Below are positions 1 to 64,000 of a DNA stretch of 64,000 nucleotides, one piece after another. Below the pieces are notes generated by a model that made no database searches, was not told the origin of the DNA, and saw nothing but the letters and a program-made list of their open reading frames with translations. The translations under genes and the position numbers were made by a program. Within the stretch, counting starts at the first letter, position 1. Each line of letters begins with the position of its first letter. Origin of the DNA: a bacterium (GTDB lineage Bacteria; Patescibacteriota; Minisyncoccia; Minisyncoccales; GWA2-46-15); NCBI GenBank assembly GCA_030693425.1, contig JAUYAM010000002.1, positions 81,151-145,150 of the forward strand. The letters are read 5' to 3'.

Positions 1-74
1 TAAGCTAAAAACCACCATTGCCGTCAGGATAAAAATAGTGGTTTTGTGGTAAAAACTGAAGGACATTTGAATTT

Positions 75-758
75 TTAGGTTTTTTGAGGCTTCTCTGGTT
101 CTTCGGCCGGCTCTCCTTTCTTTTCTTTCTCGAGAACCTGCACTTCTTCAACTTTCTCTTCGGCGGGCTTGGCCAATTCTTCCTCAATCTTTTCCGGAGG
201 CAGCACCTGGGCGACGATCTCCTCCGGCTGCCTGATGATTTTCACTCCTTGAGGCAGGACGAGGTCTTTTATCAGAATCGTTTTTTCCAGTTCATCGAGG
301 GCGTTGAGCTCAACTTTGATTTCATGAGGGAGATTTTGGGGCAGGGCTTGGACCTGGACTTCCTGGATGTTTTTGACCAAAGTGCCGCCGAAAGTCTTGA
401 CCGCTCCGGCTTCTCCTTCGAAGGCGAGGGGAACTTTGACTTTTATTTCTTTGGTGGCAGACGGCTGGTAAAAATCAACGTGGGACAAAGACAGAGTCAA
501 AGGGTCTTTTTGGATGTCGTGGACCAGGACCAGGAAAGCCAGCGGTTTTTTGAGGTCTGGACCCTCGACTTCGAGCTGAAGGAAAGAAGTTCTGCCGGTC
601 TCCTGAAAAACATTAATAAACTCCTTGGAATCCATTTCCAAATTGAAGTTTTCCTTGAGCCCCGGGCCATATAAGACAGCCGGAAGCTTTCCTTCTTTTC
701 TCAAATCTTCAGTTTTCTTTCCGAGAACGGATCTAATCCTAACTTTGAGGTTAAGCAT
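75..758 (-). CDS. rplY: 50S ribosomal protein L25 / Ctc family
   Basis: Track ORF 75..794. The conserved L25/Ctc N-terminus starts at an internal Met (MLNLKVRIR...GKLPAVLYG), followed by a Glu/Lys-rich tail. Start trimmed to the ATG at 758, 2 nt after the ferredoxin stop. Confidence 0.85.
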   Translation of the reverse strand: MLNLKVRIRSVLGKKTEDLRKEGKLPAVLYGPGLKENFNLEMDSKEFINVFQETGRTSFLQLEVEGPDLKKPLAFLVLVHDIQKDPLTLSLSHVDFYQPSATKEIKVKVPLAFEGEAGAVKTFGGTLVKNIQEVQVQALPQNLPHEIKVELNALDELEKTILIKDLVLPQGVKIIRQPEEIVAQVLPPEKIEEELAKPAEEKVEEVQVLEKEKKGEPAEEPEKPQKT

Positions 759-760
759 AG

Positions 761-955
761 TTATTTCATAACACGAATGACCTGGACAGGGCAAGCCTCG
801 GCCGCGCTTTCAGCGCACTCAATCAGCTCTTTTGAATTTTTGAGGTTTTTCTTTACCTCTGATTTGCCGTCTTCGGCCATTTCAAAAACGGCGGGGCAGA
901 TAGCGGCGCAGCTGCCGCAGCCGATGCACTTTTCTTTATCGACGACGATTTTCAT
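761..955 (-). CDS. small 4Fe-4S ferredoxin
   Basis: 64 aa with the CIGCGSCAAICP cluster motif plus a distal Cys-Pro (EACP). Confidence 0.8.
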   Translation of the reverse strand: MKIVVDKEKCIGCGSCAAICPAVFEMAEDGKSEVKKNLKNSKELIECAESAAEACPVQVIRVMK

Positions 956-1703
956 TCTTGTTGAAAATAATCTCTTTTAAATCCTTGGTAATTTCTAAAG
1001 GCCTAAGGTGTTGCCAGACGTTTCTGCCGACGGCAACACCGATAGCTCCTGCCGACATGATCTCTTTGACGGTTTTTAAGAACACTCGTTCCGTAATCTT
1101 CGGACCGCCAGCCATCATCACCTTGGTTTTGCCTGCCGCCCTGACAGCTTGGGCAAAGCAGTTTTTAGAGCCACAGTACTTTACTTTAACAATGTCGGCC
1201 CCGAGCTCCAATCCTACCCGAGCGGCATAGATGACATTGTCTGGGTAAAACTCATCTTTGATGTTTTTGCCCCTGGGATAACACCAGGCAATTACCGGAA
1301 GGCTAATTCCATGGGCCTGTTCTACGATTTTGCCGAATTCAGCCATCATAATTGATTCGTGCTCGCTGCCGATATAAATGGTATATCCGACAGCGCTGGC
1401 CCCTAAATCCAAAGCCTCTTTAACTGAGCAAACCTGGCGGGAGACCGGGTCTCCTGAAACCAGTTCTGTTTTGCCGTTCAGTTTTAAGATTAAGGGAACA
1501 TGGTATTTTTCTTTTGAATAGTATTTTTCGGCAATCCCTTTTTGCAGGATAATGGCGTTATAGCCTCCTTTTTCGGCGATCTCCAAAACGGTTTTTGGGT
1601 CAATGGCCGCCTCGCCAACGTCATCGGGCCCTAATTCTAATCCCTGATCATAGGCCAGAAAAAGAGCTTTTCCCTTGGTGGTAATTTTGTTTAAGCTGAC
1701 CAT
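936..1703 (-). CDS. class I fructose-bisphosphate aldolase, DhnA/FbaB archaeal type (DeoC/LacD superfamily)
   Basis: 255 aa. ILKLNG, PVIAWCYPRG and GADIVKVKY regions resemble DhnA-type aldolases. The related ADH synthase (AroA') cannot be excluded. Confidence 0.65.
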   Translation of the reverse strand: MVSLNKITTKGKALFLAYDQGLELGPDDVGEAAIDPKTVLEIAEKGGYNAIILQKGIAEKYYSKEKYHVPLILKLNGKTELVSGDPVSRQVCSVKEALDLGASAVGYTIYIGSEHESIMMAEFGKIVEQAHGISLPVIAWCYPRGKNIKDEFYPDNVIYAARVGLELGADIVKVKYCGSKNCFAQAVRAAGKTKVMMAGGPKITERVFLKTVKEIMSAGAIGVAVGRNVWQHLRPLEITKDLKEIIFNKNENRRR

Positions 1704-2680
1704 GCTCTTTTTCTAACCTTAATTTTTAGCAGGGGCTGGCCTTTTTTCAAGAGCCCCTGGTTTGCCCCGACCACGAGGATGTTACTGATAGCGTTTGACA
1801 TGGCTAACTTCAAGGCCCTTTCAATAATCCGTGGGAGGTCGGACCTCCCATGCTTTGCGGTCAGGCCGGCGACAAATCCCGACCCGAAAGAATCTCCGGC
1901 CCCGGTGGCGTCGACGACTTTGACTAAAGGAGCGGGTACATTGTAGATAAACTTTCCGTCGCAGGCTAGAGCTCCCTTTTTCCCTCGAGTGACAACAACA
2001 TAATGTTTAACCTCAGGGGTTAAACAGTTCGGGGCGAGTTTTTGGAAGATTGCTTTTTCCTTGAAGGGTTTGATGCCGGTCAGAAACGAAGCCTCGTCGT
2101 CATTCAATATTAAAACATCAATTTTTTCTAAAATCTGGCCAATGTTTTTTAAAACCAACTGATCAAGGCTTGGATTCAAAGCTATTTTTACCTTGTTTTG
2201 GTAAGCAAAATTAACTAGTTTTTCAGTTAAAGCGGCAGCTTGTTCCCACAAGGGCGCCAAATACAGCCATTTGGCATTTTTAAGCCCTTGCCAATCAATG
2301 TCTTTTTCATTTAGGGTTCTAGAGGCCCCGTGAAAAAGCAAGATAGTCCTTTCGATCTGGGCGTGTAAAATCAAGCCAATGTCGGTTTTTTCGCGGCTTT
2401 TGACTCTTACCATGCTCGCGTCAATGCCTTTTTTATTTAACTCGTCAATTATTTCCTGGCCGGCCAAATCTTGGCCCAAAACCCCGCAAAATCCGGTTTT
2501 TAGGCCCTGTAAAGCAAAAGTCGTGGCCGCGTTCAATCCCCCGCCCCCGGAAAAATAGCGGATGTTTTTTAATTCAATTTTTTCACCCAAAGGCAATACT
2601 AAATTATCGTGTTTTTGTAGGTCTTTGGCGTCCAAAAAAATATCTTTGGTGGCCGATCCAACGGCAATAATATCCAACAT
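1691..2680 (-). CDS. PfkB-family carbohydrate kinase
   Basis: PfkB signatures GGGGLNAA and DATGAGDSFGSGF. The track start at 2692 is a TTG; the ATG at 2680 (MLDIIAVG) is preferred. Confidence 0.75.
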   Translation of the reverse strand: MLDIIAVGSATKDIFLDAKDLQKHDNLVLPLGEKIELKNIRYFSGGGGLNAATTFALQGLKTGFCGVLGQDLAGQEIIDELNKKGIDASMVRVKSREKTDIGLILHAQIERTILLFHGASRTLNEKDIDWQGLKNAKWLYLAPLWEQAAALTEKLVNFAYQNKVKIALNPSLDQLVLKNIGQILEKIDVLILNDDEASFLTGIKPFKEKAIFQKLAPNCLTPEVKHYVVVTRGKKGALACDGKFIYNVPAPLVKVVDATGAGDSFGSGFVAGLTAKHGRSDLPRIIERALKLAMSNAISNILVVGANQGLLKKGQPLLKIKVRKRAWSA

Positions 2681-2905
2681 TTCGCTTGACAACTTTAAGT
2701 TTGTATGTTATTATGTTTTTGCGAGGAAAAAAACAGGTCGATCTCTCTTTGAAATTTCATTGAGAATCGGCTGAAAGATGGCAAATTTGAAAAGGGGCAA
2801 TCAGCGCGGGCATCGTCCCGCCCGCCCCAATAGGGAATTTTTTCCCCTCCTCCCTTCCGGAGGAGCTATAAAATAGCCCGCCTCGCTCTGGCTAATACCA
2901 ACCCT

Positions 2906-5404
2906 TCAATTTTTTTGAGGGGCTGTGTTTTTTTCAACTTCGTTGACTTTCATGATCGTTTTTATTACGCTGTCAGGATTGACGGAAATTGATTCGATCC
3001 CCTCTTTGACTAGGAATTCGACAAAATCGGGAAAGTTCGCTGACGCTTCGCCGCAGATGCCGACGTATTTGTTTTTCTTTTGGCAGGCTTTGATAATTTG
3101 CGAAATCATTTGTTTTACGGCCTCGTTTCTTTCGTCGCCGATTTTGCTCAATTCAGCGTTGTCGCGGTCTAATCCCAAAACCAGCTGGGCTAAGTCATTT
3201 GATCCGATTGACATGCCGTCAAATATATTCAGGAATTCGTCGGCAAGCAAAATGTTTGAAGGAATTTCCGCCATGACCAATACCTTGAGTTTTTCCTCGC
3301 CCGCCGTAGCTTTAGCGGCTTCAGCAGAAGTGGGTTTCAAGCCATTTTTCGCCAAGAGATCCAGAACTTTCTTGCCTTCTTTCGGGGTGCGGCAAAAAGG
3401 CACCATCAGCCAAATATTCTTCAAGCCGAATTCATTGATTGCTTTTTTAATCGCTTGACACTCCATTTCAAAAGCCGGCTGGAATTTTTGGCTGTAATAT
3501 CTGGAAGCGCCGCGCAATCCTATCATTGGGTTTTGTTCCTCCGGCTCGAATAATTCTCCGCCAATCAAATTCCGGTACTCATTAGTTTTGAGGTCTGACA
3601 AACGGAGAATTATTGGCCTTGGCCAAAAGGCGGCGGCAATTTGTGAAATTCCCTCGGCCAGTTCATCGACAAAATATTCTTTTTTATCTTTATAACCAAC
3701 CGTTATTTCGTCTATTTGCTTGATTATTGTTTTTAATTTGGGATTTTGAATTTGGGATTTGTTTGGAACTTGGAACTTAGAACTTGGAACCTTGAGCTCT
3801 TTGTAGTGATAAAGAGCGAGCGGATGTATCTTTATCTTTTCCGCCAAAATGAACTCTGTTCTTGCCAGTCCCACGCCCGCAGCCGGCAGGAATGACGTTT
3901 TATAAGCGATTTCCGGGGCGCCGATATTAACCATTATCTTTGTTTTTGTTTCTGGTAGCTTCCGGAGATCCGATCTCCGGAAGCTAAAGGGAATTTTGCC
4001 CTTGAAAATCCGACCTTCTCCGGACGAACAATCAATGGTGGTTTCTTTGCCGGTTTTCAGCATTTTGGTTCCGGTTTTTGTTCCGACAACCGCAGGAATG
4101 CCTAGTTCCCGTGAAACAATAGCGGCGTGGGAGGTCCGACCTCCTTCGTCTGTGACGAGAGCTGAGGCGATTCGCATTGCCGGCAGCCAATCAGGATCAG
4201 TCATCTTCGTCACCAACACTTCGCCCTGTCTGAAATGGCTGATTTCGGCCGTGCTCTTTATAATTTTCGCCCTGCCTTGGCCGATTTTACTGCCGATGGC
4301 GATTCCTTTAAGAATCGGCTTTTGGCTGGTTTTTATTTCATACTCTTCAAAATAGTTCTGTGATTTGATTGCCTGGACTGTTTCCGGCCTTGATTGGACA
4401 ACGAACAATTTTCCGGTCTTGCCGTCCTTGGCCCATTCAATGTCCTGGGGCTGGCCATAGTGTTTTTCAATCAGGCAGGCCCACTTGGCCAGGGTCAGGA
4501 CTTCTTCTTCTGTCAGGGAAAATCTGGCTTGTTCGCCAGGAGACACCGCCATTTCTTTTAGGCCGCCTTTTTCATCAAAGACGTATTTTCTTGTTTTCCG
4601 GCCGAGATTTTTGACGATGACCGGCCGATAATCTTTGAGAGTTGGTTTGAAAACGCAGAATTCATCCGGAGTAATTTTTCCTTTGACGATTAGTTCTCCG
4701 ACGCCGTAGATTGAGTTAACTAGGACGACGTTTCTAAAACCGCTTTCCGTATCCAGAGTGAAAATGATGCCCGAGCTGGCCAGATCCGACCGAACCATTT
4801 TTTGAACGCCGACCGAAAGAGCGAATTTCAACTGGGGAATTTTGTTCTGTTCGCGGTAGGCAATGGCTCGGTCGGTGAAAATCGAGATCAGACTTTGTTT
4901 GACAGCCCAAAGCAGTTTTTCTTCGCCTTTGACGTTGAGAAAAGTTTCGAATTGTCCGGCAAAAGAAGCAGTCGGACTGTCTTCGGCCACGCCCGAGGTT
5001 CTGACGGCAACCTCGATTTCTTTTGAGCCGTATTTTTCTGACAGTTGTTGGTAGAATTTCCTCGTTTCATTTTCCAGGTCAGCTGGGATTCTGCTCTGTA
5101 AAATCAGCCGGCGGCAGAATTTTCCGGTTTTCTGCAGGCTGACAATGTTTTGCGGATTAAAATCCTTAAAAGCGCTCTCCAGTTTTTTCTGCAGGTGGTT
5201 TTCTTTTATGAAGCGCCAATAAGCCCGGCTGGTCAAGGCAAAGCCGTTCGGAACATTAATCCCCTGCCTACCGGCAGGCAGGCTTTTTCTGGTCAATTCG
5301 GAAAACATTTCCCCCAAAGAAGCGTTTTTTCCGCCCACCAGCGACACGTCTTTAATAGAAATATCTTTGAACCATAAAATCAATTTTTCTGTTTTCTTTT
5401 TCAT
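2906..5404 (-). CDS. ppsA: phosphoenolpyruvate synthase (pyruvate, water dikinase)
   Basis: 832 aa. N-terminal VGGKNASLGEM, phosphohistidine region GGRTSHAAIVSRELGIPAV, C-terminal PEP-utilising domain (GSNDLAQL). Confidence 0.9.
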   Translation of the reverse strand: MKKKTEKLILWFKDISIKDVSLVGGKNASLGEMFSELTRKSLPAGRQGINVPNGFALTSRAYWRFIKENHLQKKLESAFKDFNPQNIVSLQKTGKFCRRLILQSRIPADLENETRKFYQQLSEKYGSKEIEVAVRTSGVAEDSPTASFAGQFETFLNVKGEEKLLWAVKQSLISIFTDRAIAYREQNKIPQLKFALSVGVQKMVRSDLASSGIIFTLDTESGFRNVVLVNSIYGVGELIVKGKITPDEFCVFKPTLKDYRPVIVKNLGRKTRKYVFDEKGGLKEMAVSPGEQARFSLTEEEVLTLAKWACLIEKHYGQPQDIEWAKDGKTGKLFVVQSRPETVQAIKSQNYFEEYEIKTSQKPILKGIAIGSKIGQGRAKIIKSTAEISHFRQGEVLVTKMTDPDWLPAMRIASALVTDEGGRTSHAAIVSRELGIPAVVGTKTGTKMLKTGKETTIDCSSGEGRIFKGKIPFSFRRSDLRKLPETKTKIMVNIGAPEIAYKTSFLPAAGVGLARTEFILAEKIKIHPLALYHYKELKVPSSKFQVPNKSQIQNPKLKTIIKQIDEITVGYKDKKEYFVDELAEGISQIAAAFWPRPIILRLSDLKTNEYRNLIGGELFEPEEQNPMIGLRGASRYYSQKFQPAFEMECQAIKKAINEFGLKNIWLMVPFCRTPKEGKKVLDLLAKNGLKPTSAEAAKATAGEEKLKVLVMAEIPSNILLADEFLNIFDGMSIGSNDLAQLVLGLDRDNAELSKIGDERNEAVKQMISQIIKACQKKNKYVGICGEASANFPDFVEFLVKEGIESISVNPDSVIKTIMKVNEVEKNTAPQKN
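3737..3792. repeat. tandem heptamer array inside ppsA (about 4x TTTGGGA-like followed by 4x GGAACTT-like)
   Basis: Read directly: tttggga ttttgaa tttggga tttgttt ggaactt ggaactt agaactt ggaacct. Encodes the low-complexity insert KVPSSKFQVPNKSQIQNPKL. Confidence 0.85.
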
Positions 5405-5410
5405 TTTTTG

Positions 5411-5440
5411 TCACTCTACTGCTACGTAGCAGTAGAGTGA
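5411..5440. repeat. perfect 30-bp palindrome, core CTGCTACGTAGCAG (family member 1)
   Basis: tcactctactgctac|gtagcagtagagtga. Lies between the acs stop (5445) and the ppsA start (5404). Confidence 0.9.
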
Positions 5441-5444
5441 GCGG

Positions 5445-7355
5445 TTAATTGGGTTTAACTTGAGCTTTGATTTTTTCTACGATTTCGGGATTGGCCAGGG
5501 TGGAAAGATCGCCCAACTCTTCGCCGATCAGAAGTTTCTTTAAGATTCTTCGCATAATCTTTCCCGAGCGGGTCTTGGGCAAATCTTCAACAATGTAAAT
5601 TTGTTTTGGCAGGGCGATCGGTCCGATCTCTTTTTTAATTTGGTCAATCACCGCTTGTTTTAATTCGTTTTCATTGGGATTTAACTTACCTTGGGTATCT
5701 GAGGTGCTGAAAAACGGGCCTTTTTCCCTGACGGCGAAAACAACAATCGCTTCTCCTTTTATCTCGTCGGGAACGCCGACGACAGCTGTCTCGCCTAAAA
5801 ATTCGTGTTTGTTGACAGCGTTTTCCAGTTCGCCAGTTGAAATCCGGTGGCCAGCCACTTTTAAAACATCGTCAACCCGGCCCAGGATTCTGACTAACCC
5901 TTCTTTGTTTTTGAAAGCCGCGTCAGAAGTAAAATAGGTTTTACCGCCATACTGCGACCAGTAAGTTTGACGGTATTTTTCGTCGTTGTTATAAATGCCG
6001 CGTAGCATGCCTGGAGGAAAAGGCGGCAGGATTACTAGATTGCCGGATTTTCCGGCCGGGCAAGATTGGCCTTGTTCGTCTAAAATGTCGGCTTTGACGC
6101 CGGGGAAAGGCAGTCCGGCAAAAGCGGGCTTAAAAGGGCCTATTCCGGGCAAGGAGCTGATCAAAATACCGCCGGTTTCTGTTTGCCACCAGGTGTCAAC
6201 GATTTCGCATTTGCTTTTGCCGACATTTTCAAAATACCACAGCCAGGCCGCTTCGTCGATCGGCTCTCCCACCGAACCCAAAAGGCGCAGGCTGGAAAGA
6301 TTTTCTTCCTTGATTTCTGCCTCGCCGTATTTTTGGAACATTCTGATGGCAGTGGGAGCGGTGTAAAAAATCGTGATTTTGTGTTTTTCAATGGTTTTTG
6401 CCCAGCGGTCAGGAGCGGGCCAGTCAGGCGCGCCCTCAAACATCAAAGTGGCGATGCCGTTGAGCAGAGGCGAGTAAACGCCGTAAGTATGGCCGGTCAC
6501 CCAACCTATATCGGCGGTGCACCAAAAAATATCATCATCTTTGAAATCGAAAATCCATTTGCCGGTAGCTTGAGCCTGGACCGCGTAGCCGCCGCAGGTG
6601 TGCAAAATTCCTTTGGGTTGGCCCGTCGAGCCGCTCGTATATAAGATAAAAAATGGGTCTTCGCTGTCCATTGTCTCTGGGGAGCATTCCGGCTTTTCTT
6701 TGGTTATAAGTTCATGCCACCAGAAATCGCGGTTTTCCTGCCAAGAAATCTCATTGCCCGCTCTTTTGACGAGAATCACTTTTTCAACTGAAGTTTCCCC
6801 GACGCCTTGGTCAGCCGCGGCTTTGAGATTGATGACTTGACCCCTTCTATAGTAGCCGTCGGCAGTAATCAGGATTTTGGCGCCGGTGTCTTGAATCCGG
6901 GCTTGCAGGGCAGTGGGCGAAAAGGCGGAAAAAACCACCGAATGGACAGCCCCGATTCTGGCGCAGGCGAGCATGGAAACAACGGTTTCCGGGATCATCG
7001 GCATATAGATCGCCACTCTATCCCCCTTTTTGACACCAAGCTTTTTTAAGGCATTGGCAAATTTACAAACTTCGGCAAAAAGCTGGCCGTAAGTAATTAG
7101 TTTTAGCTTTTCTTCAAGAGGTTCCGGTTCCCAGATCAGGGCGGTTTTGTCCCCCTTGTCTTTTAAATGCCGGTCAAGACAGGATTCGGTGATATTGAGC
7201 TTGCCGCCAATAAACCACTTAAAGTAGGGCGGCTCATGAACAAAAGCTTTTCCCCATTTTTTCTGCCAGGAGATTTCTGAAGCCAAATCCTCCCAGAACC
7301 CAATTGGGTCTTTGCTTGCCTTTTCGTATATTGGTTTGTCCTTTTTGATTTCCAT
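5445..7355 (-). CDS. acs: acetyl-CoA synthetase (AMP-forming)
   Basis: Motifs YTSGSTGQPKG, WWQTETGG and SGKIMRR. Start trimmed from 7460 to the internal Met (MEIKKDKPIYE). Confidence 0.9.
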   Translation of the reverse strand: MEIKKDKPIYEKASKDPIGFWEDLASEISWQKKWGKAFVHEPPYFKWFIGGKLNITESCLDRHLKDKGDKTALIWEPEPLEEKLKLITYGQLFAEVCKFANALKKLGVKKGDRVAIYMPMIPETVVSMLACARIGAVHSVVFSAFSPTALQARIQDTGAKILITADGYYRRGQVINLKAAADQGVGETSVEKVILVKRAGNEISWQENRDFWWHELITKEKPECSPETMDSEDPFFILYTSGSTGQPKGILHTCGGYAVQAQATGKWIFDFKDDDIFWCTADIGWVTGHTYGVYSPLLNGIATLMFEGAPDWPAPDRWAKTIEKHKITIFYTAPTAIRMFQKYGEAEIKEENLSSLRLLGSVGEPIDEAAWLWYFENVGKSKCEIVDTWWQTETGGILISSLPGIGPFKPAFAGLPFPGVKADILDEQGQSCPAGKSGNLVILPPFPPGMLRGIYNNDEKYRQTYWSQYGGKTYFTSDAAFKNKEGLVRILGRVDDVLKVAGHRISTGELENAVNKHEFLGETAVVGVPDEIKGEAIVVFAVREKGPFFSTSDTQGKLNPNENELKQAVIDQIKKEIGPIALPKQIYIVEDLPKTRSGKIMRRILKKLLIGEELGDLSTLANPEIVEKIKAQVKPN

Positions 7356-7477
7356 ATTTTCATTGTACCTTAAAAAGCGCCTCAAAGCACGTGAAAAAGC
7401 CGGCTGGACAAGATGCGGAAATTGTGAGAGATTGATATTGTTTAAATTTTTCAAAACCATAGGAAAGAGAGGATAGA

Positions 7478-7735
7478 ATGCTAATCATTAAGGCAAAGGA
7501 AGTCGACGCGAATGAGCGTCGCACCCTCGGGGATCAAAAGCTCTTATACACTGCTGAGGAAGGCTGGCTCGTTCTTTTTACTGGGCCGATCGCGGATAAG
7601 GATGAAGGTCCAGCCAAAGTAGCTGCTCGAAAACAGGTGGCTGCGAATTTCAATGTCAAGTTTGACGACATTGAAGCGGTGATTATTCCGTGGAATGCGG
7701 CGGTCATCTTGGTGAGAGGAGCAAAGAGGAGGTAG
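7478..7735 (+). CDS. hypothetical small protein (85 aa)
   Basis: ORF with a purine-rich stretch (gagagga) upstream and locally higher GC. No recognisable motif. Confidence 0.35.
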   Translation: MLIIKAKEVDANERRTLGDQKLLYTAEEGWLVLFTGPIADKDEGPAKVAARKQVAANFNVKFDDIEAVIIPWNAAVILVRGAKRR

Positions 7736-7751
7736 AATTCGTAAAGACCAA

Positions 7752-7775
7752 AAGATCGCCCCCGCGGGCGATCTT
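7752..7775. terminator. bidirectional hairpin between convergent genes
   Basis: aagatcgccc-ccgc-gggcgatctt, a 10-bp perfect stem. On the minus strand it is followed by uugguCUUU. Lies between ORF 7478..7735 and the gap stop. Confidence 0.5.
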
Positions 7776-7800
7776 AAGTTTCCGAAAAAGTTAGTTATTC

Positions 7801-8841
7801 TTAGAGTCTTTTAGCGACGAATTCCGTCAGTTCTACCAGCCGGCAGGAATAGCCCCATTCGTTGTCATACCAGGCCACCACCCTGACCAGGTTTTGATCT
7901 TTGACTTTGGGCAAATTTATGACTTCGGTCAAAGGCAGATCGACAATCGCGGAAAAAGTCGTGCCGATAATGTCACTGGATACCAGATTTTCTTCAGAAA
8001 CTTCGAGAATTCCCTTCAATTCGCCTTTTGCGGCTTTTTCGAAAACCTTATTAACTTCCTCGACGCTCGTTTCTCTTTTTATCTGGGCGACGATCTCTAG
8101 GACAGATCCGGCAAGAACCGGCACCCTAAAAGCAGATCCCGAGATTTTTCCTTCGAGTTCCGGCAGGACCCTGACAACGGCTTCGCCGGCTCCGGTTGAG
8201 GCCGGAATAATATTATTGAAAGCAGCTCGGCCTTCTCGCAGATCTTTCTTCGGAGCATCCACCAAGCTTTGGCTGGCAGTGACGGCGTGGATCGTCGTCA
8301 TCTGGGCTTTTTCAATCCCAAAATCTTTATCCAGAACCTTCATTACTGGTGCGGCGCAATTAGTAGTGCAGGAGCAATTGGCGATTATCTGGTGTTTTTT
8401 AGGATTGTAGAGTTTTTCGTTGACTCCTAAAACGACGGAAAGATCGGCGTCTTTTGAATTGGCGGAGATAATCACTTTTTTAGCTCCGGCCTCCAAATGT
8501 TTTTGGGCCTCTTTTCTGGCCGTGAATTTCCCGGTTGATTCGATGACAACCTGGACGCCGAGTTCTTCCCAGGGCAGGCTCAAGGGGTCAGTTTTATCTA
8601 AAACCAGGATAGATTTCCCGTTGATTGACAAGGCCCCGATCGCCCCCTTTATCCCCTTTCTCAAAGAGATTTCTTTTTTCCAGGTTCCGTAGACAGAATC
8701 GTGCTTTAAGAGATAAGCGATGTTGTCCAGGCTGGCGAGATCGTTGACAGCCGCCACCTCTAAATCCGGGTGATTTTCCAAAATCCGTCGCAACGTTAAT
8801 CGGCCTATTCTACCAAAACCATTAATAGCGATTTTTATCAT
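7801..8841 (-). CDS. gap: glyceraldehyde-3-phosphate dehydrogenase
   Basis: INGFGRIGR NAD-binding fold and the active-site motif SCTTNCAAP. Confidence 0.95.
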   Translation of the reverse strand: MIKIAINGFGRIGRLTLRRILENHPDLEVAAVNDLASLDNIAYLLKHDSVYGTWKKEISLRKGIKGAIGALSINGKSILVLDKTDPLSLPWEELGVQVVIESTGKFTARKEAQKHLEAGAKKVIISANSKDADLSVVLGVNEKLYNPKKHQIIANCSCTTNCAAPVMKVLDKDFGIEKAQMTTIHAVTASQSLVDAPKKDLREGRAAFNNIIPASTGAGEAVVRVLPELEGKISGSAFRVPVLAGSVLEIVAQIKRETSVEEVNKVFEKAAKGELKGILEVSEENLVSSDIIGTTFSAIVDLPLTEVINLPKVKDQNLVRVVAWYDNEWGYSCRLVELTEFVAKRL

Positions 8842-8862
8842 AGTTTTTTAGAGGCCAACTTG

Positions 8863-8891
8863 CCCCGTAGCGAACTTGTTCTGCTACGGGG
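8863..8891. repeat. hairpin CCCCGTAGC-N11-GCTACGGGG
   Basis: 9-bp stem sharing the GCTACG/CGTAGC core with the palindrome family. Intergenic between the glutaredoxin-like gene and gap. Confidence 0.6.
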
Positions 8892-8996
8892 TTCTTCCAA
8901 AACCGTTAATTGCTACTTTAGTCATAATAGTTATCAGCATTAATCAACATATTGCCCTGGCCACTGATTTATGCCGATTTCGCCGATTTATGCTGA

Positions 8997-9239
8997 TTAT
9001 TCTATGTTCAACAACTTACTTATTTTCTCTTTATCAAAGCCGACAATCCACTGATCGTCGATGTCGATGACCGGAACGCCGAACTGCCCGGTCTTTTTAA
9101 CCATTTCCTCAAGAGCTATTTCGTTTTGGGAAACGTCGATGTCTTCAAACTCAAAGCTCTTTTCTTTCAAGAATTCTTTTAAGGTGACGCAGTAAGGGCA
9201 GGTCGGGGTGCTAAATATCCTAATTTTAGGTTTTATCAT
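8997..9239 (-). CDS. glutaredoxin-like protein (NrdH/Grx family)
   Basis: 80 aa. CPYC redox motif near the N-terminus and a thioredoxin-fold pattern (GVPVIDID). Confidence 0.8.
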   Translation of the reverse strand: MIKPKIRIFSTPTCPYCVTLKEFLKEKSFEFEDIDVSQNEIALEEMVKKTGQFGVPVIDIDDQWIVGFDKEKISKLLNIE

Positions 9240-9256
9240 TTCTTCTAAATGATCTA

Positions 9257-10231
9257 TTACTCGCAGCTGCCGCCAGATCCAGAGCCGGCTCCTTCTCCAA
9301 AGCCCGAGGCAGGCACATCGTTAGAAAGCTGTTGGCCGCATTTTTCGGGCGGATTGACAAAGGCCTGGCAGACTATATTTTTGAAGGCTTCCGGAGACCT
9401 AAGGCTGACCTTGGCCTCTTTGCTGTTGATGATTACTGTCGGCGACCCGCCGACTCCGTATTCTTGGTTGAGGTCTTCGTGGACAGTGAATTTCGGGTAG
9501 CGGCCGCTCATCCAAGTATTCTTGTCGTTGTAAAGAGCGGTTATTTTGAATTCAGCGTCGGTTTTGGCAACGCAGTCTGAAAGTTTGCCTTGATCGACTT
9601 TGGCTTCCTGAATGCAGGTTTCGGCAGAGCCGTTTTTGACAAAACAACTCAAGTAATTTGCGAATTTTTCCTTGTTTTCGCTTTGAATGCAGTATTGTCT
9701 CAGGTTTTCGTCGATCTCTTTCTTTTCGTGCATGATGTAGTTGACAAAATAGATGCCGAAATCAGCTTTATCCTTCAATAATTCATAGACAGGCAAATAT
9801 GCCTTTTCCATTTGCAGGCCAAAAGGACAGTAAGACATGACAAAGACTTTGACATTAGGTTTTTCAGCTTTTGGCGGTTCTTGGTTCGAAGAAGGCGTCG
9901 GGCTGGCTTTGAGTTCATCCAGATTGAAAACTTGGGTAAAAAGGAGCTTGCCGTCTTTGCTAACGTAAACCTCGGGTTTATCCGGCCCTATTTCAAGAAC
10001 GAGCTTGTAAAGAGAGCTTTCGCTGGAAATCTTTGAAAGAGTGGCGGCTGTTCCCGGAGGCAGAAGGTTTGTATTGATGAACTTGAGAGCTTTTTCGGCT
10101 GTTTGCTGCCCTCTCGGATTCAGTAGCAGAGTTGGAAGGCTGATCTTGCCCAATTTTGCCTGCCAGAAAATAAAAAACCCTCCGGCAAGAACTAAGATGG
10201 CGATAGCTAGAATATAGTACTTTTGCTTCAT
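9257..10231 (-). CDS. membrane-anchored thioredoxin-fold (DsbA-like) protein
   Basis: N-terminal TM helix and a CPFG redox-type motif (VFVMSYCPFGLQ). Gly/Ser-rich C-terminus ending in Cys. Confidence 0.55.
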   Translation of the reverse strand: MKQKYYILAIAILVLAGGFFIFWQAKLGKISLPTLLLNPRGQQTAEKALKFINTNLLPPGTAATLSKISSESSLYKLVLEIGPDKPEVYVSKDGKLLFTQVFNLDELKASPTPSSNQEPPKAEKPNVKVFVMSYCPFGLQMEKAYLPVYELLKDKADFGIYFVNYIMHEKKEIDENLRQYCIQSENKEKFANYLSCFVKNGSAETCIQEAKVDQGKLSDCVAKTDAEFKITALYNDKNTWMSGRYPKFTVHEDLNQEYGVGGSPTVIINSKEAKVSLRSPEAFKNIVCQAFVNPPEKCGQQLSNDVPASGFGEGAGSGSGGSCE

Positions 10232-10258
10232 GTTTTAGCTTAATTAGTTTTAGGGTTG

Positions 10259-11470
10259 TTATCCTTCAGAAGTTAGATTTTTAACTAGGGGAAGAATTTT
10301 CAGGTTTTTGACTTGGCCGAGATTTCCCTTGAGACAGCCGGATTCTGTGAATTTGGCGCCTGGATTGTGTTTTTTCGGCAAGCCCCAGATTAAAAGCGGG
10401 ATCGGTCCTTTGGCGTGGGTCTTGGTTTGGCAGGAAGTGGCGTGGTCTGCAGTAATAACGAGCAGGGTATGCTTTAAATCTTTGAAAATTTTTAGTTCTT
10501 TGTCAACTTTTTCAATGAATTTTTTCTTGCCTAAAAAGTCACCGTTCTCGGCCAGGAGATCTGCGCCTTTGACGTGGCAGAAAACAAAGTCGTATTTTTT
10601 CAGGGCGTTTTTGGCGGCGTAAAACTTGTTTTTGAGATACGCCGAGGAAAAAGGATCCCCTTGCTTCTCTTTAATTATAGCCATTCCTAGGAATTTGGCT
10701 ATGCCTCGGTACAGCGCCCCCAAAGAAAGGCAGCCGGATTTCAGCCCCCACTTTTTTTGGAAACTTTCAACGTTTTTAAGTTTGCCCGCTCCTCTTAACA
10801 AGATGAAATTAGCCGGCATTTTTCCTTGCTTTTGCCTTTTCAAATTGAGAGGATGGTTTTCCAAAATCGGGTTTGCGGTTTTGAGAAACTCGTTGACAAC
10901 CCGGGCGGTAAAGCAAGCTTTGTCATTGTTTTTGCCCAGAGGCAGGCAGGGCCTGGTTTTCTTGATGAATTTTTCATCGGTGTCAGAAATTCTTTCTGAC
11001 AATCCCCTGCCTCGCAAAATCACGGCTAGGCGGTGGCCGTAGACCGGCTTGATTAAGAACTTCACTCCTTTAATTTTCAAGCCGTTCAGGGATTCAGCCA
11101 GAACTTTTGCTTCGCCGCTTTGTATCCGGCCGGCCCGGCGGTCAAGCACCAAACCGTTTTTATCAATGGTGGCAAGATTTCCCCGCAAAACAATGTCTTT
11201 GGGCAAAAGCTTGACGCCGCAGCCAATCGCTTCCAAAACGCCGCGGCCTGGCAGGAATTTTTTCGGGTCGTAGCCAAAAAGGGCAAAATGGACTTCTTCA
11301 GAATCAGGCAGTTTGCCTAAGAACAGAGGTTTGAAAAAAGCCAAAAGCCCGTTTCGGGCAAAACAATCAAGGTTTATTCGCCGCGCCGCTTCCAGCGGCG
11401 TCTTATTTCCCAGGGCCGGAATTTTATCGTCCGGCAGACCGTCAATCACCAAAAAGAGAATTTTTTTCAT
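10259..11470 (-). CDS. apgM: 2,3-bisphosphoglycerate-independent phosphoglycerate mutase, archaeal type
   Basis: 403 aa. N-terminal ILFLVIDGLPD and C-terminal ITADHATS metalloenzyme motifs typical of ApgM. Confidence 0.8.
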   Translation of the reverse strand: MKKILFLVIDGLPDDKIPALGNKTPLEAARRINLDCFARNGLLAFFKPLFLGKLPDSEEVHFALFGYDPKKFLPGRGVLEAIGCGVKLLPKDIVLRGNLATIDKNGLVLDRRAGRIQSGEAKVLAESLNGLKIKGVKFLIKPVYGHRLAVILRGRGLSERISDTDEKFIKKTRPCLPLGKNNDKACFTARVVNEFLKTANPILENHPLNLKRQKQGKMPANFILLRGAGKLKNVESFQKKWGLKSGCLSLGALYRGIAKFLGMAIIKEKQGDPFSSAYLKNKFYAAKNALKKYDFVFCHVKGADLLAENGDFLGKKKFIEKVDKELKIFKDLKHTLLVITADHATSCQTKTHAKGPIPLLIWGLPKKHNPGAKFTESGCLKGNLGQVKNLKILPLVKNLTSEG

Positions 11471-13083
11471 GACAGCGGCAGTTCAACGTAAAACGTCGCG
11501 CCTTTGCCCTCGCCCTCAGACTCGGCCCAAATCTTGCCCCGGTGCGCTTTGACGATTTCTTTGGCGATGTAGAGGCCGAGGCCGGTGCCGAGGGTGTTTC
11601 TTAATTTAGGATCGCGGCTAAATTGATTGAAAATCGTCCCGATGATTTCCGGACGAATGCCGACTCCGGAATCTTTGACCTCAACAACGGCCTTGTCTCC
11701 GGTTTTTGTTCTCTCGATTTTTACTTTCACTTCACCTTCGGGAGTATATTTAATGGCGTTGTCAACCAGGTTTTGGATCACCTGTCTTAATCTTTGTTCG
11801 TCGGCTTTCAGATCGATTGTGATCTCATTAGTTTGCAGTCCCAGCTCTAAACCCTTCTGTTGGCCAACGATTTTGTATTCTTCAAAGACGCTTTTGGCCA
11901 AAGCAACTAAATTGATGGTTTTGAATTCATAGTCCATTCTGTCTTCCTCGATCTTTCTTAAATCCAGGAAGTCGTCAACCAACTTGATCAGTCTTCGGGA
12001 GTTTTCTTTGATTCCCCAGACTGCCTTGCTGACGCCGCCATTGATCTGGCCATAGCTGCCTTCGGATATTAAATCGGCATAGCCATTGATGACGGTCAAA
12101 GGTCCTTTTATTTGGTGAGAGGCGAAAGACAGAAATTGCGATTTGAGTTCGTCTAATTTTTCCAGCCGCGCATTGGTGGTTTCCAGTTCGGCGGTCAATT
12201 TTTCCAATCTTTCTCTCTGCTCGACTTCGCGCAGGACGCCGCGAATTAGAAGAATACCAAACGTAAGAACAAAAATAAAAATCGAGCTTCGATAAATAAC
12301 TAACCCTAAATCTTGAGCAAAAATCACCTCGGAAAAAGTGACTACCGAGAGCAAAAACACTAATATCGCCGTTCCCGCCACTCGGATGTTAAAAAGCTTG
12401 TGCCTTAAAATCGCATAGGAAGTGAAAATAACAAACGGAAAAGTAAAAACGGCGCCAAAAGGAACAAACTTAGGATTATTGAAAAAGGCTGGAAGTACGA
12501 AGTTTAGAGGCAAAATAAGAGCAAATGTTATTGCCACACCAATTAATAAAAGTAAGAATTTTCTTTTATCTTGACCAGAAGCTTTTAGTGTTTTTCGTAA
12601 GAGAATCCAAAAACTGGATAAGATTAAACCGAATACGGTTAAGCCAAAAAAAACTATACCGGCTTCTGCTTTTAATGTTAAGATTTGACCTTCTTTTGAA
12701 ACAGTTTCGACCCCAGAAAATACGAACGGTGTAAGTGTAAGTAAAGAAACAGTTACAACCACGGGAATTAGCATTACGGTATACCAACGATGAAACTTCA
12801 GCCTCTCATTTGGAAAAACATAGAGTAGTTGAAAAATCATAAACGAGTGCCATATTCCCAAGAAGATCTCGATCCGCAGAAACCAGAAAGCAAGATTGAG
12901 ATCAACAATCCTATAACTCATGAGGTTAAAAAATCCCCAAAAGGCAGTCAGAATCGAAAAAACGAAGAATGTTTTATTTGTTATGCTCTTCGGGTTATTT
13001 AAAAGAACGCTAAAGCCAAGCACTACCGTAGACGCAATAGCTATCCCCACAGACAATAGATCTAGATTAGATAACACATTCAT
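11467..13083 (-). CDS. sensor histidine kinase with multi-TM N-terminal domain
   Basis: About 9 predicted TM helices, a coiled coil, HisKA (FASHQIKGPL) and HATPase_c (GTGLGLYIAKEIVKAHRG). The 4-nt overlap with apgM suggests co-transcription. Confidence 0.85.
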   Translation of the reverse strand: MNVLSNLDLLSVGIAIASTVVLGFSVLLNNPKSITNKTFFVFSILTAFWGFFNLMSYRIVDLNLAFWFLRIEIFLGIWHSFMIFQLLYVFPNERLKFHRWYTVMLIPVVVTVSLLTLTPFVFSGVETVSKEGQILTLKAEAGIVFFGLTVFGLILSSFWILLRKTLKASGQDKRKFLLLLIGVAITFALILPLNFVLPAFFNNPKFVPFGAVFTFPFVIFTSYAILRHKLFNIRVAGTAILVFLLSVVTFSEVIFAQDLGLVIYRSSIFIFVLTFGILLIRGVLREVEQRERLEKLTAELETTNARLEKLDELKSQFLSFASHQIKGPLTVINGYADLISEGSYGQINGGVSKAVWGIKENSRRLIKLVDDFLDLRKIEEDRMDYEFKTINLVALAKSVFEEYKIVGQQKGLELGLQTNEITIDLKADEQRLRQVIQNLVDNAIKYTPEGEVKVKIERTKTGDKAVVEVKDSGVGIRPEIIGTIFNQFSRDPKLRNTLGTGLGLYIAKEIVKAHRGKIWAESEGEGKGATFYVELPLS

Positions 13084-13127
13084 AAGATTAAAGTAATAAG
13101 TGTTCAGGAAGACTAATACGATTCTAA

Positions 13128-14132
13128 TTAACCGTTAATTAATGAATCTAGATTTAAATAATATCTTCCTGATGGTACCAGACAATTCGTCGCAATCTGC
13201 CTAGCAAAATAACAAAGCATTGCTCCCCGTAAAAACGAGGATTCGCTTGTTTGAGGAATGCCAACTAACCCCTTTCCCACTAAGTCAAAGGATTGTCTCA
13301 GTCTCTCGGTTAAAAATTCTGCGCCCATAAAGTCGCGCGCCAACATAACTCTTTCTTGCATGGGCGTAGTATCAACTAAAGCAGATACTTTATTTATAAC
13401 GTCCTCTTTCAAATAACCATTTAGTAATGGTAAATCCGGCTCCAAGTCAAAACGTTCAACGTCAATTATCAAACCGGGCCCATTGCCGGTAACCATTAAC
13501 ACTGGGATTTTATAATACTTGGCCCTTTCTCTAATTTTGATTTTTAATGGCAGATTATCCATTTCCTCGATCAATAAATCAATTCTTGGTTGAGTTAAGA
13601 ACCGGTCAGTATTGTCTTCGGATATCCCCTTGTCAAAAATTTCTATATCAATAAAAGGGTCAATTTCATAGGCTTGACGGGCCGACAGTACCGCTTTATT
13701 AACACCCAAATCACCCAAACTGGCCCTGAACCTGTTTAAGTTGGATAATTCTAAAACATCATTATCAGCAAATTTCATTTTTTCTGCTCCGCCTTCAAGA
13801 ATAATACAAAGAGCGCCTGGATTGCCCACATTTAAACCGGCAATTCCGATTGTTTGGCGAGAGAATTTTTCCTGTTCTTCATCGGTTATCAAGTTCTTAT
13901 TGCGCGAAAGCCTTAATAGACGATAATCTTCTTTGTTCACAATGCGGACTAATGCTCGATTCCACGGATAATAAACCCAGACATCGATTAGTTCGCTCGA
14001 AACCATCTTTTTTATTTTACTTAACTCCTTTATTTGATCGTCCAAAAAATCAACCACTCTGACATTGCTGTCTTGCTTCAACTTTTCTATCCTTTCTTTA
14101 TCTGTTATAGGATTAAGTATTTCTGGTTGCAT
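13128..14132 (-). CDS. ThiF/E1-like adenylyltransferase-fold protein (resembles the N-terminal half of Rv1355c/MoeY-type proteins)
   Basis: Degenerate Rossmann loop IGIAGLNVGN followed by ELSNLNRF, as in ThiF/MoeB/E1 enzymes. Also a WVYYPW motif. Family assignment is from memory. Confidence 0.6.
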   Translation of the reverse strand: MQPEILNPITDKERIEKLKQDSNVRVVDFLDDQIKELSKIKKMVSSELIDVWVYYPWNRALVRIVNKEDYRLLRLSRNKNLITDEEQEKFSRQTIGIAGLNVGNPGALCIILEGGAEKMKFADNDVLELSNLNRFRASLGDLGVNKAVLSARQAYEIDPFIDIEIFDKGISEDNTDRFLTQPRIDLLIEEMDNLPLKIKIRERAKYYKIPVLMVTGNGPGLIIDVERFDLEPDLPLLNGYLKEDVINKVSALVDTTPMQERVMLARDFMGAEFLTERLRQSFDLVGKGLVGIPQTSESSFLRGAMLCYFARQIATNCLVPSGRYYLNLDSLING

Positions 14133-14140
14133 AGCATTAA

Positions 14141-15169
14141 TTAAGAAATTACTTTTTTTGTTAATTCATGTCTTGGTGTTGCTTGGTGCAATAAATCAAC
14201 TTTTCCCACAACGAATAGGAATTGCGGTATTTGGTCGGTGCCAACAACTTTCTTAATCTCACTTTGTAGATATCCCATTTCCACCGCTGCCACGAAAATA
14301 GAAGTCTGCCAACCAAAACTATTAAATTCTAGCATAAGCCTTTCGGCTAATAGGCCTACCTTAAGCCAAGTGTTTTGATTGTCTTTGGTTGCCGTAATTA
14401 CAGTAACCAGCGGCGCCGAACTCAAGCTTTTGTAATTTAATTTAGACAATAAACCACCCAGATTGAACCACTTAACCAAAGTTGGCAACACAAAAGACAA
14501 CAACAATGGCATTCTCAGAGCATAACCGGGCAAGCCATCTTTGTTTTTCGTTAAACTGTGGTGCATCCACCGCGACATCTCCCTACGAAAAGCGGGGCGG
14601 CGATAAGCAATCTTTAACCCCTCGACGGTTAGCCTAGACAACTTAATTATCTTGTCTTTATCCGTTACCCAGTGCACATTTATCCCTTCAACTAAGTAAT
14701 GCTGTGTTGCTGACGATATAAGATTGATCAGATTGGTTGGTACCGGTTCTGACGAAAACAAACCACGAGCATTTATTCTTTTGGTGATAGTATCAAGAAT
14801 TCTTTTATATTCATCATTTCTCGCGCCCGTATATTTTTTAAAGCGTATAGCGGCCAGTTGTTCCTTATCTTCAAACGGACCATAACTAATAGAGTCAAAA
14901 ATATTAAAATATGTAGCAGCTAAAATTAAGTTTTCTATGGCGCAGCCAATACTGATATGCAGATCTCTGGTTTTAGGATCAGCTTCCGGCAATAGTAATT
15001 TCGGATCATAATATATTTGGCATTCCGGCGCTTTTATCTTAAATAACCAAGGTTGACTATTATGGGTAGATGGCGCCAAAATAGCATAACTTAAAGCAAA
15101 TTTTATATGCTCCTGCAGATCGCCATTTCTAGGGAATTCTTCCGGATTGATTAATCTAATGTCTTGCAC
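14141..15169 (-). CDS. Acg-family nitroreductase-fold FMN-binding protein
   Basis: 342 aa, double-lobed size. APSTHNSQPW motif and a C-terminal ATPR motif, as I recall for M. tuberculosis Acg-like proteins. Confidence 0.65.
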   Translation of the reverse strand: MQDIRLINPEEFPRNGDLQEHIKFALSYAILAPSTHNSQPWLFKIKAPECQIYYDPKLLLPEADPKTRDLHISIGCAIENLILAATYFNIFDSISYGPFEDKEQLAAIRFKKYTGARNDEYKRILDTITKRINARGLFSSEPVPTNLINLISSATQHYLVEGINVHWVTDKDKIIKLSRLTVEGLKIAYRRPAFRREMSRWMHHSLTKNKDGLPGYALRMPLLLSFVLPTLVKWFNLGGLLSKLNYKSLSSAPLVTVITATKDNQNTWLKVGLLAERLMLEFNSFGWQTSIFVAAVEMGYLQSEIKKVVGTDQIPQFLFVVGKVDLLHQATPRHELTKKVIS

Positions 15170-15191
15170 GGTATTAATTTAAAATAAAATT

Positions 15192-16688
15192 TCATTTCTT
15201 TACCCACCTTTGTTTAATTCCCAGTTTAAAATATTTTGGATCTTCAGCCGGCCAAAACTGCAAGCGCGGCAAGGCGCGTTTGCCGAGGAATTTATGGAGC
15301 TCGCGATATTCAGAATTCTTGAGTTGCAACTGTTCAACAATGACGCTAAGAGTCGCCTGCTTGATAGCCCGAGGCACGATGTCATTGCGGGATTTACGCA
15401 TTTCCAAATGAATCAGGAGATATTGATTTTGCTTGCTGTTAAACCGCGTTTCTAAGGTAAATTTCCCTGTTAAATAGGCGCTTAATGGCTTTTTAAGCAA
15501 CGCTTCCCGTATTGGCTCGGGATAAACCTGCAGGCCGTAGAGATTGGTAGAAAAGTCGGCTCGTTCGTAGACATAAACAAAAGGAAGTTCGTGCCAAAAT
15601 TTTTCTATCCCCGCCTTTTTTGCCTCCTTTTTCAAGTCTACTCCTAATTCGCTTAACTTCTTTGTAAGTTCCCGGAAAGAATAAACCCCGCCGTGATCTC
15701 CTAAAGCGTATCTTATGAGCGGCATCGTGTTGTTGCCGCTTACCAAGAGATCATCACCTTCGGCGTCAAACGAAATAAAAGAGGGTATGTATTGGCCTAA
15801 AGTCGGGGTCTTTTGAATTTTTTTGAAGATTGCTTCAAACAACTTTTGATTTTTGGCGCAAAGCCGGCGAATCAAAATTGCCAGGGGCGTCTCAAAAGCC
15901 ATGGCTCCGAGGTCGGCGGTGCCGTAAATATTCATCGTATCAATGAAAGAATTTCTCATATTAACCGCTCTGGAGACATATTCCCGGAAATCCTCGGTAA
16001 AAACTTCTGCTGCAAAAAGCAAGCGGACGCGGAATTTCCGCCAATCAATGCCGCGGGACGGCGCTTCGTCAATAATGTCTTTGATGAGCGGCGGATAACC
16101 GACTAAAATAATATTTTTGTATGATCTTCCAAGGTCCTTCAGCGACTTAAAGATTTCCTCTTTGTTAATGCCCGGGGTGATTAAAGAAACATTATAGCCC
16201 CTCTCCTGAAGCAAGTGGAATGCCTGATAAGTAATCAGGCCGCCGATCCAAACACCCATGCCGAAACAGACAATCACCAGTACTGGTTCTTCTTTTTCGT
16301 ACTGGCCCTGGAGATAAAATAATTCGTGGATAACCGAAGTTTGTAAATCTAAGTCGAAAGATCGATGAAAATAAAAAGGGGTACCGGTGGCTCCGGAAGT
16401 AGAGGTAAAAACAAGCGGTTTATCAATACGCCCGTCAATGGTCAATTCAGATAAAGGATATCTGCGCAGATAATTTTTCTTATCAATCGCCGGCAATAAC
16501 CGAAGATCAGCAACGGTTTTAATATTTTCTGGCTTAACTTTATTATTCCGTAAAAAATCCTGATAAGCAGGAACTTGTCCACTAAGCAAACGAAAGAGAT
16601 TTAAAACACTCTCGCCTCTAATTTTTTCCCAAAACAAACTCTCCCGCGTCTTAATTTGTTGAATAATCCGACTGGCTTTTGTCTTCAT
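15192..16688 (-). CDS. PaaK/CapK/F390-synthetase-like adenylate-forming enzyme
   Basis: 498 aa. TSTSGATGTPFYF (AMP-binding P-loop equivalent of SSGTTGKP) preceded by LPAIDKKNYLRRYP, typical of phenylacetate-CoA ligase-like proteins. Confidence 0.65.
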   Translation of the reverse strand: MKTKASRIIQQIKTRESLFWEKIRGESVLNLFRLLSGQVPAYQDFLRNNKVKPENIKTVADLRLLPAIDKKNYLRRYPLSELTIDGRIDKPLVFTSTSGATGTPFYFHRSFDLDLQTSVIHELFYLQGQYEKEEPVLVIVCFGMGVWIGGLITYQAFHLLQERGYNVSLITPGINKEEIFKSLKDLGRSYKNIILVGYPPLIKDIIDEAPSRGIDWRKFRVRLLFAAEVFTEDFREYVSRAVNMRNSFIDTMNIYGTADLGAMAFETPLAILIRRLCAKNQKLFEAIFKKIQKTPTLGQYIPSFISFDAEGDDLLVSGNNTMPLIRYALGDHGGVYSFRELTKKLSELGVDLKKEAKKAGIEKFWHELPFVYVYERADFSTNLYGLQVYPEPIREALLKKPLSAYLTGKFTLETRFNSKQNQYLLIHLEMRKSRNDIVPRAIKQATLSVIVEQLQLKNSEYRELHKFLGKRALPRLQFWPAEDPKYFKLGIKQRWVKK

Positions 16689-16712
16689 TGTCTGCTAAAA
16701 TTATACCATAAT

Positions 16713-18083
16713 ATGGTGGCAACAACAAAACAATTTAATATATTGGCCACAATAAGGCGGGAATTAACAGGACAGTTGTTAGCAAGAGTGGATAAAGGGG
16801 CAAATCCTTTAAGAGCTAATGCTTTGATTTGGAGTGAGTATGCAGATAGGTGTAATAAAGAAGGCTTGCCAGTTATTGGCGCGAATTTAAGTTTAGGCAA
16901 TATTGATGCGAGCAGCTTTGATCGTGAGCCGGGACATTGGCATTTGTCTCAAGCGTTGGGAATTCACCCTGATGGTGAAATATATAGGCAAATTAGTCTG
17001 ACTAAAGAAAAGTTAAATAGAGAGTATTATTTTTCAGGTAGATCGCTGGCGAAATATGGCGATTTTACCGGTATAGAAGAAGCGAGACTGGCTTTTTCAA
17101 AATATTTAGCCCAGTGGGGCGGAGTGATGATCAGTAAAGAAGAAACGTTTTTTTCTAGTGGCGGAACTTCAGATGCGGCTCAAAGAGAAATGGGAGCTTT
17201 GGTTTTATGGTTAGATAAGAAGCAACTAGAGGCTAACTTTTTAACCACTGTCCCTGGATACACGCCGGTAATTAATATGGCTAGAAGAGCGGGGATGCGA
17301 GTGATAACTTTAGAATGTGGCGAGACGGATAGTTATTTTTTACAGGCGGACCAGGCGCGTCAGATAGTACAAGATCAAAACATAGGAGTATTTTATATCG
17401 TACCGATTAACAATCCGACTGGGACGATGATTCCGGCGGATCAGCTAAGTCGGGTAGTAAAGCAAAGCTATGAAGCAAATACGGCAATAATTTTTTTAGT
17501 GGATTTGGCTTATATTACTACGGTGCCTGAAGAACAGGCGCGCGCGATGTTGGCAGTATTCAATAACAAAGAGATTTTAAGACAGACCGTGTTTTTAACC
17601 TCTTTGTCTAAATCTCACGCAATTCCCGGGCAGCGGCTGGGAGCTTGTCATACAATAGTAGCCGGAATGAACGAGTGTTTGCGCGCGGCCACCGAGGCCG
17701 GCAATCCCTGTCATTCAGCCGCGGCAATGCTGGAAGCGGTAGCGGTGCTGGAAAATGTTAGCAAGGAGGCAGTGCGGCAAACTGCGGCAGTGTATAGGCG
17801 GCGTAGAGAGGTAACAGTTGATGTTTTAAGAGACATTAATCGATTAACTGATAGAGAATTGTTTATTGATTTAGACCAGTTGAAAACTGACGGGGCGTTG
17901 TATGTTTATCCGCGACTAGGAAAAAGTAAAACTAGTTTGGATCTTTTTGTTCAGACTGGAATGTGGGGAATTGGGGGAAGATTTTTTGGGGCGGGTGACA
18001 ATGATCAACGAGTGCGCTTGGCAATAGGAGTTAATTCCAGTTTGGAAATTCAAGGCATTCCTTCACAACTAGATCTGTCTTAA
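16713..18083 (+). CDS. class I/II PLP-dependent aminotransferase
   Basis: INNPTGT and SLSKSHAIPGQRLG (PLP-lysine) motifs. Start trimmed from 16656 to MVATTKQ to remove overlap with the divergent gene. Confidence 0.8.
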   Translation: MVATTKQFNILATIRRELTGQLLARVDKGANPLRANALIWSEYADRCNKEGLPVIGANLSLGNIDASSFDREPGHWHLSQALGIHPDGEIYRQISLTKEKLNREYYFSGRSLAKYGDFTGIEEARLAFSKYLAQWGGVMISKEETFFSSGGTSDAAQREMGALVLWLDKKQLEANFLTTVPGYTPVINMARRAGMRVITLECGETDSYFLQADQARQIVQDQNIGVFYIVPINNPTGTMIPADQLSRVVKQSYEANTAIIFLVDLAYITTVPEEQARAMLAVFNNKEILRQTVFLTSLSKSHAIPGQRLGACHTIVAGMNECLRAATEAGNPCHSAAAMLEAVAVLENVSKEAVRQTAAVYRRRREVTVDVLRDINRLTDRELFIDLDQLKTDGALYVYPRLGKSKTSLDLFVQTGMWGIGGRFFGAGDNDQRVRLAIGVNSSLEIQGIPSQLDLS

Positions 18084-18155
18084 CCAATAGATAATTTTTC
18101 TGCGCCGCGGGCTTCTCGGATATTTTGAAAACCGTCTTTTTTCAAGAATTGCACC
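17983..18155. repeat. 173-bp direct repeat, copy 1 (aminotransferase 3' end plus antisense pyrD 3'-end fragment)
   Basis: Hand alignment to 25129..25301 gives 7 mismatches. This copy supplies the functional aminotransferase 3' end. Confidence 0.9.
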
Positions 18156-18210
18156 TGAAAAAGGCACCTGAAAAAGGTACCTGGTCCCTTTTCCCCTGGT
18201 CCCTTTTCCC
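18152..18210. repeat. junction tandem repeats (2x13 nt and 2x15 nt)
   Basis: cacctgaaaaagg x2, then ctggtcccttttccc x2. The two pairs are imperfect reverse complements of each other. They sit exactly where pyrD homology ends. Confidence 0.85.
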
Positions 18211-18224
18211 CTTGTCAATCCTAA

Positions 18225-18370
18225 TCATATTGGTAGTTCAATATAAAAAGAGGTGCCTTTGTTTTTTCCGGCCGATTCAACTCTGATATCTCCGCCGTGG
18301 AGCTTGACGAATTTCTGGGCGATGTAAAGGCCCAACCCGACTCCTTCGGTCCAGTAGCGGTCGCCGGCGT
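18225..18370 (-). pseudogene. orphan 3' fragment of sensor histidine kinase (fragment A)
   Basis: Encodes ...DRYWTEGVGLGLYIAQKFVKLHGGDIRVESAGKNKGTSFYIELPI (HATPase_c tail only). The upstream part of the 86-aa ORF is unrelated sequence. Confidence 0.85.
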
Positions 18371-18623
18371 TGCTGGTGCTGGTTGGTCTTACCATGACTG
18401 AATTTGAGACACTCGGGTCGAGGTCTAAAAATGTGAATATCTCAGTTTTTATAGTTTTGTTCGGAAAATGAGACAAATGAGACATGAAAAGACGCGTTCC
18501 GCTTTACCGGAACCAGATTATGCAGGGATTGAGAGCGTGGCAAGCGTTGAAAAACGAAACAATTGCTATTCTATAACATCTACCCGTCCTTCTACTCACT
18601 ATATTTAAGGCAATATCCTATCT

Positions 18624-19265
18624 CTAGGACGTTTCAATAGAGTCCATGAAGGTTTCTTCTTTGAACTTAATTAAAGCCTTATCCATTTTTTCCATGCGCT
18701 CTTTCGCAATATTTTTGCTACTTTTAAAAAATAATTCTCCGCTTTTTCTAATTTTGTCCTGTCTGTCAAAACTAAAATAATAATCAATCGCTTCTTTGAT
18801 ATCTTGATTATGTTTTCCAGCGTAAACCGCAAGTCTCCAAAAATTAAGCATTCCTATCTCGTCCAAATTATCCGCATCGTGGACTATTTTACTTTCAGTT
18901 AAATCAAATTTCTTATTTGAAAAATCTACTATCAATTTTATGACATAATCTTTATCGTTTTCATTTTTTATGAAGGGCACAATAAACTCCTCAAAAAGCA
19001 CAATGTTATTCTTATCGTGTTCGTCTAAAAAAAGTCTTTTTTCTAAAGCCAGTTTTTTATTTTTTCCAATATCGTGAAATAGAGACAAAATAATAGTACA
19101 ACCTATGCTTACTTTTTCTTGTAATACCTCAGATTTAATTATTCTTTCAGATAATTTTAATACCCTTAAAGGATGGTAATAGCGATAGTTTTTACCATCT
19201 TTTTCATCCTCAGAGTTATAATTGATTTCCTTAAAAAAGTTTAGTACCTGTTCTTTATTTTCCAT
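18624..19265 (-). CDS. HD-domain phosphohydrolase
   Basis: H...HD...D pattern: YHPLRV, LFHDIGK, HDADNLDEIG. AT-rich. Confidence 0.7.
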   Translation of the reverse strand: MENKEQVLNFFKEINYNSEDEKDGKNYRYYHPLRVLKLSERIIKSEVLQEKVSIGCTIILSLFHDIGKNKKLALEKRLFLDEHDKNNIVLFEEFIVPFIKNENDKDYVIKLIVDFSNKKFDLTESKIVHDADNLDEIGMLNFWRLAVYAGKHNQDIKEAIDYYFSFDRQDKIRKSGELFFKSSKNIAKERMEKMDKALIKFKEETFMDSIETS

Positions 19266-19308
19266 GTTTTTATGTTTAAAATAGGTGGCTAAAAGGATGG
19301 GAGAGGCT

Positions 19309-19902
19309 TTATTCCTCTCCCATCTTTTCTAGGACGACTCTCATAATTTCACTATGGATTTCAAGAGGTTTCTTTTCGCCATCCAGAATCACCCAGCCCT
19401 CGGCACAAGCCAGCGTTTCGTAGGCTTCGGCCATACGGGCATGGTATTCTAGATCCTTACCGTCAAAGAAATCTCTTCCACGAGCTTCAGTGCGTAATCC
19501 TGCCCTTTCTGGAGAAATCTTCAGAAGGAAAGTCAGATCTGGCTTTTTACCCTCAAAGGCAATCTTGTTTAATCTTCTTCTCAGGCCCTCATCCTGAGAC
19601 AAAAGACCAAATTGAGAGTGGTATGCCAAGTATGACTCATCCCACCGGTCTGCAAGGACGATTTGCCCAGCTCCCAGGGCCTCCGTGGCTTTTACGAACT
19701 GCTGGCGATGCAAAGCCTGAAAAGCCAGTGTGATAGCGACATCGTCCCAGTACAAGAAGAAATGAGATAGACCCTCCTTCTCTGCCTCATCATATGCCTT
19801 AGAGATAAATATTCTAAGTCCTTTTCTCTCCAAGACTTCTCGTAAAAGATAGATCTGCGTACCCTTTCCGCAACCATCAATTCCAGTTATACAGATTAAC
19901 AT
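19309..19902 (-). CDS. thymidylate kinase-like P-loop kinase
   Basis: GIDGCGKGT P-loop, ADRWDESYLAYH (DR motif region) and a PDLTFLLKISPERAGLR lid-like region. Clearly GC-richer than its neighbours and has a GGAGG SD 6 nt upstream. Confidence 0.65.
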   Translation of the reverse strand: MLICITGIDGCGKGTQIYLLREVLERKGLRIFISKAYDEAEKEGLSHFFLYWDDVAITLAFQALHRQQFVKATEALGAGQIVLADRWDESYLAYHSQFGLLSQDEGLRRRLNKIAFEGKKPDLTFLLKISPERAGLRTEARGRDFFDGKDLEYHARMAEAYETLACAEGWVILDGEKKPLEIHSEIMRVVLEKMGEE

Positions 19903-19943
19903 CGGAAGCCTCCTTCCTTCTCTCGAGCCTATGTTCTAGACAA

Positions 19944-20864
19944 TTAATGATCTATATAACAATAACACAAACCTGTTCTCAAAGCAACTCTTGGGCGCCA
20001 TTTGGTCAATTCATTAATCTTTTTTATATCTGCTCTAATAATAGAAGAATCTAATATTCTTTGTCTTAGTTTTACAGATTTTAGTTCAAACCTTTTTCCC
20101 GAGATATTATTTAAAATTCCAAATACCTGCTCTACCGACCATGCCTTGCCGGTTCCTACATTGAAAATCTGATTTTTACAATTAGTCTTAGTAAGGCTAA
20201 TTACGATGGCTCTTACAACATCCTCCACCCAAATATAATCCCTTCTACTTTTGAGATTACCTAGTTTTACCTCTTTATCTGCTTTCATTTGTTTGATTAT
20301 CTCGGGAATCAAGTGCGATGTTGTATCGTTTGGGCCGTACACATTAAATAGCCTCAAGGCCGTATAATCAATTCCGAATATGGGACTTAAAGTTCCTATT
20401 ATTTTCTCCCCTAATATTTTTGAAGCTCCATATATATCTAAAGATCCAACCTTATCAGTTTCTTTATGGGGCTTATTGCTGGGATAATAAACAGACGCTG
20501 AGGAAGAAAATATAAGTCTCTTTATGCCGTATTTTTTCATTAAAACAAGGATATTAAGGGTTCCGATTACATTTGTTTCAATCGTTTCTTTTTTATGGGC
20601 TTGACAATAAGGCATATAATGCTTTGCTGCTAAATGAATAATTGTGTCTATCTTCTCTTTTTTGAATACGTCCTCCAGTAGATTGCTCTTATATATATCT
20701 ACTTTATAAAATTTTACTTCGTTATTGATAAACGGTTTTCTTTCAGAAGACAGGTCATCAATTACAATTACCTTATACCCTAATTTTATAAGACTATTAA
20801 CCAAAAAGCTTCCTATAAATCCGCATCCTCCCGTCACAAGAATATTACTCTGTTTTCTTTTCAT
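19944..20864 (-). CDS. NAD-dependent nucleotide-sugar epimerase/dehydratase (SDR)
   Basis: VTGGCGFIGS Rossmann motif and catalytic YGASK. Confidence 0.8.
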   Translation of the reverse strand: MKRKQSNILVTGGCGFIGSFLVNSLIKLGYKVIVIDDLSSERKPFINNEVKFYKVDIYKSNLLEDVFKKEKIDTIIHLAAKHYMPYCQAHKKETIETNVIGTLNILVLMKKYGIKRLIFSSSASVYYPSNKPHKETDKVGSLDIYGASKILGEKIIGTLSPIFGIDYTALRLFNVYGPNDTTSHLIPEIIKQMKADKEVKLGNLKSRRDYIWVEDVVRAIVISLTKTNCKNQIFNVGTGKAWSVEQVFGILNNISGKRFELKSVKLRQRILDSSIIRADIKKINELTKWRPRVALRTGLCYCYIDH

Positions 20865-21420
20865 ATATAAGTTTTTCTATTAAGTTTCTGATTATTTTTT
20901 CTTCTACAAATGCACTATCTTTAAAAACATTTAAACTTTTAGTGTTGTCTTTACCAAATAGCATTTCGCAATAAAGTTTTAAATTTCGATTATAATTTCT
21001 GACAAGTTTATCATTAATCAGAATAAATTCTTTTAAATCCTTATTATCAAGAGATTTAGTTCCTATAAGGTAATCTTTATAGTTTATGTTAAAAATAATA
21101 CATAGGTCAAAGTTTTTATACGCCAAAAATCTCTCGTCTGCAATTAGTTTTCGTACGAGCGCATCTTTACTATCTCTACTTTTTATAAAAGATAGAGTAG
21201 AAGCAACAGACCTTTCTAAAACAACATCTGATTCCACTTCCATAGCCTTTTCTAAATTTTCTAAGTGCTTGTCATAATACCATCTATCTAGATCGGTTTT
21301 TTCTAATTTATGCTTTTTATGATCTGGCTCTCTTATAAATACAAAATCGTGCTTTTTTTCCAGAAATTCGCAAGCCAAGGTTTTTCCCAAAGCCCATAGG
21401 CCTTCAATTACGATTTTCAT
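20845..21420 (-). CDS. P-loop nucleoside/nucleotide kinase-like protein (deoxynucleoside kinase-like)
   Basis: Walker A GLWALGKT, REPD, and an ERS motif (VLERSVAS) as in dNK-family kinases. Weak assignment. Confidence 0.45.
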   Translation of the reverse strand: MKIVIEGLWALGKTLACEFLEKKHDFVFIREPDHKKHKLEKTDLDRWYYDKHLENLEKAMEVESDVVLERSVASTLSFIKSRDSKDALVRKLIADERFLAYKNFDLCIIFNINYKDYLIGTKSLDNKDLKEFILINDKLVRNYNRNLKLYCEMLFGKDNTKSLNVFKDSAFVEEKIIRNLIEKLIYEKKTE

Positions 21421-22636
21421 AATTTAAAGTTATATAATCTGGAACAGTAGACGAAAATTTTACTCTTTTTTCTTCCAGCCACATAGGTAGGGGCGATAGT
21501 CGTTGAAAAAAAATTTTATTCTTTTTCTCCTTATCCTTAACCCCAAGAACGAAAGAGCTTCTTTTTTTCTTAAATTTTGTTTTCTTGTAAAGCTTAATTA
21601 CTTTCTCGGCTATAAAATCAAATGAAAACTTTTTGCAAACTATTTCCCGCGCTTTTTTACTTTGTTCGGTTGCTACTTTCAGGTCATCCAATAGTTTCTC
21701 AACTAATTTCGGATATTTAGTGATATCATTTTCAATAATTGCAATATTGCGTGGATAACCTGAAATTCCCATTTCAGTAGATACTATAGGAAGCCCTGAG
21801 GCCGCGTAATTTAAAAGTTTTACTTTCATTCCAGAACCTTCAAAGACCGGTGCTATTGCAATAGAAGATTCTTTCAAAAAGGGCCTAATATCATCCACCC
21901 CTCCAGTAAAAACAACCTTGTCGGAAGAGAATTTCCTGCGGAAAGAATCTTCTACCATGCCAATACACAACAGTCTGGCATTGATATGGGGCACTATCAT
22001 TTTAATTGCTATTTCTGCAGCATTTCTGTTTGGTTCATAGAACATATTCCCCAGAAAAATAATTTGTCTTTTAGGTAAATTAGGAGAATTATACTTAAAA
22101 TAATCAGTATCTATACCGTTCGGTATTAAATTTATTTTATCCTTGAGTATGCCCATGTGAATGAATTCTTTTTTATCTTTAGGCGTCATACATATTACCT
22201 CATGAGAAAGATAGCCGGCAGAATATTGTATAAATTCTGAAATATCAATATCCTGTCTATCGCACCCGAGAGTCTTCTTTATAATTGCGTCACAATCATG
22301 CATCTCTGTAACAAGCGGAATTCTTAATTCATTAGAATAATATGCCCCGTACGAAAGCACCGATGAAGAGTTATTCACTTGGATAATGTCTGGCTTTTCT
22401 TTGCTAATAACGTTTTTTACGAAGTCTATCTTTTTATAAAAAACTTCTGGTGAAAATATATGAAATACAAAAGGTTCCTTTTTTAGGTCGTTATGGGAAA
22501 CCCATCCTCTCTCGCAAAGAAACATTACAACTCTAACCCCCTTTTCTTCAAGTTTTTTAGATAAATAGTACAGACGAAAGGCTACACCGCTTTTGGGAGG
22601 TATTTCAATGCCATCAAAGATTATACCTATTTTCAT
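21404..22636 (-). CDS. GT-B glycosyltransferase (family 4/1-like)
   Basis: 410 aa with two Rossmann-like halves. C-terminal EGSGMKVKLLNYAASGLPIVST matches the GT4 E-x7-E region. Confidence 0.75.
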   Translation of the reverse strand: MKIGIIFDGIEIPPKSGVAFRLYYLSKKLEEKGVRVVMFLCERGWVSHNDLKKEPFVFHIFSPEVFYKKIDFVKNVISKEKPDIIQVNNSSSVLSYGAYYSNELRIPLVTEMHDCDAIIKKTLGCDRQDIDISEFIQYSAGYLSHEVICMTPKDKKEFIHMGILKDKINLIPNGIDTDYFKYNSPNLPKRQIIFLGNMFYEPNRNAAEIAIKMIVPHINARLLCIGMVEDSFRRKFSSDKVVFTGGVDDIRPFLKESSIAIAPVFEGSGMKVKLLNYAASGLPIVSTEMGISGYPRNIAIIENDITKYPKLVEKLLDDLKVATEQSKKAREIVCKKFSFDFIAEKVIKLYKKTKFKKKRSSFVLGVKDKEKKNKIFFQRLSPLPMWLEEKRVKFSSTVPDYITLNYENRN

Positions 22637-22872
22637 GATAGAAGATGTTCTTTCTTAAAATATTTATAATGATTCCTTTCCTTTTTGCTATGATTTGATC
22701 TACCAGCATTTTCATCTCCAAAAAAAGAAGCAAGCAGCCTTGCCAACCCTTTATTAAAGCAATACACTCTCCTGTTTTTGTAATTATAAATGTAAATTTT
22801 GTCGTTTATCTCTTTTGCTATTATCATAATTGTCGTCGTTTTTATATTTATGCTATTTCCTTCAGAATCCAT
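22633..22872 (-). CDS. hypothetical small protein (79 aa)
   Basis: ATGA overlap with the glycosyltransferase gene. Faint resemblance of KIYIYNYKNRRVYCFNKGLARLL to PqqD-like peptide-binding domains, which is not enough to call. Confidence 0.3.
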   Translation of the reverse strand: MDSEGNSINIKTTTIMIIAKEINDKIYIYNYKNRRVYCFNKGLARLLASFFGDENAGRSNHSKKERNHYKYFKKEHLLS

Positions 22873-22975
22873 AAGGTTACTTGTAATAATCTTGTTTTTC
22901 CAACATTAAAGCAGTTTTTAGTAGCAAACTCGAGCTTTGCAATTTCTGGCCTCCGACGCCAAAGACCACTTCTAT

Positions 22976-23299
22976 TCATATTACTACCTCTGAAACATTC
23001 TCGGGAGTTAAATCTCCTCCCCTAGTAAAGATATTGGGCTTTATTTTCTCCAGTGTCTTAATTACTGTTCTGTGTTTGTCTATTGATAATACTGCTTCGT
23101 CCACCCACTTAATTGCTTTCACTATTTCAAATTTCTCTTTTCCTATCATAAAAGGCGCGCTTCCCTTTAATTTCACCTGTTCATCATTGTTCACTATCAC
23201 TATCAATTTATCTCCAAGCTTCTTGGCACCTCTTAAATATTTTAAATGTCCTATATGAATTGGATTAAAATATCCGCTGGCAACAACTATTTTCATCAT
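22976..23299 (-). CDS. cytidylyltransferase-fold nucleotidyltransferase, ends at an in-frame TGA (see finding)
   Basis: GYFNPIHIGH (HxGH) nucleotidyltransferase motif. 107 aa is short for the family. The same frame continues for 32 protein-like codons after the TGA. Confidence 0.65.
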   Translation of the reverse strand: MMKIVVASGYFNPIHIGHLKYLRGAKKLGDKLIVIVNNDEQVKLKGSAPFMIGKEKFEIVKAIKWVDEAVLSIDKHRTVIKTLEKIKPNIFTRGGDLTPENVSEVVI

Positions 23300-23362
23300 T
23301 TTGATCTTATGAAAATAACCCTGTAAATCTAAAATTTTTATGATTATCTATAAAGAGTTTAA

Positions 23363-24079
23363 CTAGAAATATCCATCTATTTCTTTGTCTAGTCGTTTAA
23401 AAAAATCTGCCATAAATTTATGCCTATCTATCGCCATTTTTTTACCTTCTTCTGTAAGCATTCTGTCTTTAATTTTACAAAGCTTAACACTAAATTCTCT
23501 ATAGGCAGTATCCTCTTTCGTATATGGCTTGGTTTTTTCCAGATCAATATCTTTATTATGAAGTCTGGCTCCGATTTCCCCAGAAAACAGAAAAGCCCTT
23601 CCTATGCCACAAGCTCCAATGGCATCAAGTTTATCCGCATCAAATAAGATTTGGGCCTCTCTACTCTGCGGGAAATTATTGCTTCTAAATCTGTGCGTTT
23701 TTATACAAGAAATAATTTTTTCTATTTTTTCTTGATCAATGTTATGTTTTTCTAAAAGTTCTTTGGCCAAAATCGCTCCCTTTTTGGCGTGACAAACCTT
23801 TCCATTTGACTTATATTCTTCTTCTCTGCCTATATCGTGTAAAATCGCGGCCATCCCTAGAACCTCTGTATCTACATTTTCCAAGCTACCTATTTTAATA
23901 CAAAGATTATAAACTCTTAAAGTATGGTCCCAGTTGTGGCTTCCTCTAGAATTTATAAAAAACTTCCTTGCTTCTTTTTTGATTCCCGACCAATCAAGAG
24001 TCAATCCATTCTTCTTATAAATTTTTCCTTTTTGCTGCCCTATTTCTTTGGGACTCCCTTTAAACGTTTTTATTTCCAT
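23363..24079 (-). CDS. HD-domain phosphohydrolase
   Basis: WDHTLRV, AAILHDIGR, FDADKLDAIG. Confidence 0.75.
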   Translation of the reverse strand: MEIKTFKGSPKEIGQQKGKIYKKNGLTLDWSGIKKEARKFFINSRGSHNWDHTLRVYNLCIKIGSLENVDTEVLGMAAILHDIGREEEYKSNGKVCHAKKGAILAKELLEKHNIDQEKIEKIISCIKTHRFRSNNFPQSREAQILFDADKLDAIGACGIGRAFLFSGEIGARLHNKDIDLEKTKPYTKEDTAYREFSVKLCKIKDRMLTEEGKKMAIDRHKFMADFFKRLDKEIDGYF

Positions 24080-24356
24080 ACAAATAAATTAGATTTAGTG
24101 TTTAAATTTATCGCAGAGCTACTCGAGTCACAGCTCTCTCGCGATCACTCGGGTCTGCACGATAAGAAATGGTCGTGGCGGGACACTCGGGTTAAGTGCC
24201 CAGGGTAGCCACATTTTTAAGAACATTATAGGTCTTTTTAGGCGATTTTGCCAGGGTTGAATTATTTCAATTGGCTGGTTTATATTAAACCCATCAGGCA
24301 CTGGGTTACGCACATCCCGAGAGTTCGTACACACTTTCACCTAATTTGTTATAACC

Positions 24357-24922
24357 GTGATATTATTATTAATAATAGATAAGTATTTTTTAATTTTAAT
24401 TTTATTTTACCTAATATTCTTAGGAGCCCTTTTTGAAGCCCCTTGGCTTCCTACAATGAAAAAGAACTTCGATAGAATAGCAAAATTAGCGGGTCTGCAA
24501 CCAGGCATGTTGTTTTATGATCTGGGTAGCGGTAGCGGTGAATTGTTATTTTGCTTATCAAAGAAATATGATGTGAATTGTATCGGGATAGAGATTTCAC
24601 CGCTTCTGTACTTGTATTCAAAAATCAAATCTTTATTTTTTAACAAAGTAAAAATTAGATACGGCAATTTTTACAAATACGATTTATCAAAAGCAGATGC
24701 GGTTTATGTTTTTCTATTCCCAAAAGCTTACTATAGATTAAAAACCAAAATTAGCTCGGGACTAAAAAAGGAGCAAGGGTAATATTATCTTACTGGCCCT
24801 TTGAATACTGGGAACCAACCGAAATAAGCGAAAAAGAAAATTCAGTCACCTATTATTTATATATTGTGCAAAAAGAAAAGGAAGGTTATTTTTTGTCAGT
24901 TAAAGCGGGAAGTTCAATATAA
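24357..24922 (+). pseudogene. TM-anchored class I SAM-dependent methyltransferase, frameshifted at an A6 run
   Basis: Track ORF 24357..24782 (GTG start) has motif I, FYDLGSGSGELL. After the A-run at about 24764-24769 the next frame reads KKGARVILSYWPFEYW, the expected continuation. Confidence 0.55.
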
Positions 24923-25137
24923 AAAGAGGTGCCTTTGTTTTTTCCGGCCGATTCAACTCTGATATCTCCGCCGTGGAGCCTGACGAATTTCTGGGCGATG
25001 TAAAGGCCAAGACCGGCTCCTTCGGTCCAGTATTTTCCGTCGGCCTGGCCTCTGGAAAAGCTTCGGAAAAGCTCTTTTAAGTCTTGTTTACTGATGCCCG
25101 CTCCCGTGTCTTTTATTTCTATGACGACTTTTTGGGG
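24886..25137 (-). pseudogene. orphan 3' fragment of sensor histidine kinase (fragment B), fused to antisense aminotransferase sequence
   Basis: Encodes VVIEIKDTGAGISKQDLKELFRSFSRG...GLGLYIAQKFVRLHGGDIRVESAGKNKGTSFYIELP. The N-terminal MPSALVDHCHPP of the 94-aa ORF is antisense to the repeat copy. Confidence 0.85.
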
Positions 25138-25301
25138 CGGGTGACAATGATCAACGAGTGCGCTTGGCAATAGGAGTTAATTCCAGTTTGGAAATTCAAG
25201 GCATTTCTTCACAATTAGATCTGTCTTAACTAATAGATAATTTTTCTGCGCCTCGGGCTTCTCGGATATTTTGAAAGCCGTCTTTTTTCAAAAGTTGCAC
25301 C
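25129..25301. repeat. 173-bp direct repeat, copy 2 (antisense-orphan aminotransferase 3' fragment plus functional pyrD 3' end)
   Basis: Hand alignment to 17983..18155 gives 7 mismatches. Confidence 0.9.
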
Positions 25302-26356
25302 AAACCGCGATTGATTTCGCTGATGAACTGCGGGCCCTCAAAAATCATTCCGGTAATGAGTTGGACCAGCGAAGCGCCCGCTTTAATTTTTGTATAGGCG
25401 TCAATGGCTGAAAAAATGCCGCCGCAGCCAATAATAATATATTTTCCACCGCTTTTCCGATAAATGAAGCGAATTTGAGCGTTGGACAACTCTTCTGTTG
25501 GCTTTCCGCTAATGCCGCCTTTTTCTGGAACTATCTGATCGCCCATTTTTAACGCGCTTCTATTTTTAGTAAGATTGCCGCAGATAAATCCATGAATGCG
25601 GTGGTTCTCGCATACTCGGAGGATAGCGTCAATCTGTTCTTCGCTTAGATCAGGAGACATTTTTAAAAAGATGGGTTTCTTCGTAGAAACGGCGTCAATT
25701 GCTAAAAGAAGACGGTTGAGTCGATCGGGTTCGGTAAAGGGCTCGCCGCCAAAAGCGTTCGGGCAGCTAATGTTGATGGTAAAGTAATGACCAATATCAA
25801 CAAACTGGCGAAACGCTTTTAGATAATCGTTAATTCCGGCTTCGGTTTCAACCGTGGCTAAACTATTAGTCTTGGCAATACTTGTTCCGAGAGGGATTTT
25901 GAAATTTTTTGAGCGTAACCGGCCAGCTATTTTTTCACATCCTTGATTCTTTAATCCGTAATATACTAGGAGAGAGCGCGATTCTTTCAAACGCCATAAC
26001 CGCGGCTTAGGATTGCCTTCGCACGGTTCACCGGTGATGGATCCTACTTCCGCAAATCCAAACCCAACGCAAGGAAGAATGTCAGTGAGCAAGGCGTCTT
26101 TATCAAAGCCAGCAGCCAATCCCACTGGATTAGGAAAATGTATTCCGAGGAGATTTTGTTCCAGCATCGGATGAGTAAAAGAAAATGACAGCGACGTTGC
26201 CTTTCTTGTAATCGCGCGTTGTCCGAGAAACTTGCCTATCCGCGTCATGGCGTTGTGAACTTCTTCCGGATCGAGGCGAAAATAAATAGGTTTTAATATA
26301 TTGGCGTAAAAAAAGTGAAACAATTTGTTTCGCGCCGCTATCGTCAAATTATTCAT
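25226..26356 (-). CDS. pyrD: dihydroorotate dehydrogenase, class 2 (quinone-type)
   Basis: 376 aa. N-terminal extension typical of class 2, plus GLAAGFDKDA and GCGGIFSAIDAY motifs. Confidence 0.85.
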   Translation of the reverse strand: MNNLTIAARNKLFHFFYANILKPIYFRLDPEEVHNAMTRIGKFLGQRAITRKATSLSFSFTHPMLEQNLLGIHFPNPVGLAAGFDKDALLTDILPCVGFGFAEVGSITGEPCEGNPKPRLWRLKESRSLLVYYGLKNQGCEKIAGRLRSKNFKIPLGTSIAKTNSLATVETEAGINDYLKAFRQFVDIGHYFTINISCPNAFGGEPFTEPDRLNRLLLAIDAVSTKKPIFLKMSPDLSEEQIDAILRVCENHRIHGFICGNLTKNRSALKMGDQIVPEKGGISGKPTEELSNAQIRFIYRKSGGKYIIIGCGGIFSAIDAYTKIKAGASLVQLITGMIFEGPQFISEINRGLVQLLKKDGFQNIREARGAEKLSIS

Positions 26357-26432
26357 AGTCCATTTCTTAGTTTTATTTCTAAAGGCGACTGTCGCCTTAT
26401 AGCAAGAAGAAAATCGTCAGTAAAATAATCGT

Positions 26433-27764
26433 TTAGGGTGAAAACTGGCTGGCGACTCGAGCAAAATCCCAGATTCCCGTCCGATTCGACTCCCCTATTT
26501 TCAAATGGTCCAAGCAATGATTCTCCCTTAGCTTTTTGATGAGATGAGCGGTGTAAGCCGGGGCGCCGGTGGCGCCGGGGGAGTTAAAGTTCAAGACGTG
26601 GAAGGATCTGTGACCGAAAATTTCCAATGCTTCTTTGACGAATTTCCCCTGACGATCAATGACCGGACTGCGAATGCCGGCCGAGCCTTTCTTCGTTAGA
26701 TATTCTGGTTTGACGCCGGGTAAAAACTTCCTGACTCGTCGGACCATTGCTTCCTTAAAAAAAGAACTTTGCCACTCTTCCAGGGCCAAGCGCAGAAACT
26801 CATGATTCATCATCAGTTTGATTTTATTTGCCAGGGGCATTTCAAAAACTTTCTTTAAGCCGGAAAGCGGATTCTCGAAAAATCCTTTATAGGCGTAAGG
26901 GCCCAGAACCGGCACGGCCGTTGGGCCGATCTCAACTTGATCGTCCCAACGGCTGATCCAGTGCGGGTCGAGAAAAGGAAATTCCGAGTGGCGCGGCACC
27001 GAGTAGATATTATGATTGGCCAAACCGGCTCGCGCCGGATCAACGATCCAGTATTCTCCGCGGAAATTTAAGTCGGTTAAATCTCGCGCCACGCCCAGAA
27101 GATGGGCAATTTTTACGGCTTGGCCGCCGGCGCAGTTCAGCACATATTTGGCCGAAAGATTTTTGCCGTTAGCAAGGGCGAGGTCAAGACAGCCGCCGGT
27201 TTTTTTGATTTTTTTAACCTCGCATTCCAGCAAAAATTCAACCCCGTCGTTTTCCGCGTCGCTTCTTAAACTTTTTGTCAATGCGTAAAAATCGGTGGCA
27301 ACGTCCGTTTTGCAGAAAAAAGCTCCTCGGCACTCTATATTCGGCTCCATTTTCTTTGCCTCCGCCGAATCCAGAAGCTCGATTTCCTTTTCGTCCATTC
27401 CGTTCTCCGCCGACCATTTCTGGTATTTCTTGAGGGTCAGCAGATCGGCCTCGTTAAGAGCCACCTCGAGCGTTCCCCTTTTGACCCAGGGGAGCTGTTT
27501 CAGCGAAGCGTATTTTTCCCAGAGCGGAAAAGACAAGAGAGCCGAGCGGGCGAAAATTTTCTTTTTTTCCGGATCGAGGTAAAACGGCCGGTGGACAACT
27601 CCGGTATTACGCTTGGTGGCGTGCAGGCCGGTGTCGTTCTCTTTTTCTATGACGACAATCCCCCCTGTTTCGTAAATGGTTGCCAGCCAATAAGCCAGGG
27701 TTGTTCCCAGAATTCCTCCGCCTACGATCGCCAGATTGTATGTTTTGCTTTTTGGCAGATCCAT
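26433..27764 (-). CDS. FAD-dependent oxidoreductase, L-2-hydroxyglutarate oxidase (LhgO)-like
   Basis: IVGGGILGT dinucleotide fold, with FRGEYW and NFNSPGATGAPA motifs as in the LhgO/DAO family. Confidence 0.6.
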   Translation of the reverse strand: MDLPKSKTYNLAIVGGGILGTTLAYWLATIYETGGIVVIEKENDTGLHATKRNTGVVHRPFYLDPEKKKIFARSALLSFPLWEKYASLKQLPWVKRGTLEVALNEADLLTLKKYQKWSAENGMDEKEIELLDSAEAKKMEPNIECRGAFFCKTDVATDFYALTKSLRSDAENDGVEFLLECEVKKIKKTGGCLDLALANGKNLSAKYVLNCAGGQAVKIAHLLGVARDLTDLNFRGEYWIVDPARAGLANHNIYSVPRHSEFPFLDPHWISRWDDQVEIGPTAVPVLGPYAYKGFFENPLSGLKKVFEMPLANKIKLMMNHEFLRLALEEWQSSFFKEAMVRRVRKFLPGVKPEYLTKKGSAGIRSPVIDRQGKFVKEALEIFGHRSFHVLNFNSPGATGAPAYTAHLIKKLRENHCLDHLKIGESNRTGIWDFARVASQFSP

Positions 27765-27795
27765 TCTTGCTGTTTTTTGGCCCAGTCGGCTCCTC

Positions 27796-30039
27796 TCAGC
27801 GGTCTCGACTTGTTTTGCTTAGGATTAGATTCCCTATTTCATTTTTGTCTGCTGCCATCGGCAGATCAATGTAAAAAGAGGTGCCTTTGTTTTTTCCGGC
27901 TGATTCGGCGCGGATATCGCCGCCGTGGAGCTTGACGAATTTCTGGGCGATGTAAAGGCCCAACCCGGCTCCTTCGGTCCAGTAGCGGTCGCCGGCGTGG
28001 CCTCTAGAAAAGCTTTTGAAAAGGTCTTTGAGGTCTTTTTTGCTGATACCCGCCCCGGTGTCTTTTATTTCAATGACGACTTTTTGGGATAGTCCCCGGC
28101 TTTGACTGGCTTCGACGGTAATGTTTCCCTTTTGGGTGTAGAGGATGGCGTTGTCAATGATAATAATAAGCACCTGCCTGATTTTTTCCTTGTCCATAAG
28201 AATTTGGGGCAACGGCTCTTTCTCCTCTTTGTAGGCTAAAACTAGGTTCTTTCCCTTGGCTTCGGTTTTTAGGGCTTCGATGACGCTGGTAATCAGTTCT
28301 TTGAGCGAGCTCTTTTCCAGGTTTAGTTCGATTCGGCCGGCTTCTATTCTGGAAACTGTTAAAATATCTCCGACCAGCTTTATTAACCTCTCGTTTGTCT
28401 GAAAAACTCTTTGGATAGGCTCTTTCATTCTCCCGGGCATGTTTCCGTAGGTTCCTTCAACGGCCATCGACAAATACCCCTTGATAATACTCAAAGGAGT
28501 TCTTAGTTGGTGCGAAGCAATGGAGATAAACTCCGATTTTGCCTCGTCTAGTTTTTTGAGCTCTTCGTAAGCCTCTTTTAATTCTCTGGTTTGTTCATCA
28601 ACCTTGGCTTGGAGGTTTTTTGACAAGTCTTGAACTTGGGAATAAAGCTTGGCGTTTTGCAGGGCAATCGAGGCCTGATGCGACAGGGCCGTGAGCAGGT
28701 CCAAGTCCTCTTTGGAATAGGAATCTCCGGAAATCTTGTTGCCCAGGACGATGATGCCGATAATTTTATCTTCGATTAAAAGCGGCAGGCAGAGGCTGGC
28801 CTCAATCCTTTTCATGTTTTGCTTCAGCTTTTCGAGATCGGTTTTTTCCGTCATTTTGCTGTCTCTAATGACCAAAGACAATTCCTCATAAACCAAGGCT
28901 CTTTTGGTTTTCTCGAGATATGAGGTTAAGAAATCGTCCCTGACCAAAGAGATGCCGTTTTCCTCTCTGAATCCGATATTCTTTTTGATCTGGTAGTCTC
29001 CGGTTTGAGGATCCCTTAAAAGGATGACCGTTCTGTCTAACTTCATGGTTTCTACCAGGGTGCTGGTGATTAAAGAAGCTAACTGATCAAGGTCTAATAC
29101 TCGGGTCAATTTTCTTCCCATGTTGATGATGACCGTTTGATACGAATAGAATGTGTAATAGAAATATTTTGAAGCCAGGTTTTCAAAAAAACGGTAGACC
29201 GGTTGAAATAAAAGGATGCTTAAAAAAATAATTAATGGTCCTAAAACATTGAAAGTTGCTGGTTGCTCTAATTTGTTATTCAGAATGATTGTCAAAGAAG
29301 CCAGACCGATGACGACAAGGAAGGAAAGAAAATAAACCGCGCTTTTGCCGATGACAAAACGGATATCCATTAGTTGATAGACCATGACGGCGTAAGAAAC
29401 AAAACCGACCATGAAAAGAGTTGCCACCTGGCCAAGCCAATTAAAGCGGAAATCACCGATGGTCGGCAGGAATAAATTAAAGATTGATCCCAGAACAATG
29501 GAAAGGCTGGTCCCCAAGAGCATATACCTGACTTGTGATTTTAGGATCCCATGAGACTTTATATATCTTTTAAAAAGATTCCAAAGAGCCCAGGTGAAAT
29601 AGCTGGAAATGTAGACCGTATAAAGGAGATAAGCTGGTCCCCAAAGAATTTCTTTTTCTTGGCCAAGATGAACTTTTACATCTTTGATAATCATTCCTTT
29701 CAAAGCTACCAAGACGACTACAATAATCATTGGCAAGACAATCAAGAGACATTCTCTTTTTGTGATTTTCCATTCTCCGTGGGGGTAGATAAAGGTAAAA
29801 TATAAGAAAGAGATCGGAATAAGGGTGGCCGAAACATAAAGAATCTGGCACCAAATAACAGAAGTTTCTTGCGGCGAGGATCTGTAGAGAATCATCGAGG
29901 CTATCCAGAGGATGACTGCTCCGATAACAGTGCTCCAAATCAAATTTACTTTTCCTCTTTTGCTTTTAAAATAACTGAAAAATGCCAAAGCAAAATTAGC
30001 AATCAGGACAATTACAAGAATAGTATTTTTCCAGTCCAT
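27796..30039 (-). CDS. sensor histidine kinase (7TM N-terminal domain, GAF-like, HisKA, HATPase_c)
   Basis: 747 aa. About 7 TM helices, HisKA SIASHQLRTPL, HATPase GAGLGLYIAQKFVKLHGGDIRAESAGKNKGTSFYIDLP. This is the intact source-like copy of the repeated 3' segment. Confidence 0.9.
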   Translation of the reverse strand: MDWKNTILVIVLIANFALAFFSYFKSKRGKVNLIWSTVIGAVILWIASMILYRSSPQETSVIWCQILYVSATLIPISFLYFTFIYPHGEWKITKRECLLIVLPMIIVVVLVALKGMIIKDVKVHLGQEKEILWGPAYLLYTVYISSYFTWALWNLFKRYIKSHGILKSQVRYMLLGTSLSIVLGSIFNLFLPTIGDFRFNWLGQVATLFMVGFVSYAVMVYQLMDIRFVIGKSAVYFLSFLVVIGLASLTIILNNKLEQPATFNVLGPLIIFLSILLFQPVYRFFENLASKYFYYTFYSYQTVIINMGRKLTRVLDLDQLASLITSTLVETMKLDRTVILLRDPQTGDYQIKKNIGFREENGISLVRDDFLTSYLEKTKRALVYEELSLVIRDSKMTEKTDLEKLKQNMKRIEASLCLPLLIEDKIIGIIVLGNKISGDSYSKEDLDLLTALSHQASIALQNAKLYSQVQDLSKNLQAKVDEQTRELKEAYEELKKLDEAKSEFISIASHQLRTPLSIIKGYLSMAVEGTYGNMPGRMKEPIQRVFQTNERLIKLVGDILTVSRIEAGRIELNLEKSSLKELITSVIEALKTEAKGKNLVLAYKEEKEPLPQILMDKEKIRQVLIIIIDNAILYTQKGNITVEASQSRGLSQKVVIEIKDTGAGISKKDLKDLFKSFSRGHAGDRYWTEGAGLGLYIAQKFVKLHGGDIRAESAGKNKGTSFYIDLPMAADKNEIGNLILSKTSRDR

Positions 30040-30093
30040 ATTGATTTATATTACCACCAAAAGTTTTGAAAATCAAAAGTGAGCCCTTGTCAG

Positions 30094-31098
30094 CTAGAGC
30101 TCACTTTGATGTTCGACTATGGGTGCCGTAAACCCAAGCATCCTTGCGGCATTATTGAATCGCTGCTGGTCATCAATCTTAGCGTTATCGGCAGCGATAA
30201 CAATCGCCTCGACGCAGCACCCTGGCAGCCAAGTAGGTTTCCATTTCGGAAGCCGTGGCATAAAGATGCTCCCTTTTAGCGTCAGGGTGGCCTTGATCAC
30301 TCTGCCCTCCTTTCTTTTTATAGCTGCGACCAAGCGCTTGGGCAATTGAGGGTGCGTATCATCAACGACGATGACCCCGTTATCCAAATGGTCAATTACG
30401 GTTTCCATCTGTTCTCCTCTTGCGGTCAGGACAACCACGACATTGCATCCAGAAACCGCTGCTGGATCACGAGCCCTCCGCTTATCGGCGCGAGGATCAA
30501 TAGCGACTACTTTCCAGGTTTCTTTGAGGGTATTGACCACTCGGGAACCAAGGTATCCATAACCTCCCAAGACGCCGATCTTGACCTGTTCTGGGCTAAG
30601 ACCGGCATCGGCGATAGCTTGTTGTGTGACGGCAACAACAGTGTAGGTTGAGCCCATGTTGCCGGCCACAATCGGCGCGGGTAAGCTACTATAGCCGTTT
30701 TGGAGCAGTACGCTAGGAAGCCGTCCGGCTAGGGCGACTGCCTTAGCGCCGATGGCATCGGCGAGGCTTTTAACCTCTTTAACCATCCTTTCAAGTCTTT
30801 GATGTCGATGACCTGCGTCTTCCATTTCCTCGATCGTGCGAGGGATGGTGACTACCAGTCCAGGGTACCTTCCTTTTATTACGCCGATGACCGAGATCAT
30901 TGGCGCAATTTCCCGGTACCACAGAGGCGCATAGCCGCGCACTTGATCTAAGGTTCCGGGGTAAACCAGGAATATGAACCGGAAGACTGGTCGGCCAAGT
31001 TTTTTTGCCACCCTGAGGGGCATTAAAACGATTGGCCAAAGCAGGTTCATCGTGAAATAGGCCGCAAACCGGCCCAAGAACCACAATTGTCGTTTCAT
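30094..31098 (-). CDS. NAD(P)-binding oxidoreductase, acyl-ACP reductase-like / COG5322-type (tentative)
   Basis: 334 aa, GC-rich. AGNMGSTYTV...IGVLGGYGYLGSRV...VVVLTARGEQ parallels the cyanobacterial acyl-ACP reductase layout as I recall it. N-terminal hydrophobic segment. GGAGG SD 6 nt upstream. Confidence 0.45.
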   Translation of the reverse strand: MKRQLWFLGRFAAYFTMNLLWPIVLMPLRVAKKLGRPVFRFIFLVYPGTLDQVRGYAPLWYREIAPMISVIGVIKGRYPGLVVTIPRTIEEMEDAGHRHQRLERMVKEVKSLADAIGAKAVALAGRLPSVLLQNGYSSLPAPIVAGNMGSTYTVVAVTQQAIADAGLSPEQVKIGVLGGYGYLGSRVVNTLKETWKVVAIDPRADKRRARDPAAVSGCNVVVVLTARGEQMETVIDHLDNGVIVVDDTHPQLPKRLVAAIKRKEGRVIKATLTLKGSIFMPRLPKWKPTWLPGCCVEAIVIAADNAKIDDQQRFNNAARMLGFTAPIVEHQSEL

Positions 31099-31249
31099 CT
31101 GCCACCTCCTGGGTGATTTTCGTAAAGGTCTGCTGACAAGACCTTATTGACAATGTTGCTAATTTATTTATAGCAGAAGTCGAGCAAAAAGAAAAGAGGC
31201 CTCAGCAACTATGTGTGAGGTCTCTTTTAGGTGAAGGGGCGCCGGTCAT

Positions 31250-31459
31250 CTATGCGCCGTGACCGCCTTGCATGACCGCCCTGATGCCGAGAATCGCGCC
31301 GGCAATGACTGCTCCGGCAAACGCCAGCCCTATAACTAGCGGGCTGATGTTCATTTCGGCGGTAACAGCACCGATGATCCCAATTGCTGCGACAGCAATT
31401 ACGATCAATCCTAACCCCCTAACCAAGGGCACTACGATCCAAATCCAAAACTCGTTCAT
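31250..31459 (-). CDS. small two-TM membrane protein (69 aa)
   Basis: Start trimmed to MNEFWIWIVVPL, with GGAG 6 nt upstream. Gly/Ala/Ile-rich TM helices. Confidence 0.55.
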   Translation of the reverse strand: MNEFWIWIVVPLVRGLGLIVIAVAAIGIIGAVTAEMNISPLVIGLAFAGAVIAGAILGIRAVMQGGHGA

Positions 31460-31585
31460 GGTAATCTCCTTTTCCTTTCCTTGGAATAGTTCGAATATGC
31501 TGATTTTTTCATAACACAAGTTAGTCGAAAAGAAAAGACCCGGCGCGCTTTGATGAGCGGCCGGGACTTTCTTCCGTGCGGCTGG

Positions 31586-31726
31586 CTAACATACCAGCGC
31601 GCACAGGGGCAAGGGCGGGAATTCATAATAGAATCGCAGCCAGATCATGCCGGCCGCGATCACCACGATCGCCAAGCCGAAGGCGATCGGCACCACCCTC
31701 GCCGGGAGGGAAAGTTTATTGACCAT
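31586..31726 (-). CDS. small membrane protein (46 aa), below the ORF-track threshold
   Basis: Hand translation: MVNKLSLPARVVPIAFGLAIVVIAAGMIWLRFYYEFPPLPLCALVC. AAGGAGG lies 6 nt upstream of the ATG. Confidence 0.45.
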   Translation of the reverse strand: MVNKLSLPARVVPIAFGLAIVVIAAGMIWLRFYYEFPPLPLCALVC

Positions 31727-31791
31727 CACGCACCTCCTTGTGCTATCTATATTAAATCAGAAAACGTTCAGAAGATCAATTAAAATTTAGT

Positions 31792-31863
31792 CATCGGCAG
31801 TTCAACGTAAAAAGCGGTGCCTTTGTTTTTTCCCGCTGATTCGGCGCGGATATCGCCGCCGTG
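31792..31863 (-). pseudogene. orphan 3' fragment of sensor histidine kinase (fragment D)
   Basis: Encodes HGGDIRAESAGKNKGTAFYVELP. About 5 mismatches over 72 nt to 27856-27927. Shares an exact cggcagttcaacgtaaaa with the 3' end of the kinase at 11467. Confidence 0.8.
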
Positions 31864-31960
31864 GCCAGAGATAAAATGTCCGAGGATAACGAATTTCATT
31901 ATTAGACAAATCTCCTTTAACTGCTTATTATTTTAGCACGATAGCTGGGGTTGCCAAGCC

Positions 31961-31989
31961 TTGACTTTCCCTACAGGGCGTGGTATAAT
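31961..31989 (+). promoter_or_regulatory. near-consensus sigma70-type promoter (TTGACT-17 nt-TATAAT, with TGn extended -10)
   Basis: ttgact ttccctacagggcgtgg tataat. Lies 79 nt upstream of the ATG at 32068. Confidence 0.6.
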
Positions 31990-32067
31990 TGAGGTGTTGT
32001 ACACTGTCAATCCCGCTGAGGCGTTATGCCGGAAGCGGGAAAAATATTCAGAAAAGGAGAAGTACAG

Positions 32068-32682
32068 ATGAATACGACGAATTTGCAACAAGCTTTGCAA
32101 GAGGCTCGGGAACGAGCCGAACAGGCCGAACGGGCTCGTGTCGAAGCCGAGACCCAAGCGAAGCTCTTCGGAGTTTTGGCCCGGGTAGCCCAGGCCGATG
32201 TCAAGGCCACTCAGGCCGTGGTCGATGTCAAAGAGACCGAGGCTACTTGGCGGAAAGCCGGCGAAAACGAGGCAATCGCCTCCGAGGCCAAAACCAAGGC
32301 CGAGGCCGGAAAGACCGAGGCCGAGAAGAAATTGGTCCAGGCCAAAGCTGACTTCAAGGTCGCCGAGGCCAGTGAGGTTCAGGCCAAGGATATTCTGGTT
32401 GCAGCCGCCAAGGTGGCTCAGGCCATGGCTATTGCCAAGGCCGATGCTGACAAGGATCTGGCCGTGGCCCGAGCAGAGCTGGAAAAAATCCAGCCTCTGG
32501 CCCCCGCCCCCGAGCCCACTCCAGTTCCCGTTCTCGACTCCGTTCCGGCCAAAGCCCATGTCGGATTTTGGGCCAAGTTGTTTGGGGGTCAATCAACCGT
32601 CAAATGCCCGAGCTGCGGGCAGATGACGCCTCAGGGGCCATTCTGCGTTAACTGCAGCGGGGCACTAGGAGGTGTTGCATGA
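32068..32682 (+). CDS. Ala/Glu/Lys-rich coiled-coil protein with C-terminal zinc ribbon
   Basis: Start trimmed to MNTTNLQQ, with a GGAG SD 8 nt upstream. C-terminal CPSCG...CVNC. About 60% GC. Confidence 0.65.
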   Translation: MNTTNLQQALQEARERAEQAERARVEAETQAKLFGVLARVAQADVKATQAVVDVKETEATWRKAGENEAIASEAKTKAEAGKTEAEKKLVQAKADFKVAEASEVQAKDILVAAAKVAQAMAIAKADADKDLAVARAELEKIQPLAPAPEPTPVPVLDSVPAKAHVGFWAKLFGGQSTVKCPSCGQMTPQGPFCVNCSGALGGVA

Positions 32683-33545
32683 CCTCCCTTACTTGCCCTG
32701 GCTGTGGCCAGCCGGTTCGGGTCGGCTGGAAGTTCTGCGGCAGTTGTCGCACTCCATTGTCCGCCCCGCCCGCCGCCGCTACCCCCGCCCAGCCTGCGCC
32801 TCAGGCCACGCCCCGGATCCCGTTTCGCGTGCGGATCCGGAAGAACTGGCCCCTGTGGGTGGGCCTGGCGGTCATCGGGTCGTGCTGCATGTGCGGGGCC
32901 CTGCTAGTCTCGGCCCTTTGGCTCGAGACGCTGAAATCCACTGTTCAAACAGTGGCTCAGCAGCAGGTCGAGCCGCCGGCATCGTATGTGCCGACGCAGG
33001 CCCCGGCCGTGGTCCCTCAACCTGATTCTGGGGCCCAGCCCCAGCCCGGGACATCTGATCCCGGGATCGCACCTCTCGCGCCCCTGTCGCTCCCGCCCGC
33101 CCTGTCCGGCCAATACCAGGTGGTGGATCCTGACGGAAATTACCTCGTCGGGACCATCACTTTCGCCGATGGGGCCGGCTGCTACGACGGGTGCGGGTCT
33201 TTCTCAGCGAATATCACGCCGAGAGAAGTCCAGGCCATGGACGACGGCACGATCGTCTTCCACTTCCAGATCGATTTTCTGGAGGTCAGCGGCAATCCAT
33301 ATTTCCGGCAGGAGTTCTTGAACGCCACAATGTATATCAACAACGTGGAGTTCAAGCCCACCGGCAGTTCTCTCCCAAGTCAGGTTACCCCGGAATTAGT
33401 GGGGAAACCACTGATGGGGTACCTGACATTCCCGGGACGGATTCTCGCGGTGGATCCAGCGAATTCACCGGAGTATAGTTTCCGGCTCGAGATTCCCCTT
33501 CTCAATCAGCCACTAGTAGGAGGGTGGCTGAAACCAAAGAGCTAG
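32679..33545 (+). CDS. zinc-ribbon / Pro-rich / single-TM protein with extracytoplasmic domain
   Basis: N-terminal CPGCG...CGSC, a Pro/Ala linker and the TM helix WPLWVGLAVIGSCCMCGALLVSALWL. ATGA overlap with the upstream gene. Confidence 0.65.
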   Translation: MTSLTCPGCGQPVRVGWKFCGSCRTPLSAPPAAATPAQPAPQATPRIPFRVRIRKNWPLWVGLAVIGSCCMCGALLVSALWLETLKSTVQTVAQQQVEPPASYVPTQAPAVVPQPDSGAQPQPGTSDPGIAPLAPLSLPPALSGQYQVVDPDGNYLVGTITFADGAGCYDGCGSFSANITPREVQAMDDGTIVFHFQIDFLEVSGNPYFRQEFLNATMYINNVEFKPTGSSLPSQVTPELVGKPLMGYLTFPGRILAVDPANSPEYSFRLEIPLLNQPLVGGWLKPKS

Positions 33546-33715
33546 GAAGGTAGCTCAAATGAGAAAAAAAGTGCCCAAAGTATATGCCCAAAGCGTATGC
33601 GGCGGGCACTTTTTCATTAGCATTTCGATCAGACAGTTCCTCTTTATTACAACGCCGCCGGGGCGCGTTGTGTTAAACTTCACTTCGTACAAGATCATTT
33701 CAAAAACAACCATAC

Positions 33716-33741
33716 AAAAAATCCACGATCGTGGATTTTTT
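33716..33741. terminator. bidirectional intrinsic terminator
   Basis: aaaaaatccac-gatc-gtggatttttt: a perfect stem flanked by an A-tract and a T-tract, between convergent genes. Confidence 0.75.
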
Positions 33742-33769
33742 GTAATCTTGGCATTTCATCTTCCGGTCT

Positions 33770-34045
33770 TTATTCAGTCGGCAGGTTGCCCGGCGGTTCG
33801 GGGTCTTTTGAGGCTAATAGCCGAGGTTCTTGGCCAGCCGGCAAAGAAACTGGCGCTGGCGTTGGTGCCTGGCTCACCTGCCTCTTTGCGAGCTCGGGTG
33901 TTTTCTCTGGTTTTGACTCCATGACAGGTTCAGCCTTTATTTTCGGCAAGCTGGGCTTAATAATTGGTTTTTGCTTTCTTTGGAAACGCTGAAAAGCAAA
34001 GATAGTCAGACAAACCGCCAGAAGGATTAAGAAAAAAAGTGTCAT
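33770..34045 (-). CDS. membrane-anchored Pro/Lys-rich hypothetical protein
   Basis: Start trimmed to MTLFFLILLAVCL (TM helix), followed by a low-complexity tail. Confidence 0.4.
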   Translation of the reverse strand: MTLFFLILLAVCLTIFAFQRFQRKQKPIIKPSLPKIKAEPVMESKPEKTPELAKRQVSQAPTPAPVSLPAGQEPRLLASKDPEPPGNLPTE

Positions 34046-34116
34046 GTTTTTTGTGAGTTGCTTAACCCGGTTAAGCAACAGACCCTTTATATTTTATCCG
34101 CGCACCAGTCCCGCTT

Positions 34117-35595
34117 TTAGCGGGACGGTGCGGGATTCCGCTCCACGCGTAAGCGTGGGAGGAATCCCGTAGCGGAGAAGATACCACGCGCTTGCGCGTG
34201 GAGCTTCATTTTCTTCTTTTCTGTTTTGCCTGTCAATAAAAGCGATAAGTTATAGATATCCCCTGCCCCCATGATAACCAGAACTTCGTTGCCTGTCAGG
34301 TTTTTCTTTAAGTAAGTGACAATTTTTCGGGCAGTCGGAATATAAAAGATCTTTGTATTTCGTATATCGTATTTTGTATCTAGTATTTGTTGGACGGCGA
34401 CGGCGAGCTTTTGAGAATCGACTTTCTTTTTAATAGCCTGGCTTTCGCGGCCAGCCACGCTGTAAATTGGCGCCAAAATGAGCTTATTAATAGGAGCCGC
34501 AGCCAAAACTTTGACAAAATCTTTGAACAAATAATATGTCCTTTGATATTGGTGAGGCTGGAAAACGCAAAAGATTTTCTTTTTCGGATATTTTTCCCTA
34601 ACAGCTTTAAGAGTGACTTCGATTTCTTTTGGGTGATGGGCGTAGTCGGAAATTAGTTTATAGTTTATAGTTTTTAGTTTAATAGTTCTTTCTTCAAAGC
34701 GGCGCCAGGCGCCGCGATATTCGCTTAACGCCTGAAAGCTGGTTTTGTCCGGGATTTTTAAGATTCTGGCAACTGAAAGGGCTGCCAAAGCATCAGCAAC
34801 TATATGTTCGCCAGGTATTTTCAGTATTTTTCTTAGTTTTTCTGCTTCTTTCAATTTTCTATCAAATAATACCGTGTTTTTCACGGCCGTGAAAAAGATG
34901 GTTTTCTCATTTATGTTTGTTACCAGCCAGCCATGTTTTGGCAAATGCCCGACGAATTTTCTGAAAGTCTTGATAATATTGCCTAAGGTTTTAAAGTAAT
35001 CCAAGTGGTCTTTATCAATCGTTGTCAGAACGATGATTTGGGGCCAGTAGTTCAAAAAAGAAGAGGCGTATTCATCGGCTTCGATGACGAGTATTTTGTA
35101 TTTAGTATTTAGTATCTTGTATCCGAATTTTTTCCCAAGGCGGAAGTTACTATCGCCGAATTCTTTTAGTTTTGTGCCGATGATCACGGTCGGGTCAAGG
35201 CCGGCCTTTATCAGGATCAAAGAAATCATCGCGGTGGTCGTGCCTTTGCCGTGAGTGCCGCAGACGGCAATGGTAAAGTATTGTTTAGTCAGCTTGCCAA
35301 GCGCTTCGGGATATGATTGGCGCTTAATCCTCCATTCCTTCGCCGCTTTTAACTCTGGGTTGTTTGGTTGAACCGCCGGGCTGTAAATCACCAAATCCGG
35401 CAACTGTTTAACCTCAGGGGTTAAACATTGGGGGTTGTGTTTGCCGATTCGAACTCTGGCTCCTAATTTTTCTAAGGCCTTGGTTATTTCAGACTCAGCC
35501 AAATCAGACCCTGAAACCTGGTGGCCTTGTGAAAGATAATATCTGGCTAGAGCTGAAACGCCGATGCCGCCAATGCCAATGAAGTGAACTCTCAT
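34117..35595 (-). CDS. murC: UDP-N-acetylmuramate--L-alanine ligase
   Basis: FIGIGGIGVSALA, GTHGKGTTT and EADEYASSF motifs. Carries three in-frame heptamer-array inserts and a ~35-aa C-terminal extension encoded by GC-rich hairpins. Confidence 0.9.
   Translation of the reverse strand: MRVHFIGIGGIGVSALARYYLSQGHQVSGSDLAESEITKALEKLGARVRIGKHNPQCLTPEVKQLPDLVIYSPAVQPNNPELKAAKEWRIKRQSYPEALGKLTKQYFTIAVCGTHGKGTTTAMISLILIKAGLDPTVIIGTKLKEFGDSNFRLGKKFGYKILNTKYKILVIEADEYASSFLNYWPQIIVLTTIDKDHLDYFKTLGNIIKTFRKFVGHLPKHGWLVTNINEKTIFFTAVKNTVLFDRKLKEAEKLRKILKIPGEHIVADALAALSVARILKIPDKTSFQALSEYRGAWRRFEERTIKLKTINYKLISDYAHHPKEIEVTLKAVREKYPKKKIFCVFQPHQYQRTYYLFKDFVKVLAAAPINKLILAPIYSVAGRESQAIKKKVDSQKLAVAVQQILDTKYDIRNTKIFYIPTARKIVTYLKKNLTGNEVLVIMGAGDIYNLSLLLTGKTEKKKMKLHAQARGIFSATGFLPRLRVERNPAPSR
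34354..34388. repeat. 5 x 7-nt tandem array, GTAT type, in frame in murC
   Basis: tgtattt cgtatat cgtattt tgtatct agtattt. Encodes DTKYDIRNTKI. Confidence 0.85.
34654..34688. repeat. about 5 x 7-nt tandem array, TAGTTTA type, in frame in murC
   Basis: tagttta tagttta tagtttt tagttta atagttc. Encodes KLKTINYKLIS. Confidence 0.8.
35090..35124. repeat. 5 x 7-nt tandem array, GTAT type, in frame in murC
   Basis: agtattt tgtattt agtattt agtatct tgtatcc. Encodes YKILNTKYKIL immediately before the conserved EADE motif. Confidence 0.85.
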
Positions 35596-35647
35596 AAAGC
35601 GGAAAGTTTAGAACTGGAGTTTTGACTTTTAAATTATGATTTTGCCC

Positions 35648-36244
35648 TTAGCTTGAGAGCGGACAGCTTTCAAGAATTGAATATTCCGGCCCTTCTTTTG
35701 CCAGCTCGCTTTCCATGACTTCAATTGATTCAACCGGGATTTTCAGAGAAATTTCCTTGTCGATTTCCGGAATTTCTTCCAATTCCATTTCCCGGAACTG
35801 CCATTGTTTGATTCTGGCCAGAGTGACGTGGGGAGAAAATTGATTGTCTTTGGAGTCTTTCACCACTTTTTCAAAAAGGGAGTTTTCTAAGTCCTGCCGA
35901 AGAGCAGAAAGCTCTTTGACTGCTTTTCCGCTCGCCCAGACCATACGCGGCAGCTTTCCTGCCCCGTGGAGGCCTTGCTTCTTTTCGGGATTCCCCGGCG
36001 GTCCGTAAGAGATCCTGTTCAGCTCAAAGACAAAAGGTTTGTGTATTGAGCAAGTTTTCCTGACGATTTCGCAGGTTTCCAGGAGTTCTTCGTCGCTGGC
36101 GTACCCTAAGAACAAGAGCGTTAAATGGAGGTTCTCCTTCTTTGTCCACCTGCAGGGCAGTTCCGGAAACTCGTCTCTGGTTCTGTTCAGGCTTTCCTTG
36201 ACGTCTTTTGGGAAGTTGACGGCGATAAAAATTCTGTGTCCCAT
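35648..36244 (-). CDS. thpR: RNA 2',3'-cyclic phosphodiesterase (2H phosphoesterase, LigT/ThpR)
   Basis: Two H-x-T-x motifs: HLTLLFLG and HVTLARI. Confidence 0.75.
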   Translation of the reverse strand: MGHRIFIAVNFPKDVKESLNRTRDEFPELPCRWTKKENLHLTLLFLGYASDEELLETCEIVRKTCSIHKPFVFELNRISYGPPGNPEKKQGLHGAGKLPRMVWASGKAVKELSALRQDLENSLFEKVVKDSKDNQFSPHVTLARIKQWQFREMELEEIPEIDKEISLKIPVESIEVMESELAKEGPEYSILESCPLSS

Positions 36245-36284
36245 ATTTTTGAATTATAGCAGAAAAAGCATTATAATTGAATAA

Positions 36285-37349
36285 ATGAGAGAAGCTTTAG
36301 TTTACGAAAAACTGAAAGAAGGTTTGGTCCGCTGTCAGGTTTGCCAGAGGCGGTGTTTGGTTGCAGAGGGCAAGACCGGCTTTTGCTTGACAAAGAGAAA
36401 TAAAGGCGGAAAACTAGTCAGCCTGAATTACGGCCTGATCCGAGGAGTCCAATTGGACCCGATTGAGAAAAAGCCTTTTTACCATTTCCGTCCGGGCGCC
36501 TGGGTTCCTTCGATCGGAAACTTTGGCTGCAATTTTAGGTGCAAGCAGTGCCTGAACTGGTGGTGCTCCTGGGGCGAGCCCGCCCAAATTTTGCTCCGCA
36601 AAATTCTGGCGGGTGAACCGGCTGAAATAATTAAACCAGAGCAGCTTATATCTGATTTTAAAAAAGCCGGTTACAAAAGTATTGCTTTCACTTACAACGA
36701 GCCGGTTGTCTGGGCAGAATACGTTTTAGACGCTTCAAAGCTGGCAAAACAGGAAGGTTTTTTTACCGTCTTTGTCACCAACGGCTCCTGGACTAAGGAA
36801 ACCTTAGATAAGATCGGCAAGTTCATTGACGCCGCCAACATCGATTTCAAAGGCTTTTCTGATAAGACTTACAGCAAAATGGGCGCTTTTTTCGGGCAGG
36901 TTCCCGAGATGGCAAAGTACGCCCAGGAAAAACACAAAATCTTTATTGAGATTACCACTCTCTTGATTCCTGGAATCAACGACGGCAAGGAAGAGTTGGA
37001 AGAAATGACAAGATGGATGGTAAAGCACTTGGGCCCAAAGACTCCCTGGCATCTAAGCCGTTTTGACCCGGATCTTGCTCCCGACAAAAGCTTTCAGGCC
37101 CTGCCCCAGACTTCGGTTAAAGATTTAGACAAGGCTGCGGCCATCGGCAAGAAGTCGGGATTGAAGTTTATCTATATCTGGGCGCCGGGTCAGAATTTAC
37201 CCGGAGGCCTCTATGCCCAGGGCAATACCTTTTGTCCGAAGTGCGGCCAGCTGGCGATAGAAAGAACTGCCTGGCAGCCAAAGCTGGTTGGCATAGACAA
37301 AAATGGCTGTTGCTCAAATTGCCAAGAGGATTTAAATGTTAAATTATAA
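36285..37349 (+). CDS. amrS: AmmeMemoRadiSam system radical SAM enzyme
   Basis: CNFRCKQC (CxxxCxxC) cluster motif, N-terminal CQVCQRRC and C-terminal CPKCG...CSNC. PFL-activase-like architecture. Confidence 0.75.
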   Translation: MREALVYEKLKEGLVRCQVCQRRCLVAEGKTGFCLTKRNKGGKLVSLNYGLIRGVQLDPIEKKPFYHFRPGAWVPSIGNFGCNFRCKQCLNWWCSWGEPAQILLRKILAGEPAEIIKPEQLISDFKKAGYKSIAFTYNEPVVWAEYVLDASKLAKQEGFFTVFVTNGSWTKETLDKIGKFIDAANIDFKGFSDKTYSKMGAFFGQVPEMAKYAQEKHKIFIEITTLLIPGINDGKEELEEMTRWMVKHLGPKTPWHLSRFDPDLAPDKSFQALPQTSVKDLDKAAAIGKKSGLKFIYIWAPGQNLPGGLYAQGNTFCPKCGQLAIERTAWQPKLVGIDKNGCCSNCQEDLNVKL

Positions 37350-37353
37350 TTCC

Positions 37354-37971
37354 ATGATTTCCTTCGCCTGTTTTTCGCCTCATCCGCCGCTTCTGCTTCC
37401 CTACATCGGCTCTATTGACGACAGGATTAAGGTCAAAAAGACGCTCCAGGCCCTAGAGTCTTTGGCGAAACAATTTAAGGAAGCTGAAATAGACGAGATT
37501 GTCATTTCCTCTCCTCATTCTGACTGGGGCTTTAACGTTCCCCTTTATTTTTTAGCCAACAACTTTAAAGGAAAGACTACTCCTTACTTGCTGGAATCGG
37601 AACCTCCGAGGTTTTATTTCAAAGAAGCAGAAAAACTGTATAGATCTAAGATTTCTAATTTAAAGTCTAAGGTTGCCTTAATTGCCTCCGGGGATACCTC
37701 CCATTGTTTGAAAAAAGACGGTCCCTACGGCCTTCATGCCGAAGGCCCAAAATTTGACAGAGACTTGATCAGCTATTTGAAAGAGAAAAACATTGAAAAG
37801 ATCTTAAGTCTAGCTGAGATTTATCCCAATGCCGCAGAATGCGGCTTGAGATCTTTTTCCTTTATCCTGGGCATTCTTGAAGCCTCTGGGATAGACTGGC
37901 AATCGGAGATCTTGTCCTACGAGGGTCCTTTGGGAGTCGGCTACCTCGTCGCCAATTTTAAACTTAATTGA
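37354..37971 (+). CDS. LigB-fold (class III extradiol dioxygenase B-like / Memo-related) protein, probable partner of AMMECR1
   Basis: ACFSPHPPLLLP, ISSPHSD, ASGDTSHCL and AAECGLRS motifs typical of the LigB-like domains found with AMMECR1. Start trimmed to MISFACF. Confidence 0.6.
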   Translation: MISFACFSPHPPLLLPYIGSIDDRIKVKKTLQALESLAKQFKEAEIDEIVISSPHSDWGFNVPLYFLANNFKGKTTPYLLESEPPRFYFKEAEKLYRSKISNLKSKVALIASGDTSHCLKKDGPYGLHAEGPKFDRDLISYLKEKNIEKILSLAEIYPNAAECGLRSFSFILGILEASGIDWQSEILSYEGPLGVGYLVANFKLN

Positions 37972-38018
37972 AGAAAAGAAGCCGTTTTGTCAAATCAAAA
38001 AGACTGCCATTTAATTTT

Positions 38019-38050
38019 CTCACTTCACTGCTACGTAGCAGTGAAGTGAG
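38019..38050. repeat. perfect 32-bp palindrome, core CTGCTACGTAGCAG (family member 2)
   Basis: ctcacttcactgctac|gtagcagtgaagtgag, 48 nt after the stop at 37971. Confidence 0.9.
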
Positions 38051-38111
38051 GATTGTGTCATTATAATTTTAGGACGATATTAAATTAGGTTTAAAAGTAA
38101 AATAGAAAACT

Positions 38112-38630
38112 ATGGCTAGATATTCGCAAATTACTAATCAAGAAAAACAAGAATTACTTAGCGATTTCTGCGAAGCCTTAGCAGTTTTAAAAACTGCCGA
38201 CGAGGCAATGAAATTTCTTACCGATCTGCTAGGGCGTCAGGAAATTATCGCTTTGGCAAAAAGAATAAAAATCGCTAAACTTCTCTTAGCCAGCAAAGAT
38301 TACCGCGAAATAGCGCGCCTTCTAAAAGTGAGCCATGCTACGATTGCCAAGGTGAGCCAGTGGTTGATGGAGTCGGGTGAGGGCTTTAAGCTGGTGGCGG
38401 AGAGGACAAAAGACAAGAAACGCAAGCAAATTACCGGTTCTGCCGAATTGAGAAAGATAGAGTGGGATAATTTTAAAAAGGGTCATCCTCTGATGTTCTG
38501 GCCTGAGTTATTGATCAAGGATGTTATTAAAACAATGGATAGAAAACAAAAAGATAAAATAAAAGCGGCGTTGGCTAAAATTGATTATAAATCAAGCCTG
38601 TATAGGCGGATTAATCGTTTGCTGAAATAG
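38112..38630 (+). CDS. TrpR-like YerC/YecD-family DNA-binding protein with C-terminal extension
   Basis: The N-terminal ~100 aa (FLTDLLGRQEIIALAKRIKIAKLL...YREIARLLKVSHATIAKVS) matches the TrpR-related HTH pattern. Confidence 0.6.
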   Translation: MARYSQITNQEKQELLSDFCEALAVLKTADEAMKFLTDLLGRQEIIALAKRIKIAKLLLASKDYREIARLLKVSHATIAKVSQWLMESGEGFKLVAERTKDKKRKQITGSAELRKIEWDNFKKGHPLMFWPELLIKDVIKTMDRKQKDKIKAALAKIDYKSSLYRRINRLLK

Positions 38631-38633
38631 TCG

Positions 38634-38663
38634 TCAGTATACTGCTACGTAGCAGTATACTGA
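38634..38663. repeat. perfect 30-bp palindrome, core CTGCTACGTAGCAG (family member 3)
   Basis: tcagtatactgctac|gtagcagtatactga, 4 nt after the stop at 38630. Confidence 0.9.
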
Positions 38664-38681
38664 TGAGAGACGGCAAGGAAC

Positions 38682-39029
38682 GTGAGTTCGAATCGTATAG
38701 AAGTAAAGAAGGAGATTGTGGAAAAGGAACGTTTATTTAACAAAATCAGAAAAGTTGTGGCCAGAATTCCTAAGGGCAAAGTAACGACTTACGGGGCGAT
38801 CGCTAGATTTTTAGGGTTGCGAGACAGCCGGTTAGTAGGCTACGCTCTTTGGGGAAACCAAGATTCTAAAATTCCTTGCCACAGGGTGGTTAAAAAAGAC
38901 GGTTCTCTGGCCAAAGACTATTCTCTCGGCGGCTGGCAAGAGCAGAAACGAAGATTAGAAAAAGAAGGAGTAAAGTTCTTGAAGGAAAATCAGGCAAACC
39001 TTAAAAAACATTATTGGCAGCCCCGTTAG
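38682..39029 (+). CDS. MGMT-family protein (methylated-DNA-protein-cysteine methyltransferase DNA-binding domain)
   Basis: IPKGKVTTYGAIA and PCHRVV active-site-type motifs. GTG start in the track. Confidence 0.7.
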   Translation: MSSNRIEVKKEIVEKERLFNKIRKVVARIPKGKVTTYGAIARFLGLRDSRLVGYALWGNQDSKIPCHRVVKKDGSLAKDYSLGGWQEQKRRLEKEGVKFLKENQANLKKHYWQPR

Positions 39030-39178
39030 GAAAACACAGGGGTTTTCGTGGAATTCCAAGAAGCGAAATATCTTCGTCTGAAAACCCCTCTAACTATTTT
39101 TAAATAATGCCTTATGATATATGAAAATTTAAACATTCTAACCACGGAAGATATTTAATTTCCTACGGGGCAGCCTAA

Positions 39179-39745
39179 ATGAACATAGCCAAATTAGCGA
39201 GAATAGCGGTTGAAACATATATTAGAGAGGGCAAGGTTGCAGATATTCCGAAAAACCTTCCGGAGGAATTCTTGATGGAAAAAGCCGGGGTTTTCGTGTC
39301 GATCTTTCGATCTCCACGCGGAACTGACGCTGAACAAAAACGCGGAACCGACGCTGAAAAAGAATTACGAGGTTGTGTCGGCACTTATTTGCCTGTCAGA
39401 GAAAACATTGCCCAGGAAACGATCCATAACGCCGTTGCTTCGGCCAGCCAGGATCCCAGGTTTTCTCCGGTCTCAAAAGAAGACTTAGGCCAGCTTTCTT
39501 ACTCCGTTTATATCCTGGGAGAACCGAAACAAATGGAAAGGCTTGAAGAACTCGATCCGAAAAAGTATGGTATTATAGTGAAGGCCAGAGATTTTCCTTC
39601 AAAAACCGGACTTTTGCTCCCCGGCCTTAAGGGCATTGACAGCGTTGACGCCCAGATTTATATCGCCTCCCAGAAAGCTGGCATTGACCTCAAAAAAGAA
39701 GAAATCTTAATTTACCGGTTCGAAGTCGAAAAATACCATGACTGA
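39179..39745 (+). CDS. amrA: AMMECR1-domain protein (AmmeMemoRadiSam system protein A)
   Basis: LRGCVGTY core motif and DPRFSPV. Contains an in-frame 2x24-nt tandem duplication (RGTDAEQK/RGTDAEKE). Confidence 0.8.
   Translation: MNIAKLARIAVETYIREGKVADIPKNLPEEFLMEKAGVFVSIFRSPRGTDAEQKRGTDAEKELRGCVGTYLPVRENIAQETIHNAVASASQDPRFSPVSKEDLGQLSYSVYILGEPKQMERLEELDPKKYGIIVKARDFPSKTGLLLPGLKGIDSVDAQIYIASQKAGIDLKKEEILIYRFEVEKYHD
39317..39364 (+). repeat. 2 x 24-nt in-frame tandem duplication in amrA
   Basis: cgcggaactgacgctgaacaaaaa / cgcggaaccgacgctgaaaaagaa. Confidence 0.85.
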
Positions 39746-40205
39746 GAAAACCAACCAACGTCTTGAGAAAAAACGCCGAAAGAAAAGAAAAGAGGAAACC
39801 GAGATCCAAAAGATCGTCAACCACTATTTCTATACCAAAGGCTTGACTTTGGAGCGGATCAAGAAAGACGCCAGAAAAAAGAAAATCATCTATTCTAGGT
39901 TTACCCGGCCGGCAAAGCAGCTGTTGATTTTGGCCGGATCTGTCAGAAAGGCCAAAGCCGCCATTACCAGAGTCGCCGACTGGGCAAAATCAAGGAAATT
40001 GGACTATGCCATAGAAACTGTTTTTAAGAAATGGCTGGAGTTGGACAAGCTGAAGCCCAAGGAAATCGTCAAGAAACCTTATTTCCAGGGAGATCCGATG
40101 GTTTGGTCGGAAAGCAAAAGAAAATGGTACGTTGTCACCAAAGACGGCGACTGGCTGGAATTCGCCGGCAAAGACGACGAAGTTGAGTGGAGAATCGTCA
40201 AATAG
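39738..40205 (+). CDS. hypothetical basic protein (155 aa)
   Basis: Lys/Arg-rich N-terminus. 8-nt overlap with amrA. No recognised motif. Confidence 0.4.
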   Translation: MTEKTNQRLEKKRRKKRKEETEIQKIVNHYFYTKGLTLERIKKDARKKKIIYSRFTRPAKQLLILAGSVRKAKAAITRVADWAKSRKLDYAIETVFKKWLELDKLKPKEIVKKPYFQGDPMVWSESKRKWYVVTKDGDWLEFAGKDDEVEWRIVK

Positions 40206-40222
40206 CCAAAGATTTCAGTAAG

Positions 40223-41194
40223 ATGAAGATTGTTTTTTTCGGAACGCCGGATTTTGCGGCCACTATTTTAGAGAAACTTGTCAAAAATAATTTCAAGCCG
40301 GTTTTGGTTGTGACTTCTCAGGATAAACCCATTGGTCGCCGGCAGGAGCTAACTCCCCCGTCGGTCAAGATTGAAGCGCAAAAATACGGCCTTCCGGTTT
40401 TGCAGCCGGAATCTTTTGACATTCCCGAATTCCGCCAGGTCCTTTTTAATTCTCAACCAGACTTTATTGTTTTGGCCGCTTTTGGCCCGCCTTTCTTGGA
40501 CAAAAAGATTTTGAATATCCCAAAGTACGGTTGCCTCAACGTTCATCCCTCTCTTTTGCCAAAGTACCGGGGCGCCTCCCCTATTCCCCAGGCGATTTTA
40601 AATGGCGAAAAGGAAACCGGAGTGACTATTATCAGAATGTCGGAAAAAATCGACCAGGGCGACATCCTTTCTCAGGAAAAATTGGAGATTTTGCCGGTAG
40701 ACACGGCTTTAACACTAACAAATAAACTGGCTGGTTTGGGCGGCAGCCTTTTGGTGAAAACCATTTCTGCTCTGGTTGGAAGCGGGATTTTTCCCCGGCC
40801 CCAAGGAGAATCCCCTACGCCCTATTGCCCCCAGCTTAAAAAAGAAGACGGTAGAATTAACTGGGATTGTCCGGCCGACTACATTGAAAGGCAGACCAGA
40901 GCTTTTGATCCCTGGCCGGGAACTTATACGTTTTTTGAAAAAAAGATCTTGAAAATCCTGAAAACCCATGTTATAACGGACAGAATGTCCGATATATCGT
41001 CGCACGCTATAAATGAGAATGAACCGGAGAGAAAAGCAGGTTTTGTTTTTTTGACCAGAGACGGCAAGTTGGCGGTTCAGGCCCAGAAAGGCTCTTTGGT
41101 TGTCGAGATTCTGCAGCTCGAAGGGAAAAAGCCCGTGCCCGTCCAAGACTTTTTAAGGGGACACCGGGACATTGTCGGTGCCACCCTGGAATAG
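40223..41194 (+). CDS. fmt: methionyl-tRNA formyltransferase
   Basis: Start trimmed to MKIVFFGTPDFA. Motifs NVHPSLLPKYRGASPI and a C-terminal Fmt domain. Confidence 0.9.
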   Translation: MKIVFFGTPDFAATILEKLVKNNFKPVLVVTSQDKPIGRRQELTPPSVKIEAQKYGLPVLQPESFDIPEFRQVLFNSQPDFIVLAAFGPPFLDKKILNIPKYGCLNVHPSLLPKYRGASPIPQAILNGEKETGVTIIRMSEKIDQGDILSQEKLEILPVDTALTLTNKLAGLGGSLLVKTISALVGSGIFPRPQGESPTPYCPQLKKEDGRINWDCPADYIERQTRAFDPWPGTYTFFEKKILKILKTHVITDRMSDISSHAINENEPERKAGFVFLTRDGKLAVQAQKGSLVVEILQLEGKKPVPVQDFLRGHRDIVGATLE

Positions 41195-41196
41195 TT

Positions 41197-41231
41197 TCAT
41201 ACTAAATACCAGATACTAAATACTATATACT
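41197..41231. repeat. 5 x 7-nt tandem array, GTAT type, intergenic (opposite orientation)
   Basis: ATAC recurs every 7 nt (about 41199, 41206, 41213, 41220, 41227). Shares actaaataccagatact with the reverse complement of the dnaX array. Confidence 0.85.
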
Positions 41232-41238
41232 ATAATTT

Positions 41239-41805
41239 ATGTTGGGTTATTTCGATTTAAGAAGAGGCATCCAGTTCATTTATGAAGGCCAGCCTTACGA
41301 GGTTTTAGATTTCAACCAGATGAAAAAAGCCCAGCGAGAAGGAATTGCCCAAGTGAAAATGAGAAACTTAATTACCGGCAAGGTTATTGAGCAGGGTTTC
41401 CATTCGAGCGATCACTTTGAGGAGGCCGATCTCCAGAGATTGAGGGCAAAGTATCTTTACAATCACCGGGGCAGGTTTTTCTTTTCCGAAGAGAAAGATT
41501 CGAGCAAGAGGCTTGAGTTGAGTCAAGAACAAGTTGGCCAGGGATCAAGGTTTCTGAAGGCCGGGCAAGTCATTGACACCATCATCTTTGAAGAAAAGAT
41601 TATCACCGTTTCTTTGCCGATCAAAGTCCAGTTAAAAGTGACCGAAGCCCCTCCGGGCGTTCAGGGCGATCGGGCCCAGGGCGGAGTCAAGTCAGCCGTT
41701 TTGGAAACCGGAGCCTCCATTAATGTTCCCCTATTCATTGAAGAAGGAGATCTTATTGAAGTCAACACCGAAACAGGAGAATATGCCAAGAGAGCAAATG
41801 AATAA
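41239..41805 (+). CDS. efp: elongation factor P
   Basis: 188 aa with the three-domain EF-P pattern (KVTEAPPGVQGDRAQGGVKSAVLETG). Confidence 0.9.
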   Translation: MLGYFDLRRGIQFIYEGQPYEVLDFNQMKKAQREGIAQVKMRNLITGKVIEQGFHSSDHFEEADLQRLRAKYLYNHRGRFFFSEEKDSSKRLELSQEQVGQGSRFLKAGQVIDTIIFEEKIITVSLPIKVQLKVTEAPPGVQGDRAQGGVKSAVLETGASINVPLFIEEGDLIEVNTETGEYAKRANE

Positions 41806-41818
41806 AATTATGTTAAGC

Positions 41819-41849
41819 AAAAACGTCCCGCTTCAAGCGGGACGTTTTT
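41819..41849. terminator. bidirectional intrinsic terminator
   Basis: aaaaacgtcccgct-tca-agcgggacgttttt, between convergent efp and the 41858 gene. Confidence 0.8.
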
Positions 41850-41857
41850 GTTATGTT

Positions 41858-42931
41858 CTAATCGGAAACGTTATTCAACTCTTCAATTAAAAGACTGACA
41901 AAGGCATTGGCGTTGGCCAAGTTGAATCCGTCGATGCCGCTATTCGATTCTGGCGTGGCAAAATTGACGCTGTGAATCTTGAGAAACCGGTCTAAAATAT
42001 CTCGGCTGATGTAAATTGCCTGGATTCTAGACAAGGGTACGGAAGTTTCTTGTTTTTTGGTCGTTCCCTGGCGAATGATTATGTTTTTATCTTGTGTCAG
42101 GTCGTAAAAATATGAGCTGTAGGACGATTTTTCCCTTAACAATTTGGCGAGTAAATAAACGCCAAAAAAGACTAGCGGAAAGGCGGCGAACAAAACGATA
42201 GGTAAATTCAGTGCCCCCTTGCTTGCCGAAGGAGAAATTATCATCAAAGCCCAGGCGAGCCAGCCGAAAAATATCAAATATGTCTCTGATCGGCCAGATA
42301 TTCTCTTGGCAATTACCCGTTTTTCTCGCGGGTAGCGATAACTCAAAATTTCTTGTCCGGTATAGTCTCGAGGCGCGGGTTTTTTGTTTTGGCTTGACGC
42401 CCGTCTGATTTCTTCGACCGCCTTTTCTTTTAAAGCGGCGGCGTTTGTGGCGTTCAAGCCATCAATGCGTGCTTGCAGATAAGAACCGGCAAGATTAAGC
42501 GAAAACCGGATGTCATAGAGTTTAAAAATCCTGTTTCCAATATCTTGGTCAAGATAGACATCTTGAACTTTTGTTAGAGGCACAATAATTTCTTTTCTTG
42601 AAAACAAACCGCTTTTAATAATAAGCATGTTGTCTTTGATATCGTAAAACACAGAGCGGTAATTGAGCCGGTCCAAAACATAACTTCCCAGCAGCGCAGC
42701 ACTCAATATGAAAAGAAGGGCGAGGAAAGACTTTAACTCGTTAGGGCCGAATTTGGATATCTCTTCCGGTCCCATTTGCCCTAATATCCAGACGACCATC
42801 AGGCCAGATATTATCACCGAGGTTATCGTACCCATTCCCAGAAAAGGCTTGATAAGATCCTTAATGATTTTTCTTTTCTCCAGCGGATACTGATGGCAAA
42901 GAGTCCCTTCTTTGCAATATATTTGATCCAT
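41858..42931 (-). CDS. membrane protein with two bacterial PH (bPH_2, YdbS/YdbT-like) domains
   Basis: Two repeats of a TM hairpin followed by a (L/I)IIKSG..R.E..VPL.K(V/I)Q-type segment. Confidence 0.6.
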   Translation of the reverse strand: MDQIYCKEGTLCHQYPLEKRKIIKDLIKPFLGMGTITSVIISGLMVVWILGQMGPEEISKFGPNELKSFLALLFILSAALLGSYVLDRLNYRSVFYDIKDNMLIIKSGLFSRKEIIVPLTKVQDVYLDQDIGNRIFKLYDIRFSLNLAGSYLQARIDGLNATNAAALKEKAVEEIRRASSQNKKPAPRDYTGQEILSYRYPREKRVIAKRISGRSETYLIFFGWLAWALMIISPSASKGALNLPIVLFAAFPLVFFGVYLLAKLLREKSSYSSYFYDLTQDKNIIIRQGTTKKQETSVPLSRIQAIYISRDILDRFLKIHSVNFATPESNSGIDGFNLANANAFVSLLIEELNNVSD

Positions 42932-42949
42932 AGTTTTCTTCCAGTTTGG

Positions 42950-43546
42950 TTATTTCTCGACGGTGACGCTTTCCATAACTACCGGCGTCAGAGGTCTATC
43001 ATTTGGTCCGACCAGGACTTCTCCGATTTCATCGACCACTTCCTGTCCTGAAATTACTTTGCCGAAAATAGTGTAGAGATGCGGCAAAGAAGCGTCTTTG
43101 AGGACGATGAAAAACTGGCTGCCGTTGGTATTTGGGCCGGCGTTGGCCATCGCCACCACTCCTTTTTTGTAGCCGGTCTGGTAGGATTCGGTTTCGGGAT
43201 TCAGTTCGTCTTCAAAAGTATAGCCCGGGCCGCCGGTGCCGTCGCCATTGGGATCTCCGCCCTGGATGACAAAGTCTTTAACGACCCGGTGGAAAGTCAG
43301 GTTGTCGTAAAAGTTTTTCTCGACGAGTTTGATAAAATTCTCAACGGTTTTCGGGGCGTCGTCATCATAGGTTTGAATCCTGATTTCGCCCATATTGGTC
43401 TTGATTTTGACGATGTTCATGTTTTTTGGCGTGTTTTCCGGTTGATTATTTTGCGGCTCCTGATTCAAAGCTCGCCAGCTTAAAGCGCCGGCAGCAAAAA
43501 AGAAGGCGAGGATCAGGACTGTTTTAACAAGTTTGTTTTTTCCCAT
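42950..43546 (-). CDS. cyclophilin-type peptidyl-prolyl cis-trans isomerase, membrane-anchored
   Basis: FHRVVKDFVIQGGDP and GSQFFIV motifs, plus an N-terminal TM/signal segment. Confidence 0.85.
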   Translation of the reverse strand: MGKNKLVKTVLILAFFFAAGALSWRALNQEPQNNQPENTPKNMNIVKIKTNMGEIRIQTYDDDAPKTVENFIKLVEKNFYDNLTFHRVVKDFVIQGGDPNGDGTGGPGYTFEDELNPETESYQTGYKKGVVAMANAGPNTNGSQFFIVLKDASLPHLYTIFGKVISGQEVVDEIGEVLVGPNDRPLTPVVMESVTVEK

Positions 43547-43655
43547 GGGAGATTAATTATATTTTCTTAATAATAACTCAGTCTTGCATAAATTAGAATA
43601 CTGAACTTTAAGGGGCGGACTTGTTTTGTCCGCCCCTTAGGTCTTTCATCTTCTC

Positions 43656-45152
43656 CTAGAGATTGTAGACTTGGCTGTACTTTTCCTCCAAGTATGCCAG
43701 ATAGGGACCGGGATTCAGATCTTCCCCGGTCAGACTTCTGACCAGGGCTGGCATTTCGTAAGCCATGCCCCAGTCGTGGATATGATCTTTCAGCCACGCT
43801 TTGACGGCCAAGAGTTTCCCTGACCCGATTTCAGCCGTGAGGCTCATGTCGGTTTCCATCCTTTCGCGGATCATGGCAGTCATCAGGTTGCCCAGCAAAT
43901 AGGAAGGAAAGTAGCCGATGTAGCCGACCGACCAGTGCACATCCTGGAGACAACCCACGGCGTCATTCTCGGGCGTGATTCCAAGATATTCTTTCATTTT
44001 GGCGTTCCAGGCCGCAGGCAGGTCAGCAGGGTCCAGTTCGCCGGAAAGCAAAGCAAGCTCCAATTCAAATCTCAGAAGGATATGGAGGCCGTATGTAACC
44101 TCGTCCGCCTCCGTCCTGATGAGCGAGGGTTTGGAAGCATTGATCGCTTTCCAAAAGGCGTCCAGCGGCACCTCTTGGAACTCCGGCATGATGGCTTTGA
44201 GGAACGGGAAGAAGTATTCCCAGAAAGCCATGCTGCGGCCGACGACGTTTTCCCAGAACCGCGACTGGGACTCATGCGTGGCCATGGAGTAAGCAAGGCC
44301 GCCGATGTCAAACCAGAGCCAGTCAAAGTCAGAGGCTGCCCCTTGGCAGTAGAGGCCGTGTCCTCCCTCGTGCATGGTGCCAAAAAGGCAGATCTTTATG
44401 TCGTTGGGTTTGATCTTGGTTGTGAGCCGGATGTCGTTGGGGCCGACAGTGATGGTCATTGGATGGCCAGGAACGGCGATCAGTCTGCCGGACCCGAAAT
44501 CAAATCCCATGCGAGCCAGGATGAGCCGGCTGAATATTTCCTGGCGGTCGGGCGCAAAGAATCCCTGTATACAGGATTCGTCCACTGGCTTCGCCTCAGC
44601 AATCCTTCTGACCAGGTCAGTCAGAGGCTGTCGCAGCGGAAATAGGACTCTCTTCGTTTCCTCCGCTGTTATGCCAGGCTCAAAGTCGGGTGCGAGGTCG
44701 TCGTACGGGTGATGTCCAGAGCCCAATGCGCTGGCTCTTTCTTTGGCCAGGTTAAGGACTTGCCTCAAGCTGGGCAGAAAGACGTCGAAGTTGGCTCTAT
44801 CTTTAGCTTGTGTCCAATCACGATGGGCCTGGGAGGTGGCCTTGGCAAGGGCGCTGACGAGATGTAGCGGAACTGCCTTGGCTCGCGTATAGCCTCGCTC
44901 AATCATCCGGACAAGATTGGCGCGGCCTGGGTCAAGATCGGTAACGCTGGCCAATTGAGCCAGCACTTCTCCGATTTCCGGCCGGGTGAACATTTCGGCT
45001 GCTTTTCCTGCCATGAAAGCCTTGATTTCGTCGCGCCCGGGGCCGGCATTGTTTGGCAGCATAGTTTCCCTGTCTGCGTCAAAGAGGGACAGGGTGTGGC
45101 CGTAATAGGCCACCTCTTTCAAGAGAAGTAGTAATTCTTCCCATTTAGTCAT
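43656..45152 (-). CDS. M32-family carboxypeptidase (Taq-type)
   Basis: HEGGHGLY zinc motif, about 500 aa, GC-rich. GGAGG SD 5 nt upstream. Confidence 0.8.
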   Translation of the reverse strand: MTKWEELLLLLKEVAYYGHTLSLFDADRETMLPNNAGPGRDEIKAFMAGKAAEMFTRPEIGEVLAQLASVTDLDPGRANLVRMIERGYTRAKAVPLHLVSALAKATSQAHRDWTQAKDRANFDVFLPSLRQVLNLAKERASALGSGHHPYDDLAPDFEPGITAEETKRVLFPLRQPLTDLVRRIAEAKPVDESCIQGFFAPDRQEIFSRLILARMGFDFGSGRLIAVPGHPMTITVGPNDIRLTTKIKPNDIKICLFGTMHEGGHGLYCQGAASDFDWLWFDIGGLAYSMATHESQSRFWENVVGRSMAFWEYFFPFLKAIMPEFQEVPLDAFWKAINASKPSLIRTEADEVTYGLHILLRFELELALLSGELDPADLPAAWNAKMKEYLGITPENDAVGCLQDVHWSVGYIGYFPSYLLGNLMTAMIRERMETDMSLTAEIGSGKLLAVKAWLKDHIHDWGMAYEMPALVRSLTGEDLNPGPYLAYLEEKYSQVYNL

Positions 45153-45319
45153 TTCATCCTCCGATCTGTTATCTAAGAGATAAGGTGTCTTTTTGAGAAT
45201 CTTGTTATGCGAAAGGGCTGATAAGCCTCCTTTTTCAGGATCGTGAACGCGATCCCTATAATAAAATACTAAAACGGTCTGACTAAAGTGTCAAACAGAA
45301 AAATAGATCTTTGATGGGA

Positions 45320-45874
45320 CTAATTTAGGGAACTCGGATTTTTGTCCAGGAAATCTTTCATCTTGACGAGGGCGATTTTGCGCATCGATATTCTGTCCTT
45401 TTCTTCCGGGGTTATTTGGGCAAAGGTTTTAGTAAGCCCCTGGGGCATGAAAATCGGATCCCAGCCAAAGCCGTTCTGGCCCAGAGGTTTTTCCGGCATC
45501 TTGCCCCTAATTTCCCCGCAAAAGACCATTGATTCTTTGCCGTTATACAGGCAAACGCAGGTTTTAGCTATGACTGTCCGATTTTTATCCTGGAGAAGCC
45601 GGCAAAGACCGTCGTTTCCCAGAGTTTTGAGAACCCATTTGATCAAAGCTCCGGGAAAGCCTTTCCACGCTTCAATATAAAAACCGGTGTCTTCAACCAT
45701 CACCGGTTTTCTTGCCAGATCAAACGCTTTTTCAGCCTTGTCTTTGACTATTTCTTCAACGTCAAGGCTCTGGATTTCTTTGATATCCAAATTGACTTTG
45801 TCGATTTTAAAGCCCAAGATGCTTTCCGCTTCCTTGAGTTTATTTTCGCTTGAAGTGACAAAACAGAGCCGCAT
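45320..45874 (-). CDS. rdgB: non-canonical purine NTP pyrophosphatase (RdgB/HAM1)
   Basis: 184 aa. FVTSSENK, EDTGFYI and GFGWDPIF motifs. Confidence 0.8.
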   Translation of the reverse strand: MRLCFVTSSENKLKEAESILGFKIDKVNLDIKEIQSLDVEEIVKDKAEKAFDLARKPVMVEDTGFYIEAWKGFPGALIKWVLKTLGNDGLCRLLQDKNRTVIAKTCVCLYNGKESMVFCGEIRGKMPEKPLGQNGFGWDPIFMPQGLTKTFAQITPEEKDRISMRKIALVKMKDFLDKNPSSLN

Positions 45875-45891
45875 GCTATTTTAGGACGGAA

Positions 45892-46452
45892 TCAATATAT
45901 AAAAGGAATAATTAAGGCAACTTTTTTCCTGTAGTCTAGATATTCTTTATCAAATTTATTATTCAGCTCTTGCTCTTCGATTCTGGCCCTGTAGATCAGC
46001 AGTCCGGATATCAGCGCGGCCAACCCAAGCAGAACGTATGAGCGGACCACGAGCAGGCAGCCGAGGAGCATTACCATATTGGCAAAGTACATCGGGTGTC
46101 TGACTATTGAGTACGGACCCTTGGTTATTAATTCGTGATCTTTGACTATTCTGGCCGGGCCGCTCCATTGCTTTCCTAAAATCTTTCTCGCCCATTCATT
46201 GAACAGAACGCCAGAAACGATTAACGTCATCCCGATTAGGAATGGCCAGATCTCCAGGGATTTCGGCATGATCAGACAGATGGCCAGAAGATAGAATAAT
46301 ATTGACAGGAATAGCGGTAGCTCCCCGATTATCTTCAGTTTCTCTTTCTCAGCCGGTTTCTGGCGGCGTTTTTTCCCCATAATAAGCGGGATCCTGACCA
46401 GGAGCCAATAGGCGGTTATGAATAGAATAAAAATTATCTTCGGAATTTCCAC
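45892..46452 (-). CDS. isoprenylcysteine carboxyl methyltransferase (ICMT/PEMT)-family membrane protein
   Basis: Multi-TM protein with GPYSIVRHPMY and RIEEQEL motifs. Confidence 0.7.
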   Translation of the reverse strand: MEIPKIIFILFITAYWLLVRIPLIMGKKRRQKPAEKEKLKIIGELPLFLSILFYLLAICLIMPKSLEIWPFLIGMTLIVSGVLFNEWARKILGKQWSGPARIVKDHELITKGPYSIVRHPMYFANMVMLLGCLLVVRSYVLLGLAALISGLLIYRARIEEQELNNKFDKEYLDYRKKVALIIPFIY

Positions 46453-46925
46453 CTCAACTTTTCTATTAGCTTCTTATCCAGCGGCTGGGATTTCTTCCAG
46501 ATATTATTGAAGTAGGCGGCCGTCATCTTTGCGAAATCTCTGTCTTTTATCAATATGTTTAAGAGTTCGTTCTTTGGCATCGGAAATTCGAGCAAAACTG
46601 TCTTTCTGTCGCGGACAGAAACGCTGAATCCGTGATGAGGAAAATGCCTTACTTCAATCCCCTGTTCCAGTCTTTTTAAATTCTTTTCAAGGCTGGCTTT
46701 ATTCGAAATGTTTTCGATAAACTTAACAGTGACCTTATCTTTCTTCAAAAACTTTCCTCTTTTGCTCTCGGCGGTCTTAATCCTCTTTTTTGGAGTGGTT
46801 TCCGGCGCGACGATAACAAGACTTTCTTTCTCGGTCTCTTCCCAGTTCCCTATTCTTAAAGCGATCGCTTTCTTGATTCCGAAAAAGAGCCCTATATTTT
46901 TACTTGGAATAAAGGTTTTTCCCAT
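46434..46925 (-). CDS. hypothetical protein (163 aa)
   Basis: ORF in an operon-like overlap with the downstream gene. No recognised motif. Confidence 0.4.
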   Translation of the reverse strand: MGKTFIPSKNIGLFFGIKKAIALRIGNWEETEKESLVIVAPETTPKKRIKTAESKRGKFLKKDKVTVKFIENISNKASLEKNLKRLEQGIEVRHFPHHGFSVSVRDRKTVLLEFPMPKNELLNILIKDRDFAKMTAAYFNNIWKKSQPLDKKLIEKLRWKFRR

Positions 46926-47130
46926 GATTAGATATTAAAGAAGTTGTTTTTTTGGAATTTGGAAAGATATCAAGTGATATAAGATTAAACTTTTAAGTAT
47001 TCATTTTAGCCATAAACCCGAAACTCCAAAATGCCTGATTTAATTCTACAATAATCAGAAGAATTTCTCTAGGCGGAATTATTTGAAAGGTGACTGTCAC
47101 CCATTCACTACCCATTCACTATCATCTCTA

Positions 47131-47165
47131 ACAAAAAACTCAGTGCGTCCTCCATCGCACCGAGT
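47131..47165 (-). terminator. intrinsic terminator downstream of the M20 peptidase gene
   Basis: Minus strand: ACUCGGUGCG-AUGGAGGA-CGCACUGAGU followed by UUUUUUGU. Confidence 0.75.
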
Positions 47166-47186
47166 TATCTATGATCTTCATGAAAT

Positions 47187-48428
47187 TTAGATGCTCATTC
47201 TGGAGTAGCGCCTGATCATATTAAGTATGATTGGAGGCACCAGCTCGAGCTCATCAACGACCAGGAACTCCTTTGGGCCGTGTAAATTCCTGGCCCCTGC
47301 CCCTATATTGGGAGCCGGCAGGTCCGGATAGAGCATGTTTAGGGCAGCACCGTCCGTTCCCCCACGGACATCACCCAACTTTGGTTCAAGGCCCAAGGCG
47401 CGATGGGCATCAATTGCCGGCTGAACCAGGTCCATGTGCTTGTCAACGGCCAGGCGGGTATTAATACAGCTTAGTTTATCATCAACAGTAGCCGTACACC
47501 CGTACCGGTGAGCGCAGCGTTCGGCAAGCGTCCGGAGCGTTTGTGCCATCTGCTCTAATTCTGCCGTGTCAAACGATCGAGGCACGCAGGTGACTGATGC
47601 CAGAGTCGCGTCGCCCTTTATCTCCACGACATAATAAAATGGTCGTTGTCCGCTGGCGGTCATTGGCGTCGGATACTCCTCAGCCAGCCTTGCTACAAAT
47701 TTGGCGGCAGCGTAGTGAGCTGGTTTGATTCTATCGCCCTGAAGACCAGGATGCGCCGTTTCGCCCTTGAAGCTGATTACGGTCAGATGGCTGGCAAGAC
47801 AGCCGACGTCAATCAACCCTGCCTGTTCCCCATCTACGGTCCAAAATATACTCCAGGACCTAACCGTTTCTGCGGGCACGGCTTCAAAGTCCAGGCCACC
47901 GGTTTCCTCATCTACGCAAAACCAAAACGTGAGAGGCCCGTGTTCGATGCTGTCAGCCAGAAGTGATCGAATAACCACGACGAGAGCAGCAACGCCAGCC
48001 TTGTCATCCGCGCCAAGGAGCGTGCTGCCGTCAGCGGTGACGATCCTTTTGCCTCCTCCTAGCCCGGCAAGATCATTCGCCGAAATTATCACTCCTCCTT
48101 GAGGAAGAACAATATCCCCGCCTCTGTAATAGTGAACGATCGGGCAAGCTTTGCCGGGAAAGCTATAGTGAGTGTCAAGGTGAACCGCATAAACAACATG
48201 CGGAGCTCCTTGTGAACCTGGCGTGGCCGAGAAATTGACCAGGAACGAACCATCCCGAAGGGGTATGAGTTGATCGAATCCCAAACCCGCTTCAAGAAGT
48301 TGGCGTTGGATTAACTCACCAAGAACTTTCTGCCCGGCTGAGCTTGGGTGTTGACTGCTCCCCATGACAGACCTGGTGTCAATCCAAACGTATTGTAAAA
48401 AAAGATCTAAAAGACTTATTTGTGCCAT
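47187..48428 (-). CDS. M20-family metallopeptidase (peptidase T-like)
   Basis: HLDTH, GADDKAGVAAL and DEETGG motifs. GC-rich. Start moved to the second ATG (MAQISLL), giving 9-nt spacing from the GGAG. Confidence 0.75.
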   Translation of the reverse strand: MAQISLLDLFLQYVWIDTRSVMGSSQHPSSAGQKVLGELIQRQLLEAGLGFDQLIPLRDGSFLVNFSATPGSQGAPHVVYAVHLDTHYSFPGKACPIVHYYRGGDIVLPQGGVIISANDLAGLGGGKRIVTADGSTLLGADDKAGVAALVVVIRSLLADSIEHGPLTFWFCVDEETGGLDFEAVPAETVRSWSIFWTVDGEQAGLIDVGCLASHLTVISFKGETAHPGLQGDRIKPAHYAAAKFVARLAEEYPTPMTASGQRPFYYVVEIKGDATLASVTCVPRSFDTAELEQMAQTLRTLAERCAHRYGCTATVDDKLSCINTRLAVDKHMDLVQPAIDAHRALGLEPKLGDVRGGTDGAALNMLYPDLPAPNIGAGARNLHGPKEFLVVDELELVPPIILNMIRRYSRMSI

Positions 48429-48560
48429 TGGGCACATCTCCTTTTCTAGCTCGTCTGAGAGCTATCTCTAGCCAAACAGAAAAAGTTCTTTCAGTCAAGA
48501 GTCAATTACAAAAAACCCTGTCAAAAAAACAAGGTTGTCTATAGAATAAATCTAAAGAAA

Positions 48561-48593
48561 ACAAAAAAAGAGTCACTAAAAAAAAGTGACTCT
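48561..48593 (-). terminator. intrinsic terminator about 280 nt downstream of the DedA-like gene
   Basis: Minus strand: AGAGUCAC-U8A-GUGACUCU followed by UUUUUUGU. Confidence 0.65.
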
Positions 48594-48869
48594 CCCAACT
48601 TCTCTTTTCCGCGCTGGCGGGCGTTTGGTCGACATGCTCATCGTGCGCTTGTACTTCAAATGGTACTTCCACGCCCGGAGCCTCGGAAAAGAATCAACAT
48701 TGAGAGAGCCACAAATTAGCCACCTTTAGCTAAAAAGACGACCACTTTGCGACTCTCCCAACGATATGTTTAAGGAGCTATATTTACACAAGCAAATTCC
48801 AAAAAGTTTGTCAACAGTCCCGGCGGTTTTGGGCGTAGCAATCGGACATCGTTTGTTCGGAGGTTATTA

Positions 48870-49385
48870 TTAAATAATCTTTCCAAACGATACGATGCCA
48901 AATCCCAATATAATAAACCGAACGAATTTGCCCAAAAACATAGGAAGAACAAAACTTTTATAAGGAAATTCCAAATAGCCGGCGACAAAGCCGATTATAT
49001 CGTAAGGTATTGGAATCAAAGACCAAACAAAAAAAGCGATCGGGCCAAATTTGTGGATGCTTGCTTCTATTTTCTCCACTTTTTTGGAACGGGGCATAAT
49101 CACGTCCCCGCTTCTGCCCACCAGCCAACTGACGCTGTCGTTTAACGACATTCCCAGAGCCGAGGCCAGGGCCAACCAAAAAATGTTCATGTGCTTGGCT
49201 AGCGAAAATACCAGTAAAGTCCCGGGGCCGAACAAGTTGAAAACAAAAACGCCGCTATAGCCAAATTTCAGAAACGGCTTTGGATCAAGCGAGATGACAA
49301 GAGTTAAAACAAAAAATAAAATACCCAAGATAATGGTTATTTCTTTAAATCTTCGCGATTGGAAAATTTTTGCTAACTTGCTCAT
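48870..49385 (-). CDS. DedA/VTT-domain (YqaA-like) membrane protein
   Basis: 171 aa, multi-TM. SLIPIPYDIIGFVAGYL pattern. Confidence 0.6.
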   Translation of the reverse strand: MSKLAKIFQSRRFKEITIILGILFFVLTLVISLDPKPFLKFGYSGVFVFNLFGPGTLLVFSLAKHMNIFWLALASALGMSLNDSVSWLVGRSGDVIMPRSKKVEKIEASIHKFGPIAFFVWSLIPIPYDIIGFVAGYLEFPYKSFVLPMFLGKFVRFIILGFGIVSFGKII

Positions 49386-49491
49386 TATCTCAAAATTGCC
49401 CGAATGCCCTGAGTTTATCGAAGGACTACTACCGGGAAAGGGGAATTTTAGCGATTTTAGCTATTCCCTAATGACGCGTTTCGGTCGTGGG

Positions 49492-50079
49492 TTATTTCAA
49501 TAAATTTAAGTCTGCAGTAATTCTTTTGGTTAATTCATTTTTTCCTTCATTTGTTTTGGCCGAATATCGCAAAACTGGTATATCTCGCGCTTCTTTTTGG
49601 ATTAACGAAAGCTGTTTTTCCGCGGCGCCTTTAGCTAATTTATCAATTTTGTTTGCAATAATGATAACTTGGTGTTTGTTTGCTTCAAGAATTTTTATCA
49701 TATCCCGATCAAGGGCAGTCAAACCGACGTTGGCATCAATAATTAAAAAAATTGCCTTTGGCCTCGCTTTGGAAAACTCCACATACCAAAGAATCCTTTT
49801 GATCATTTTGTTGCGTTCCAATATCGAACACTTCGCATATCCGTATCCGGGAAAATCAACTAAATAAAAAGAATCATTGATGCGGAAAAAATTCGCTTCA
49901 CGCGTTTTCCCCGGCGTCTTGCTCACTTTTACAAAGTCTTTTTTACCGACTAAAGAGTTAATTACGCTTGATTTCCCCGCATTGGAACGGCCAAAAAAAG
50001 CGATATGCGGCAAATTATCTTCCATGCCGTAATTGTCTCCGATAACACCTTTGACAAATTCTACTTTTGATATTTTCAT
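49492..50079 (-). CDS. engB: ribosome biogenesis GTP-binding protein YsxC/EngB
   Basis: GRSNAGKSS (G1), DFPGYG (G3) and NKIDK (G4). Confidence 0.85.
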   Translation of the reverse strand: MKISKVEFVKGVIGDNYGMEDNLPHIAFFGRSNAGKSSVINSLVGKKDFVKVSKTPGKTREANFFRINDSFYLVDFPGYGYAKCSILERNKMIKRILWYVEFSKARPKAIFLIIDANVGLTALDRDMIKILEANKHQVIIIANKIDKLAKGAAEKQLSLIQKEARDIPVLRYSAKTNEGKNELTKRITADLNLLK

Positions 50080-50280
50080 ATTTATAATTTCTTCCTATCA
50101 TTCCTTCCTGTTCTATCGAAACGAAAAACACTCTCTATGTATATTAGGATTTTAGCACAAAATGAGGCAAATGAGACACGGAAAGCGGTATTTCGGCGTG
50201 TGCGGGGCTCGGATTCGAACCGGTCATGGTTTAGCGCTGAAGATTTCTCCGCCGTTCTTTTTTGTGATATGGTACTCTAT

Positions 50281-51459
50281 ATGGATCAATCTTTGGGTTT
50301 TTACAGCCTTGGCATCGCCCCAAACATATTACAGATACTTGATAGACTTAATTTCAAAGTTCCCACTCCTATTCAGGAAAAATCGATTCCTCCGGCGATA
50401 GAGGGAAAAGATATGATCGGCATCGCCCAGACCGGCACCGGAAAGACGCTGGCTTTCGGCGTGCCCATGATTCAGGCCGCGCTCCGAGGAAAACAGGGGC
50501 TCGTCGTCTTGCCGACAAGAGAGCTCGCCCTCCAAATAAATGAAGTCTTCCATAAGATCGGATCTCCCCTCGGCGTGCGGACGGCGGTTTTGATCGGCGG
50601 CGAACCCATTGGCCGCCAGATTCAAGCGCTCCGTAGGAATCCTCAGATTGTGATTGGCACCCCGGGAAGGGTCATCGATCATCTTGGGCAAAAGACGGTT
50701 TCGTTCAAATCCATTGCCGTTCTGGTTCTCGACGAGGCAGATCGGATGCTTGATATGGGTTTTGCGCCACAGTTGAAGCGGATACTCCAGGTACTGCCTC
50801 GCGATCGGCAAACCATGCTTTTCTCGGCGACAATGCCTCAAGACATCGTTATTATGGCGCGCTCGTATATGAAATTTCCTGTTCGTATTGAGATCGCTCC
50901 ACCGGGTACTCCGCCCGAGAAGATTACGCAAGAACTTTTCTTCGTGCAGAAACAGGACAAGCCGCGGCTTCTAGAAAAAATTTTAACGGAATATCGCGGA
51001 TCCGTGCTTATATTTTCCCGCACGAAATTCGGCGCGAGAAAAATTACCAGAAACATCCGCGCTTTGGGCCAGACCGCGGCAGAAATTCACTCAAATAGGT
51101 CGCTTAACCAGCGCCGGGAGGCACTCGAAGGATTTCGGAACGGAACTTATCGAATTCTCGTGGCCACCGACATTGCCGCTCGCGGCATAGACGTGAGGGG
51201 CATCGAGCTGGTGCTAAACTACGATCTTCCCCATAGCCCGGAGGACTACGTTCATCGCATCGGACGGACGGGACGGGTAGGTGATGCTGGCCATGCTATC
51301 TCTTTTGCCATGCCAGAGGAGAAAAGCGATGTCTGGGGGATCGAGCGGCTGATCCGAGAAACTTTACCGCTCTCGAAACTTCCCCAGCTTCCACTCGTCC
51401 GCCCGGCCATATTTGTGCCAAGATATTCAAGGCCGGGACGGTTCAGACGACAGAGATAG
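50281..51459 (+). CDS. DEAD-box ATP-dependent RNA helicase
   Basis: Q motif (PTPIQ), AQTGTGKT, DEAD, SAT and HRIGRTGR. Start trimmed to MDQSLGF. Confidence 0.9.
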   Translation: MDQSLGFYSLGIAPNILQILDRLNFKVPTPIQEKSIPPAIEGKDMIGIAQTGTGKTLAFGVPMIQAALRGKQGLVVLPTRELALQINEVFHKIGSPLGVRTAVLIGGEPIGRQIQALRRNPQIVIGTPGRVIDHLGQKTVSFKSIAVLVLDEADRMLDMGFAPQLKRILQVLPRDRQTMLFSATMPQDIVIMARSYMKFPVRIEIAPPGTPPEKITQELFFVQKQDKPRLLEKILTEYRGSVLIFSRTKFGARKITRNIRALGQTAAEIHSNRSLNQRREALEGFRNGTYRILVATDIAARGIDVRGIELVLNYDLPHSPEDYVHRIGRTGRVGDAGHAISFAMPEEKSDVWGIERLIRETLPLSKLPQLPLVRPAIFVPRYSRPGRFRRQR

Positions 51460-51465
51460 TTCTTG

Positions 51466-52428
51466 TCATTTTTTAGCCTTGATGTCGTTCAGGATCTTTT
51501 CTACATTTTTTATGCTTTCCGTATCGTTCACAGAAATCGCTATCACATAGGGATCTATTTTTTTGAGCGCCGATAATTTTTTATTGAGATCTTTCGGCAT
51601 TACCAGATCGCTCTTTGTTAGAAAAAGACGTTCTGGTTTTTTAAGGAGCGCCATGTTCCACGCGCCTAGTTCTTGGCGGATGATCTGGTAGTCTTTCAGG
51701 GGAGCTGCAGATTCCGTTGAAATAAAGTGGAAAAGAATATGCGTCCGCTCAATGTGGCGGAGGAATTTGATACCCAGCCCTCGACCGCTTGATGATCCCT
51801 CGATGAGCCCGGGAATATCCGCGAGGATAAGTTCGTAGTATGCGCCTAAGTTGGGTTCAAGCGTGGTAAATGGATAATTGGCTACTTTGCTTTTGGCATT
51901 CGTAAGCTCATTGAGCCAGCTTGATTTGCCGACATTTGGAAGTCCCACGAAACCGATATCGGCAATAAACTTGAGCTCGAGCCGGAAGGCAAAATGCTCT
52001 CCGGGCAGACCCGGTTGCGCTTGTTTCGGCGTGGTGTTGCGTGAAGAACGAAACTGGAAATTGCCTTTTCCGCCGAGGCCGCCTTTGGCGAGGAGGATCC
52101 GCTCGCCGGTCTTTTCAAAGTTAATTTCGCTGCCGTTTGTAAGGTTGTGGGCGACGGTTCCGATTGGAAGTTTCAGGACGAGATCACTTGCGTTGTAACC
52201 GTCGCGGAACTGACCGCGGCCGTCCCGGCCGTCCTCCGCCGAAAACACCTTTTTAAAGCGGAACTGCCGGAGCGCCGTGAGATCGGAGACGCCTTCGCCA
52301 TAGACGCTGCCGCCCTTGCCGCCCGACCCTCCGACCGGCCCGAGGCTTTTCATGTTTTTATTAAACGCCACCGCGCCCTTTCCGCCATGGCCAGCCTTTA
52401 TTTCTATTTCAACGTCGTCAATAAGCAT
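51466..52428 (-). CDS. obg: GTPase Obg/CgtA
   Basis: Obg fold (KAGHGGKGAVAF, glycine-rich repeats) plus a GTPase domain (GLPNVGKSS, DIPGLIEG). Confidence 0.9.
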   Translation of the reverse strand: MLIDDVEIEIKAGHGGKGAVAFNKNMKSLGPVGGSGGKGGSVYGEGVSDLTALRQFRFKKVFSAEDGRDGRGQFRDGYNASDLVLKLPIGTVAHNLTNGSEINFEKTGERILLAKGGLGGKGNFQFRSSRNTTPKQAQPGLPGEHFAFRLELKFIADIGFVGLPNVGKSSWLNELTNAKSKVANYPFTTLEPNLGAYYELILADIPGLIEGSSSGRGLGIKFLRHIERTHILFHFISTESAAPLKDYQIIRQELGAWNMALLKKPERLFLTKSDLVMPKDLNKKLSALKKIDPYVIAISVNDTESIKNVEKILNDIKAKK

Positions 52429-52498
52429 TGCTTTTGTGTCACCTTGAATTCTTGAATTTTAACACAAAACAGATTCCCACGGGCAAGCCCGTGGGAAT

Positions 52499-52756
52499 CT
52501 ATGAATAAAGTTCTGAATGGGATCCAATGGTGATAAATATGGAGATTTTCTCTTTGGCTTGGAAAATCGCTCTGTAATTCCCTGTTATGTTGATGCTTCG
52601 GCATCCGGGGAACGCCCGCCCTACAAAATGATTGTTAAGGGATGGATCGAAGGGGTTATTTAGAAATATATCGAGGCGTTTTTGGAATTGCGTCTTGATA
52701 TTATTCGGCAGTTTACTAAACTTCTTTTTGAAATTTTTATGGAAAACAGCCTCCAT
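52499..52756 (-). CDS. type II toxin, RelE/YafQ-family mRNA interferase
   Basis: 85 aa. KKFSKLP...RLD.FL.NPFDPSL..H...G....RSINITGNYRAIF pattern. 4-nt gap to the upstream antitoxin. Confidence 0.7.
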   Translation of the reverse strand: MEAVFHKNFKKKFSKLPNNIKTQFQKRLDIFLNNPFDPSLNNHFVGRAFPGCRSINITGNYRAIFQAKEKISIFITIGSHSELYS

Positions 52757-52760
52757 GATT

Positions 52761-53036
52761 CTAACGCTTCAAATATGTCAGGGCTTTCTTCGCGTCTTTA
52801 AAAGCGGGAGAAAGATTTTTATTCCTTTTGATGTCTTGAGTCGCTTGTTCTATTTCTTGCTTGGTGTTTTGATTAAACGCAAGATCGTGACCCAAGATAA
52901 TATTGAGCTTATTCTCCGCGTACGCTTTCGCGGCAAGCTTAAGAATCATTGAAAAAGGCACGCCATCGGCTTGCGCTTTTTTCATGGCGCGCTCTTTGAT
53001 TTGCGAATCAATGCTGAAAATCATTTTGCTTGTCAT
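52761..53036 (-). CDS. type II antitoxin, RelB/DinJ-like (ribbon-helix-helix)
   Basis: 91 aa. An N-terminal beta-strand and helices (FSIDSQIKERAMKKAQADGVPFSMILKLAAKAYA) resemble DinJ. Confidence 0.65.
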   Translation of the reverse strand: MTSKMIFSIDSQIKERAMKKAQADGVPFSMILKLAAKAYAENKLNIILGHDLAFNQNTKQEIEQATQDIKRNKNLSPAFKDAKKALTYLKR

Positions 53037-53113
53037 ATATCGATTATATATCTACCATATATACATGTCAACCCATTCGATAAACTCAGGGTTGACCCTG
53101 AAGAAAAATAGTG

Positions 53114-53365
53114 TCAACTCTGATTTTTTATCAAATTAAGTTTCTTCTCACGGCGCCACCCCTTTATTTCTGATTCATAGCGCCTAGCGTCTTTAAGGGT
53201 GTTGAACTCCTTTGAAAACTTCAAAACCACAGGTCTTCTTAATTTTGTATAATGCGCGCCCCATTTTGAATTATTATGTTGTCTTATCCGTTTTGTTAAA
53301 TCATTCGTACATCCAACATATAATGACTGGTCTGCGCACTCAACTATGTAAACGTAATATGACAT
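53114..53365 (-). CDS. GIY-YIG nuclease-family protein (UPF0213-like), copy B
   Basis: Start trimmed to MSYYVYIVECADQSLYVGCTNDLTKRIRQHN. The longer track ORF reads through the tRNA gene. Confidence 0.8.
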   Translation of the reverse strand: MSYYVYIVECADQSLYVGCTNDLTKRIRQHNNSKWGAHYTKLRRPVVLKFSKEFNTLKDARRYESEIKGWRREKKLNLIKNQS

Positions 53366-53485
53366 GGCACTTCGTCGCCAAGGCTCCTCAGTGTCTTCAA
53401 TTTTCTGTATATTAAATTGGTCGAAATCCTGAGTGCAGCGAAGGATGTAGACTCTGAAATTTGAGCAGAAGCGAAAATTGAAGAG

Positions 53486-53556
53486 CTGCCGGGGAACGAA
53501 TCGAACGTTCATTAGAGCTTTCAAAGAGCTCCGTCCTACCATTAGACGACCCGGCA
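53486..53556 (-). tRNA. tRNA-Gln(UUG): tRNA-Gln (anticodon UUG)
   Basis: Hand-folded cloverleaf: TGCCGGG TC GTCT AATGGTA GGAC G GAGCT CTTTGAA AGCTC TAAT GAACG TTCGATT CGTTC CCCGGCA G. U1:A72 and G73 as in bacterial tRNA-Gln. CCA is not encoded. Confidence 0.9.
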
Positions 53557-53579
53557 ATATCTATTGCGCACTTAAAGCA

Positions 53580-53816
53580 TCAAAATATCTTCTTTAAAAA
53601 TTTACGGCCGCTGGCAGATTTCAAGTATTTTTCTCTTTTTCTGGCACCAATGAAGTTATTAAACTTTTCCGTATAAATAATTGTCCACGGCATGTATCTT
53701 TTTGTGTAAGCATGTTTTCCAGAATTATGTTCCTCTAGTCTTCTCTTAATATCATTAGTTACTCCAATATAGCTTTTATTAGCAATATCGCTTTTGAGCA
53801 GATAAACGATAAACAT
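53580..53816 (-). CDS. GIY-YIG nuclease-family protein (UPF0213-like), copy A
   Basis: Start trimmed to MFIVYLLKSDIANKSYIGVTNDIKRRLEEHN. The longer track ORF reads through the tRNA-derived sequence. Confidence 0.8.
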   Translation of the reverse strand: MFIVYLLKSDIANKSYIGVTNDIKRRLEEHNSGKHAYTKRYMPWTIIYTEKFNNFIGARKREKYLKSASGRKFLKKIF

Positions 53817-53824
53817 ATTTTTTG

Positions 53825-53887
53825 GTCCTACCATTAGACCCGCCTCGCATCGACGAGCGAATGCGAGTCGAGGCGGGCGACCCGGCA
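53825..53887 (-). pseudogene. partial duplicate of the tRNA-Gln 5' part (nt 1-24) interrupted by a 39-nt hairpin
   Basis: TGCCGGGTCG [cccgcctcgactcgcattcgctcgtcgatgcgaggcggg] TCTAATGGTAGGAC. Identical to the acceptor 5' strand plus D-arm of the intact gene. Confidence 0.85.
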
Positions 53888-53911
53888 ATGTCAAAACCCA
53901 AATACCAAAAA

Positions 53912-55084
53912 CTATTCAACTCCGCAATACTCGACAATTGCCAGCTCCAGGGGCAATTGCAAGATTGGCGAAGATTTCATTCGGTTCTGGGCGTCTAAAA
54001 ACAGATTTATGAGCTTTCTTAAATCCTCCTCTTTAAACTTTTGCGCTTGGTTTTTGAGGTTTTTGAATTCCTCATCGGTCAAGCCGTCGGTCAAAGGATT
54101 GTGTAGGCTTTCTCCTCCGATTTTGAACATCAGGCTGGCGTGGAGGTACTTCACCGTTTCTGAAACAAATTCCTGCAGGTCTATCCCCTCTTCAAAAACC
54201 TGACCTAAAAAGCTTAAGGCGTTTTTGGCGTCTTTGTCCAAGATGAAACCAACAAATCTTGAAACCTTTTGGATGCCCACCATTCCCAGCATTTCCCTCA
54301 GATCCTCTGTTTTGATGACGGTTTCCCTGCCTTGTTTTGAGCAAAAAGTGGCGGCCTGGTCAAGAATGCTTTCTGCGTCCCTGAAAGAGCCTCCGGAGTT
54401 TAAAGCGATGAGCTCCAAAGCTGATTTTTCTATCTTTAGATCCTCTTTTTTTGAAATGATTTCCAGGCGTTTTATAATCTCGGGCATTTTCAGCCTTTTG
54501 AAGTCAAACCTCTGGCATCTGGAAATGATGGTCGGGATCATTTTATGGATTTCGGTGGTGGCTAAAATAAAAATAGCGTGGCTAGGAGGTTCTTCTAAAG
54601 TTTTTAAAAGGGCGTTTGAGGCTTCTTTTGTCAGCTGGTGACTTTCGTCAATGATAAAAACCTTGTATTTTGACTTTGTTGGGGAGTACTTAATCCCCTC
54701 TTTTAATTCCCTGATTTCGTCAATACCCCTATGAGAAGCAGCGTCAATCTCAATCAAGTCAATGGCTCTGCCGTCATTAACCTCAAGACAGCTTGAGCAT
54801 TTGTTGCAAGGCTCGAAACTAGTATCTAGTATCTGGTATTTAGTATCTGGTATTCTTTTTGATTCTGCTTCTGCGGTTTTTTTGTTTCTAGTTTCGCAAT
54901 TAAGGGCTTTCGCGAACAATCTGGCTATTGTGGTTTTCCCCGATCCTTTTGGACCAGAAAACAAATATCCTTGGGAAAGAATTTTTGAGCTCAAGGCGTT
55001 AGTCAGGGTTTTGACGATGTGCTCCTGGCCGATAACTTCGCCAAAAGTCTTTGGCCGGTATTTTCTGTAAAAAACCTGGTTCAT
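53912..55084 (-). CDS. dnaX: DNA polymerase III subunit gamma/tau (short form)
   Basis: GPKGSGKTT Walker A, DESHQLT, SRCQRF. 390 aa, domains I-III only. A heptamer-array insert lies in the zinc-module loop. Confidence 0.9.
   Translation of the reverse strand: MNQVFYRKYRPKTFGEVIGQEHIVKTLTNALSSKILSQGYLFSGPKGSGKTTIARLFAKALNCETRNKKTAEAESKRIPDTKYQILDTSFEPCNKCSSCLEVNDGRAIDLIEIDAASHRGIDEIRELKEGIKYSPTKSKYKVFIIDESHQLTKEASNALLKTLEEPPSHAIFILATTEIHKMIPTIISRCQRFDFKRLKMPEIIKRLEIISKKEDLKIEKSALELIALNSGGSFRDAESILDQAATFCSKQGRETVIKTEDLREMLGMVGIQKVSRFVGFILDKDAKNALSFLGQVFEEGIDLQEFVSETVKYLHASLMFKIGGESLHNPLTDGLTDEEFKNLKNQAQKFKEEDLRKLINLFLDAQNRMKSSPILQLPLELAIVEYCGVE
54821..54855. repeat. 5 x 7-nt tandem array, GTAT type, in frame in dnaX
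   Basis: agtatct agtatct ggtattt agtatct ggtattc. Encodes PDTKYQILDTS between the first Cys and the CNKCSSC of the Zn module. Confidence 0.85.
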
Positions 55085-55677
55085 TATTTAAACACGATGA
55101 ATTTGTAACCTAAGAAATTCCAGATGAGACCGGCAGCGCTGCCCATTAAAGCACCGACATTAGCCCAGGTCTTAACTGTCAGGCCCGCTTGCGGCCCGAT
55201 CAGATTGACTATAAAGGAGGCGGCGCCGACGTTAATAAAGAAACCGATGACGCTGATAACCAGGAACTGGTGGAATTTGCCCTTGCCGGATCCAAAAGTC
55301 CAGAGTTTGTTCCAAAAGTAGGAATTGGTGGTGGCAATCAGAAAGGAAACGCCTTTGAAAACAGAATACCAAAGTCCAGAGCTTATTCCAGCAGCAAGGA
55401 TTAAAAGATTTAAAATTCCTAAGTCAACCAAAGTATTCATGCCTCCGACCAGGAAGAACTTGGCAAACTGGTAAAGAGTCAACAGTTTTTCTTTAAAGAG
55501 CAGGGCAACGATCATTCCCCCGCCGCACAGGATCGGGAAAGTAATCGGCAGCAGCCACCAAAACTTGAAGTCCTGGACGAGGTTTTTGGAAATGGCCAGT
55601 GCCAGCCAGGCCGAGATTTCACCGATGGCAAGGGAGGCAATAAGATCTTTTTTCTTTGAAGAAATGTTTAAAGTCAT
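55084..55677 (-). CDS. GtrA-family membrane protein
   Basis: FAKFFLVGGMNTLVDLGILNLL and WNKLWTF motifs. Shares its stop/start nucleotide region with dnaX. Confidence 0.7.
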   Translation of the reverse strand: MTLNISSKKKDLIASLAIGEISAWLALAISKNLVQDFKFWWLLPITFPILCGGGMIVALLFKEKLLTLYQFAKFFLVGGMNTLVDLGILNLLILAAGISSGLWYSVFKGVSFLIATTNSYFWNKLWTFGSGKGKFHQFLVISVIGFFINVGAASFIVNLIGPQAGLTVKTWANVGALMGSAAGLIWNFLGYKFIVFK

Positions 55678-55776
55678 ATTATTCTAGGATATCACGCCTC
55701 TTGCGAAAAATAAAGGCATTTGCTATTCTGCGCATGCGTTTAAATATCCGGTTTTCTATTCACGAAGGAGGTCCTA

Positions 55777-56082
55777 ATGCCACAAGCTCTTTTTTACGGT
55801 TCGCTTGACGAAGATAAGCGCAGTTACCTGCGGCAGAGGGTCGAGGTTTCACGTGTCAATGTTGATTTTGTCCAGTTCGTGATCGCTTCTGGCAGTCTAG
55901 ATGTCGGTTTGAGTTATTTGGGTCGAGCCGCTGGCGATCGTCATCTGACGAAGACTTATTTGACGATTGTGATATGGTACAGTTCCGAGGCAATTGGACT
56001 TTCGATATCAGAAGAGTTCCATTCCCAGGGCGCGGATCACGTTGCCTGGGATCCGTCAGACGCAGTCCGGTTCCTCAGGTGA
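55777..56082 (+). CDS. hypothetical protein (101 aa)
   Basis: GGAGG SD 5 nt upstream. Followed by two hairpins (56102-56129, and 56154-56180 with a T6 tract). Confidence 0.45.
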   Translation: MPQALFYGSLDEDKRSYLRQRVEVSRVNVDFVQFVIASGSLDVGLSYLGRAAGDRHLTKTYLTIVIWYSSEAIGLSISEEFHSQGADHVAWDPSDAVRFLR

Positions 56083-56153
56083 ACACGAATCAATTTTCGA
56101 CAAAACTCCGGCCACTATGGCGGAGTTTTAGTTTCTAAATAGATAAAGTATTA

Positions 56154-56180
56154 GTTGGACATCGCATGTCCGACTTTTTT
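56154..56180 (+). terminator. intrinsic terminator
   Basis: gttggacat-cgc-atgtccgac followed by tttttt. Confidence 0.75.
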
Positions 56181-56186
56181 ATTCGC

Positions 56187-56216
56187 TTGACAAAATGCTC
56201 ACAGAAAAGGTATGAC
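56187..56216 (+). promoter_or_regulatory. candidate promoter (TTGACA-18-TATGAC) with conserved leader, copy 1
   Basis: cTTGACAAAAT...ggTATGACC...gcacacaaaaGGAGGtgc then ATG. Paralogous to 56681-56736. Confidence 0.4.
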
Positions 56217-56244
56217 CGAAGTGGCACACAAAAGGAGGTGCGAG

Positions 56245-56592
56245 ATGGACAATAAGGTTTTGAAATTCTATCTCTGGAAACCCTTTCCAGACATAGAGGG
56301 TGCGTTCATAGCTGAGCAAGTGTCTTGCAAAGGCGGCATCATGTGGGACAGCCAGCATGGAGCAAACATCATATTCGCCTACGTGGCAAGGGGGCCGGCA
56401 GTGATCGAGGAAGTGAGGCGAAGTAACGGTCGAGCTGTCCTCGTCGCTCTGATTAAGCGAGGAGGTAGCGGCGACTTAAAACAAAGGTGCCTTGCTGCCG
56501 GTGCGAGCGTGGGTTTCTATATGCCTACACACGCGCGGGGGTTTAAACAAATGTTCACGCGTCTCGATGCGCTCTATGCGCAAAAACCATAA
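56245..56592 (+). CDS. hypothetical protein (115 aa)
   Basis: Start trimmed to MDNKVLKF, 6 nt after the GGAGG. The C-terminal half is faintly receiver-domain-like (AAGASVGFYMP), which is not enough to call. Confidence 0.45.
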   Translation: MDNKVLKFYLWKPFPDIEGAFIAEQVSCKGGIMWDSQHGANIIFAYVARGPAVIEEVRRSNGRAVLVALIKRGGSGDLKQRCLAAGASVGFYMPTHARGFKQMFTRLDALYAQKP

Positions 56593-56680
56593 GAATGTTT
56601 ATTGGATCAAAGCCCTCTCGCCAACGCGTGAAGAGGGTTTTGCATTTTATGAACGCACAATATTGAACCAATACAGGAAC

Positions 56681-56709
56681 TTGACAAAATACTTTTTTGG
56701 GGGTATGAC
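56681..56709 (+). promoter_or_regulatory. candidate promoter (TTGACA-17-TATGAC) with conserved leader, copy 2
   Basis: cTTGACAAAAT...ggTATGACC...gcacacaaaGGAGGtgc then ATG at 56737. Confidence 0.4.
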
Positions 56710-56736
56710 CAAATTAGCACACAAAGGAGGTGCCCC

Positions 56737-56943
56737 ATGGGTGACGTGACTAGTGATATGGACAATCATGTGATTGGCAAGACGGAAACCAAACTTATAG
56801 TTGGTTTGCATCGCGCTATTTATCATTGCAAGGCAGGCGATGCCGTGGCCGCTTACATCGGTGACAAACTGGAATGGTTTGACACCATAAAAGCCCTTGA
56901 GAAATATCTGCAGGAAACCGAGGGAGACCTCGTGGCAGCATAG
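56737..56943 (+). CDS. hypothetical small protein (68 aa)
   Basis: GGAGG SD 6 nt upstream. Terminator-like hairpin plus a T8 tract at about 56963-56998. Confidence 0.45.
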   Translation: MGDVTSDMDNHVIGKTETKLIVGLHRAIYHCKAGDAVAAYIGDKLEWFDTIKALEKYLQETEGDLVAA

Positions 56944-56962
56944 ATCTCATCATTAGTAGAGT

Positions 56963-56998
56963 GCCGACCCCAAAGGAGTCGGCGCTTCTATTTTTTTT
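56963..56998 (+). terminator. intrinsic terminator
   Basis: gccgac...gtcggc stem followed by cttctaTTTTTTTT. Confidence 0.6.
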
Positions 56999-57046
56999 CA
57001 CGACTATCTTTGATTAAAACGGGTTAATATAGTAAAATTAGGTAAA

Positions 57047-58465
57047 ATGATCAAACTTTACAACACTCTCACCAGAAAGCTCGAGGATTTCAAGCCTATA
57101 AAAAATGGCTTTGTCGGCATTTATTCTTGCGGGCCCACGGTTTACTGGAATCAGCACATCGGCCATATGTACGCTTACGTCCAGTGGGATGCCTTGATTA
57201 GATTTTTAGGCTATTCCGGGTTCAAAACTAAATGGGTGATGAATATCACTGATGTCGGCCACATGACTTCTGATGAAGATACCGGCCAAGACAAAATGGA
57301 AAAAGGCGCCAAAAGAGAGAATCTTTCCGTCTGGGAGATCGCTGACAAATACATTAAGCAATTCACAGAAAGTTTGGACTTGCTGAATATTAAAAGGCCC
57401 GATATTCTTTGCCGGGCAACCGGCCATATCAAAGAGCAGATTGATTTAATCAAGAAAATTGAGAAAAATGGGTTTGCGTATAAAACCAAAACCGGTTTGG
57501 TTTTTGACACTTCAAGGTTTCCAGGATATGCCAAGTTTGCTCGGCTCAACCTCAAAGACCAATTTGCCGGCGCCAGGACCGAAATTGACAAAGAAAAGAA
57601 AAAACCCTGGGATTTCCTTTTGTGGGTGACCAACCAACCGAACCACATTATGCAATGGGATAGCCCTTGGAACCGCGGTTTTCCCGGCTGGCATATTGAA
57701 TGCACGGCCATGTCAACCAAGCACCTGGGCAAAGTTTTTGACATTCATACCGGCGGCAAAGAGCACATCCCGATCCACCATACCAACGAGATCGCCCAGG
57801 CTTTCGGCGCCTTCGGCAAGCGGACGGCTAATTTCTGGCTCCATAACGAGTGGCTGACGTTGGAAGGAGAGAAAATGTCAAAGAGCTTGGGAAATAATGT
57901 TTTAGTCACAGACCTAATTGCCAAAGGCTTTAATCCTTTAGCTCTGAGATATCTCATCATGACTTCCCATTACCGCCAGGGGTTAAACTTTACCTGGCGG
58001 AGTTTAAAGGGGGCAGAAAAAGCACTGATCGGTTTATATATGACGGCAGCTCGTTTATGGGAAGAATCTTCTGGTTCCAAATCGCCAAAAGATAATCCAT
58101 TATTAAGAAAAAAATATACAGAGGAATTTGTTGCCTATTTATCTGATGATCTGAATGTGGCAAAATGTCTTGGATTGATCTGGAAAGTTTTAAAGGACAA
58201 AAATCTTTCGTTTAAAGATAGATATGAATTGTCAATAAATTTTGATAAAGTATTTGGTCTCAGAATTGCGGAGAATAGCAGACCGTCTCCTTCGATGCCG
58301 CCTATTGTGATACCGTCAGAAGTGGAAAAATTAGTTGAACAAAGAGAAAATTTGAGGAAAGAAAAACAATGGCAGGAAGCAGACCAAATCAGAAAAGAGG
58401 TGGAAAGACTCGGTTGGCAGATTGAAGATGCGACCGAGGGACCAAAGATCAAACCAAAATCGTAG
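57047..58465 (+). CDS. cysS: cysteinyl-tRNA synthetase
   Basis: HIGH region (NQHIGHM) and KMSKS (GEKMSKSLGN). 472 aa. Confidence 0.95.
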   Translation: MIKLYNTLTRKLEDFKPIKNGFVGIYSCGPTVYWNQHIGHMYAYVQWDALIRFLGYSGFKTKWVMNITDVGHMTSDEDTGQDKMEKGAKRENLSVWEIADKYIKQFTESLDLLNIKRPDILCRATGHIKEQIDLIKKIEKNGFAYKTKTGLVFDTSRFPGYAKFARLNLKDQFAGARTEIDKEKKKPWDFLLWVTNQPNHIMQWDSPWNRGFPGWHIECTAMSTKHLGKVFDIHTGGKEHIPIHHTNEIAQAFGAFGKRTANFWLHNEWLTLEGEKMSKSLGNNVLVTDLIAKGFNPLALRYLIMTSHYRQGLNFTWRSLKGAEKALIGLYMTAARLWEESSGSKSPKDNPLLRKKYTEEFVAYLSDDLNVAKCLGLIWKVLKDKNLSFKDRYELSINFDKVFGLRIAENSRPSPSMPPIVIPSEVEKLVEQRENLRKEKQWQEADQIRKEVERLGWQIEDATEGPKIKPKS

Positions 58466-58482
58466 ATTGCTTCCAATCAAAA

Positions 58483-58505
58483 CAGGACAGATTATTTCTG
58501 TCCTG
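58483..58505. terminator. bidirectional hairpin terminator
   Basis: caggacag-attattt-ctgtcctg. U-rich sequence follows on both strands. Confidence 0.55.
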
Positions 58506-58532
58506 CTTTGTCTGACGACGATAGGTTATTCC

Positions 58533-58676
58533 TTATTTCTCCTCTCTTGGTGCTGTTTTATTTTCCGCCTCGTTCGCGTCCGGTTTTTTGAGTAACCGCC
58601 ACCGGAGTAAAACGATAAAGGCGAAGATGATGAGAGCCAACGGCAACAACAAGATGTCACAGAGCTCTTGGAACAT
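58533..58676 (-). CDS. small membrane protein (47 aa), below the ORF-track threshold
   Basis: Hand translation: MFQELCDILLLPLALIIFAFIVLLRWRLLKKPDANEAENKTAPREEK. AAGGAGG lies 6 nt upstream. Confidence 0.4.
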   Translation of the reverse strand: MFQELCDILLLPLALIIFAFIVLLRWRLLKKPDANEAENKTAPREEK

Positions 58677-58776
58677 AACAGGCCTCCTTTTTTCTGACTA
58701 GGGATTGTATGTGTGGATTATAAGGGGATTTCTTTTAGTTGTCAAAGGCTTCTAGTTTTGTTAGTTTTAAAGTATC

Positions 58777-60138
58777 ATGCCGGACCAGCTTTCAGACAAA
58801 CTTCCTCCGCAGAATCTTGAGGCCGAACAATCAGTTTTGGGCAGTCTTTTGATCGACAACAACGCCATCGTCAAGGTGATTGATTTTTTGCAACCAAAGG
58901 ATTTTTACAAGCCAGACCACCAGGAGATTTACCGGGTGATGGCCGAGCTTTTCGAGAAGAGCGAGCCGATTGATCTGCTTTCGGTTTCCATCAGGCTTAA
59001 GGAAACTGACAAGCTTGAAGAAGTCGGAGGCAATGCCTACTTGACCCAGCTGGTGAATACCGTGCCGACGGCGGCCCATACTCTAAATTATGCCAAAATA
59101 GTCCAGCGCAAAAGGATTTTAAGGGACCTGATCGACGCCAGCCACGAGATCGGCCAGATGGGTTACAACGAATCCGAGGACGTCGAGATTCTGCTCGATC
59201 AGGCCGAGAAAAGAATTTTCAGCATCACTCAGAAATCCCTGACCCAAAAATTCCTGCCTATCAAGGCCAGTCTTGAGGAAGCTTTTGACCGGATCGACCG
59301 GCTTTCCAAACACGAAGGCGGCCCCAGAGGGGTGCCGACCGGCTTTGTTGACTTAGACAACATGCTTTCCGGGCTCCAGAAGTCTGACCTGATAATCTTA
59401 GCTTCCCGGCCTTCAATGGGAAAATCCTCTCTGGCCATGGATTTTGTCAAGCACGTGGCCGTAAATGAAAAACTGCCCGTCGGCGTTTTCAGCCTGGAAA
59501 TGTCAATGGACCAGGTAGTTGACAGACTTATCGCCTCCCAGTCAGGAGTTGATCTCTGGAAAATCAGGACAGGGACGCTTTCTTCAAAAGGAGAGGACAA
59601 CGACTTTAGCAAAATCCAGGCAGCTTTAGGAGTTTTGGCTGAAGCCCCTATTTTTATTGACGACGCTGCCACTTCCAATGTTCTTCAAATGAGGGCCATG
59701 GCCAGAAGATTGCAGGCAGAGCACGGGCTCGGCCTGTTAGTCATTGACTATCTTCAGCTGGTTGAGCCGAGAACCGGAACAGAGAGCATGGTTCAGCAGA
59801 TCACCGAAATCTCCAGATCTTTAAAGGGTTTGGGCCGGGAATTGAATGTGCCGGTAGTGGCTATTTCCCAGCTTTCAAGGGCAGTTGAGCAAAGGTCTCC
59901 CCAAATACCAAGGCTGGCCGATCTAAGAGAGTCAGGCTCGCTGGAACAGGATGCGGACGTGGTCTTATTTATATACAGAGAGGATCGCTACCGCCAAGAC
60001 AGCGATAAAAAGAACATCGCTGATATTATTATTGCTAAGCACCGAAACGGCCCGGTCGGCAAGATAGAGCTCTATTTTGACGAAAGGATAGTCAGCTTCA
60101 GGAGCTTGGCAAAGGAAGAAAGAGAGTTTTTGACTTAG
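58777..60138 (+). CDS. dnaB: replicative DNA helicase
   Basis: LPPQNLEAEQSVLGSLL N-terminus, Walker A SRPSMGKSS, and SQLSRAVEQR. Confidence 0.95.
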   Translation: MPDQLSDKLPPQNLEAEQSVLGSLLIDNNAIVKVIDFLQPKDFYKPDHQEIYRVMAELFEKSEPIDLLSVSIRLKETDKLEEVGGNAYLTQLVNTVPTAAHTLNYAKIVQRKRILRDLIDASHEIGQMGYNESEDVEILLDQAEKRIFSITQKSLTQKFLPIKASLEEAFDRIDRLSKHEGGPRGVPTGFVDLDNMLSGLQKSDLIILASRPSMGKSSLAMDFVKHVAVNEKLPVGVFSLEMSMDQVVDRLIASQSGVDLWKIRTGTLSSKGEDNDFSKIQAALGVLAEAPIFIDDAATSNVLQMRAMARRLQAEHGLGLLVIDYLQLVEPRTGTESMVQQITEISRSLKGLGRELNVPVVAISQLSRAVEQRSPQIPRLADLRESGSLEQDADVVLFIYREDRYRQDSDKKNIADIIIAKHRNGPVGKIELYFDERIVSFRSLAKEEREFLT

Positions 60139-60140
60139 AA

Positions 60141-60764
60141 ATGTTTTCTCCAAAGATTCAAAAGCTGATCGGAATCTTTTCCCATTTTCCGGGCGTGGGG
60201 CCGAAAACCGCCTCGCGTTTTGTTTTCTATCTTTTAAGAAAGCCGGAATCCCAGATAGAGGAGATTTTGGGATCGATTGCCGACTTGAAGAAAATTGTCA
60301 GAATCTGCCAATTCTGCCTGAACCCTTTTGAACCGAAAGCCAAAGAGCTTCTCTGTCCGATTTGCCTTGATCCCGGCCGTGACAAAAGCCTGCTCTGCCT
60401 GGTCGAAAAAGAAGCAGATCTTGATTTGCTGGAGAAAACCAGGAAATACCGAGGCCTCTATTTCATACTCGGGGGCCTGCTTTCTCCTCTGAAAAAGAGA
60501 GAAACGGAAAAACTGATAATCGACAGCCTTTTGGAAAGGCTGAAAAACCCGGCCAGTTTTGGCTTGTCCAAGGCCGATTTCAAGGAAATTATTATTGCCA
60601 TCAGCTACACGACCGAAGGCATTGCCACTTCCCTGTATCTGGAAAGGGTTTTAAAGCCCCTGAATAAAAAAATCACCCGCTTGGGCCAGGGCTTGCCGAT
60701 TGGAGCTGAAATCGAATACGCCGACGAAGAAACTTTATCTTCTGCTCTGGAAGGTAGAAAATAG
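60141..60764 (+). CDS. recR: recombination protein RecR
   Basis: HhH N-terminus (PGVGPKTASR), C4 zinc finger (CQFC...CPIC) and a Toprim domain. Confidence 0.9.
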   Translation: MFSPKIQKLIGIFSHFPGVGPKTASRFVFYLLRKPESQIEEILGSIADLKKIVRICQFCLNPFEPKAKELLCPICLDPGRDKSLLCLVEKEADLDLLEKTRKYRGLYFILGGLLSPLKKRETEKLIIDSLLERLKNPASFGLSKADFKEIIIAISYTTEGIATSLYLERVLKPLNKKITRLGQGLPIGAEIEYADEETLSSALEGRK

Positions 60765-60850
60765 CAAAGATAAAAAAACATTCGGACAAACTAATCGATT
60801 AGATTAATCGGTTAGTCTAATCGATATAAATAGGCATAAAAATTTTGTTC

Positions 60851-60878
60851 TCCTGTGCAAGCATATGCTTGCACAGGA
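60851..60878. repeat. perfect 28-bp palindrome upstream of the PaaX-like gene
   Basis: tcctgtgcaagcat|atgcttgcacagga. A degenerate copy lies at about 61516-61545, downstream of the gene. Confidence 0.9.
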
Positions 60879-60910
60879 AATGAACAAGTTTATAATGAAT
60901 AAATGAATAT

Positions 60911-61477
60911 ATGAAAGAAAGATACGGAGAACTTGCTAAGGATATTTTGACGGGACTGGTTATTGCCGGTGCTGTGGCGGTGGCGGCTACCTCGCCATAT
61001 TTTTTATTGAATCTTGCTAAGCAAGTTTTACGGAACCAAAAATATTTTGAAAAAGAATGGGAGAAAATAAAATTTAAGAGAGCGCTTGAAAAATTAAAGA
61101 AAAACCGTTTAGTAATTCTTCGGGAAAAAGAAGGCAAATTTACCGTCGAGCTTACCGAAAAGGGAAAGAGAAAAACAAAAGAAATCCAACTCGATGGTCT
61201 GAAGGTTGAAAAACCGCAAACCTGGGATGGAAAATGGCGGATTGTGATTTTTGATATTCCCAATAGATTCGGTCGCGCAAGAGACGCCTTAAGGGAAAGA
61301 CTGAAAGACTTGGGTTTTTATCAGTTCCAAAAAAGCGCTTGGATTATTCCATACCCCTGCGAAAAAGAAGTAGAATTTTTAGCCGAATTTTTTGATATAT
61401 ATTCTTATCTCAATATCGTAGAAACAGAGAGAATTTCTAATGATCTTAGGTTAAAAAGGCATTTCAGATTATTGTAA
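60911..61477 (+). CDS. TM-anchored winged-helix / PaaX-like (Cas2-fold middle domain) protein
   Basis: WDGKWRIVIFDIPNRFGRARDALRERLKDLGFYQFQKSAWIIPYP matches the PaaX-family pattern. It is preceded by a wHTH-like segment (LEKLKKNRLVILREKEGKFTVELTEKG). Confidence 0.55.
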   Translation: MKERYGELAKDILTGLVIAGAVAVAATSPYFLLNLAKQVLRNQKYFEKEWEKIKFKRALEKLKKNRLVILREKEGKFTVELTEKGKRKTKEIQLDGLKVEKPQTWDGKWRIVIFDIPNRFGRARDALRERLKDLGFYQFQKSAWIIPYPCEKEVEFLAEFFDIYSYLNIVETERISNDLRLKRHFRLL

Positions 61478-61627
61478 AAAGTCGTGGAAATCCTCCGTAT
61501 TATTATGTTAGATATTCTTCTGTGCACGCATATGCTTGTACAAGGGATATAAAAATACAATGGAAAATAAGATTTTAAAGATGCAAGCGAAGGTCTTAAA
61601 GACGCAAGAGCGAGACGGTTATTAAAC

Positions 61628-62117
61628 CTAAACGGATTGGCCGAAGAGTTTTTGATAGAATTGGGCGTAAATTAGAGGAACGAACCTGGGCAGGTTTTGA
61701 TGTTCTTTTCTGAAAGTTAAAAACAGCCATTTATGTGTAGGAATGGCAAGAAAAGCGGCGAAAATATCCCAAAGGGGCGGGACAACAATAATAACGTTCT
61801 CCCCCCACTCTTTTGAGTTCTTGGTAAAATCTTTTCGGGTCGTCGACATGTTCAATCGTGTGTGAACAAAGAACGTATTTGAATTGTTTGTCGGTGAAAG
61901 GAAGGTTATAAACATCTTTAATCAAAACAAAATCGGGTAAATCTTTATGTTTTTTGATGTCGGCGTTGACTCCGCCACCGTCCGTTCTGCCGCAGCAAAT
62001 ATTCAAACCCCACTTTCTTTTCTTGAGAGTTTTGTTTTTGAGGATTGTATAACTGAAATAATGAGCCAGGAAAAGATAGGTAAGAAAAATGCCGGTCGCA
62101 ATAAAAACTGTCTGCAT
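61628..62117 (-). pseudogene. TM-anchored class I SAM-dependent methyltransferase, frameshifted at a G6 run
   Basis: ORF 61731..62117 ends ...HVDDPKRFYQELKRVGGERYYCC. Removing one G from the run at about 61801-61806 gives ...RVGENVIIVVPPLWDIF..., which continues ORF 61628..61915. Confidence 0.6.
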
Positions 62118-62120
62118 ATT

Positions 62121-62522
62121 TTAGCTTTCAATGCTTTCAATCTCGACTTCGGTATAGGGCTGGCGGTGGCCCATTTTTTTATGGTACCTGGTTTTGGGCT
62201 TGAACTTTAAAATAATCACTTTCTTGCCTTTTCCCTGCGTCAAAACTTTGGCTTTAACTTTGGCATTTTCCACCAAAGGCGTGCCGATTTTCGTTTTTTC
62301 GTTTTCAACCACCAGAAGAACTTCGTTGAAAACGATTTCCTGGCCGACTTCTTTTTCGATTTTCTCGATCTTTAGTTTCTGTCCGGGCCTGACTATGTAT
62401 TGCTTGCCGCCGGTTCTTATCACGGCAAAATCTATCTTGTTTTTGCCGCCGGCCTGCCCCGTAGGTCCCGCCGAGACGGGATCCTTCGGGGTTTTTATCA
62501 CAGCTAATGTTGAGTTGCTCAT
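62121..62522 (-). CDS. rplU: 50S ribosomal protein L21 (with N-terminal extension)
   Basis: FAVIRTGGKQYIVRPGQKLKIEKI core and a KKMGHRQPYT tail. Confidence 0.9.
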   Translation of the reverse strand: MSNSTLAVIKTPKDPVSAGPTGQAGGKNKIDFAVIRTGGKQYIVRPGQKLKIEKIEKEVGQEIVFNEVLLVVENEKTKIGTPLVENAKVKAKVLTQGKGKKVIILKFKPKTRYHKKMGHRQPYTEVEIESIES

Positions 62523-62528
62523 AAAAGA

Positions 62529-63542
62529 TTATTCTTTTTGATTATTACTTTCTAATTTTTTAGTTTCGTCAATTTCAATTAGTTTTTCAACCTTTTCTTC
62601 AAACAGAGTCAGCCTTTTTTCCGAGCTGTCATAGGCTGAGGAAGCGTTTCTCAAGTGGCTGCCAAGTTTGCGAAAATCTTCCATTAGTTTTTCCCCGTCC
62701 TGGTAGATTTTCCCTAATCTTTTTAAGATTTGCTGGGTTTGTTTTGAAATCTGGGTATCTTTGAACCAATGTTCAATTGTTCTTAAAGTTAAATAAATTG
62801 TGTTTGGCGAAGCAATAATAATTTTTCTTGACCAGGCAAAGCCGGTAATATCAATTTCCTTGGCAACGTTATTGATCATTTCATAATAAATGGCTTCAGC
62901 CGGGATAAACATTAGGGCAAAATCAGTGGTGCCCTCCCCTGGTATAATATACTTTTGGGAAATAGACAAGACCTGAGCTTTAATATCTTCCAGGAACGCT
63001 TTTTTGAAGAATTCCTTTTCAATGTCGGTGGCGGCAGCTACCATTTTCTGGAAGTTTTCTGTAGAAAACTTGGAATCAATCGGCACGACTTTGCCATTCG
63101 GCAGTTTTAAGATAAAATCCACTGCTTCTCCGGAATTAAACAGATATTGGCTTTGATAAAGCTCTCTGGGAAAATGCTGGGCTAAAATATGTTCCAACTG
63201 GGCTTCTCCCCAAGTACCTCTTAATTTTGGAGATTTGAAAATATCCTGGAAACTTGAAACGTCAGAAACTTTGTTTTGAATCTGCTTTATATTTTCACTT
63301 ATTTCTGTCGCTTCTTTGGTAAAAGAGCGTATTTGGTCGTGCATTTCTTTGGAAGTGTTGTCAACGCTCCCCCTGATCTCTTTTAACTGCTGGCTCATTA
63401 GATCGGTGAGCCTTCTTTCAAGGTTTAAAATCGATTCGCTTTGATTTTTGTCGGTTTGAGAATTTTTAATAAGGAAGAAAACCACTACTGCAGCGGCAAT
63501 GATTACGGCTACGATTGCAAGGGCAAAATAAAAAACCGGCAT
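62529..63542 (-). CDS. rmuC: DNA recombination protein RmuC
   Basis: N-terminal TM helix, a coiled coil and a RmuC nuclease-like C-terminal domain (VPIDSKF, FALMFIPAEAIYYE). Confidence 0.85.
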   Translation of the reverse strand: MPVFYFALAIVAVIIAAAVVVFFLIKNSQTDKNQSESILNLERRLTDLMSQQLKEIRGSVDNTSKEMHDQIRSFTKEATEISENIKQIQNKVSDVSSFQDIFKSPKLRGTWGEAQLEHILAQHFPRELYQSQYLFNSGEAVDFILKLPNGKVVPIDSKFSTENFQKMVAAATDIEKEFFKKAFLEDIKAQVLSISQKYIIPGEGTTDFALMFIPAEAIYYEMINNVAKEIDITGFAWSRKIIIASPNTIYLTLRTIEHWFKDTQISKQTQQILKRLGKIYQDGEKLMEDFRKLGSHLRNASSAYDSSEKRLTLFEEKVEKLIEIDETKKLESNNQKE

Positions 63543-63589
63543 TAGCCTATTCTAGCAAAGCTCATTCCGCATTTCAAGCTCGGAGGAGA

Positions 63590-64000
63590 TTATCCGCGCC
63601 TTAAGAAAATTTCAGAGAGCAAAAAGGCAATATAAATTCCGAGGAGGAAAAAGGCCTCTTTTCTGGTTATCTTCTTTCCTGACCTCAAAAATACCAGAAA
63701 GAAAACCGCTGAAATCACCAGGAATATCCTGGCCATCAGATACGGAGAAAAATCAGTTATTATGATCGGAGAAATGAGAACGACTATTCCCAAAACCAGG
63801 GTGGCGCAATTAATAACACTTCCCATCAAATCTCCCAAAATCAGCCATGACTGTCCTTTTTTAGCAGAAATGATGCTGAAATAGATCTCTGGCATGCAGT
63901 TGCCCAAGCCGACAATCAAAATGCCGATTAAGCCTATCGACATTCCCAAAAACTCGGCAAAAAATAAGGCAGAGGTAACCATTCCCTGAGAGCCGATTAC
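63590..64000 (-). CDS. Ca2+/cation antiporter (CaCA/YrbG-like), C-terminal part; runs off the window
   Basis: GLGNCMPEIYFSI (alpha-repeat, cf. GTSLPE) and multiple TM helices. The frame stays open to the window edge. Confidence 0.6.
   Translation of the reverse strand, partial: VIGSQGMVTSALFFAEFLGMSIGLIGILIVGLGNCMPEIYFSIISAKKGQSWLILGDLMGSVINCATLVLGIVVLISPIIITDFSPYLMARIFLVISAVFFLVFLRSGKKITRKEAFFLLGIYIAFLLSEIFLRRG

Follow-up and report, generated by a model that had tools for sequence, protein, structure and literature searches.

In-frame heptanucleotide arrays in murC, dnaX and other loci of a Patescibacteria genome

What are the tandem arrays of a 7-nt unit that lie in frame inside murC and dnaX of a Patescibacteria MAG, and by what process are they produced and kept? 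The two questions are raised by a 64,000-nt stretch of its DNA, called the window hereafter, which was compared with related genomes (L numbers). Heptanucleotide repeats have been known since about 1990 from cyanobacteria and a few other bacteria, as a curiosity without an explanation, and have been treated as almost wholly intergenic; the same kind of repeat is now found within core cell-wall and replication enzymes. To our knowledge, the Patescibacteria have the smallest genomes of the free-living type.

The four 35-nt arrays of the original prediction (two in murC, one in dnaX and one between fmt and efp) are all present, each with five ATAC cores. That list was incomplete, as at least three further period-7 arrays occur in the window: murC contains a third one, and a PPDK-like gene carries a double array (Table 1). 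There are 6–7 array loci in these 64 kb. The units are arranged head to tail and are exactly 7 nt long, with period 7 as the only period by both TRF and lag autocorrelation. When 35-nt windows with a lag-p identity of 78% or more were counted, period 7 gave five loci in the window, whereas periods 5, 6 and 8–12 and 20 dinucleotide shuffles gave none. Similarly, a 25-nt degenerate array pattern had nine overlapping matches in the window versus none in 100 shuffles. The unit families of the window are ATAC, AAACTAW, GTTCCAA and AAATCCC, and others are found in relatives. Two features of the original prediction carry little weight. The dnaX and intergenic arrays have a string of 20 nt rather than 17 nt in common, but for arrays assembled from observed units and paired at random P is 0.064 per pair, so that the string is no significant sign of copying. 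The frame shared by the genic copies is uninformative, since every frame of a 7-nt repeat yields the same heptad peptide cyclically. The intergenic copy is inverted only with respect to the + strand; read in the direction of transcription, all copies are of one sense.

Table 1. Heptamer arrays of the window and the features that carry them
Feature	Position	Strand	Description
Double array in PEP-utilising (PPDK/PpsA-like) gene (2906..5404)	3730..3790	-	sense (GTTCCAA) x4 + (AAATCCC/AAATTCA) x~4; peptide VPSSKFQVPNKSQIQNPKLK
murC (UDP-N-acetylmuramate--L-alanine ligase, 492 aa)	34117..35595	-	TIGR01082 murC, 368 bits; hosts three heptamer arrays
MurC site a array (C-terminal)	34354..34388	-	sense AAATACT AGATACA AAATACG ATATACG AAATACA; peptide ILDTKYDIRNT(K)
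MurC site c array	34654..34687	-	sense (AAACTAW) x4.7; peptide KLKTINYKLIS
MurC site b array	35090..35124	-	sense GGATACA AGATACT AAATACT AAATACA AAATACT; peptide GYKILNTKYKIL
Intergenic array	41197..41231	+	between fmt stop (41194) and efp ATG (41239); ATACTAA ATACCAG ATACTAA ATACTAT ATACTAT
dnaX (DNA polymerase III gamma/tau, 390 aa)	53912..55084	-	TIGR02397, 411 bits; alignment to E. coli gamma structures
DnaX zinc-module insert, whole	54815..54886	-	residues 67-90, NKKTAEAESKRIPDTKYQILDTSF; in place of 3 E. coli gamma residues
DnaX heptamer array	54821..54855	-	sense GAATACC AGATACT AAATACC AGATACT AGATACT; peptide IPDTKYQILDT

Several of the arrays are true insertions, as had been proposed. 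The DnaX array lies in the zinc module, with 24 residues versus 3 in E. coli gamma, between Cys64 and Cys73, and is a gain on the terminal branch. The array before the EADE motif of MurC (site b) adds 10 aa relative to orthologs, and in the AF2 model (mean pLDDT 84) the added residues form a β-hairpin directly before EADE; the MurC protein has a 100% match to a MAG protein. The net +30 nt at site b equals four units (28 nt) plus a 2-nt lengthening of the upstream A-run, and uninserted orthologs have one unit in the conserved (K/E)-Y-L codons. The C-terminal site a, modelled as a helix end and a loop (pLDDT ~74), counts as an insertion when set against many CPR orthologs, although a segment of about this length is present there in some solved MurCs. 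At site c the ortholog comparison gave no net insertion, and the array there makes up a β-hairpin of conserved length before DYAHHP in the AF2 model. The double array of the PPDK-like gene adds 14 aa relative to the L001 ortholog.

In either orientation, a perfect heptamer array contains one stop codon in each stretch of 21 nt, and for this reason the genic arrays bear stop-fixing variants: they keep the frame, and unit variants such as CAG, AAA and GAT abolish the stop. The sense strand is A-rich in genic arrays (43:4), whereas the spacer arrays have no such bias (6:5; Fisher p=0.008). Coding selection filters the arrays. With an A-rich sense strand, the stop removed and the frame kept, the outcome is hydrophilic K/N/T/Y/I/L/Q heptads, by which the arrays are predicted to give their host proteins small surface hairpins or loops.

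Is it then the peptide that is selected? A convergent preference for a heptad hairpin motif (NTKYKIL-like), with DNA periodicity as a by-product, would agree with the hairpin models of MurC sites b and c and with the recurrence of the peptides in many orthologs. However, codon choice is invariant. In eight genomes the array codons for Ile are ATA in 16/16 cases (vs 18%), those for Tyr are TAC in 16/16 (vs 46%), those for Asn are AAT in 10/10, and the rare CTA accounts for 5/9 Leu codons (vs 9%). The same-codon fraction is 0.83–1.0 in the arrays compared with 0.44–0.49 in the remaining murC, in which synonymous sites are saturated. Moreover, the same arrays occur in spacers, and one site may carry different families, hence different peptides. 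Selection on the protein is thus very improbable as the explanation, and peptide selection alone cannot account for the conservation of the unit at synonymous sites. The codon comparisons indicate that it is the 7-nt unit that is preserved at synonymous positions, which would reflect maintenance at the DNA level, either by intra-array homogenisation or by exchange of whole cassettes. As regards intra-array homogenisation, a change at any position of the unit alters an amino acid in one phase or another.

In 187 kb of relatives, period-7 arrays occur at 12.3 per 100 kb and periods 6 and 8–12 at zero, as against 2.5 period-7 arrays per 100 kb in control bacteria; the density over window and relatives is 9–12 per 100 kb. 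Similar arrays are found in many phyla and viruses. Heptamer arrays are therefore a general repeat class that is dense in Patescibacteria, for which our literature search found no description of them, in line with the original prediction. In 299 kb of unselected Patescibacteria DNA, arrays of 2, 3, 4, 5 and 11 units were counted 2, 7, 13, 5 and 1 times, respectively. The proposed constant count of five is accordingly too strict: five is modal within a peak at 4–5, with a range of 3–6.6 units in genes and longer arrays in spacers. Most arrays are genic (22/29 and 47/74 in two counts, 64–76%), though spacers are 2.5–3.4-fold enriched per base. With 8% of the DNA, murC accounts for 15 of the 29 arrays (p=9e-10), and residues in periodic windows number 233/6,905 in 15 Patescibacteria murC genes versus 0/6,953 in 15 control murC genes. 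Several unit families coexist in one genome, and the families are genome-enriched, with a unit distance of 1.80 within and 2.43 between genomes (permutation p=0.0008).

In one rival reading, the arrays are cis-acting sites that a lineage-specific trans factor recognises, with about five units as the size of a binding platform. The factor could be a ribbon-helix-helix protein on 7-bp heptads like omega of pSM19035, an OB-fold protein (cold-shock or S1 domains, ~7 nt each) on single strands, or the reader of an uptake or segregation signal with 'dialects'. The conservation at synonymous sites, the peaked size, the co-variation of unit family across sites within a genome and the concentration in murC all speak for it. 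So do the direct and inverted arrangements in spacers, including an inverted pair of AAATTAG-family arrays between fmt and efp in L205, and the arrays that adjoin start codons. Of the latter, the fmt-efp array ends 7 nt upstream of the efp ATG and is unstructured as RNA, and a few relatives have similar ones, most arrays being inside genes. On the other hand, presence is patchy even in close relatives, so that no site can be indispensable; several families share one genome; the lack of orientation bias outside genes counts against a sense-RNA role; the density of ~1 array per 10 kb falls well short of that of known uptake signals; and no candidate factor was identified. We regard a trans factor as unlikely.

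Comparison of related genomes shows that cassettes are gained, lost and replaced. The strain comparison that had been suggested revealed presence and absence directly: the fmt-efp spacer of L004 is 19 nt long without an array, and L205 and L332, 100% identical over hundreds of flanking nt, nevertheless differ by array presence or absence and by a cassette swap. At MurC site c, where the window has 39 nt identical to L205, L332 carries a GAAGTTR array in place, of equal length and another family. Site a has an ATAC-family array in L001, L004, L330 and L331 and an AAATTAG-family array in L205. Likewise, one family recurs at unrelated sites, ATAC at site a and fmt-efp in the window and AAATTAG at both in L205. 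The arrays of window and L205 are 94–97% identical, and the identity stops at the array edges, which counts against normal homologous recombination, as the flanks should travel along.

The view that a discrete ~35-nt element is inserted, rather than grown locally, is borne out in part by the peaked size (~30–35 nt), by the gain of whole arrays in dnaX and the fmt-efp spacer and by unit swaps, but the one-unit seed at site b fits local growth. A specialised mobile mini-element along the lines of MITEs or Rickettsia palindromic elements (RPEs), with a ~35-nt unit put in by a transposase, integrase or reverse transcriptase with a repeat template, would explain the discrete size, the recent single-step gains, the same family at unrelated sites, the equal-length replacement at site c and the ATACCAG unit in both recent window arrays (dnaX and fmt-efp). 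However, no terminal inverted repeats or target-site duplications were seen at the arrays inspected, and none of the five window arrays folds into a hairpin (MFE between 0 and -4.6 kcal/mol, with z from -1.4 to +0.9). Array phase and length are variable, the 20-nt identity is not significant, no linked enzyme was seen in the window, and a writer of perfect units would always bring a stop. Together with the seed at site b, this makes the mini-element distinctly improbable.

With a unit of 7, not a multiple of 3, any change in unit number shifts the frame, and the arrays might in principle switch murC or dnaX on and off as phase-variable contingency repeats. Yet both genes are essential and present in single copy, their arrays are imperfect, and the unit number at site b is the same in four genomes (the window, L205, L001 and L329). 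Three samples of one species (L001–L003) are near identical, with 1–4 nt differences in ~20 kb, and no unit-number polymorphism or slippage intermediate was seen among them. Phase variation is almost certainly not the explanation.

We lean, somewhat beyond even confidence, towards STRR-like heptanucleotide cassettes with birth and maintenance at the DNA level, filtered by coding selection; no specific cellular function is needed. A typical cassette would have 4–6 units (~30–40 nt), produced by slipped-strand or template-switch copying of the 7-nt unit and starting, at MurC site b, probably from the single unit of the K/E-Y-L codons. The arrays would then behave as discrete cassettes, which members of a recombining species complex may exchange by short-patch recombination. 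Against this reading, neither slippage intermediates nor unit-number polymorphism were seen, and the data are not easily squared with stepwise growth, because single-unit steps are frameshifts in an essential gene. The net insert lengths (30, ~27–36, 42 and ~57–60 nt) also stand against the proposed origin, as they are not multiples of 7 or 21. Local seeds do not explain one family at several unrelated sites of a genome, the murC concentration is not predicted by a neutral model, and the period of 7 is not accounted for. It is quite unlikely, in our estimation, that an active sequence-programmed process writes, maintains or exchanges the ~35-nt in-frame cassettes in essential genes and, separately, 27-nt hairpin cassettes. 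One form of it would be a dedicated machinery that inserts or replaces cassettes from a genome-specific template; in the other, the cassettes would co-evolve as 'dialects' with a genome-specific nucleic-acid-binding factor or with an uptake/segregation signal. Both versions would give fixed size, synonymous conservation, one family at unrelated sites and equal-length swaps.

With units conserved at synonymous sites, families that track genomes rather than sites, and clean cassette swaps, the old heptamer question becomes testable. Lineage-specific loop insertions are common in CPR proteins, and the arrays give them a tangible origin. They also offer recombination markers for uncultivated populations, and annotators and structure predictors should bear in mind that segments of this kind stem from repeats. 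A trans-acting factor or a mechanism that writes the arrays, should either exist, would add something new to what is known of CPR biology.

Among known systems, the comparison with STRR is apt. STRR heptanucleotide repeats of heterocystous cyanobacteria (Calothrix, Nostoc) are short dispersed tandem arrays whose families differ by lineage, and the present arrays share with them the 7-nt head-to-tail unit, the many dispersed loci and the several lineage-specific families. In contrast to STRR, they occur in Patescibacteria with ~1-Mb genomes, are mostly genic and in frame, including essential enzymes, rather than mainly intergenic, and have A/T-rich, imperfect units with stop-fixing variants and a narrow size distribution. 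RPEs, palindromes of ~100–150 bp in frame in conserved genes, are matched only in part: both are short in-frame repeats that add surface segments with function kept (~20 aa in DnaX, and the MurC and PPDK-like additions above), but the present arrays are ~35-nt direct repeats without palindrome or hairpin and are thus not RPE-like. These genomes do have RPE-like objects, but separately from the arrays: murC contains a 20-nt palindrome, and a GC-rich hairpin element of 27 nt also occurs. The omega repressor of pSM19035 is an RHH binder of 7-bp WATCACW heptads at plasmid promoter or centromere (parS) sites. The present arrays share only the geometry of its operators (contiguous 7-bp units, direct or inverted, several per site); they lie mostly inside genes, and any binder is hypothetical. 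DNA uptake sequences (DUS/USS), at about one copy per kb, are much denser.

The TAACTGA direct repeats, known from marine Beggiatoaceae and present in Cyanobacteria and Bacteroidetes as well, have 2–6 copies with stops in all frames of the forward orientation, and occasional ORF copies at protein peripheries; mobility was suspected, no mechanism was found, and some copies lie just upstream of starts (MacGregor 2015, PMC4679880). Heptamers near start codons are reported for both TAACTGA and Nostoc (PMC4679880; bioRxiv 10.1101/2022.06.06.494920). The present arrays are likewise stop-rich heptamer direct repeats, some close upstream of starts, but this is no majority, being one window array and a few relatives only. 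Whereas TAACTGA is a single, mostly intergenic unit, they form many families, mostly genic and inside conserved domains, with synonymous-site conservation and cassette replacement demonstrated. [quoted passage not shown] Like our arrays, they are over-represented specifically as heptamers and favour a certain copy number, which is four in those repeats and four to five in ours; ours are structure-free and mostly coding. In Borg genomes, genic tandem repeats have perfect, locus-unique units divisible by three and give rise to new, often disordered protein segments (PMC9879509). The present arrays differ from these in their imperfect 7-nt unit, common to several loci and conserved between species, and share with them the A-rich coding strand, the kept frame, the genome specificity and the new segments given to proteins.

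The original prediction placed four 35-nt heptamer arrays in the window, and its coordinates are right, with five ATAC cores in each array. Tandem Repeats Finder (TRF) assigned a period of 7 and a 14-nt super-period to all four, and also detected a fifth array in murC, with AAACTAW as its unit, as well as a double array in a PPDK-like gene. In windowed lag-autocorrelation, five loci in the window have a period of 7 and none has a period of 5, 6 or 8–12; no period-7 locus appeared in 20 dinucleotide shuffles of the window. A degenerate 25-nt array pattern matched 9 overlapping positions in the window versus 0 in 100 shuffles. The arrays are therefore real, non-random and specific to period 7, and the initial list was incomplete.

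Coordinates of the host genes and heptamer arrays in the window
Feature	Position	Strand	Description
murC	34117..35595	-	ORF
dnaX	53912..55084	-	ORF
fmt	40187..41194	+	ORF
efp	41239..41805	+	ORF
MurC site a	34354-34388		array
MurC site b	35090-35124		array, before the EADE motif
MurC site c	34654-34687		array
fmt-efp spacer	41197-41231		array
DnaX zinc module	54821-54855		array
Double array	3730-3790		in PEP-utilising (PPDK-like) gene; encodes VPSSKFQVPNKSQIQNPKLK

The MurC and DnaX proteins are identical to those of a MAG, on a contig of 453 kb; their relatives (60–76% identity) belong to Parcubacteria, Nealsonbacteria and other Patescibacteria. The dnaX gene is followed directly (53114–53894) by a tRNA (53486–53556, - strand) and two small ORFs of GIY-YIG type; a GIY-YIG gene likewise follows dnaX in the relatives L004 and L207. 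At 32400–33200, over an ORF that is rich in Pro and Ala and zinc-ribbon-like (32679..33545), the GC content rises to 0.65–0.68, against 0.44 on average in the window.

Comparison with orthologs shows which arrays are insertions. Most of the 119 DnaX orthologs carry the motif NCxNRKxxx(F/Y)EPCNxCxSC, relative to which the query has ~20 extra residues; in the alignment, its residues 67–90 stand in place of the three residues 68–70 of E. coli gamma, between the zinc ligands Cys64 and Cys73. The zinc-module array is thus an insertion, as had been proposed. A neighbour-joining (NJ) tree calculated with the loop masked places the query within a clade (P0122–P0125) that has no insert of any kind, so that the insert is a gain on the terminal branch and an ancestral insert that was later lost is ruled out. 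Other inserts, several of them heptad-periodic, were gained in the same loop in at least 6–8 other lineages. The MurC array at site b is also an insertion, a clean addition of 10 aa relative to most CPR orthologs and to solved MurCs. For site a the claim stands only in part: the query exceeds many CPR orthologs by 9–13 aa, but solved MurCs are variable there. Site c is a hairpin of conserved length with no net insertion. In the AF2 model of MurC (pLDDT 84), sites b and c form beta-hairpins and site a comprises a helix end and a loop. The double array adds 14 aa relative to the protein in L001. The last 34 residues of MurC (459–492; window 34120–34221) are absent from 31/31 aligned orthologs and have a pLDDT <50; an inverted repeat of high GC content (34140–34155 / 34189–34204, 94% complementary) overlaps them, and the ORF may run on at its 3′ end into a repeat or a terminator-like element.

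The spacer between fmt and efp measures 44 nt in the window and 19 nt, free of arrays, in L004. Fmt ends at the same residue position in three genomes; the array is therefore truly intergenic, as first described, and not a former coding tail of fmt, in whose frame alone it is open. A promoter or leaderless reading of this array was also rejected by inspection, since its TATAAT lies 2 nt from the ATG, too near for a leaderless start.

The arrays are conserved at the nucleotide level. Between genomes whose MurC proteins are 66–72% identical, murC synonymous sites are saturated, with a same-codon fraction of 0.44–0.49, compared with 0.83–1.0 within arrays (Fisher p=3e-4 to 1e-2); nucleotide identity is 65/69 in arrays versus 865/1242. 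Codon usage was determined for twelve ATAC-type arrays from eight genomes, selected by peptide pattern alone. Ile is encoded by ATA in 16/16 cases versus 18% elsewhere (p=6e-12), Tyr by TAC in 16/16 versus 46%, Asn by AAT in 10/10, and Leu by CTA in 5/9 versus 9%. Such codon choice makes selection on the peptide alone insufficient as an explanation. Homogenisation coupled to the three-phase coding constraint probably produces the synonymous conservation. We consider it unlikely that the arrays are instead recognition sites for a factor acting in trans.

What does the coding frame impose on these arrays? The genic copies had been said to share a meaningful relative frame, which does not hold: since 7 is coprime to 3, a perfect array encodes one and the same cyclic heptad peptide in whichever frame it is read. 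A stop codon arises once every 21 nt in (ATACTAA)n, and equally in its complement; genic arrays carry CAG, AAA or GAT variants precisely where TAC-TAA would occur. These stop-removing variants explain the K/Q/D position of the peptide and the NGTATYN degeneracy. The sense strand is A-rich in 43/47 genic arrays (459 kb; p=3e-9), whereas intergenic arrays between co-directional genes are oriented 6:5 (Fisher p=0.008 versus genic). Because the bias is absent in spacers, it is imposed by coding, with A-rich codons giving hydrophilic K/N/T/Q/I, and not by transcription or an RNA role; a sense-RNA function was rejected on the same grounds. The window arrays are structure-free as RNA, and the single Rfam match in the whole window is a tRNA. 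An RNA-structure or Rfam reading was accordingly dropped, and the proposed analogy with Rickettsia palindromic elements (RPE) was withdrawn.

Per base, arrays are 2.5–3.4-fold enriched in spacers. Spacers of relatives sometimes carry inverted array pairs that give strong, long hairpins, as in L205 (3044–3137; −21.2 kcal/mol, z=−5.2) and L027 (4228–4330 and 4772–4871); one 29-nt arm of the L205 pair is absent from its close relative L332. Other repeats also lie in frame. On the - strand of murC, 34877–34896 is a perfect 20-nt palindrome (TTTTTCACGG/CCGTGAAAAA) encoding FFTAVKN, and many MurC orthologs have the peptide motif F(F/S)T(I/A/V)VKN in a hypervariable region, which points to a palindromic element, distinct from the arrays, that lies in frame. 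A GC-rich element of 27 nt, hairpin-like (TGAGTCGCCCTTCGGGCGCCTCGGAAG and AAATGAGTCACCCTCCGGGCGCCTCGG), is inserted in frame into different genes of two close mosaic genomes, murC in L205 (10131–10157) and a LigT-like gene in L332 (9748–9774), and has the appearance of an RPE-like mini-insert that is genuinely mobile; orthologs of MurC and DnaX contain GC-rich peptides of a similar kind (PPSSRFAGLRRAG, SGELAExSSHLAPRSALPSS). An AMMECR1-like gene (39179..39745) contains, at 39316–39358, 3.7 tandem copies of an 11-nt unit, ACGCGGAACAG, which encode RGTDAEQKRGTDAEKELRG. In L004 and L126, MurC site c is filled by related DNA and peptides (ELRGTxRGT), and one of the differences between L205 and L332 is a related indel of 28 nt; this is a second family of in-frame repeats.

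The arrays fall into unit families, and as cassettes they are gained and swapped between genomes. Unit consensuses are closer within than between genomes (1.80 versus 2.43 mismatches, p=0.0008): site a and the fmt-efp spacer both carry ATAC arrays in the window, and both carry AAATTAG-family arrays in L205. At site c, the unit is AAACTAW, AAAATTA, AAAATCA, ACCCTAA, GATTCAA or GAAGTTR depending on the genome. The ACCCTAA array (L128, 10892–10923) has the plant-type telomere heptamer as its unit and encodes LHPKPYTL, a peptide also found in the orthologs P0011, P0021 and P0029. In an NJ tree, the genomes with a site-b array are polyphyletic, so a single origin was rejected; mosaicism was shown. 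L205 and L332 form a mosaic pair, 90–95% identical overall, with murC 100% identical over hundreds of nt either side of site c. At that site, L205 has an AAACTAW array 93–97% identical to that of the window (flanks ~70%), and L332 a GAAGTTR array of equal length and frame. Nine indels of 6 nt or more distinguish these loci of the two genomes; 3/9 involve heptamer arrays and 2/9 the 27-nt element. We infer that recombination is the route of exchange.

As for origin, uninserted orthologs have (K/E)-Y-L codons at site b, e.g. GAATACTTG or AAGTACCTG, which amount to a one-unit seed in array register; the net +30 nt consists of four units (28 nt) and a lengthening of the A-run upstream by two A. 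Birth by slippage or template-switch is the probable route. No evident seed was found at the dnaX insertion site, nor any target-site duplication at the dnaX array junctions. Placement by a dedicated insertion mechanism appears quite improbable. The identity shared by the two recent arrays, dnaX and intergenic, which had been noted at the outset, extends to 20 nt, but is not significant (P=0.064 per random pair), and it was discarded as evidence of copy-paste.

Period-7 arrays reach 12.3 per 100 kb in murC loci of relatives (187 kb), where periods 6 and 8–12 have none, and 2.5 per 100 kb in ordinary bacteria (828 kb). DNA periodic at 7 nt encodes 3.4% of residues in 15 Patescibacteria murC genes and none in 15 control murC. 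Copy number peaks at 4–5 units; period-5 repeats instead fall off monotonically. The murC share is 15/29 arrays in 8% of sequence (p=9e-10; without the window p=4e-7); some four hot sites keep recurring, so these arrays do not count as independent events. In a Peribacteria ORF of 1,324 aa (L039, 1148–5122), five arrays, each of a different unit family, follow one another within ~260 residues; adjacent arrays are likewise paired in the PPDK-like gene of the window, in P0107 and in the DnaX loops of L206 and L207. Scans of genome and viral collections show breadth rather than frequencies: Patescibacteria make up ~22 of the 80 genome matches listed for ATAC-type arrays, and the others include Bacteroidota, Omnitrophota, Planctomycetota and Cyanobacteria; viral contigs are also among the matches listed. 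A metagenome scan gave ~12 Patescibacteria loci, the remaining loci serving as controls. Arrays in Patescibacteria are short and mix several unit variants, whereas long perfect arrays occur elsewhere.

The best-supported account is that the arrays form a class of heptanucleotide cassettes like the short tandemly repeated repetitive (STRR) sequences of cyanobacteria, with which they had been compared at the outset. Such cassettes would be generated and maintained at the DNA level and exchanged among related genomes. Coding selection filters them, leaving in genes in-frame inserts that lack stops, are A-rich on the sense strand and form loops or hairpins. A literature search for heptamer repeats in Patescibacteria/CPR found no relevant report, in agreement with the initial statement that no equivalent was known. 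STRRs and an excess of heptamers in bacteria have been described but not characterised (PMC4692102); TAACTGA repeats lie mostly between genes, and their rare copies in ORFs are peripheral (PMC4679880); a regulatory role has been proposed for Nostoc heptamers close to start codons (bioRxiv 10.1101/2022.06.06.494920); and Borg repeats create protein segments, with 3n units (PMC9879509). The Patescibacteria arrays are thus new within a known class.

Follow-up and report, generated by a model that had tools for sequence, protein, structure and literature searches.

GIY-YIG nuclease genes beside a bacterial tRNA-Gln gene are probably members of widespread selfish cassettes in tRNA loci

Free-standing GIY-YIG homing endonucleases that spread by intronless or collaborative homing include SegF and SegG of phage T4 and the cyanophage enzyme F-CphI, which acts with the psbA intron. 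In the fungus Allomyces, atp6-ORF360 is a mobile mitochondrial GIY-YIG ORF that sits at a gene end together with a duplicate of the displaced gene part, and our literature search found cases related to it. Among palindromic elements, REP elements are highly repeated and the associated RAYTs are HUH Y1 transposases. Slx1, another GIY-YIG enzyme, acts with Slx4 on branched DNA. A standalone minimal Slx1-like form, free of accessory domains, was proposed to be ancestral in a 2006 survey of the superfamily, and a term search of that survey found no mention of a genomic link of Slx1-like proteins to tRNA genes or to a palindrome (PMC1564403). Finally, integrase-borne islands at tRNA genes carry one intact and one partial tRNA copy at the two ends of the insert (PMC9897764).

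We analysed a 64-kb stretch of bacterial DNA (the window) whose single tRNA, according to both ARAGORN and Rfam, is a tRNA-Gln(UUG) lying between two GIY-YIG genes, here called A and B (Table 1). An earlier sequence-only reading had described an intact tRNA-Gln with a 5' partial copy upstream of it, and this was true in every detail. The partial copy consists of two arms, arm a being identical over 12 nt to positions 53547-53558 and arm b over 14 nt to positions 53533-53546. Each arm pattern has two matches, one in the intact gene and one in the partial copy, and none of 100 shuffles reached that number; together with the uniqueness of the match, this rules out that the 24 nt agree by chance or belong to a longer unrelated repeat. 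The GC-rich hairpin that had been placed after tRNA nucleotide 10 is also present and, in its long form, unique in the window. We refer to it as palindromic element H; it folds as a GC stem of 7-9 bp, a 5-nt bulge and an inner stem-loop. The distances given by the earlier reading were borne out as well: 8 nt (caaaaaat) separate arm b from the ATG of gene A, 23 nt by direct reading of the sequence separate the gene A stop from the intact tRNA (0-30 nt in related loci), and 119 nt, estimated before at about 120, separate the tRNA from gene B. Apart from the GIY-YIG gene, no ORF lies between the partial copy and the intact tRNA.

Table 1. Features of the tRNA-Gln locus and of the second H copy, in positions of the window
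Feature	Positions	Strand	Details
Ancestral flank U, from the dnaX stop to the partial tRNA copy	53890-53911	minus	resembles the spacer of empty-site relative L093
Arm a (2 nt of flank plus tRNA-Gln nt 1-10)	53878-53889	minus	ATTGCCGGGTCG
Palindromic element H, long form	53839-53877	no strand	39 nt, GC-rich, CCCGCCTCG ACTCG ... CGAGGCGGG
Arm b (tRNA-Gln nt 11-24)	53825-53838	minus	TCTAATGGTAGGAC
GIY-YIG gene A, minimal Slx1/UPF0213-like nuclease	53580-53816	minus	78 aa plus stop; PF01541, 58.7 bits
Spacer, gene A stop to intact tRNA	53557-53579	minus	23 nt, read directly
Intact tRNA-Gln(UUG)	53485-53556	minus	ARAGORN; Rfam RF00005, 59.8 bits
Gene B leader	53366-53484	minus	helix of 53473-53484 (TCTTCAATTTTC) with 53394-53405 (GAAAATTGAAGA)
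GIY-YIG gene B	53114-53365	minus	83 aa plus stop; PF01541, 66.2 bits
Solo short-form H within a ppsA-like gene	5263-5282	no strand	CCTGCCTACCGGCAGGCAGG; in-frame 7-aa insertion

A search of flank U for a sigma-70-like promoter found none. We rejected H as a transcription terminator, as it lacks a T-run and terminator prediction gave nothing at this position, and we rejected the hairpin and the leader as known RNA families, as Rfam found the tRNA alone. Beyond gene B lies a toxin-antitoxin pair of the ParE/RelE superfamily, which the earlier reading had called dinJ/yafQ-like; the toxin (52499-52756) scored 27.5 for ParE_toxin (cut-off 23) and 25.1 for YafQ (cut-off 30), and the putative antitoxin (52761-53036) had no Pfam match.

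Both flanking genes had been called GIY-YIG, and both exceed the PF01541 cut-off of 22.6 bits by a wide margin, which places them in the superfamily; the two proteins are 34% identical. Across 45 gene A homologues Y16, G18, R26, H30 and E62 are invariant and Y5 is kept in at least 90%, so the gene A family has both tyrosines, the arginine, the histidine and the glutamate of a catalytic GIY-YIG domain. We take the catalytic residues of gene A to correspond to Y6, Y17, R27 and E75 of I-TevI. Foldseek placed the AlphaFold2 model of gene A (pLDDT 94) nearest to BH0048 (1ZG2) and the Slx1 nuclease domain (TM 0.70-0.74 and rmsd 1.7-1.9 Å against Slx1), with a TM of only 0.56 against I-TevI. The best sequence matches were EF2693 (1YWL) and BH0048 (1ZG2), at E-values of 1.8e-10 and 2e-9, followed by SLX1. 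With these sequence and fold relatives, a length of 78-83 aa and no accessory domains, the proteins belong to the standalone Slx1-like/UPF0213 branch, whose minimal domain gene A shares, and not with UvrC or I-TevI. The C-terminal DNA-binding domain and linker of the I-TevI type are absent from gene A, all 78 aa of which form the predicted catalytic fold, and no partner is known for it. TIGR01453 gave 21.7 bits against a cut-off of 56, and PHROGs offered only the generic label of a homing endonuclease with GIY-YIG motif. The gene A ORF is under purifying selection, with a dN/dS of about 0.1 (0.10 against the 91%-identical relative L082, and 0.08-0.17 across the family-A ORFs compared). Family-A ORFs group by tRNA type. 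The closest pair on different tRNAs is 82% identical and sits on two Gln isoacceptors, and all other such pairs are at most 72% identical; hops between tRNAs are therefore rare.

The linkage of GIY-YIG genes to tRNAs with partial duplicates, which the sequence-only reading had raised as a matter for a survey, proved systematic. Among gene A homologues from 80 species, 65 loci have a co-oriented tRNA within 120 nt, downstream of the ORF in 56 and upstream in 9, against 2/80 for a control of distant viral GIY-YIG homologues. In 53 of the 54 assessable loci, a 5' copy of this tRNA, split by H, precedes the ORF. This count was made by eye; a strict ungapped detector finds only 29, because most long forms of H have a bulge, and a controlled motif-pair test took the place of ungapped palindrome detectors. 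In a mirror form, the intact tRNA is followed by the ORF and then by a split 3' copy. Across the 80 species the unit has the same content, with a length of only about 0.3 kb. Cassettes are hosted by at least 20 tRNA species, in phyla that include Patescibacteria, Bacteroidota, Ignavibacteria, Planctomycetota, Omnitrophota and Acidobacteria, and whole cassettes form tandem arrays with a period of 316 bp (L034, L016 and L006). Carriage by phages was rejected, since viral contigs hold mainly distant homologues and the handful of close ones are found near tRNAs at the ends of contigs. In the literature searched, including term searches of paper texts, we did not find this architecture, a tRNA-nested GIY-YIG ORF with an H-split tRNA piece, described. 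Taken together, we conclude that the cassettes are a widespread and apparently undescribed kind that resides inside bacterial tRNA loci, with one intact tRNA kept.

The earlier reading had proposed that a cassette inserted into the tRNA gene and that the displaced old 5' part was left to decay. Insertion at the tRNA is broadly right and, as displacement of the old 5' end by an insertion predicts, the partial copy directly adjoins the ancestral upstream flank. Comparison of the syntenic sites, also suggested at that stage, found filled relatives of the window (L082-L089) and empty dnaX-tRNA-Gln sites (L090-L094 and L257), so the site shows the presence/absence polymorphism expected of a homing endonuclease gene. 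The resemblance of flank U to the spacer between dnaX and tRNA-Gln in L093, which has an empty site, was judged by eye rather than by alignment. Decay, on the other hand, did not hold up. The comparison with L082 (ORF dS 0.42) shows 1 change in the 26 nt of the arms and 1 in the 39 nt of H, which would have about 12 if it changed at the synonymous rate. The single arm change tracks the local tRNA, arm a of L082 bearing the same C4-to-G change as its own tRNA, and in all Gln cassettes the partial copy follows the local acceptor stem. Likewise, a 65-nt segment spanning a, b and H is identical across the units of the L034 array, where ORF dS is 0.16-0.19. We conclude that H and the tRNA arms change much more slowly than synonymous sites. 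At L023 the partial copy has a tRNA allele of donor type instead of the resident one, which indicates that, at this locus at least, part of the partial copy travels with the element.

Nor is the hairpin an accident of decay. H has a conserved signature, CCYGCC...GGCRGG, whose strict motif is found in 43 of the 54 loci but in only 4 of 677 control windows, and H-like elements occur at 10.9 per 100 kb in family-A loci compared with 0.7 in the viral control, a difference of about 15-fold. The break had been placed at the boundary of the D-arm and the anticodon stem, which is not a fixed position: by lineage, H follows tRNA nucleotide 7 to 32, with no clear target consensus. Its median distance to the ATG is 24 nt, and it may point either way (5:4 and 8:4). 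H also stands alone and sits in split fragments that have no ORF (L012 and L006); at L081 it lies within a second full copy of the tRNA, and at L015 and L030 it forms tandem repeats. The window holds two H copies, and the solo one in the ppsA-like gene encodes an in-frame SLPAGRQ that is missing from the solved PpsA structure 2OLS and from 35/35 homologues. Its 20-mer recurs identically in a Dokdonia locus (L011). A further palindrome (36579-36613), in a radical-SAM-like gene, cannot be shown to be an insertion, the closest homologue having a segment of similar length and sequence.

Gene B does not repeat the gene A cassette; it comes from a sister family linked to the 3' flank of tRNA-Gln. 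L082 has this gene and L083 does not. Of 66 assessable metagenome loci with family-B homologues, 54 have a co-oriented tRNA upstream of the homologue at a median of 118 nt, and in 53 of these 54 it is tRNA-Gln. The leader helix of gene B begins at the tRNA 3' end. RNAalifold returned no consensus on a gappy alignment of family-B leaders, and the helix was then tested explicitly: over 27 family-B loci, 88% of cells were paired and 26 cells had changed on both sides, a result that 0/500 shuffles equalled. Thus, the gene B cassette carries a structured element different from H, its own covarying leader helix.

We favor, with a probability of roughly 0.6, the explanation that the locus holds two members of a widespread kind of selfish homing-type cassette of about 0.3 kb, with H as the putative cis partner of the nuclease; what it says of cleavage and mobility is drawn from comparison throughout. 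Cassette A consists of the H-split spare 5' tRNA fragment, the gene for a 78-aa Slx1-like nuclease and the intact tRNA, and because the intact tRNA is kept the host would lose nothing. Entry and spread would proceed by homology-directed recombination of the tRNA-derived arms with a tRNA gene that lacks the cassette, in the manner of intronless or collaborative homing. Only outcomes that keep one intact tRNA would survive, and the side of H on which the exchange resolves would set whether the partial duplicate is 5' or 3'. If an H-bearing arm paired with an H-less tRNA gene, H would loop out as a branched structure, the kind of substrate that Slx1-type enzymes cut, which would fit H as the cis partner of a structure-selective nuclease. 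By interrupting the spare copy, H may also keep it from serving as a target or as a substrate for deletion. The cassette is probably expressed through transcription of dnaX and the tRNA.

The described systems share parts of this arrangement. As with SegF, SegG and F-CphI, the nuclease gene lies beside and not inside its presumed target and is patchy at the syntenic site, and as with F-CphI a separate insert interrupts target-like sequence, there an ORF-less intron and here H. Those enzymes have DNA-binding domains, whereas the cassette proteins are bare catalytic domains of 78-90 aa from the Slx1 branch; moreover, the interrupter here is a non-splicing palindrome in a spare partial gene copy, and an intact target remains beside the cassette. 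For Allomyces ORF360, a partial duplicate and a nuclease ORF likewise keep the host gene functional and a displaced fragment is left, but the genes are protein-coding and organellar, no signature palindrome is present and the fragment decays; here the genes are bacterial tRNA genes, and the fragment is conserved and, in all but one locus counted by eye, split by H. In REP/RAYT systems a short GC-rich palindrome also adjoins a small nuclease-type gene and also has solo copies, but the adjacent protein is an HUH Y1 transposase there and a GIY-YIG nuclease here, and H, with two copies in the 64-kb window, appears sparse next to the highly repeated REPs. Integrase islands resemble the cassettes in that an intact and a partial tRNA flank inserted DNA (PMC9897764). 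They differ in being kilobase-scale, encoding an integrase, usually duplicating the 3' end and lacking a palindrome, whereas the cassettes have 0.3 kb, no tyrosine or serine recombinase between the repeats, and a 5' or 3' duplicate split by H.

Several points weigh against homing. A 78-aa catalytic domain that lacks the DNA-binding domain of I-TevI makes sequence-specific homing hard to picture without help from nucleic-acid structure. Any target within the tRNA is also present in the intact tRNA next to the cassette, so that immunity is not evident by sequence. The model also gives no account of how a new tRNA gains matching arms. The rarity of hops between tRNAs and the varying position of H count against it as well, as does the recovery of only 29 split copies by the strict ungapped detector. 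In a more specific version, which we regard as a long shot, the H-split tRNA fragment would itself be the specificity module of a guided GIY-YIG nuclease, with bipartite arms and a hairpin scaffold, that drives homing and the spread of H. Pairing of the arms, in the form of DNA or of a transcript, with a tRNA gene that lacks H would extrude H as a junction; this would recruit the Slx1-like enzyme, which would cut there, and targets would be chosen by base pairing of the arms instead of protein-DNA contacts.

We consider it unlikely that the cassette is a domesticated, host-beneficial unit and not a mobile parasite. On this account the GIY-YIG protein and an H-split pseudo-tRNA would be co-transcribed with the tRNA, and could serve as a decoy or operator regulating the nuclease, as an RNA-antitoxin-like pair, or in quality control or defence of the tRNA or its gene. 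Strong purifying selection on the ORF, the long attachment of one ORF clade to one tRNA type across genera and the continued identity of the arms to the local tRNA would all fit, and long vertical residence of ORF clades is also compatible with host function. The tandem H repeats recall repeat-type RNA antitoxins, and I-TevI, with an operator that resembles its homing site, offers a precedent. A further point in favor is a prokaryotic Slx1-like domain fused to the tRNA Gm18 methyltransferase TrmH, noted in the superfamily survey (PMC1564403). Against a host unit stand the patchy presence at the syntenic site among close relatives, the tandem arrays of whole cassettes, the use of at least 20 tRNA species and the insertion of H into ppsA. 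In addition, a PADLOC search of the cassette returned weak domain-level matches and no convincing defence-system model, and H lies 5' or 3' of the ORF according to architecture and in either orientation, which argues against a fixed role at the RNA level.

It is also improbable, in our assessment, that two unrelated selfish elements meet here, an ordinary free-standing homing endonuclease gene and an independent miniature palindromic insertion element, H. H would then be moved by something else and gather in dispensable tRNA fragments, as insertions into functional tRNAs would be lethal. Solo H in ppsA and in intergenic DNA, and H in the second full tRNA copy and the ORF-less fragments, are what this predicts, and the position and orientation of H differ between related Gln cassettes, which points to repeated independent insertions. 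Chance association is hard to reconcile with the near-saturated frequency of H (53/54 by eye, and 43/54 against 4/677 for the strict motif), its roughly 15-fold excess over control DNA, its conservation, loop included, well below the synonymous rate, its short median distance to the ATG, and an association seen in phyla as far apart as Patescibacteria and Bacteroidota.

That the locus is an attL/attR scar of a mostly deleted integrase island or prophage, with the GIY-YIG gene as leftover cargo, is hardly credible: partial tRNA duplicates are the classic signature of integrase insertion (PMC9897764), but no integrase is present, the main architecture duplicates the 5' part and splits it with a palindrome, arrays have a 316-bp period, and the uniform 0.3-kb architecture with the same content in 80 species effectively refutes this origin.

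Under the selfish-cassette explanation that we prefer, the cassettes would parasitize essential tRNA genes across phyla without inactivating them. Standalone Slx1-like/UPF0213 GIY-YIG proteins, for which we found no tRNA-linked role in the literature searched, gain a genomic context and a likely biology. H provides a short signature that would explain many partial tRNA matches, and in-frame insertion of H into proteins also occurs. Should the arms and the palindrome direct the nuclease, the cassette would be a very small nucleic-acid-programmable system. Finally, the combination of a split piece of tRNA, the CCYGCC...GGCRGG motif and an 80-aa ORF directly next to a tRNA could serve as a signature for annotating thousands of genomes.

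The window holds a single tRNA gene, tRNA-Gln(UUG), on the minus strand (ARAGORN; Rfam, 59.8 bits). It is flanked by two small GIY-YIG ORFs, gene A and gene B, whose proteins are only 34% identical. Upstream of gene A are two short blocks that match the tRNA exactly and were absent from shuffled sequence. The 39-nt GC-rich palindrome between them has a sequence that occurs once in the window; inserts of this type are hereafter called H. These analyses confirmed the layout described by the sequence-only reading, in which tRNA-Gln lies between two GIY-YIG genes and is preceded by a split 5' partial copy. We refer to the H-split fragment, gene A and the intact tRNA together as cassette A, and to the tRNA-derived blocks on either side of H as arms a and b. 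The locus is preceded by dnaX and followed by a ParE/YafQ-superfamily toxin gene (52499-52756) with a small partner gene upstream of it (52761-53036; no Pfam match), and then by obg. A perfect (12/12) sigma-70-like promoter precedes the toxin pair (53071-53043, minus strand), and a HicA toxin occupies the equivalent place in one relative (L093).

Features of the tRNA-Gln locus in the window
Feature	Position	Strand	Remarks
ATTGCCGGGTCG	53878-53889	minus	2 nt of flank plus tRNA-Gln nt 1-10; exact match
GC-rich hairpin (H), 39 nt	53839-53877		between the two tRNA-derived blocks
TCTAATGGTAGGAC	53825-53838	minus	tRNA-Gln nt 11-24; exact match
Gene A, 78-aa GIY-YIG ORF	53580-53816	minus	ATG 8 nt after the TCTAATGGTAGGAC block
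tRNA-Gln	53485-53556	minus	23 nt after gene A
Gene B, 83-aa GIY-YIG ORF	53114-53365	minus	119 nt after tRNA-Gln

Using an alignment of 45 gene A homologues as query, we retrieved 80 loci from 80 species representatives (L-numbers denote retrieved loci). ARAGORN placed a co-oriented tRNA 0-120 nt after the ORF in 56 of the 80, and one ending 1-108 nt before the ORF in nine more. The linked tRNAs were varied (five Arg, Ala, four Leu, two Gln, Asn, Met, Ser, Pro, Val, His, Gly, Thr, Cys and Glu), as were the hosts, which included Patescibacteria, Bacteroidota, Ignavibacteria, Planctomycetota, Omnitrophota, Acidobacteria and others. In a control set of more distant GIY-YIG homologues on viral contigs, only 2 of 80 loci had a tRNA within 150 nt. 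We conclude that the layout of gene A and its tRNA is a rule and not a single case; the linkage of GIY-YIG genes to tRNAs and partial duplicates, raised from this one locus, proved systematic.

To count partial copies, we displayed 160 nt of sequence ahead of every ORF, capitalised wherever it matched the downstream tRNA, and scored the loci by eye. A 5' copy of the downstream tRNA preceded the ORF in 53 of 54 assessable loci, usually beginning 0-9 nt ahead of tRNA nt 1. A GC-rich palindrome cuts this copy into two blocks in most loci; it follows uninterrupted tRNA nt 1-32 in L020, L034 and L074, and stands in place of the D-loop in L016, L022, L026, L065 and L072. The ends of H are conserved (CCYGCC...GGCRGG), and three forms recur: a short form (CCTGCCTGCCGGCAGGCAGG), a flavobacterial long form (CCCGCCCG TACCGAAC ... 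GTTCGGGCGGG) and a patescibacterial long form (CCCGCCTCG ACTCGC ... GCGAGGCGGG), to which the window's H belongs. The long forms fold into a GC stem of 7-9 bp with a one-sided bulge of 4-5 nt and an inner stem-loop, and were found in either orientation relative to the ORF (5:4 and 8:4). A strict H motif pair was present within 150 nt ahead of the ATG in 43/54 loci, compared with 4/677 control windows from the same loci, and H lay a median of 24 nt from the ATG. The density of H-like matches per 100 kb was 10.9 in family-A loci and 0.7 in the viral control set, where 2 of the 3 matches adjoin family members. H is tandemly repeated in L015 (three copies, about 2880-2990) and L030 (four copies, about 2250-2360), and in L051 (2912-2967) one H is nested within another.

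The nine loci with an upstream tRNA showed the mirror order of intact tRNA, ORF and 3' tRNA copy. This copy is also split by a GC-rich hairpin, with H-type ends in most of the nine; in L040, tRNA nt 44-52 are followed by CCTGCCTGCCGGCAAGGCAGG and then by nt 53-76 with the terminator flank. In general, an intact tRNA and a partial copy of it flank the ORF, ORF and tRNA are co-oriented, and H is always within the partial copy. Whole units form tandem arrays in L034 (four, 316-bp period), L016 (three) and L006. ORF-less H-split tRNA fragments occur in L012 (307-430), as repeated 3' fragments each preceded by H, and in L006 (3657-3990), as two tandem 164-bp units. L081 carries a second, nearly full tRNA-Arg copy with H at 9|10 (3298-3420).

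Comparison of relatives identified both occupied and empty tRNA-Gln sites. In L082-L089, where gene A is 91% identical, the same cassette follows dnaX together with an extra 88-aa GIY-YIG gene. This third GIY-YIG type (590-856 in L082; also in L083 and L085-L089) lies directly after the dnaX stop and before cassette A, has two small GC hairpins (CCGCCTCTTCGGCGG and GCGCCGATGAGGCGC) after it, and is missing from the window. Other relatives keep the synteny DnaB-CysS-GtrA-DnaX. Among these, L090-L092 and L257 have tRNA-Gln 4-7 nt after dnaX and no cassette. In L093 and L094 the distance is 34 nt; L093 carries only a B-type gene, downstream of tRNA-Gln, and the L094 contig stops at the tRNA. The window's flank between the dnaX stop and the partial copy (53890-53911, minus strand) resembles the L093 dnaX-tRNA spacer, as judged by eye without alignment, and abuts the partial copy. 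Because syntenic sites are empty in relatives, we conclude that the dnaX-tRNA-Gln adjacency is ancestral and that cassette A is an insertion. Insertion at the tRNA gene, as first proposed, is broadly supported; the proposed fixed break at the D-arm/anticodon-stem boundary does not, since H follows nt 7, 9, 10, 11, 15, 18, 22-23 or 32 depending on lineage. A Zn_ribbon_recom ORF (a recombinase fragment; 4580-4864, minus strand) adjoins the empty site in L091 and L092, and this tRNA-Gln may double as an integrase target. Downstream of tRNA-Gln, L082 and L083 differ in the presence of gene B, the leader between the tRNA and gene B is partly duplicated, and the contigs diverge right after it (VTT domain versus PG_binding genes). 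This tRNA appears to have a rearrangement hotspot on its 3' side.

Searching metagenomes with an alignment of three B-type proteins yielded 80 loci (L177-L256; 69-81% identity). A co-oriented tRNA lay upstream of the ORF in 54 of 66 assessable loci (median gap 118 nt), comprising Gln-UUG (30), Gln-CUG (23) and Met (1). The two genes around tRNA-Gln belong to different cassette families, one on each side of the tRNA, which explains the sandwich. The B leader (window 53366-53484) begins at the tRNA 3' end, and its first arm pairs with a downstream segment that immediately precedes a conserved CACTGAGGAGC...GACGAAGTG box. The helix of 8-12 bp covaries across 27 loci (TCTTCGTCGC/GCGACGAAGA, TCTTCAATTTTC/GAAAATTGAAGA, ACTTCTTC/GAAGAAGT), with 88% of cells paired and both sides changed in 26 cells; 0/500 shuffles reached this level and slid controls gave 36-65%. 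In some B loci the ORF is followed by 3' tRNA-Gln fragments or by a short H. The leader structure may be the family-B counterpart of H.

The sequence-only reading also held that the displaced 5' tRNA part was left to decay, which the divergence between the window and L082 contradicts. Gene A is under selection (dS 0.42, dN 0.044, dN/dS 0.10; 0.08-0.17 in other pairs), and Y16, G18, R26, H30 and E62 are invariant among the 45 homologues. Despite this dS, H differs at 1/39 nt, where the synonymous rate predicts about 12 differences (P about 6e-6 by our own binomial arithmetic). The arms differ only by a C4-to-G change, which is also present in L082's local tRNA, where a compensating 3' change accompanies it. 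In L034, the 65-nt block of a, b and H is identical across four units with ORF dS of 0.16-0.19. Every Gln cassette has the acceptor-stem sequence of its own tRNA. In L023 the D-arm of the partial copy matches the tRNA-Arg allele found in other species (L034, L020) instead of the adjacent tRNA, so much of the partial copy can arrive with the element. Judged by these comparisons, no part of cassette A is decaying.

H can also exist without a cassette. A solo short form (CCTGCCTACCGGCAGGCAGG, 5263-5282) lies within a ppsA-like (PEP synthase-like) ORF (2906-5404, minus strand), where it encodes SLPAGRQ, an in-frame 7-aa insertion absent from solved PpsA (2OLS). The anchor-to-anchor spacing is 10 residues in 35/35 homologues with both anchor motifs, compared with 17 in the window. 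The same 20-mer is intergenic in a Dokdonia locus (L011, 366-385). A 35-nt palindrome whose ends resemble those of H (CCCGCCCAAATTTTGC TCC GCAAAATTCTGGCGGG; 36579-36613) in a radical-SAM-like ORF (36285-37349, plus strand) was considered as an H insertion and is unsupported; its closest homologue (P0321) has a similar segment. Separate perfect palindromes of 30-32 nt share the core ACTGCTACGTAGCAGT (5411-5440, 38019-38050 and 38634-38663), and one is found shortly before the ppsA start.

The nearest solved relatives of gene A by sequence are the UPF0213 proteins EF2693 and BH0048, followed by SLX1. Its AlphaFold2 model (pLDDT 94) is closer to BH0048 and to the Slx1 nuclease domain (TM 0.70-0.74, rmsd 1.7-1.9 A) than to I-TevI (TM 0.56). 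Slx1 enzymes cut branched DNA. In a 2006 survey, prokaryotic Slx1-like members are described as minimal standalone domains, one fusion to the tRNA Gm18 methyltransferase is noted, and linkage to tRNA genes goes unmentioned (PMC1564403).

We suggest that the tRNA-nested GIY-YIG units are most likely selfish cassettes. Homology-directed recombination of their tRNA-derived arms with tRNA genes that lack a cassette would both maintain and spread them. A single exchange, or repair resolved to one side of H, could yield both architectures if only products with an intact tRNA survive. H could be the cis partner of the structure-selective nuclease: in a heteroduplex of a-H-b with an H-less tRNA gene, it would be forced out as a looped branch point. 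It would also disrupt the spare target copy and shorten the direct repeat able to delete the cassette. We found no promoter-like site between dnaX and gene A in the window, so gene A is probably transcribed by read-through from dnaX and the tRNA. The ORFs group by tRNA type, so switches between tRNAs are rare.

The closest analogues are free-standing GIY-YIG homing endonucleases with intronless or collaborative homing, mitochondrial GIY-YIG ORFs of fungi that come with a duplicated gene end, integrase islands located in tRNA genes (PMC9897764) and REP/RAYT pairs. In none of the four does a bare Slx1-like domain occur together with a conserved palindrome and a split tRNA fragment that is maintained, and we found no description of this architecture in the literature searched.
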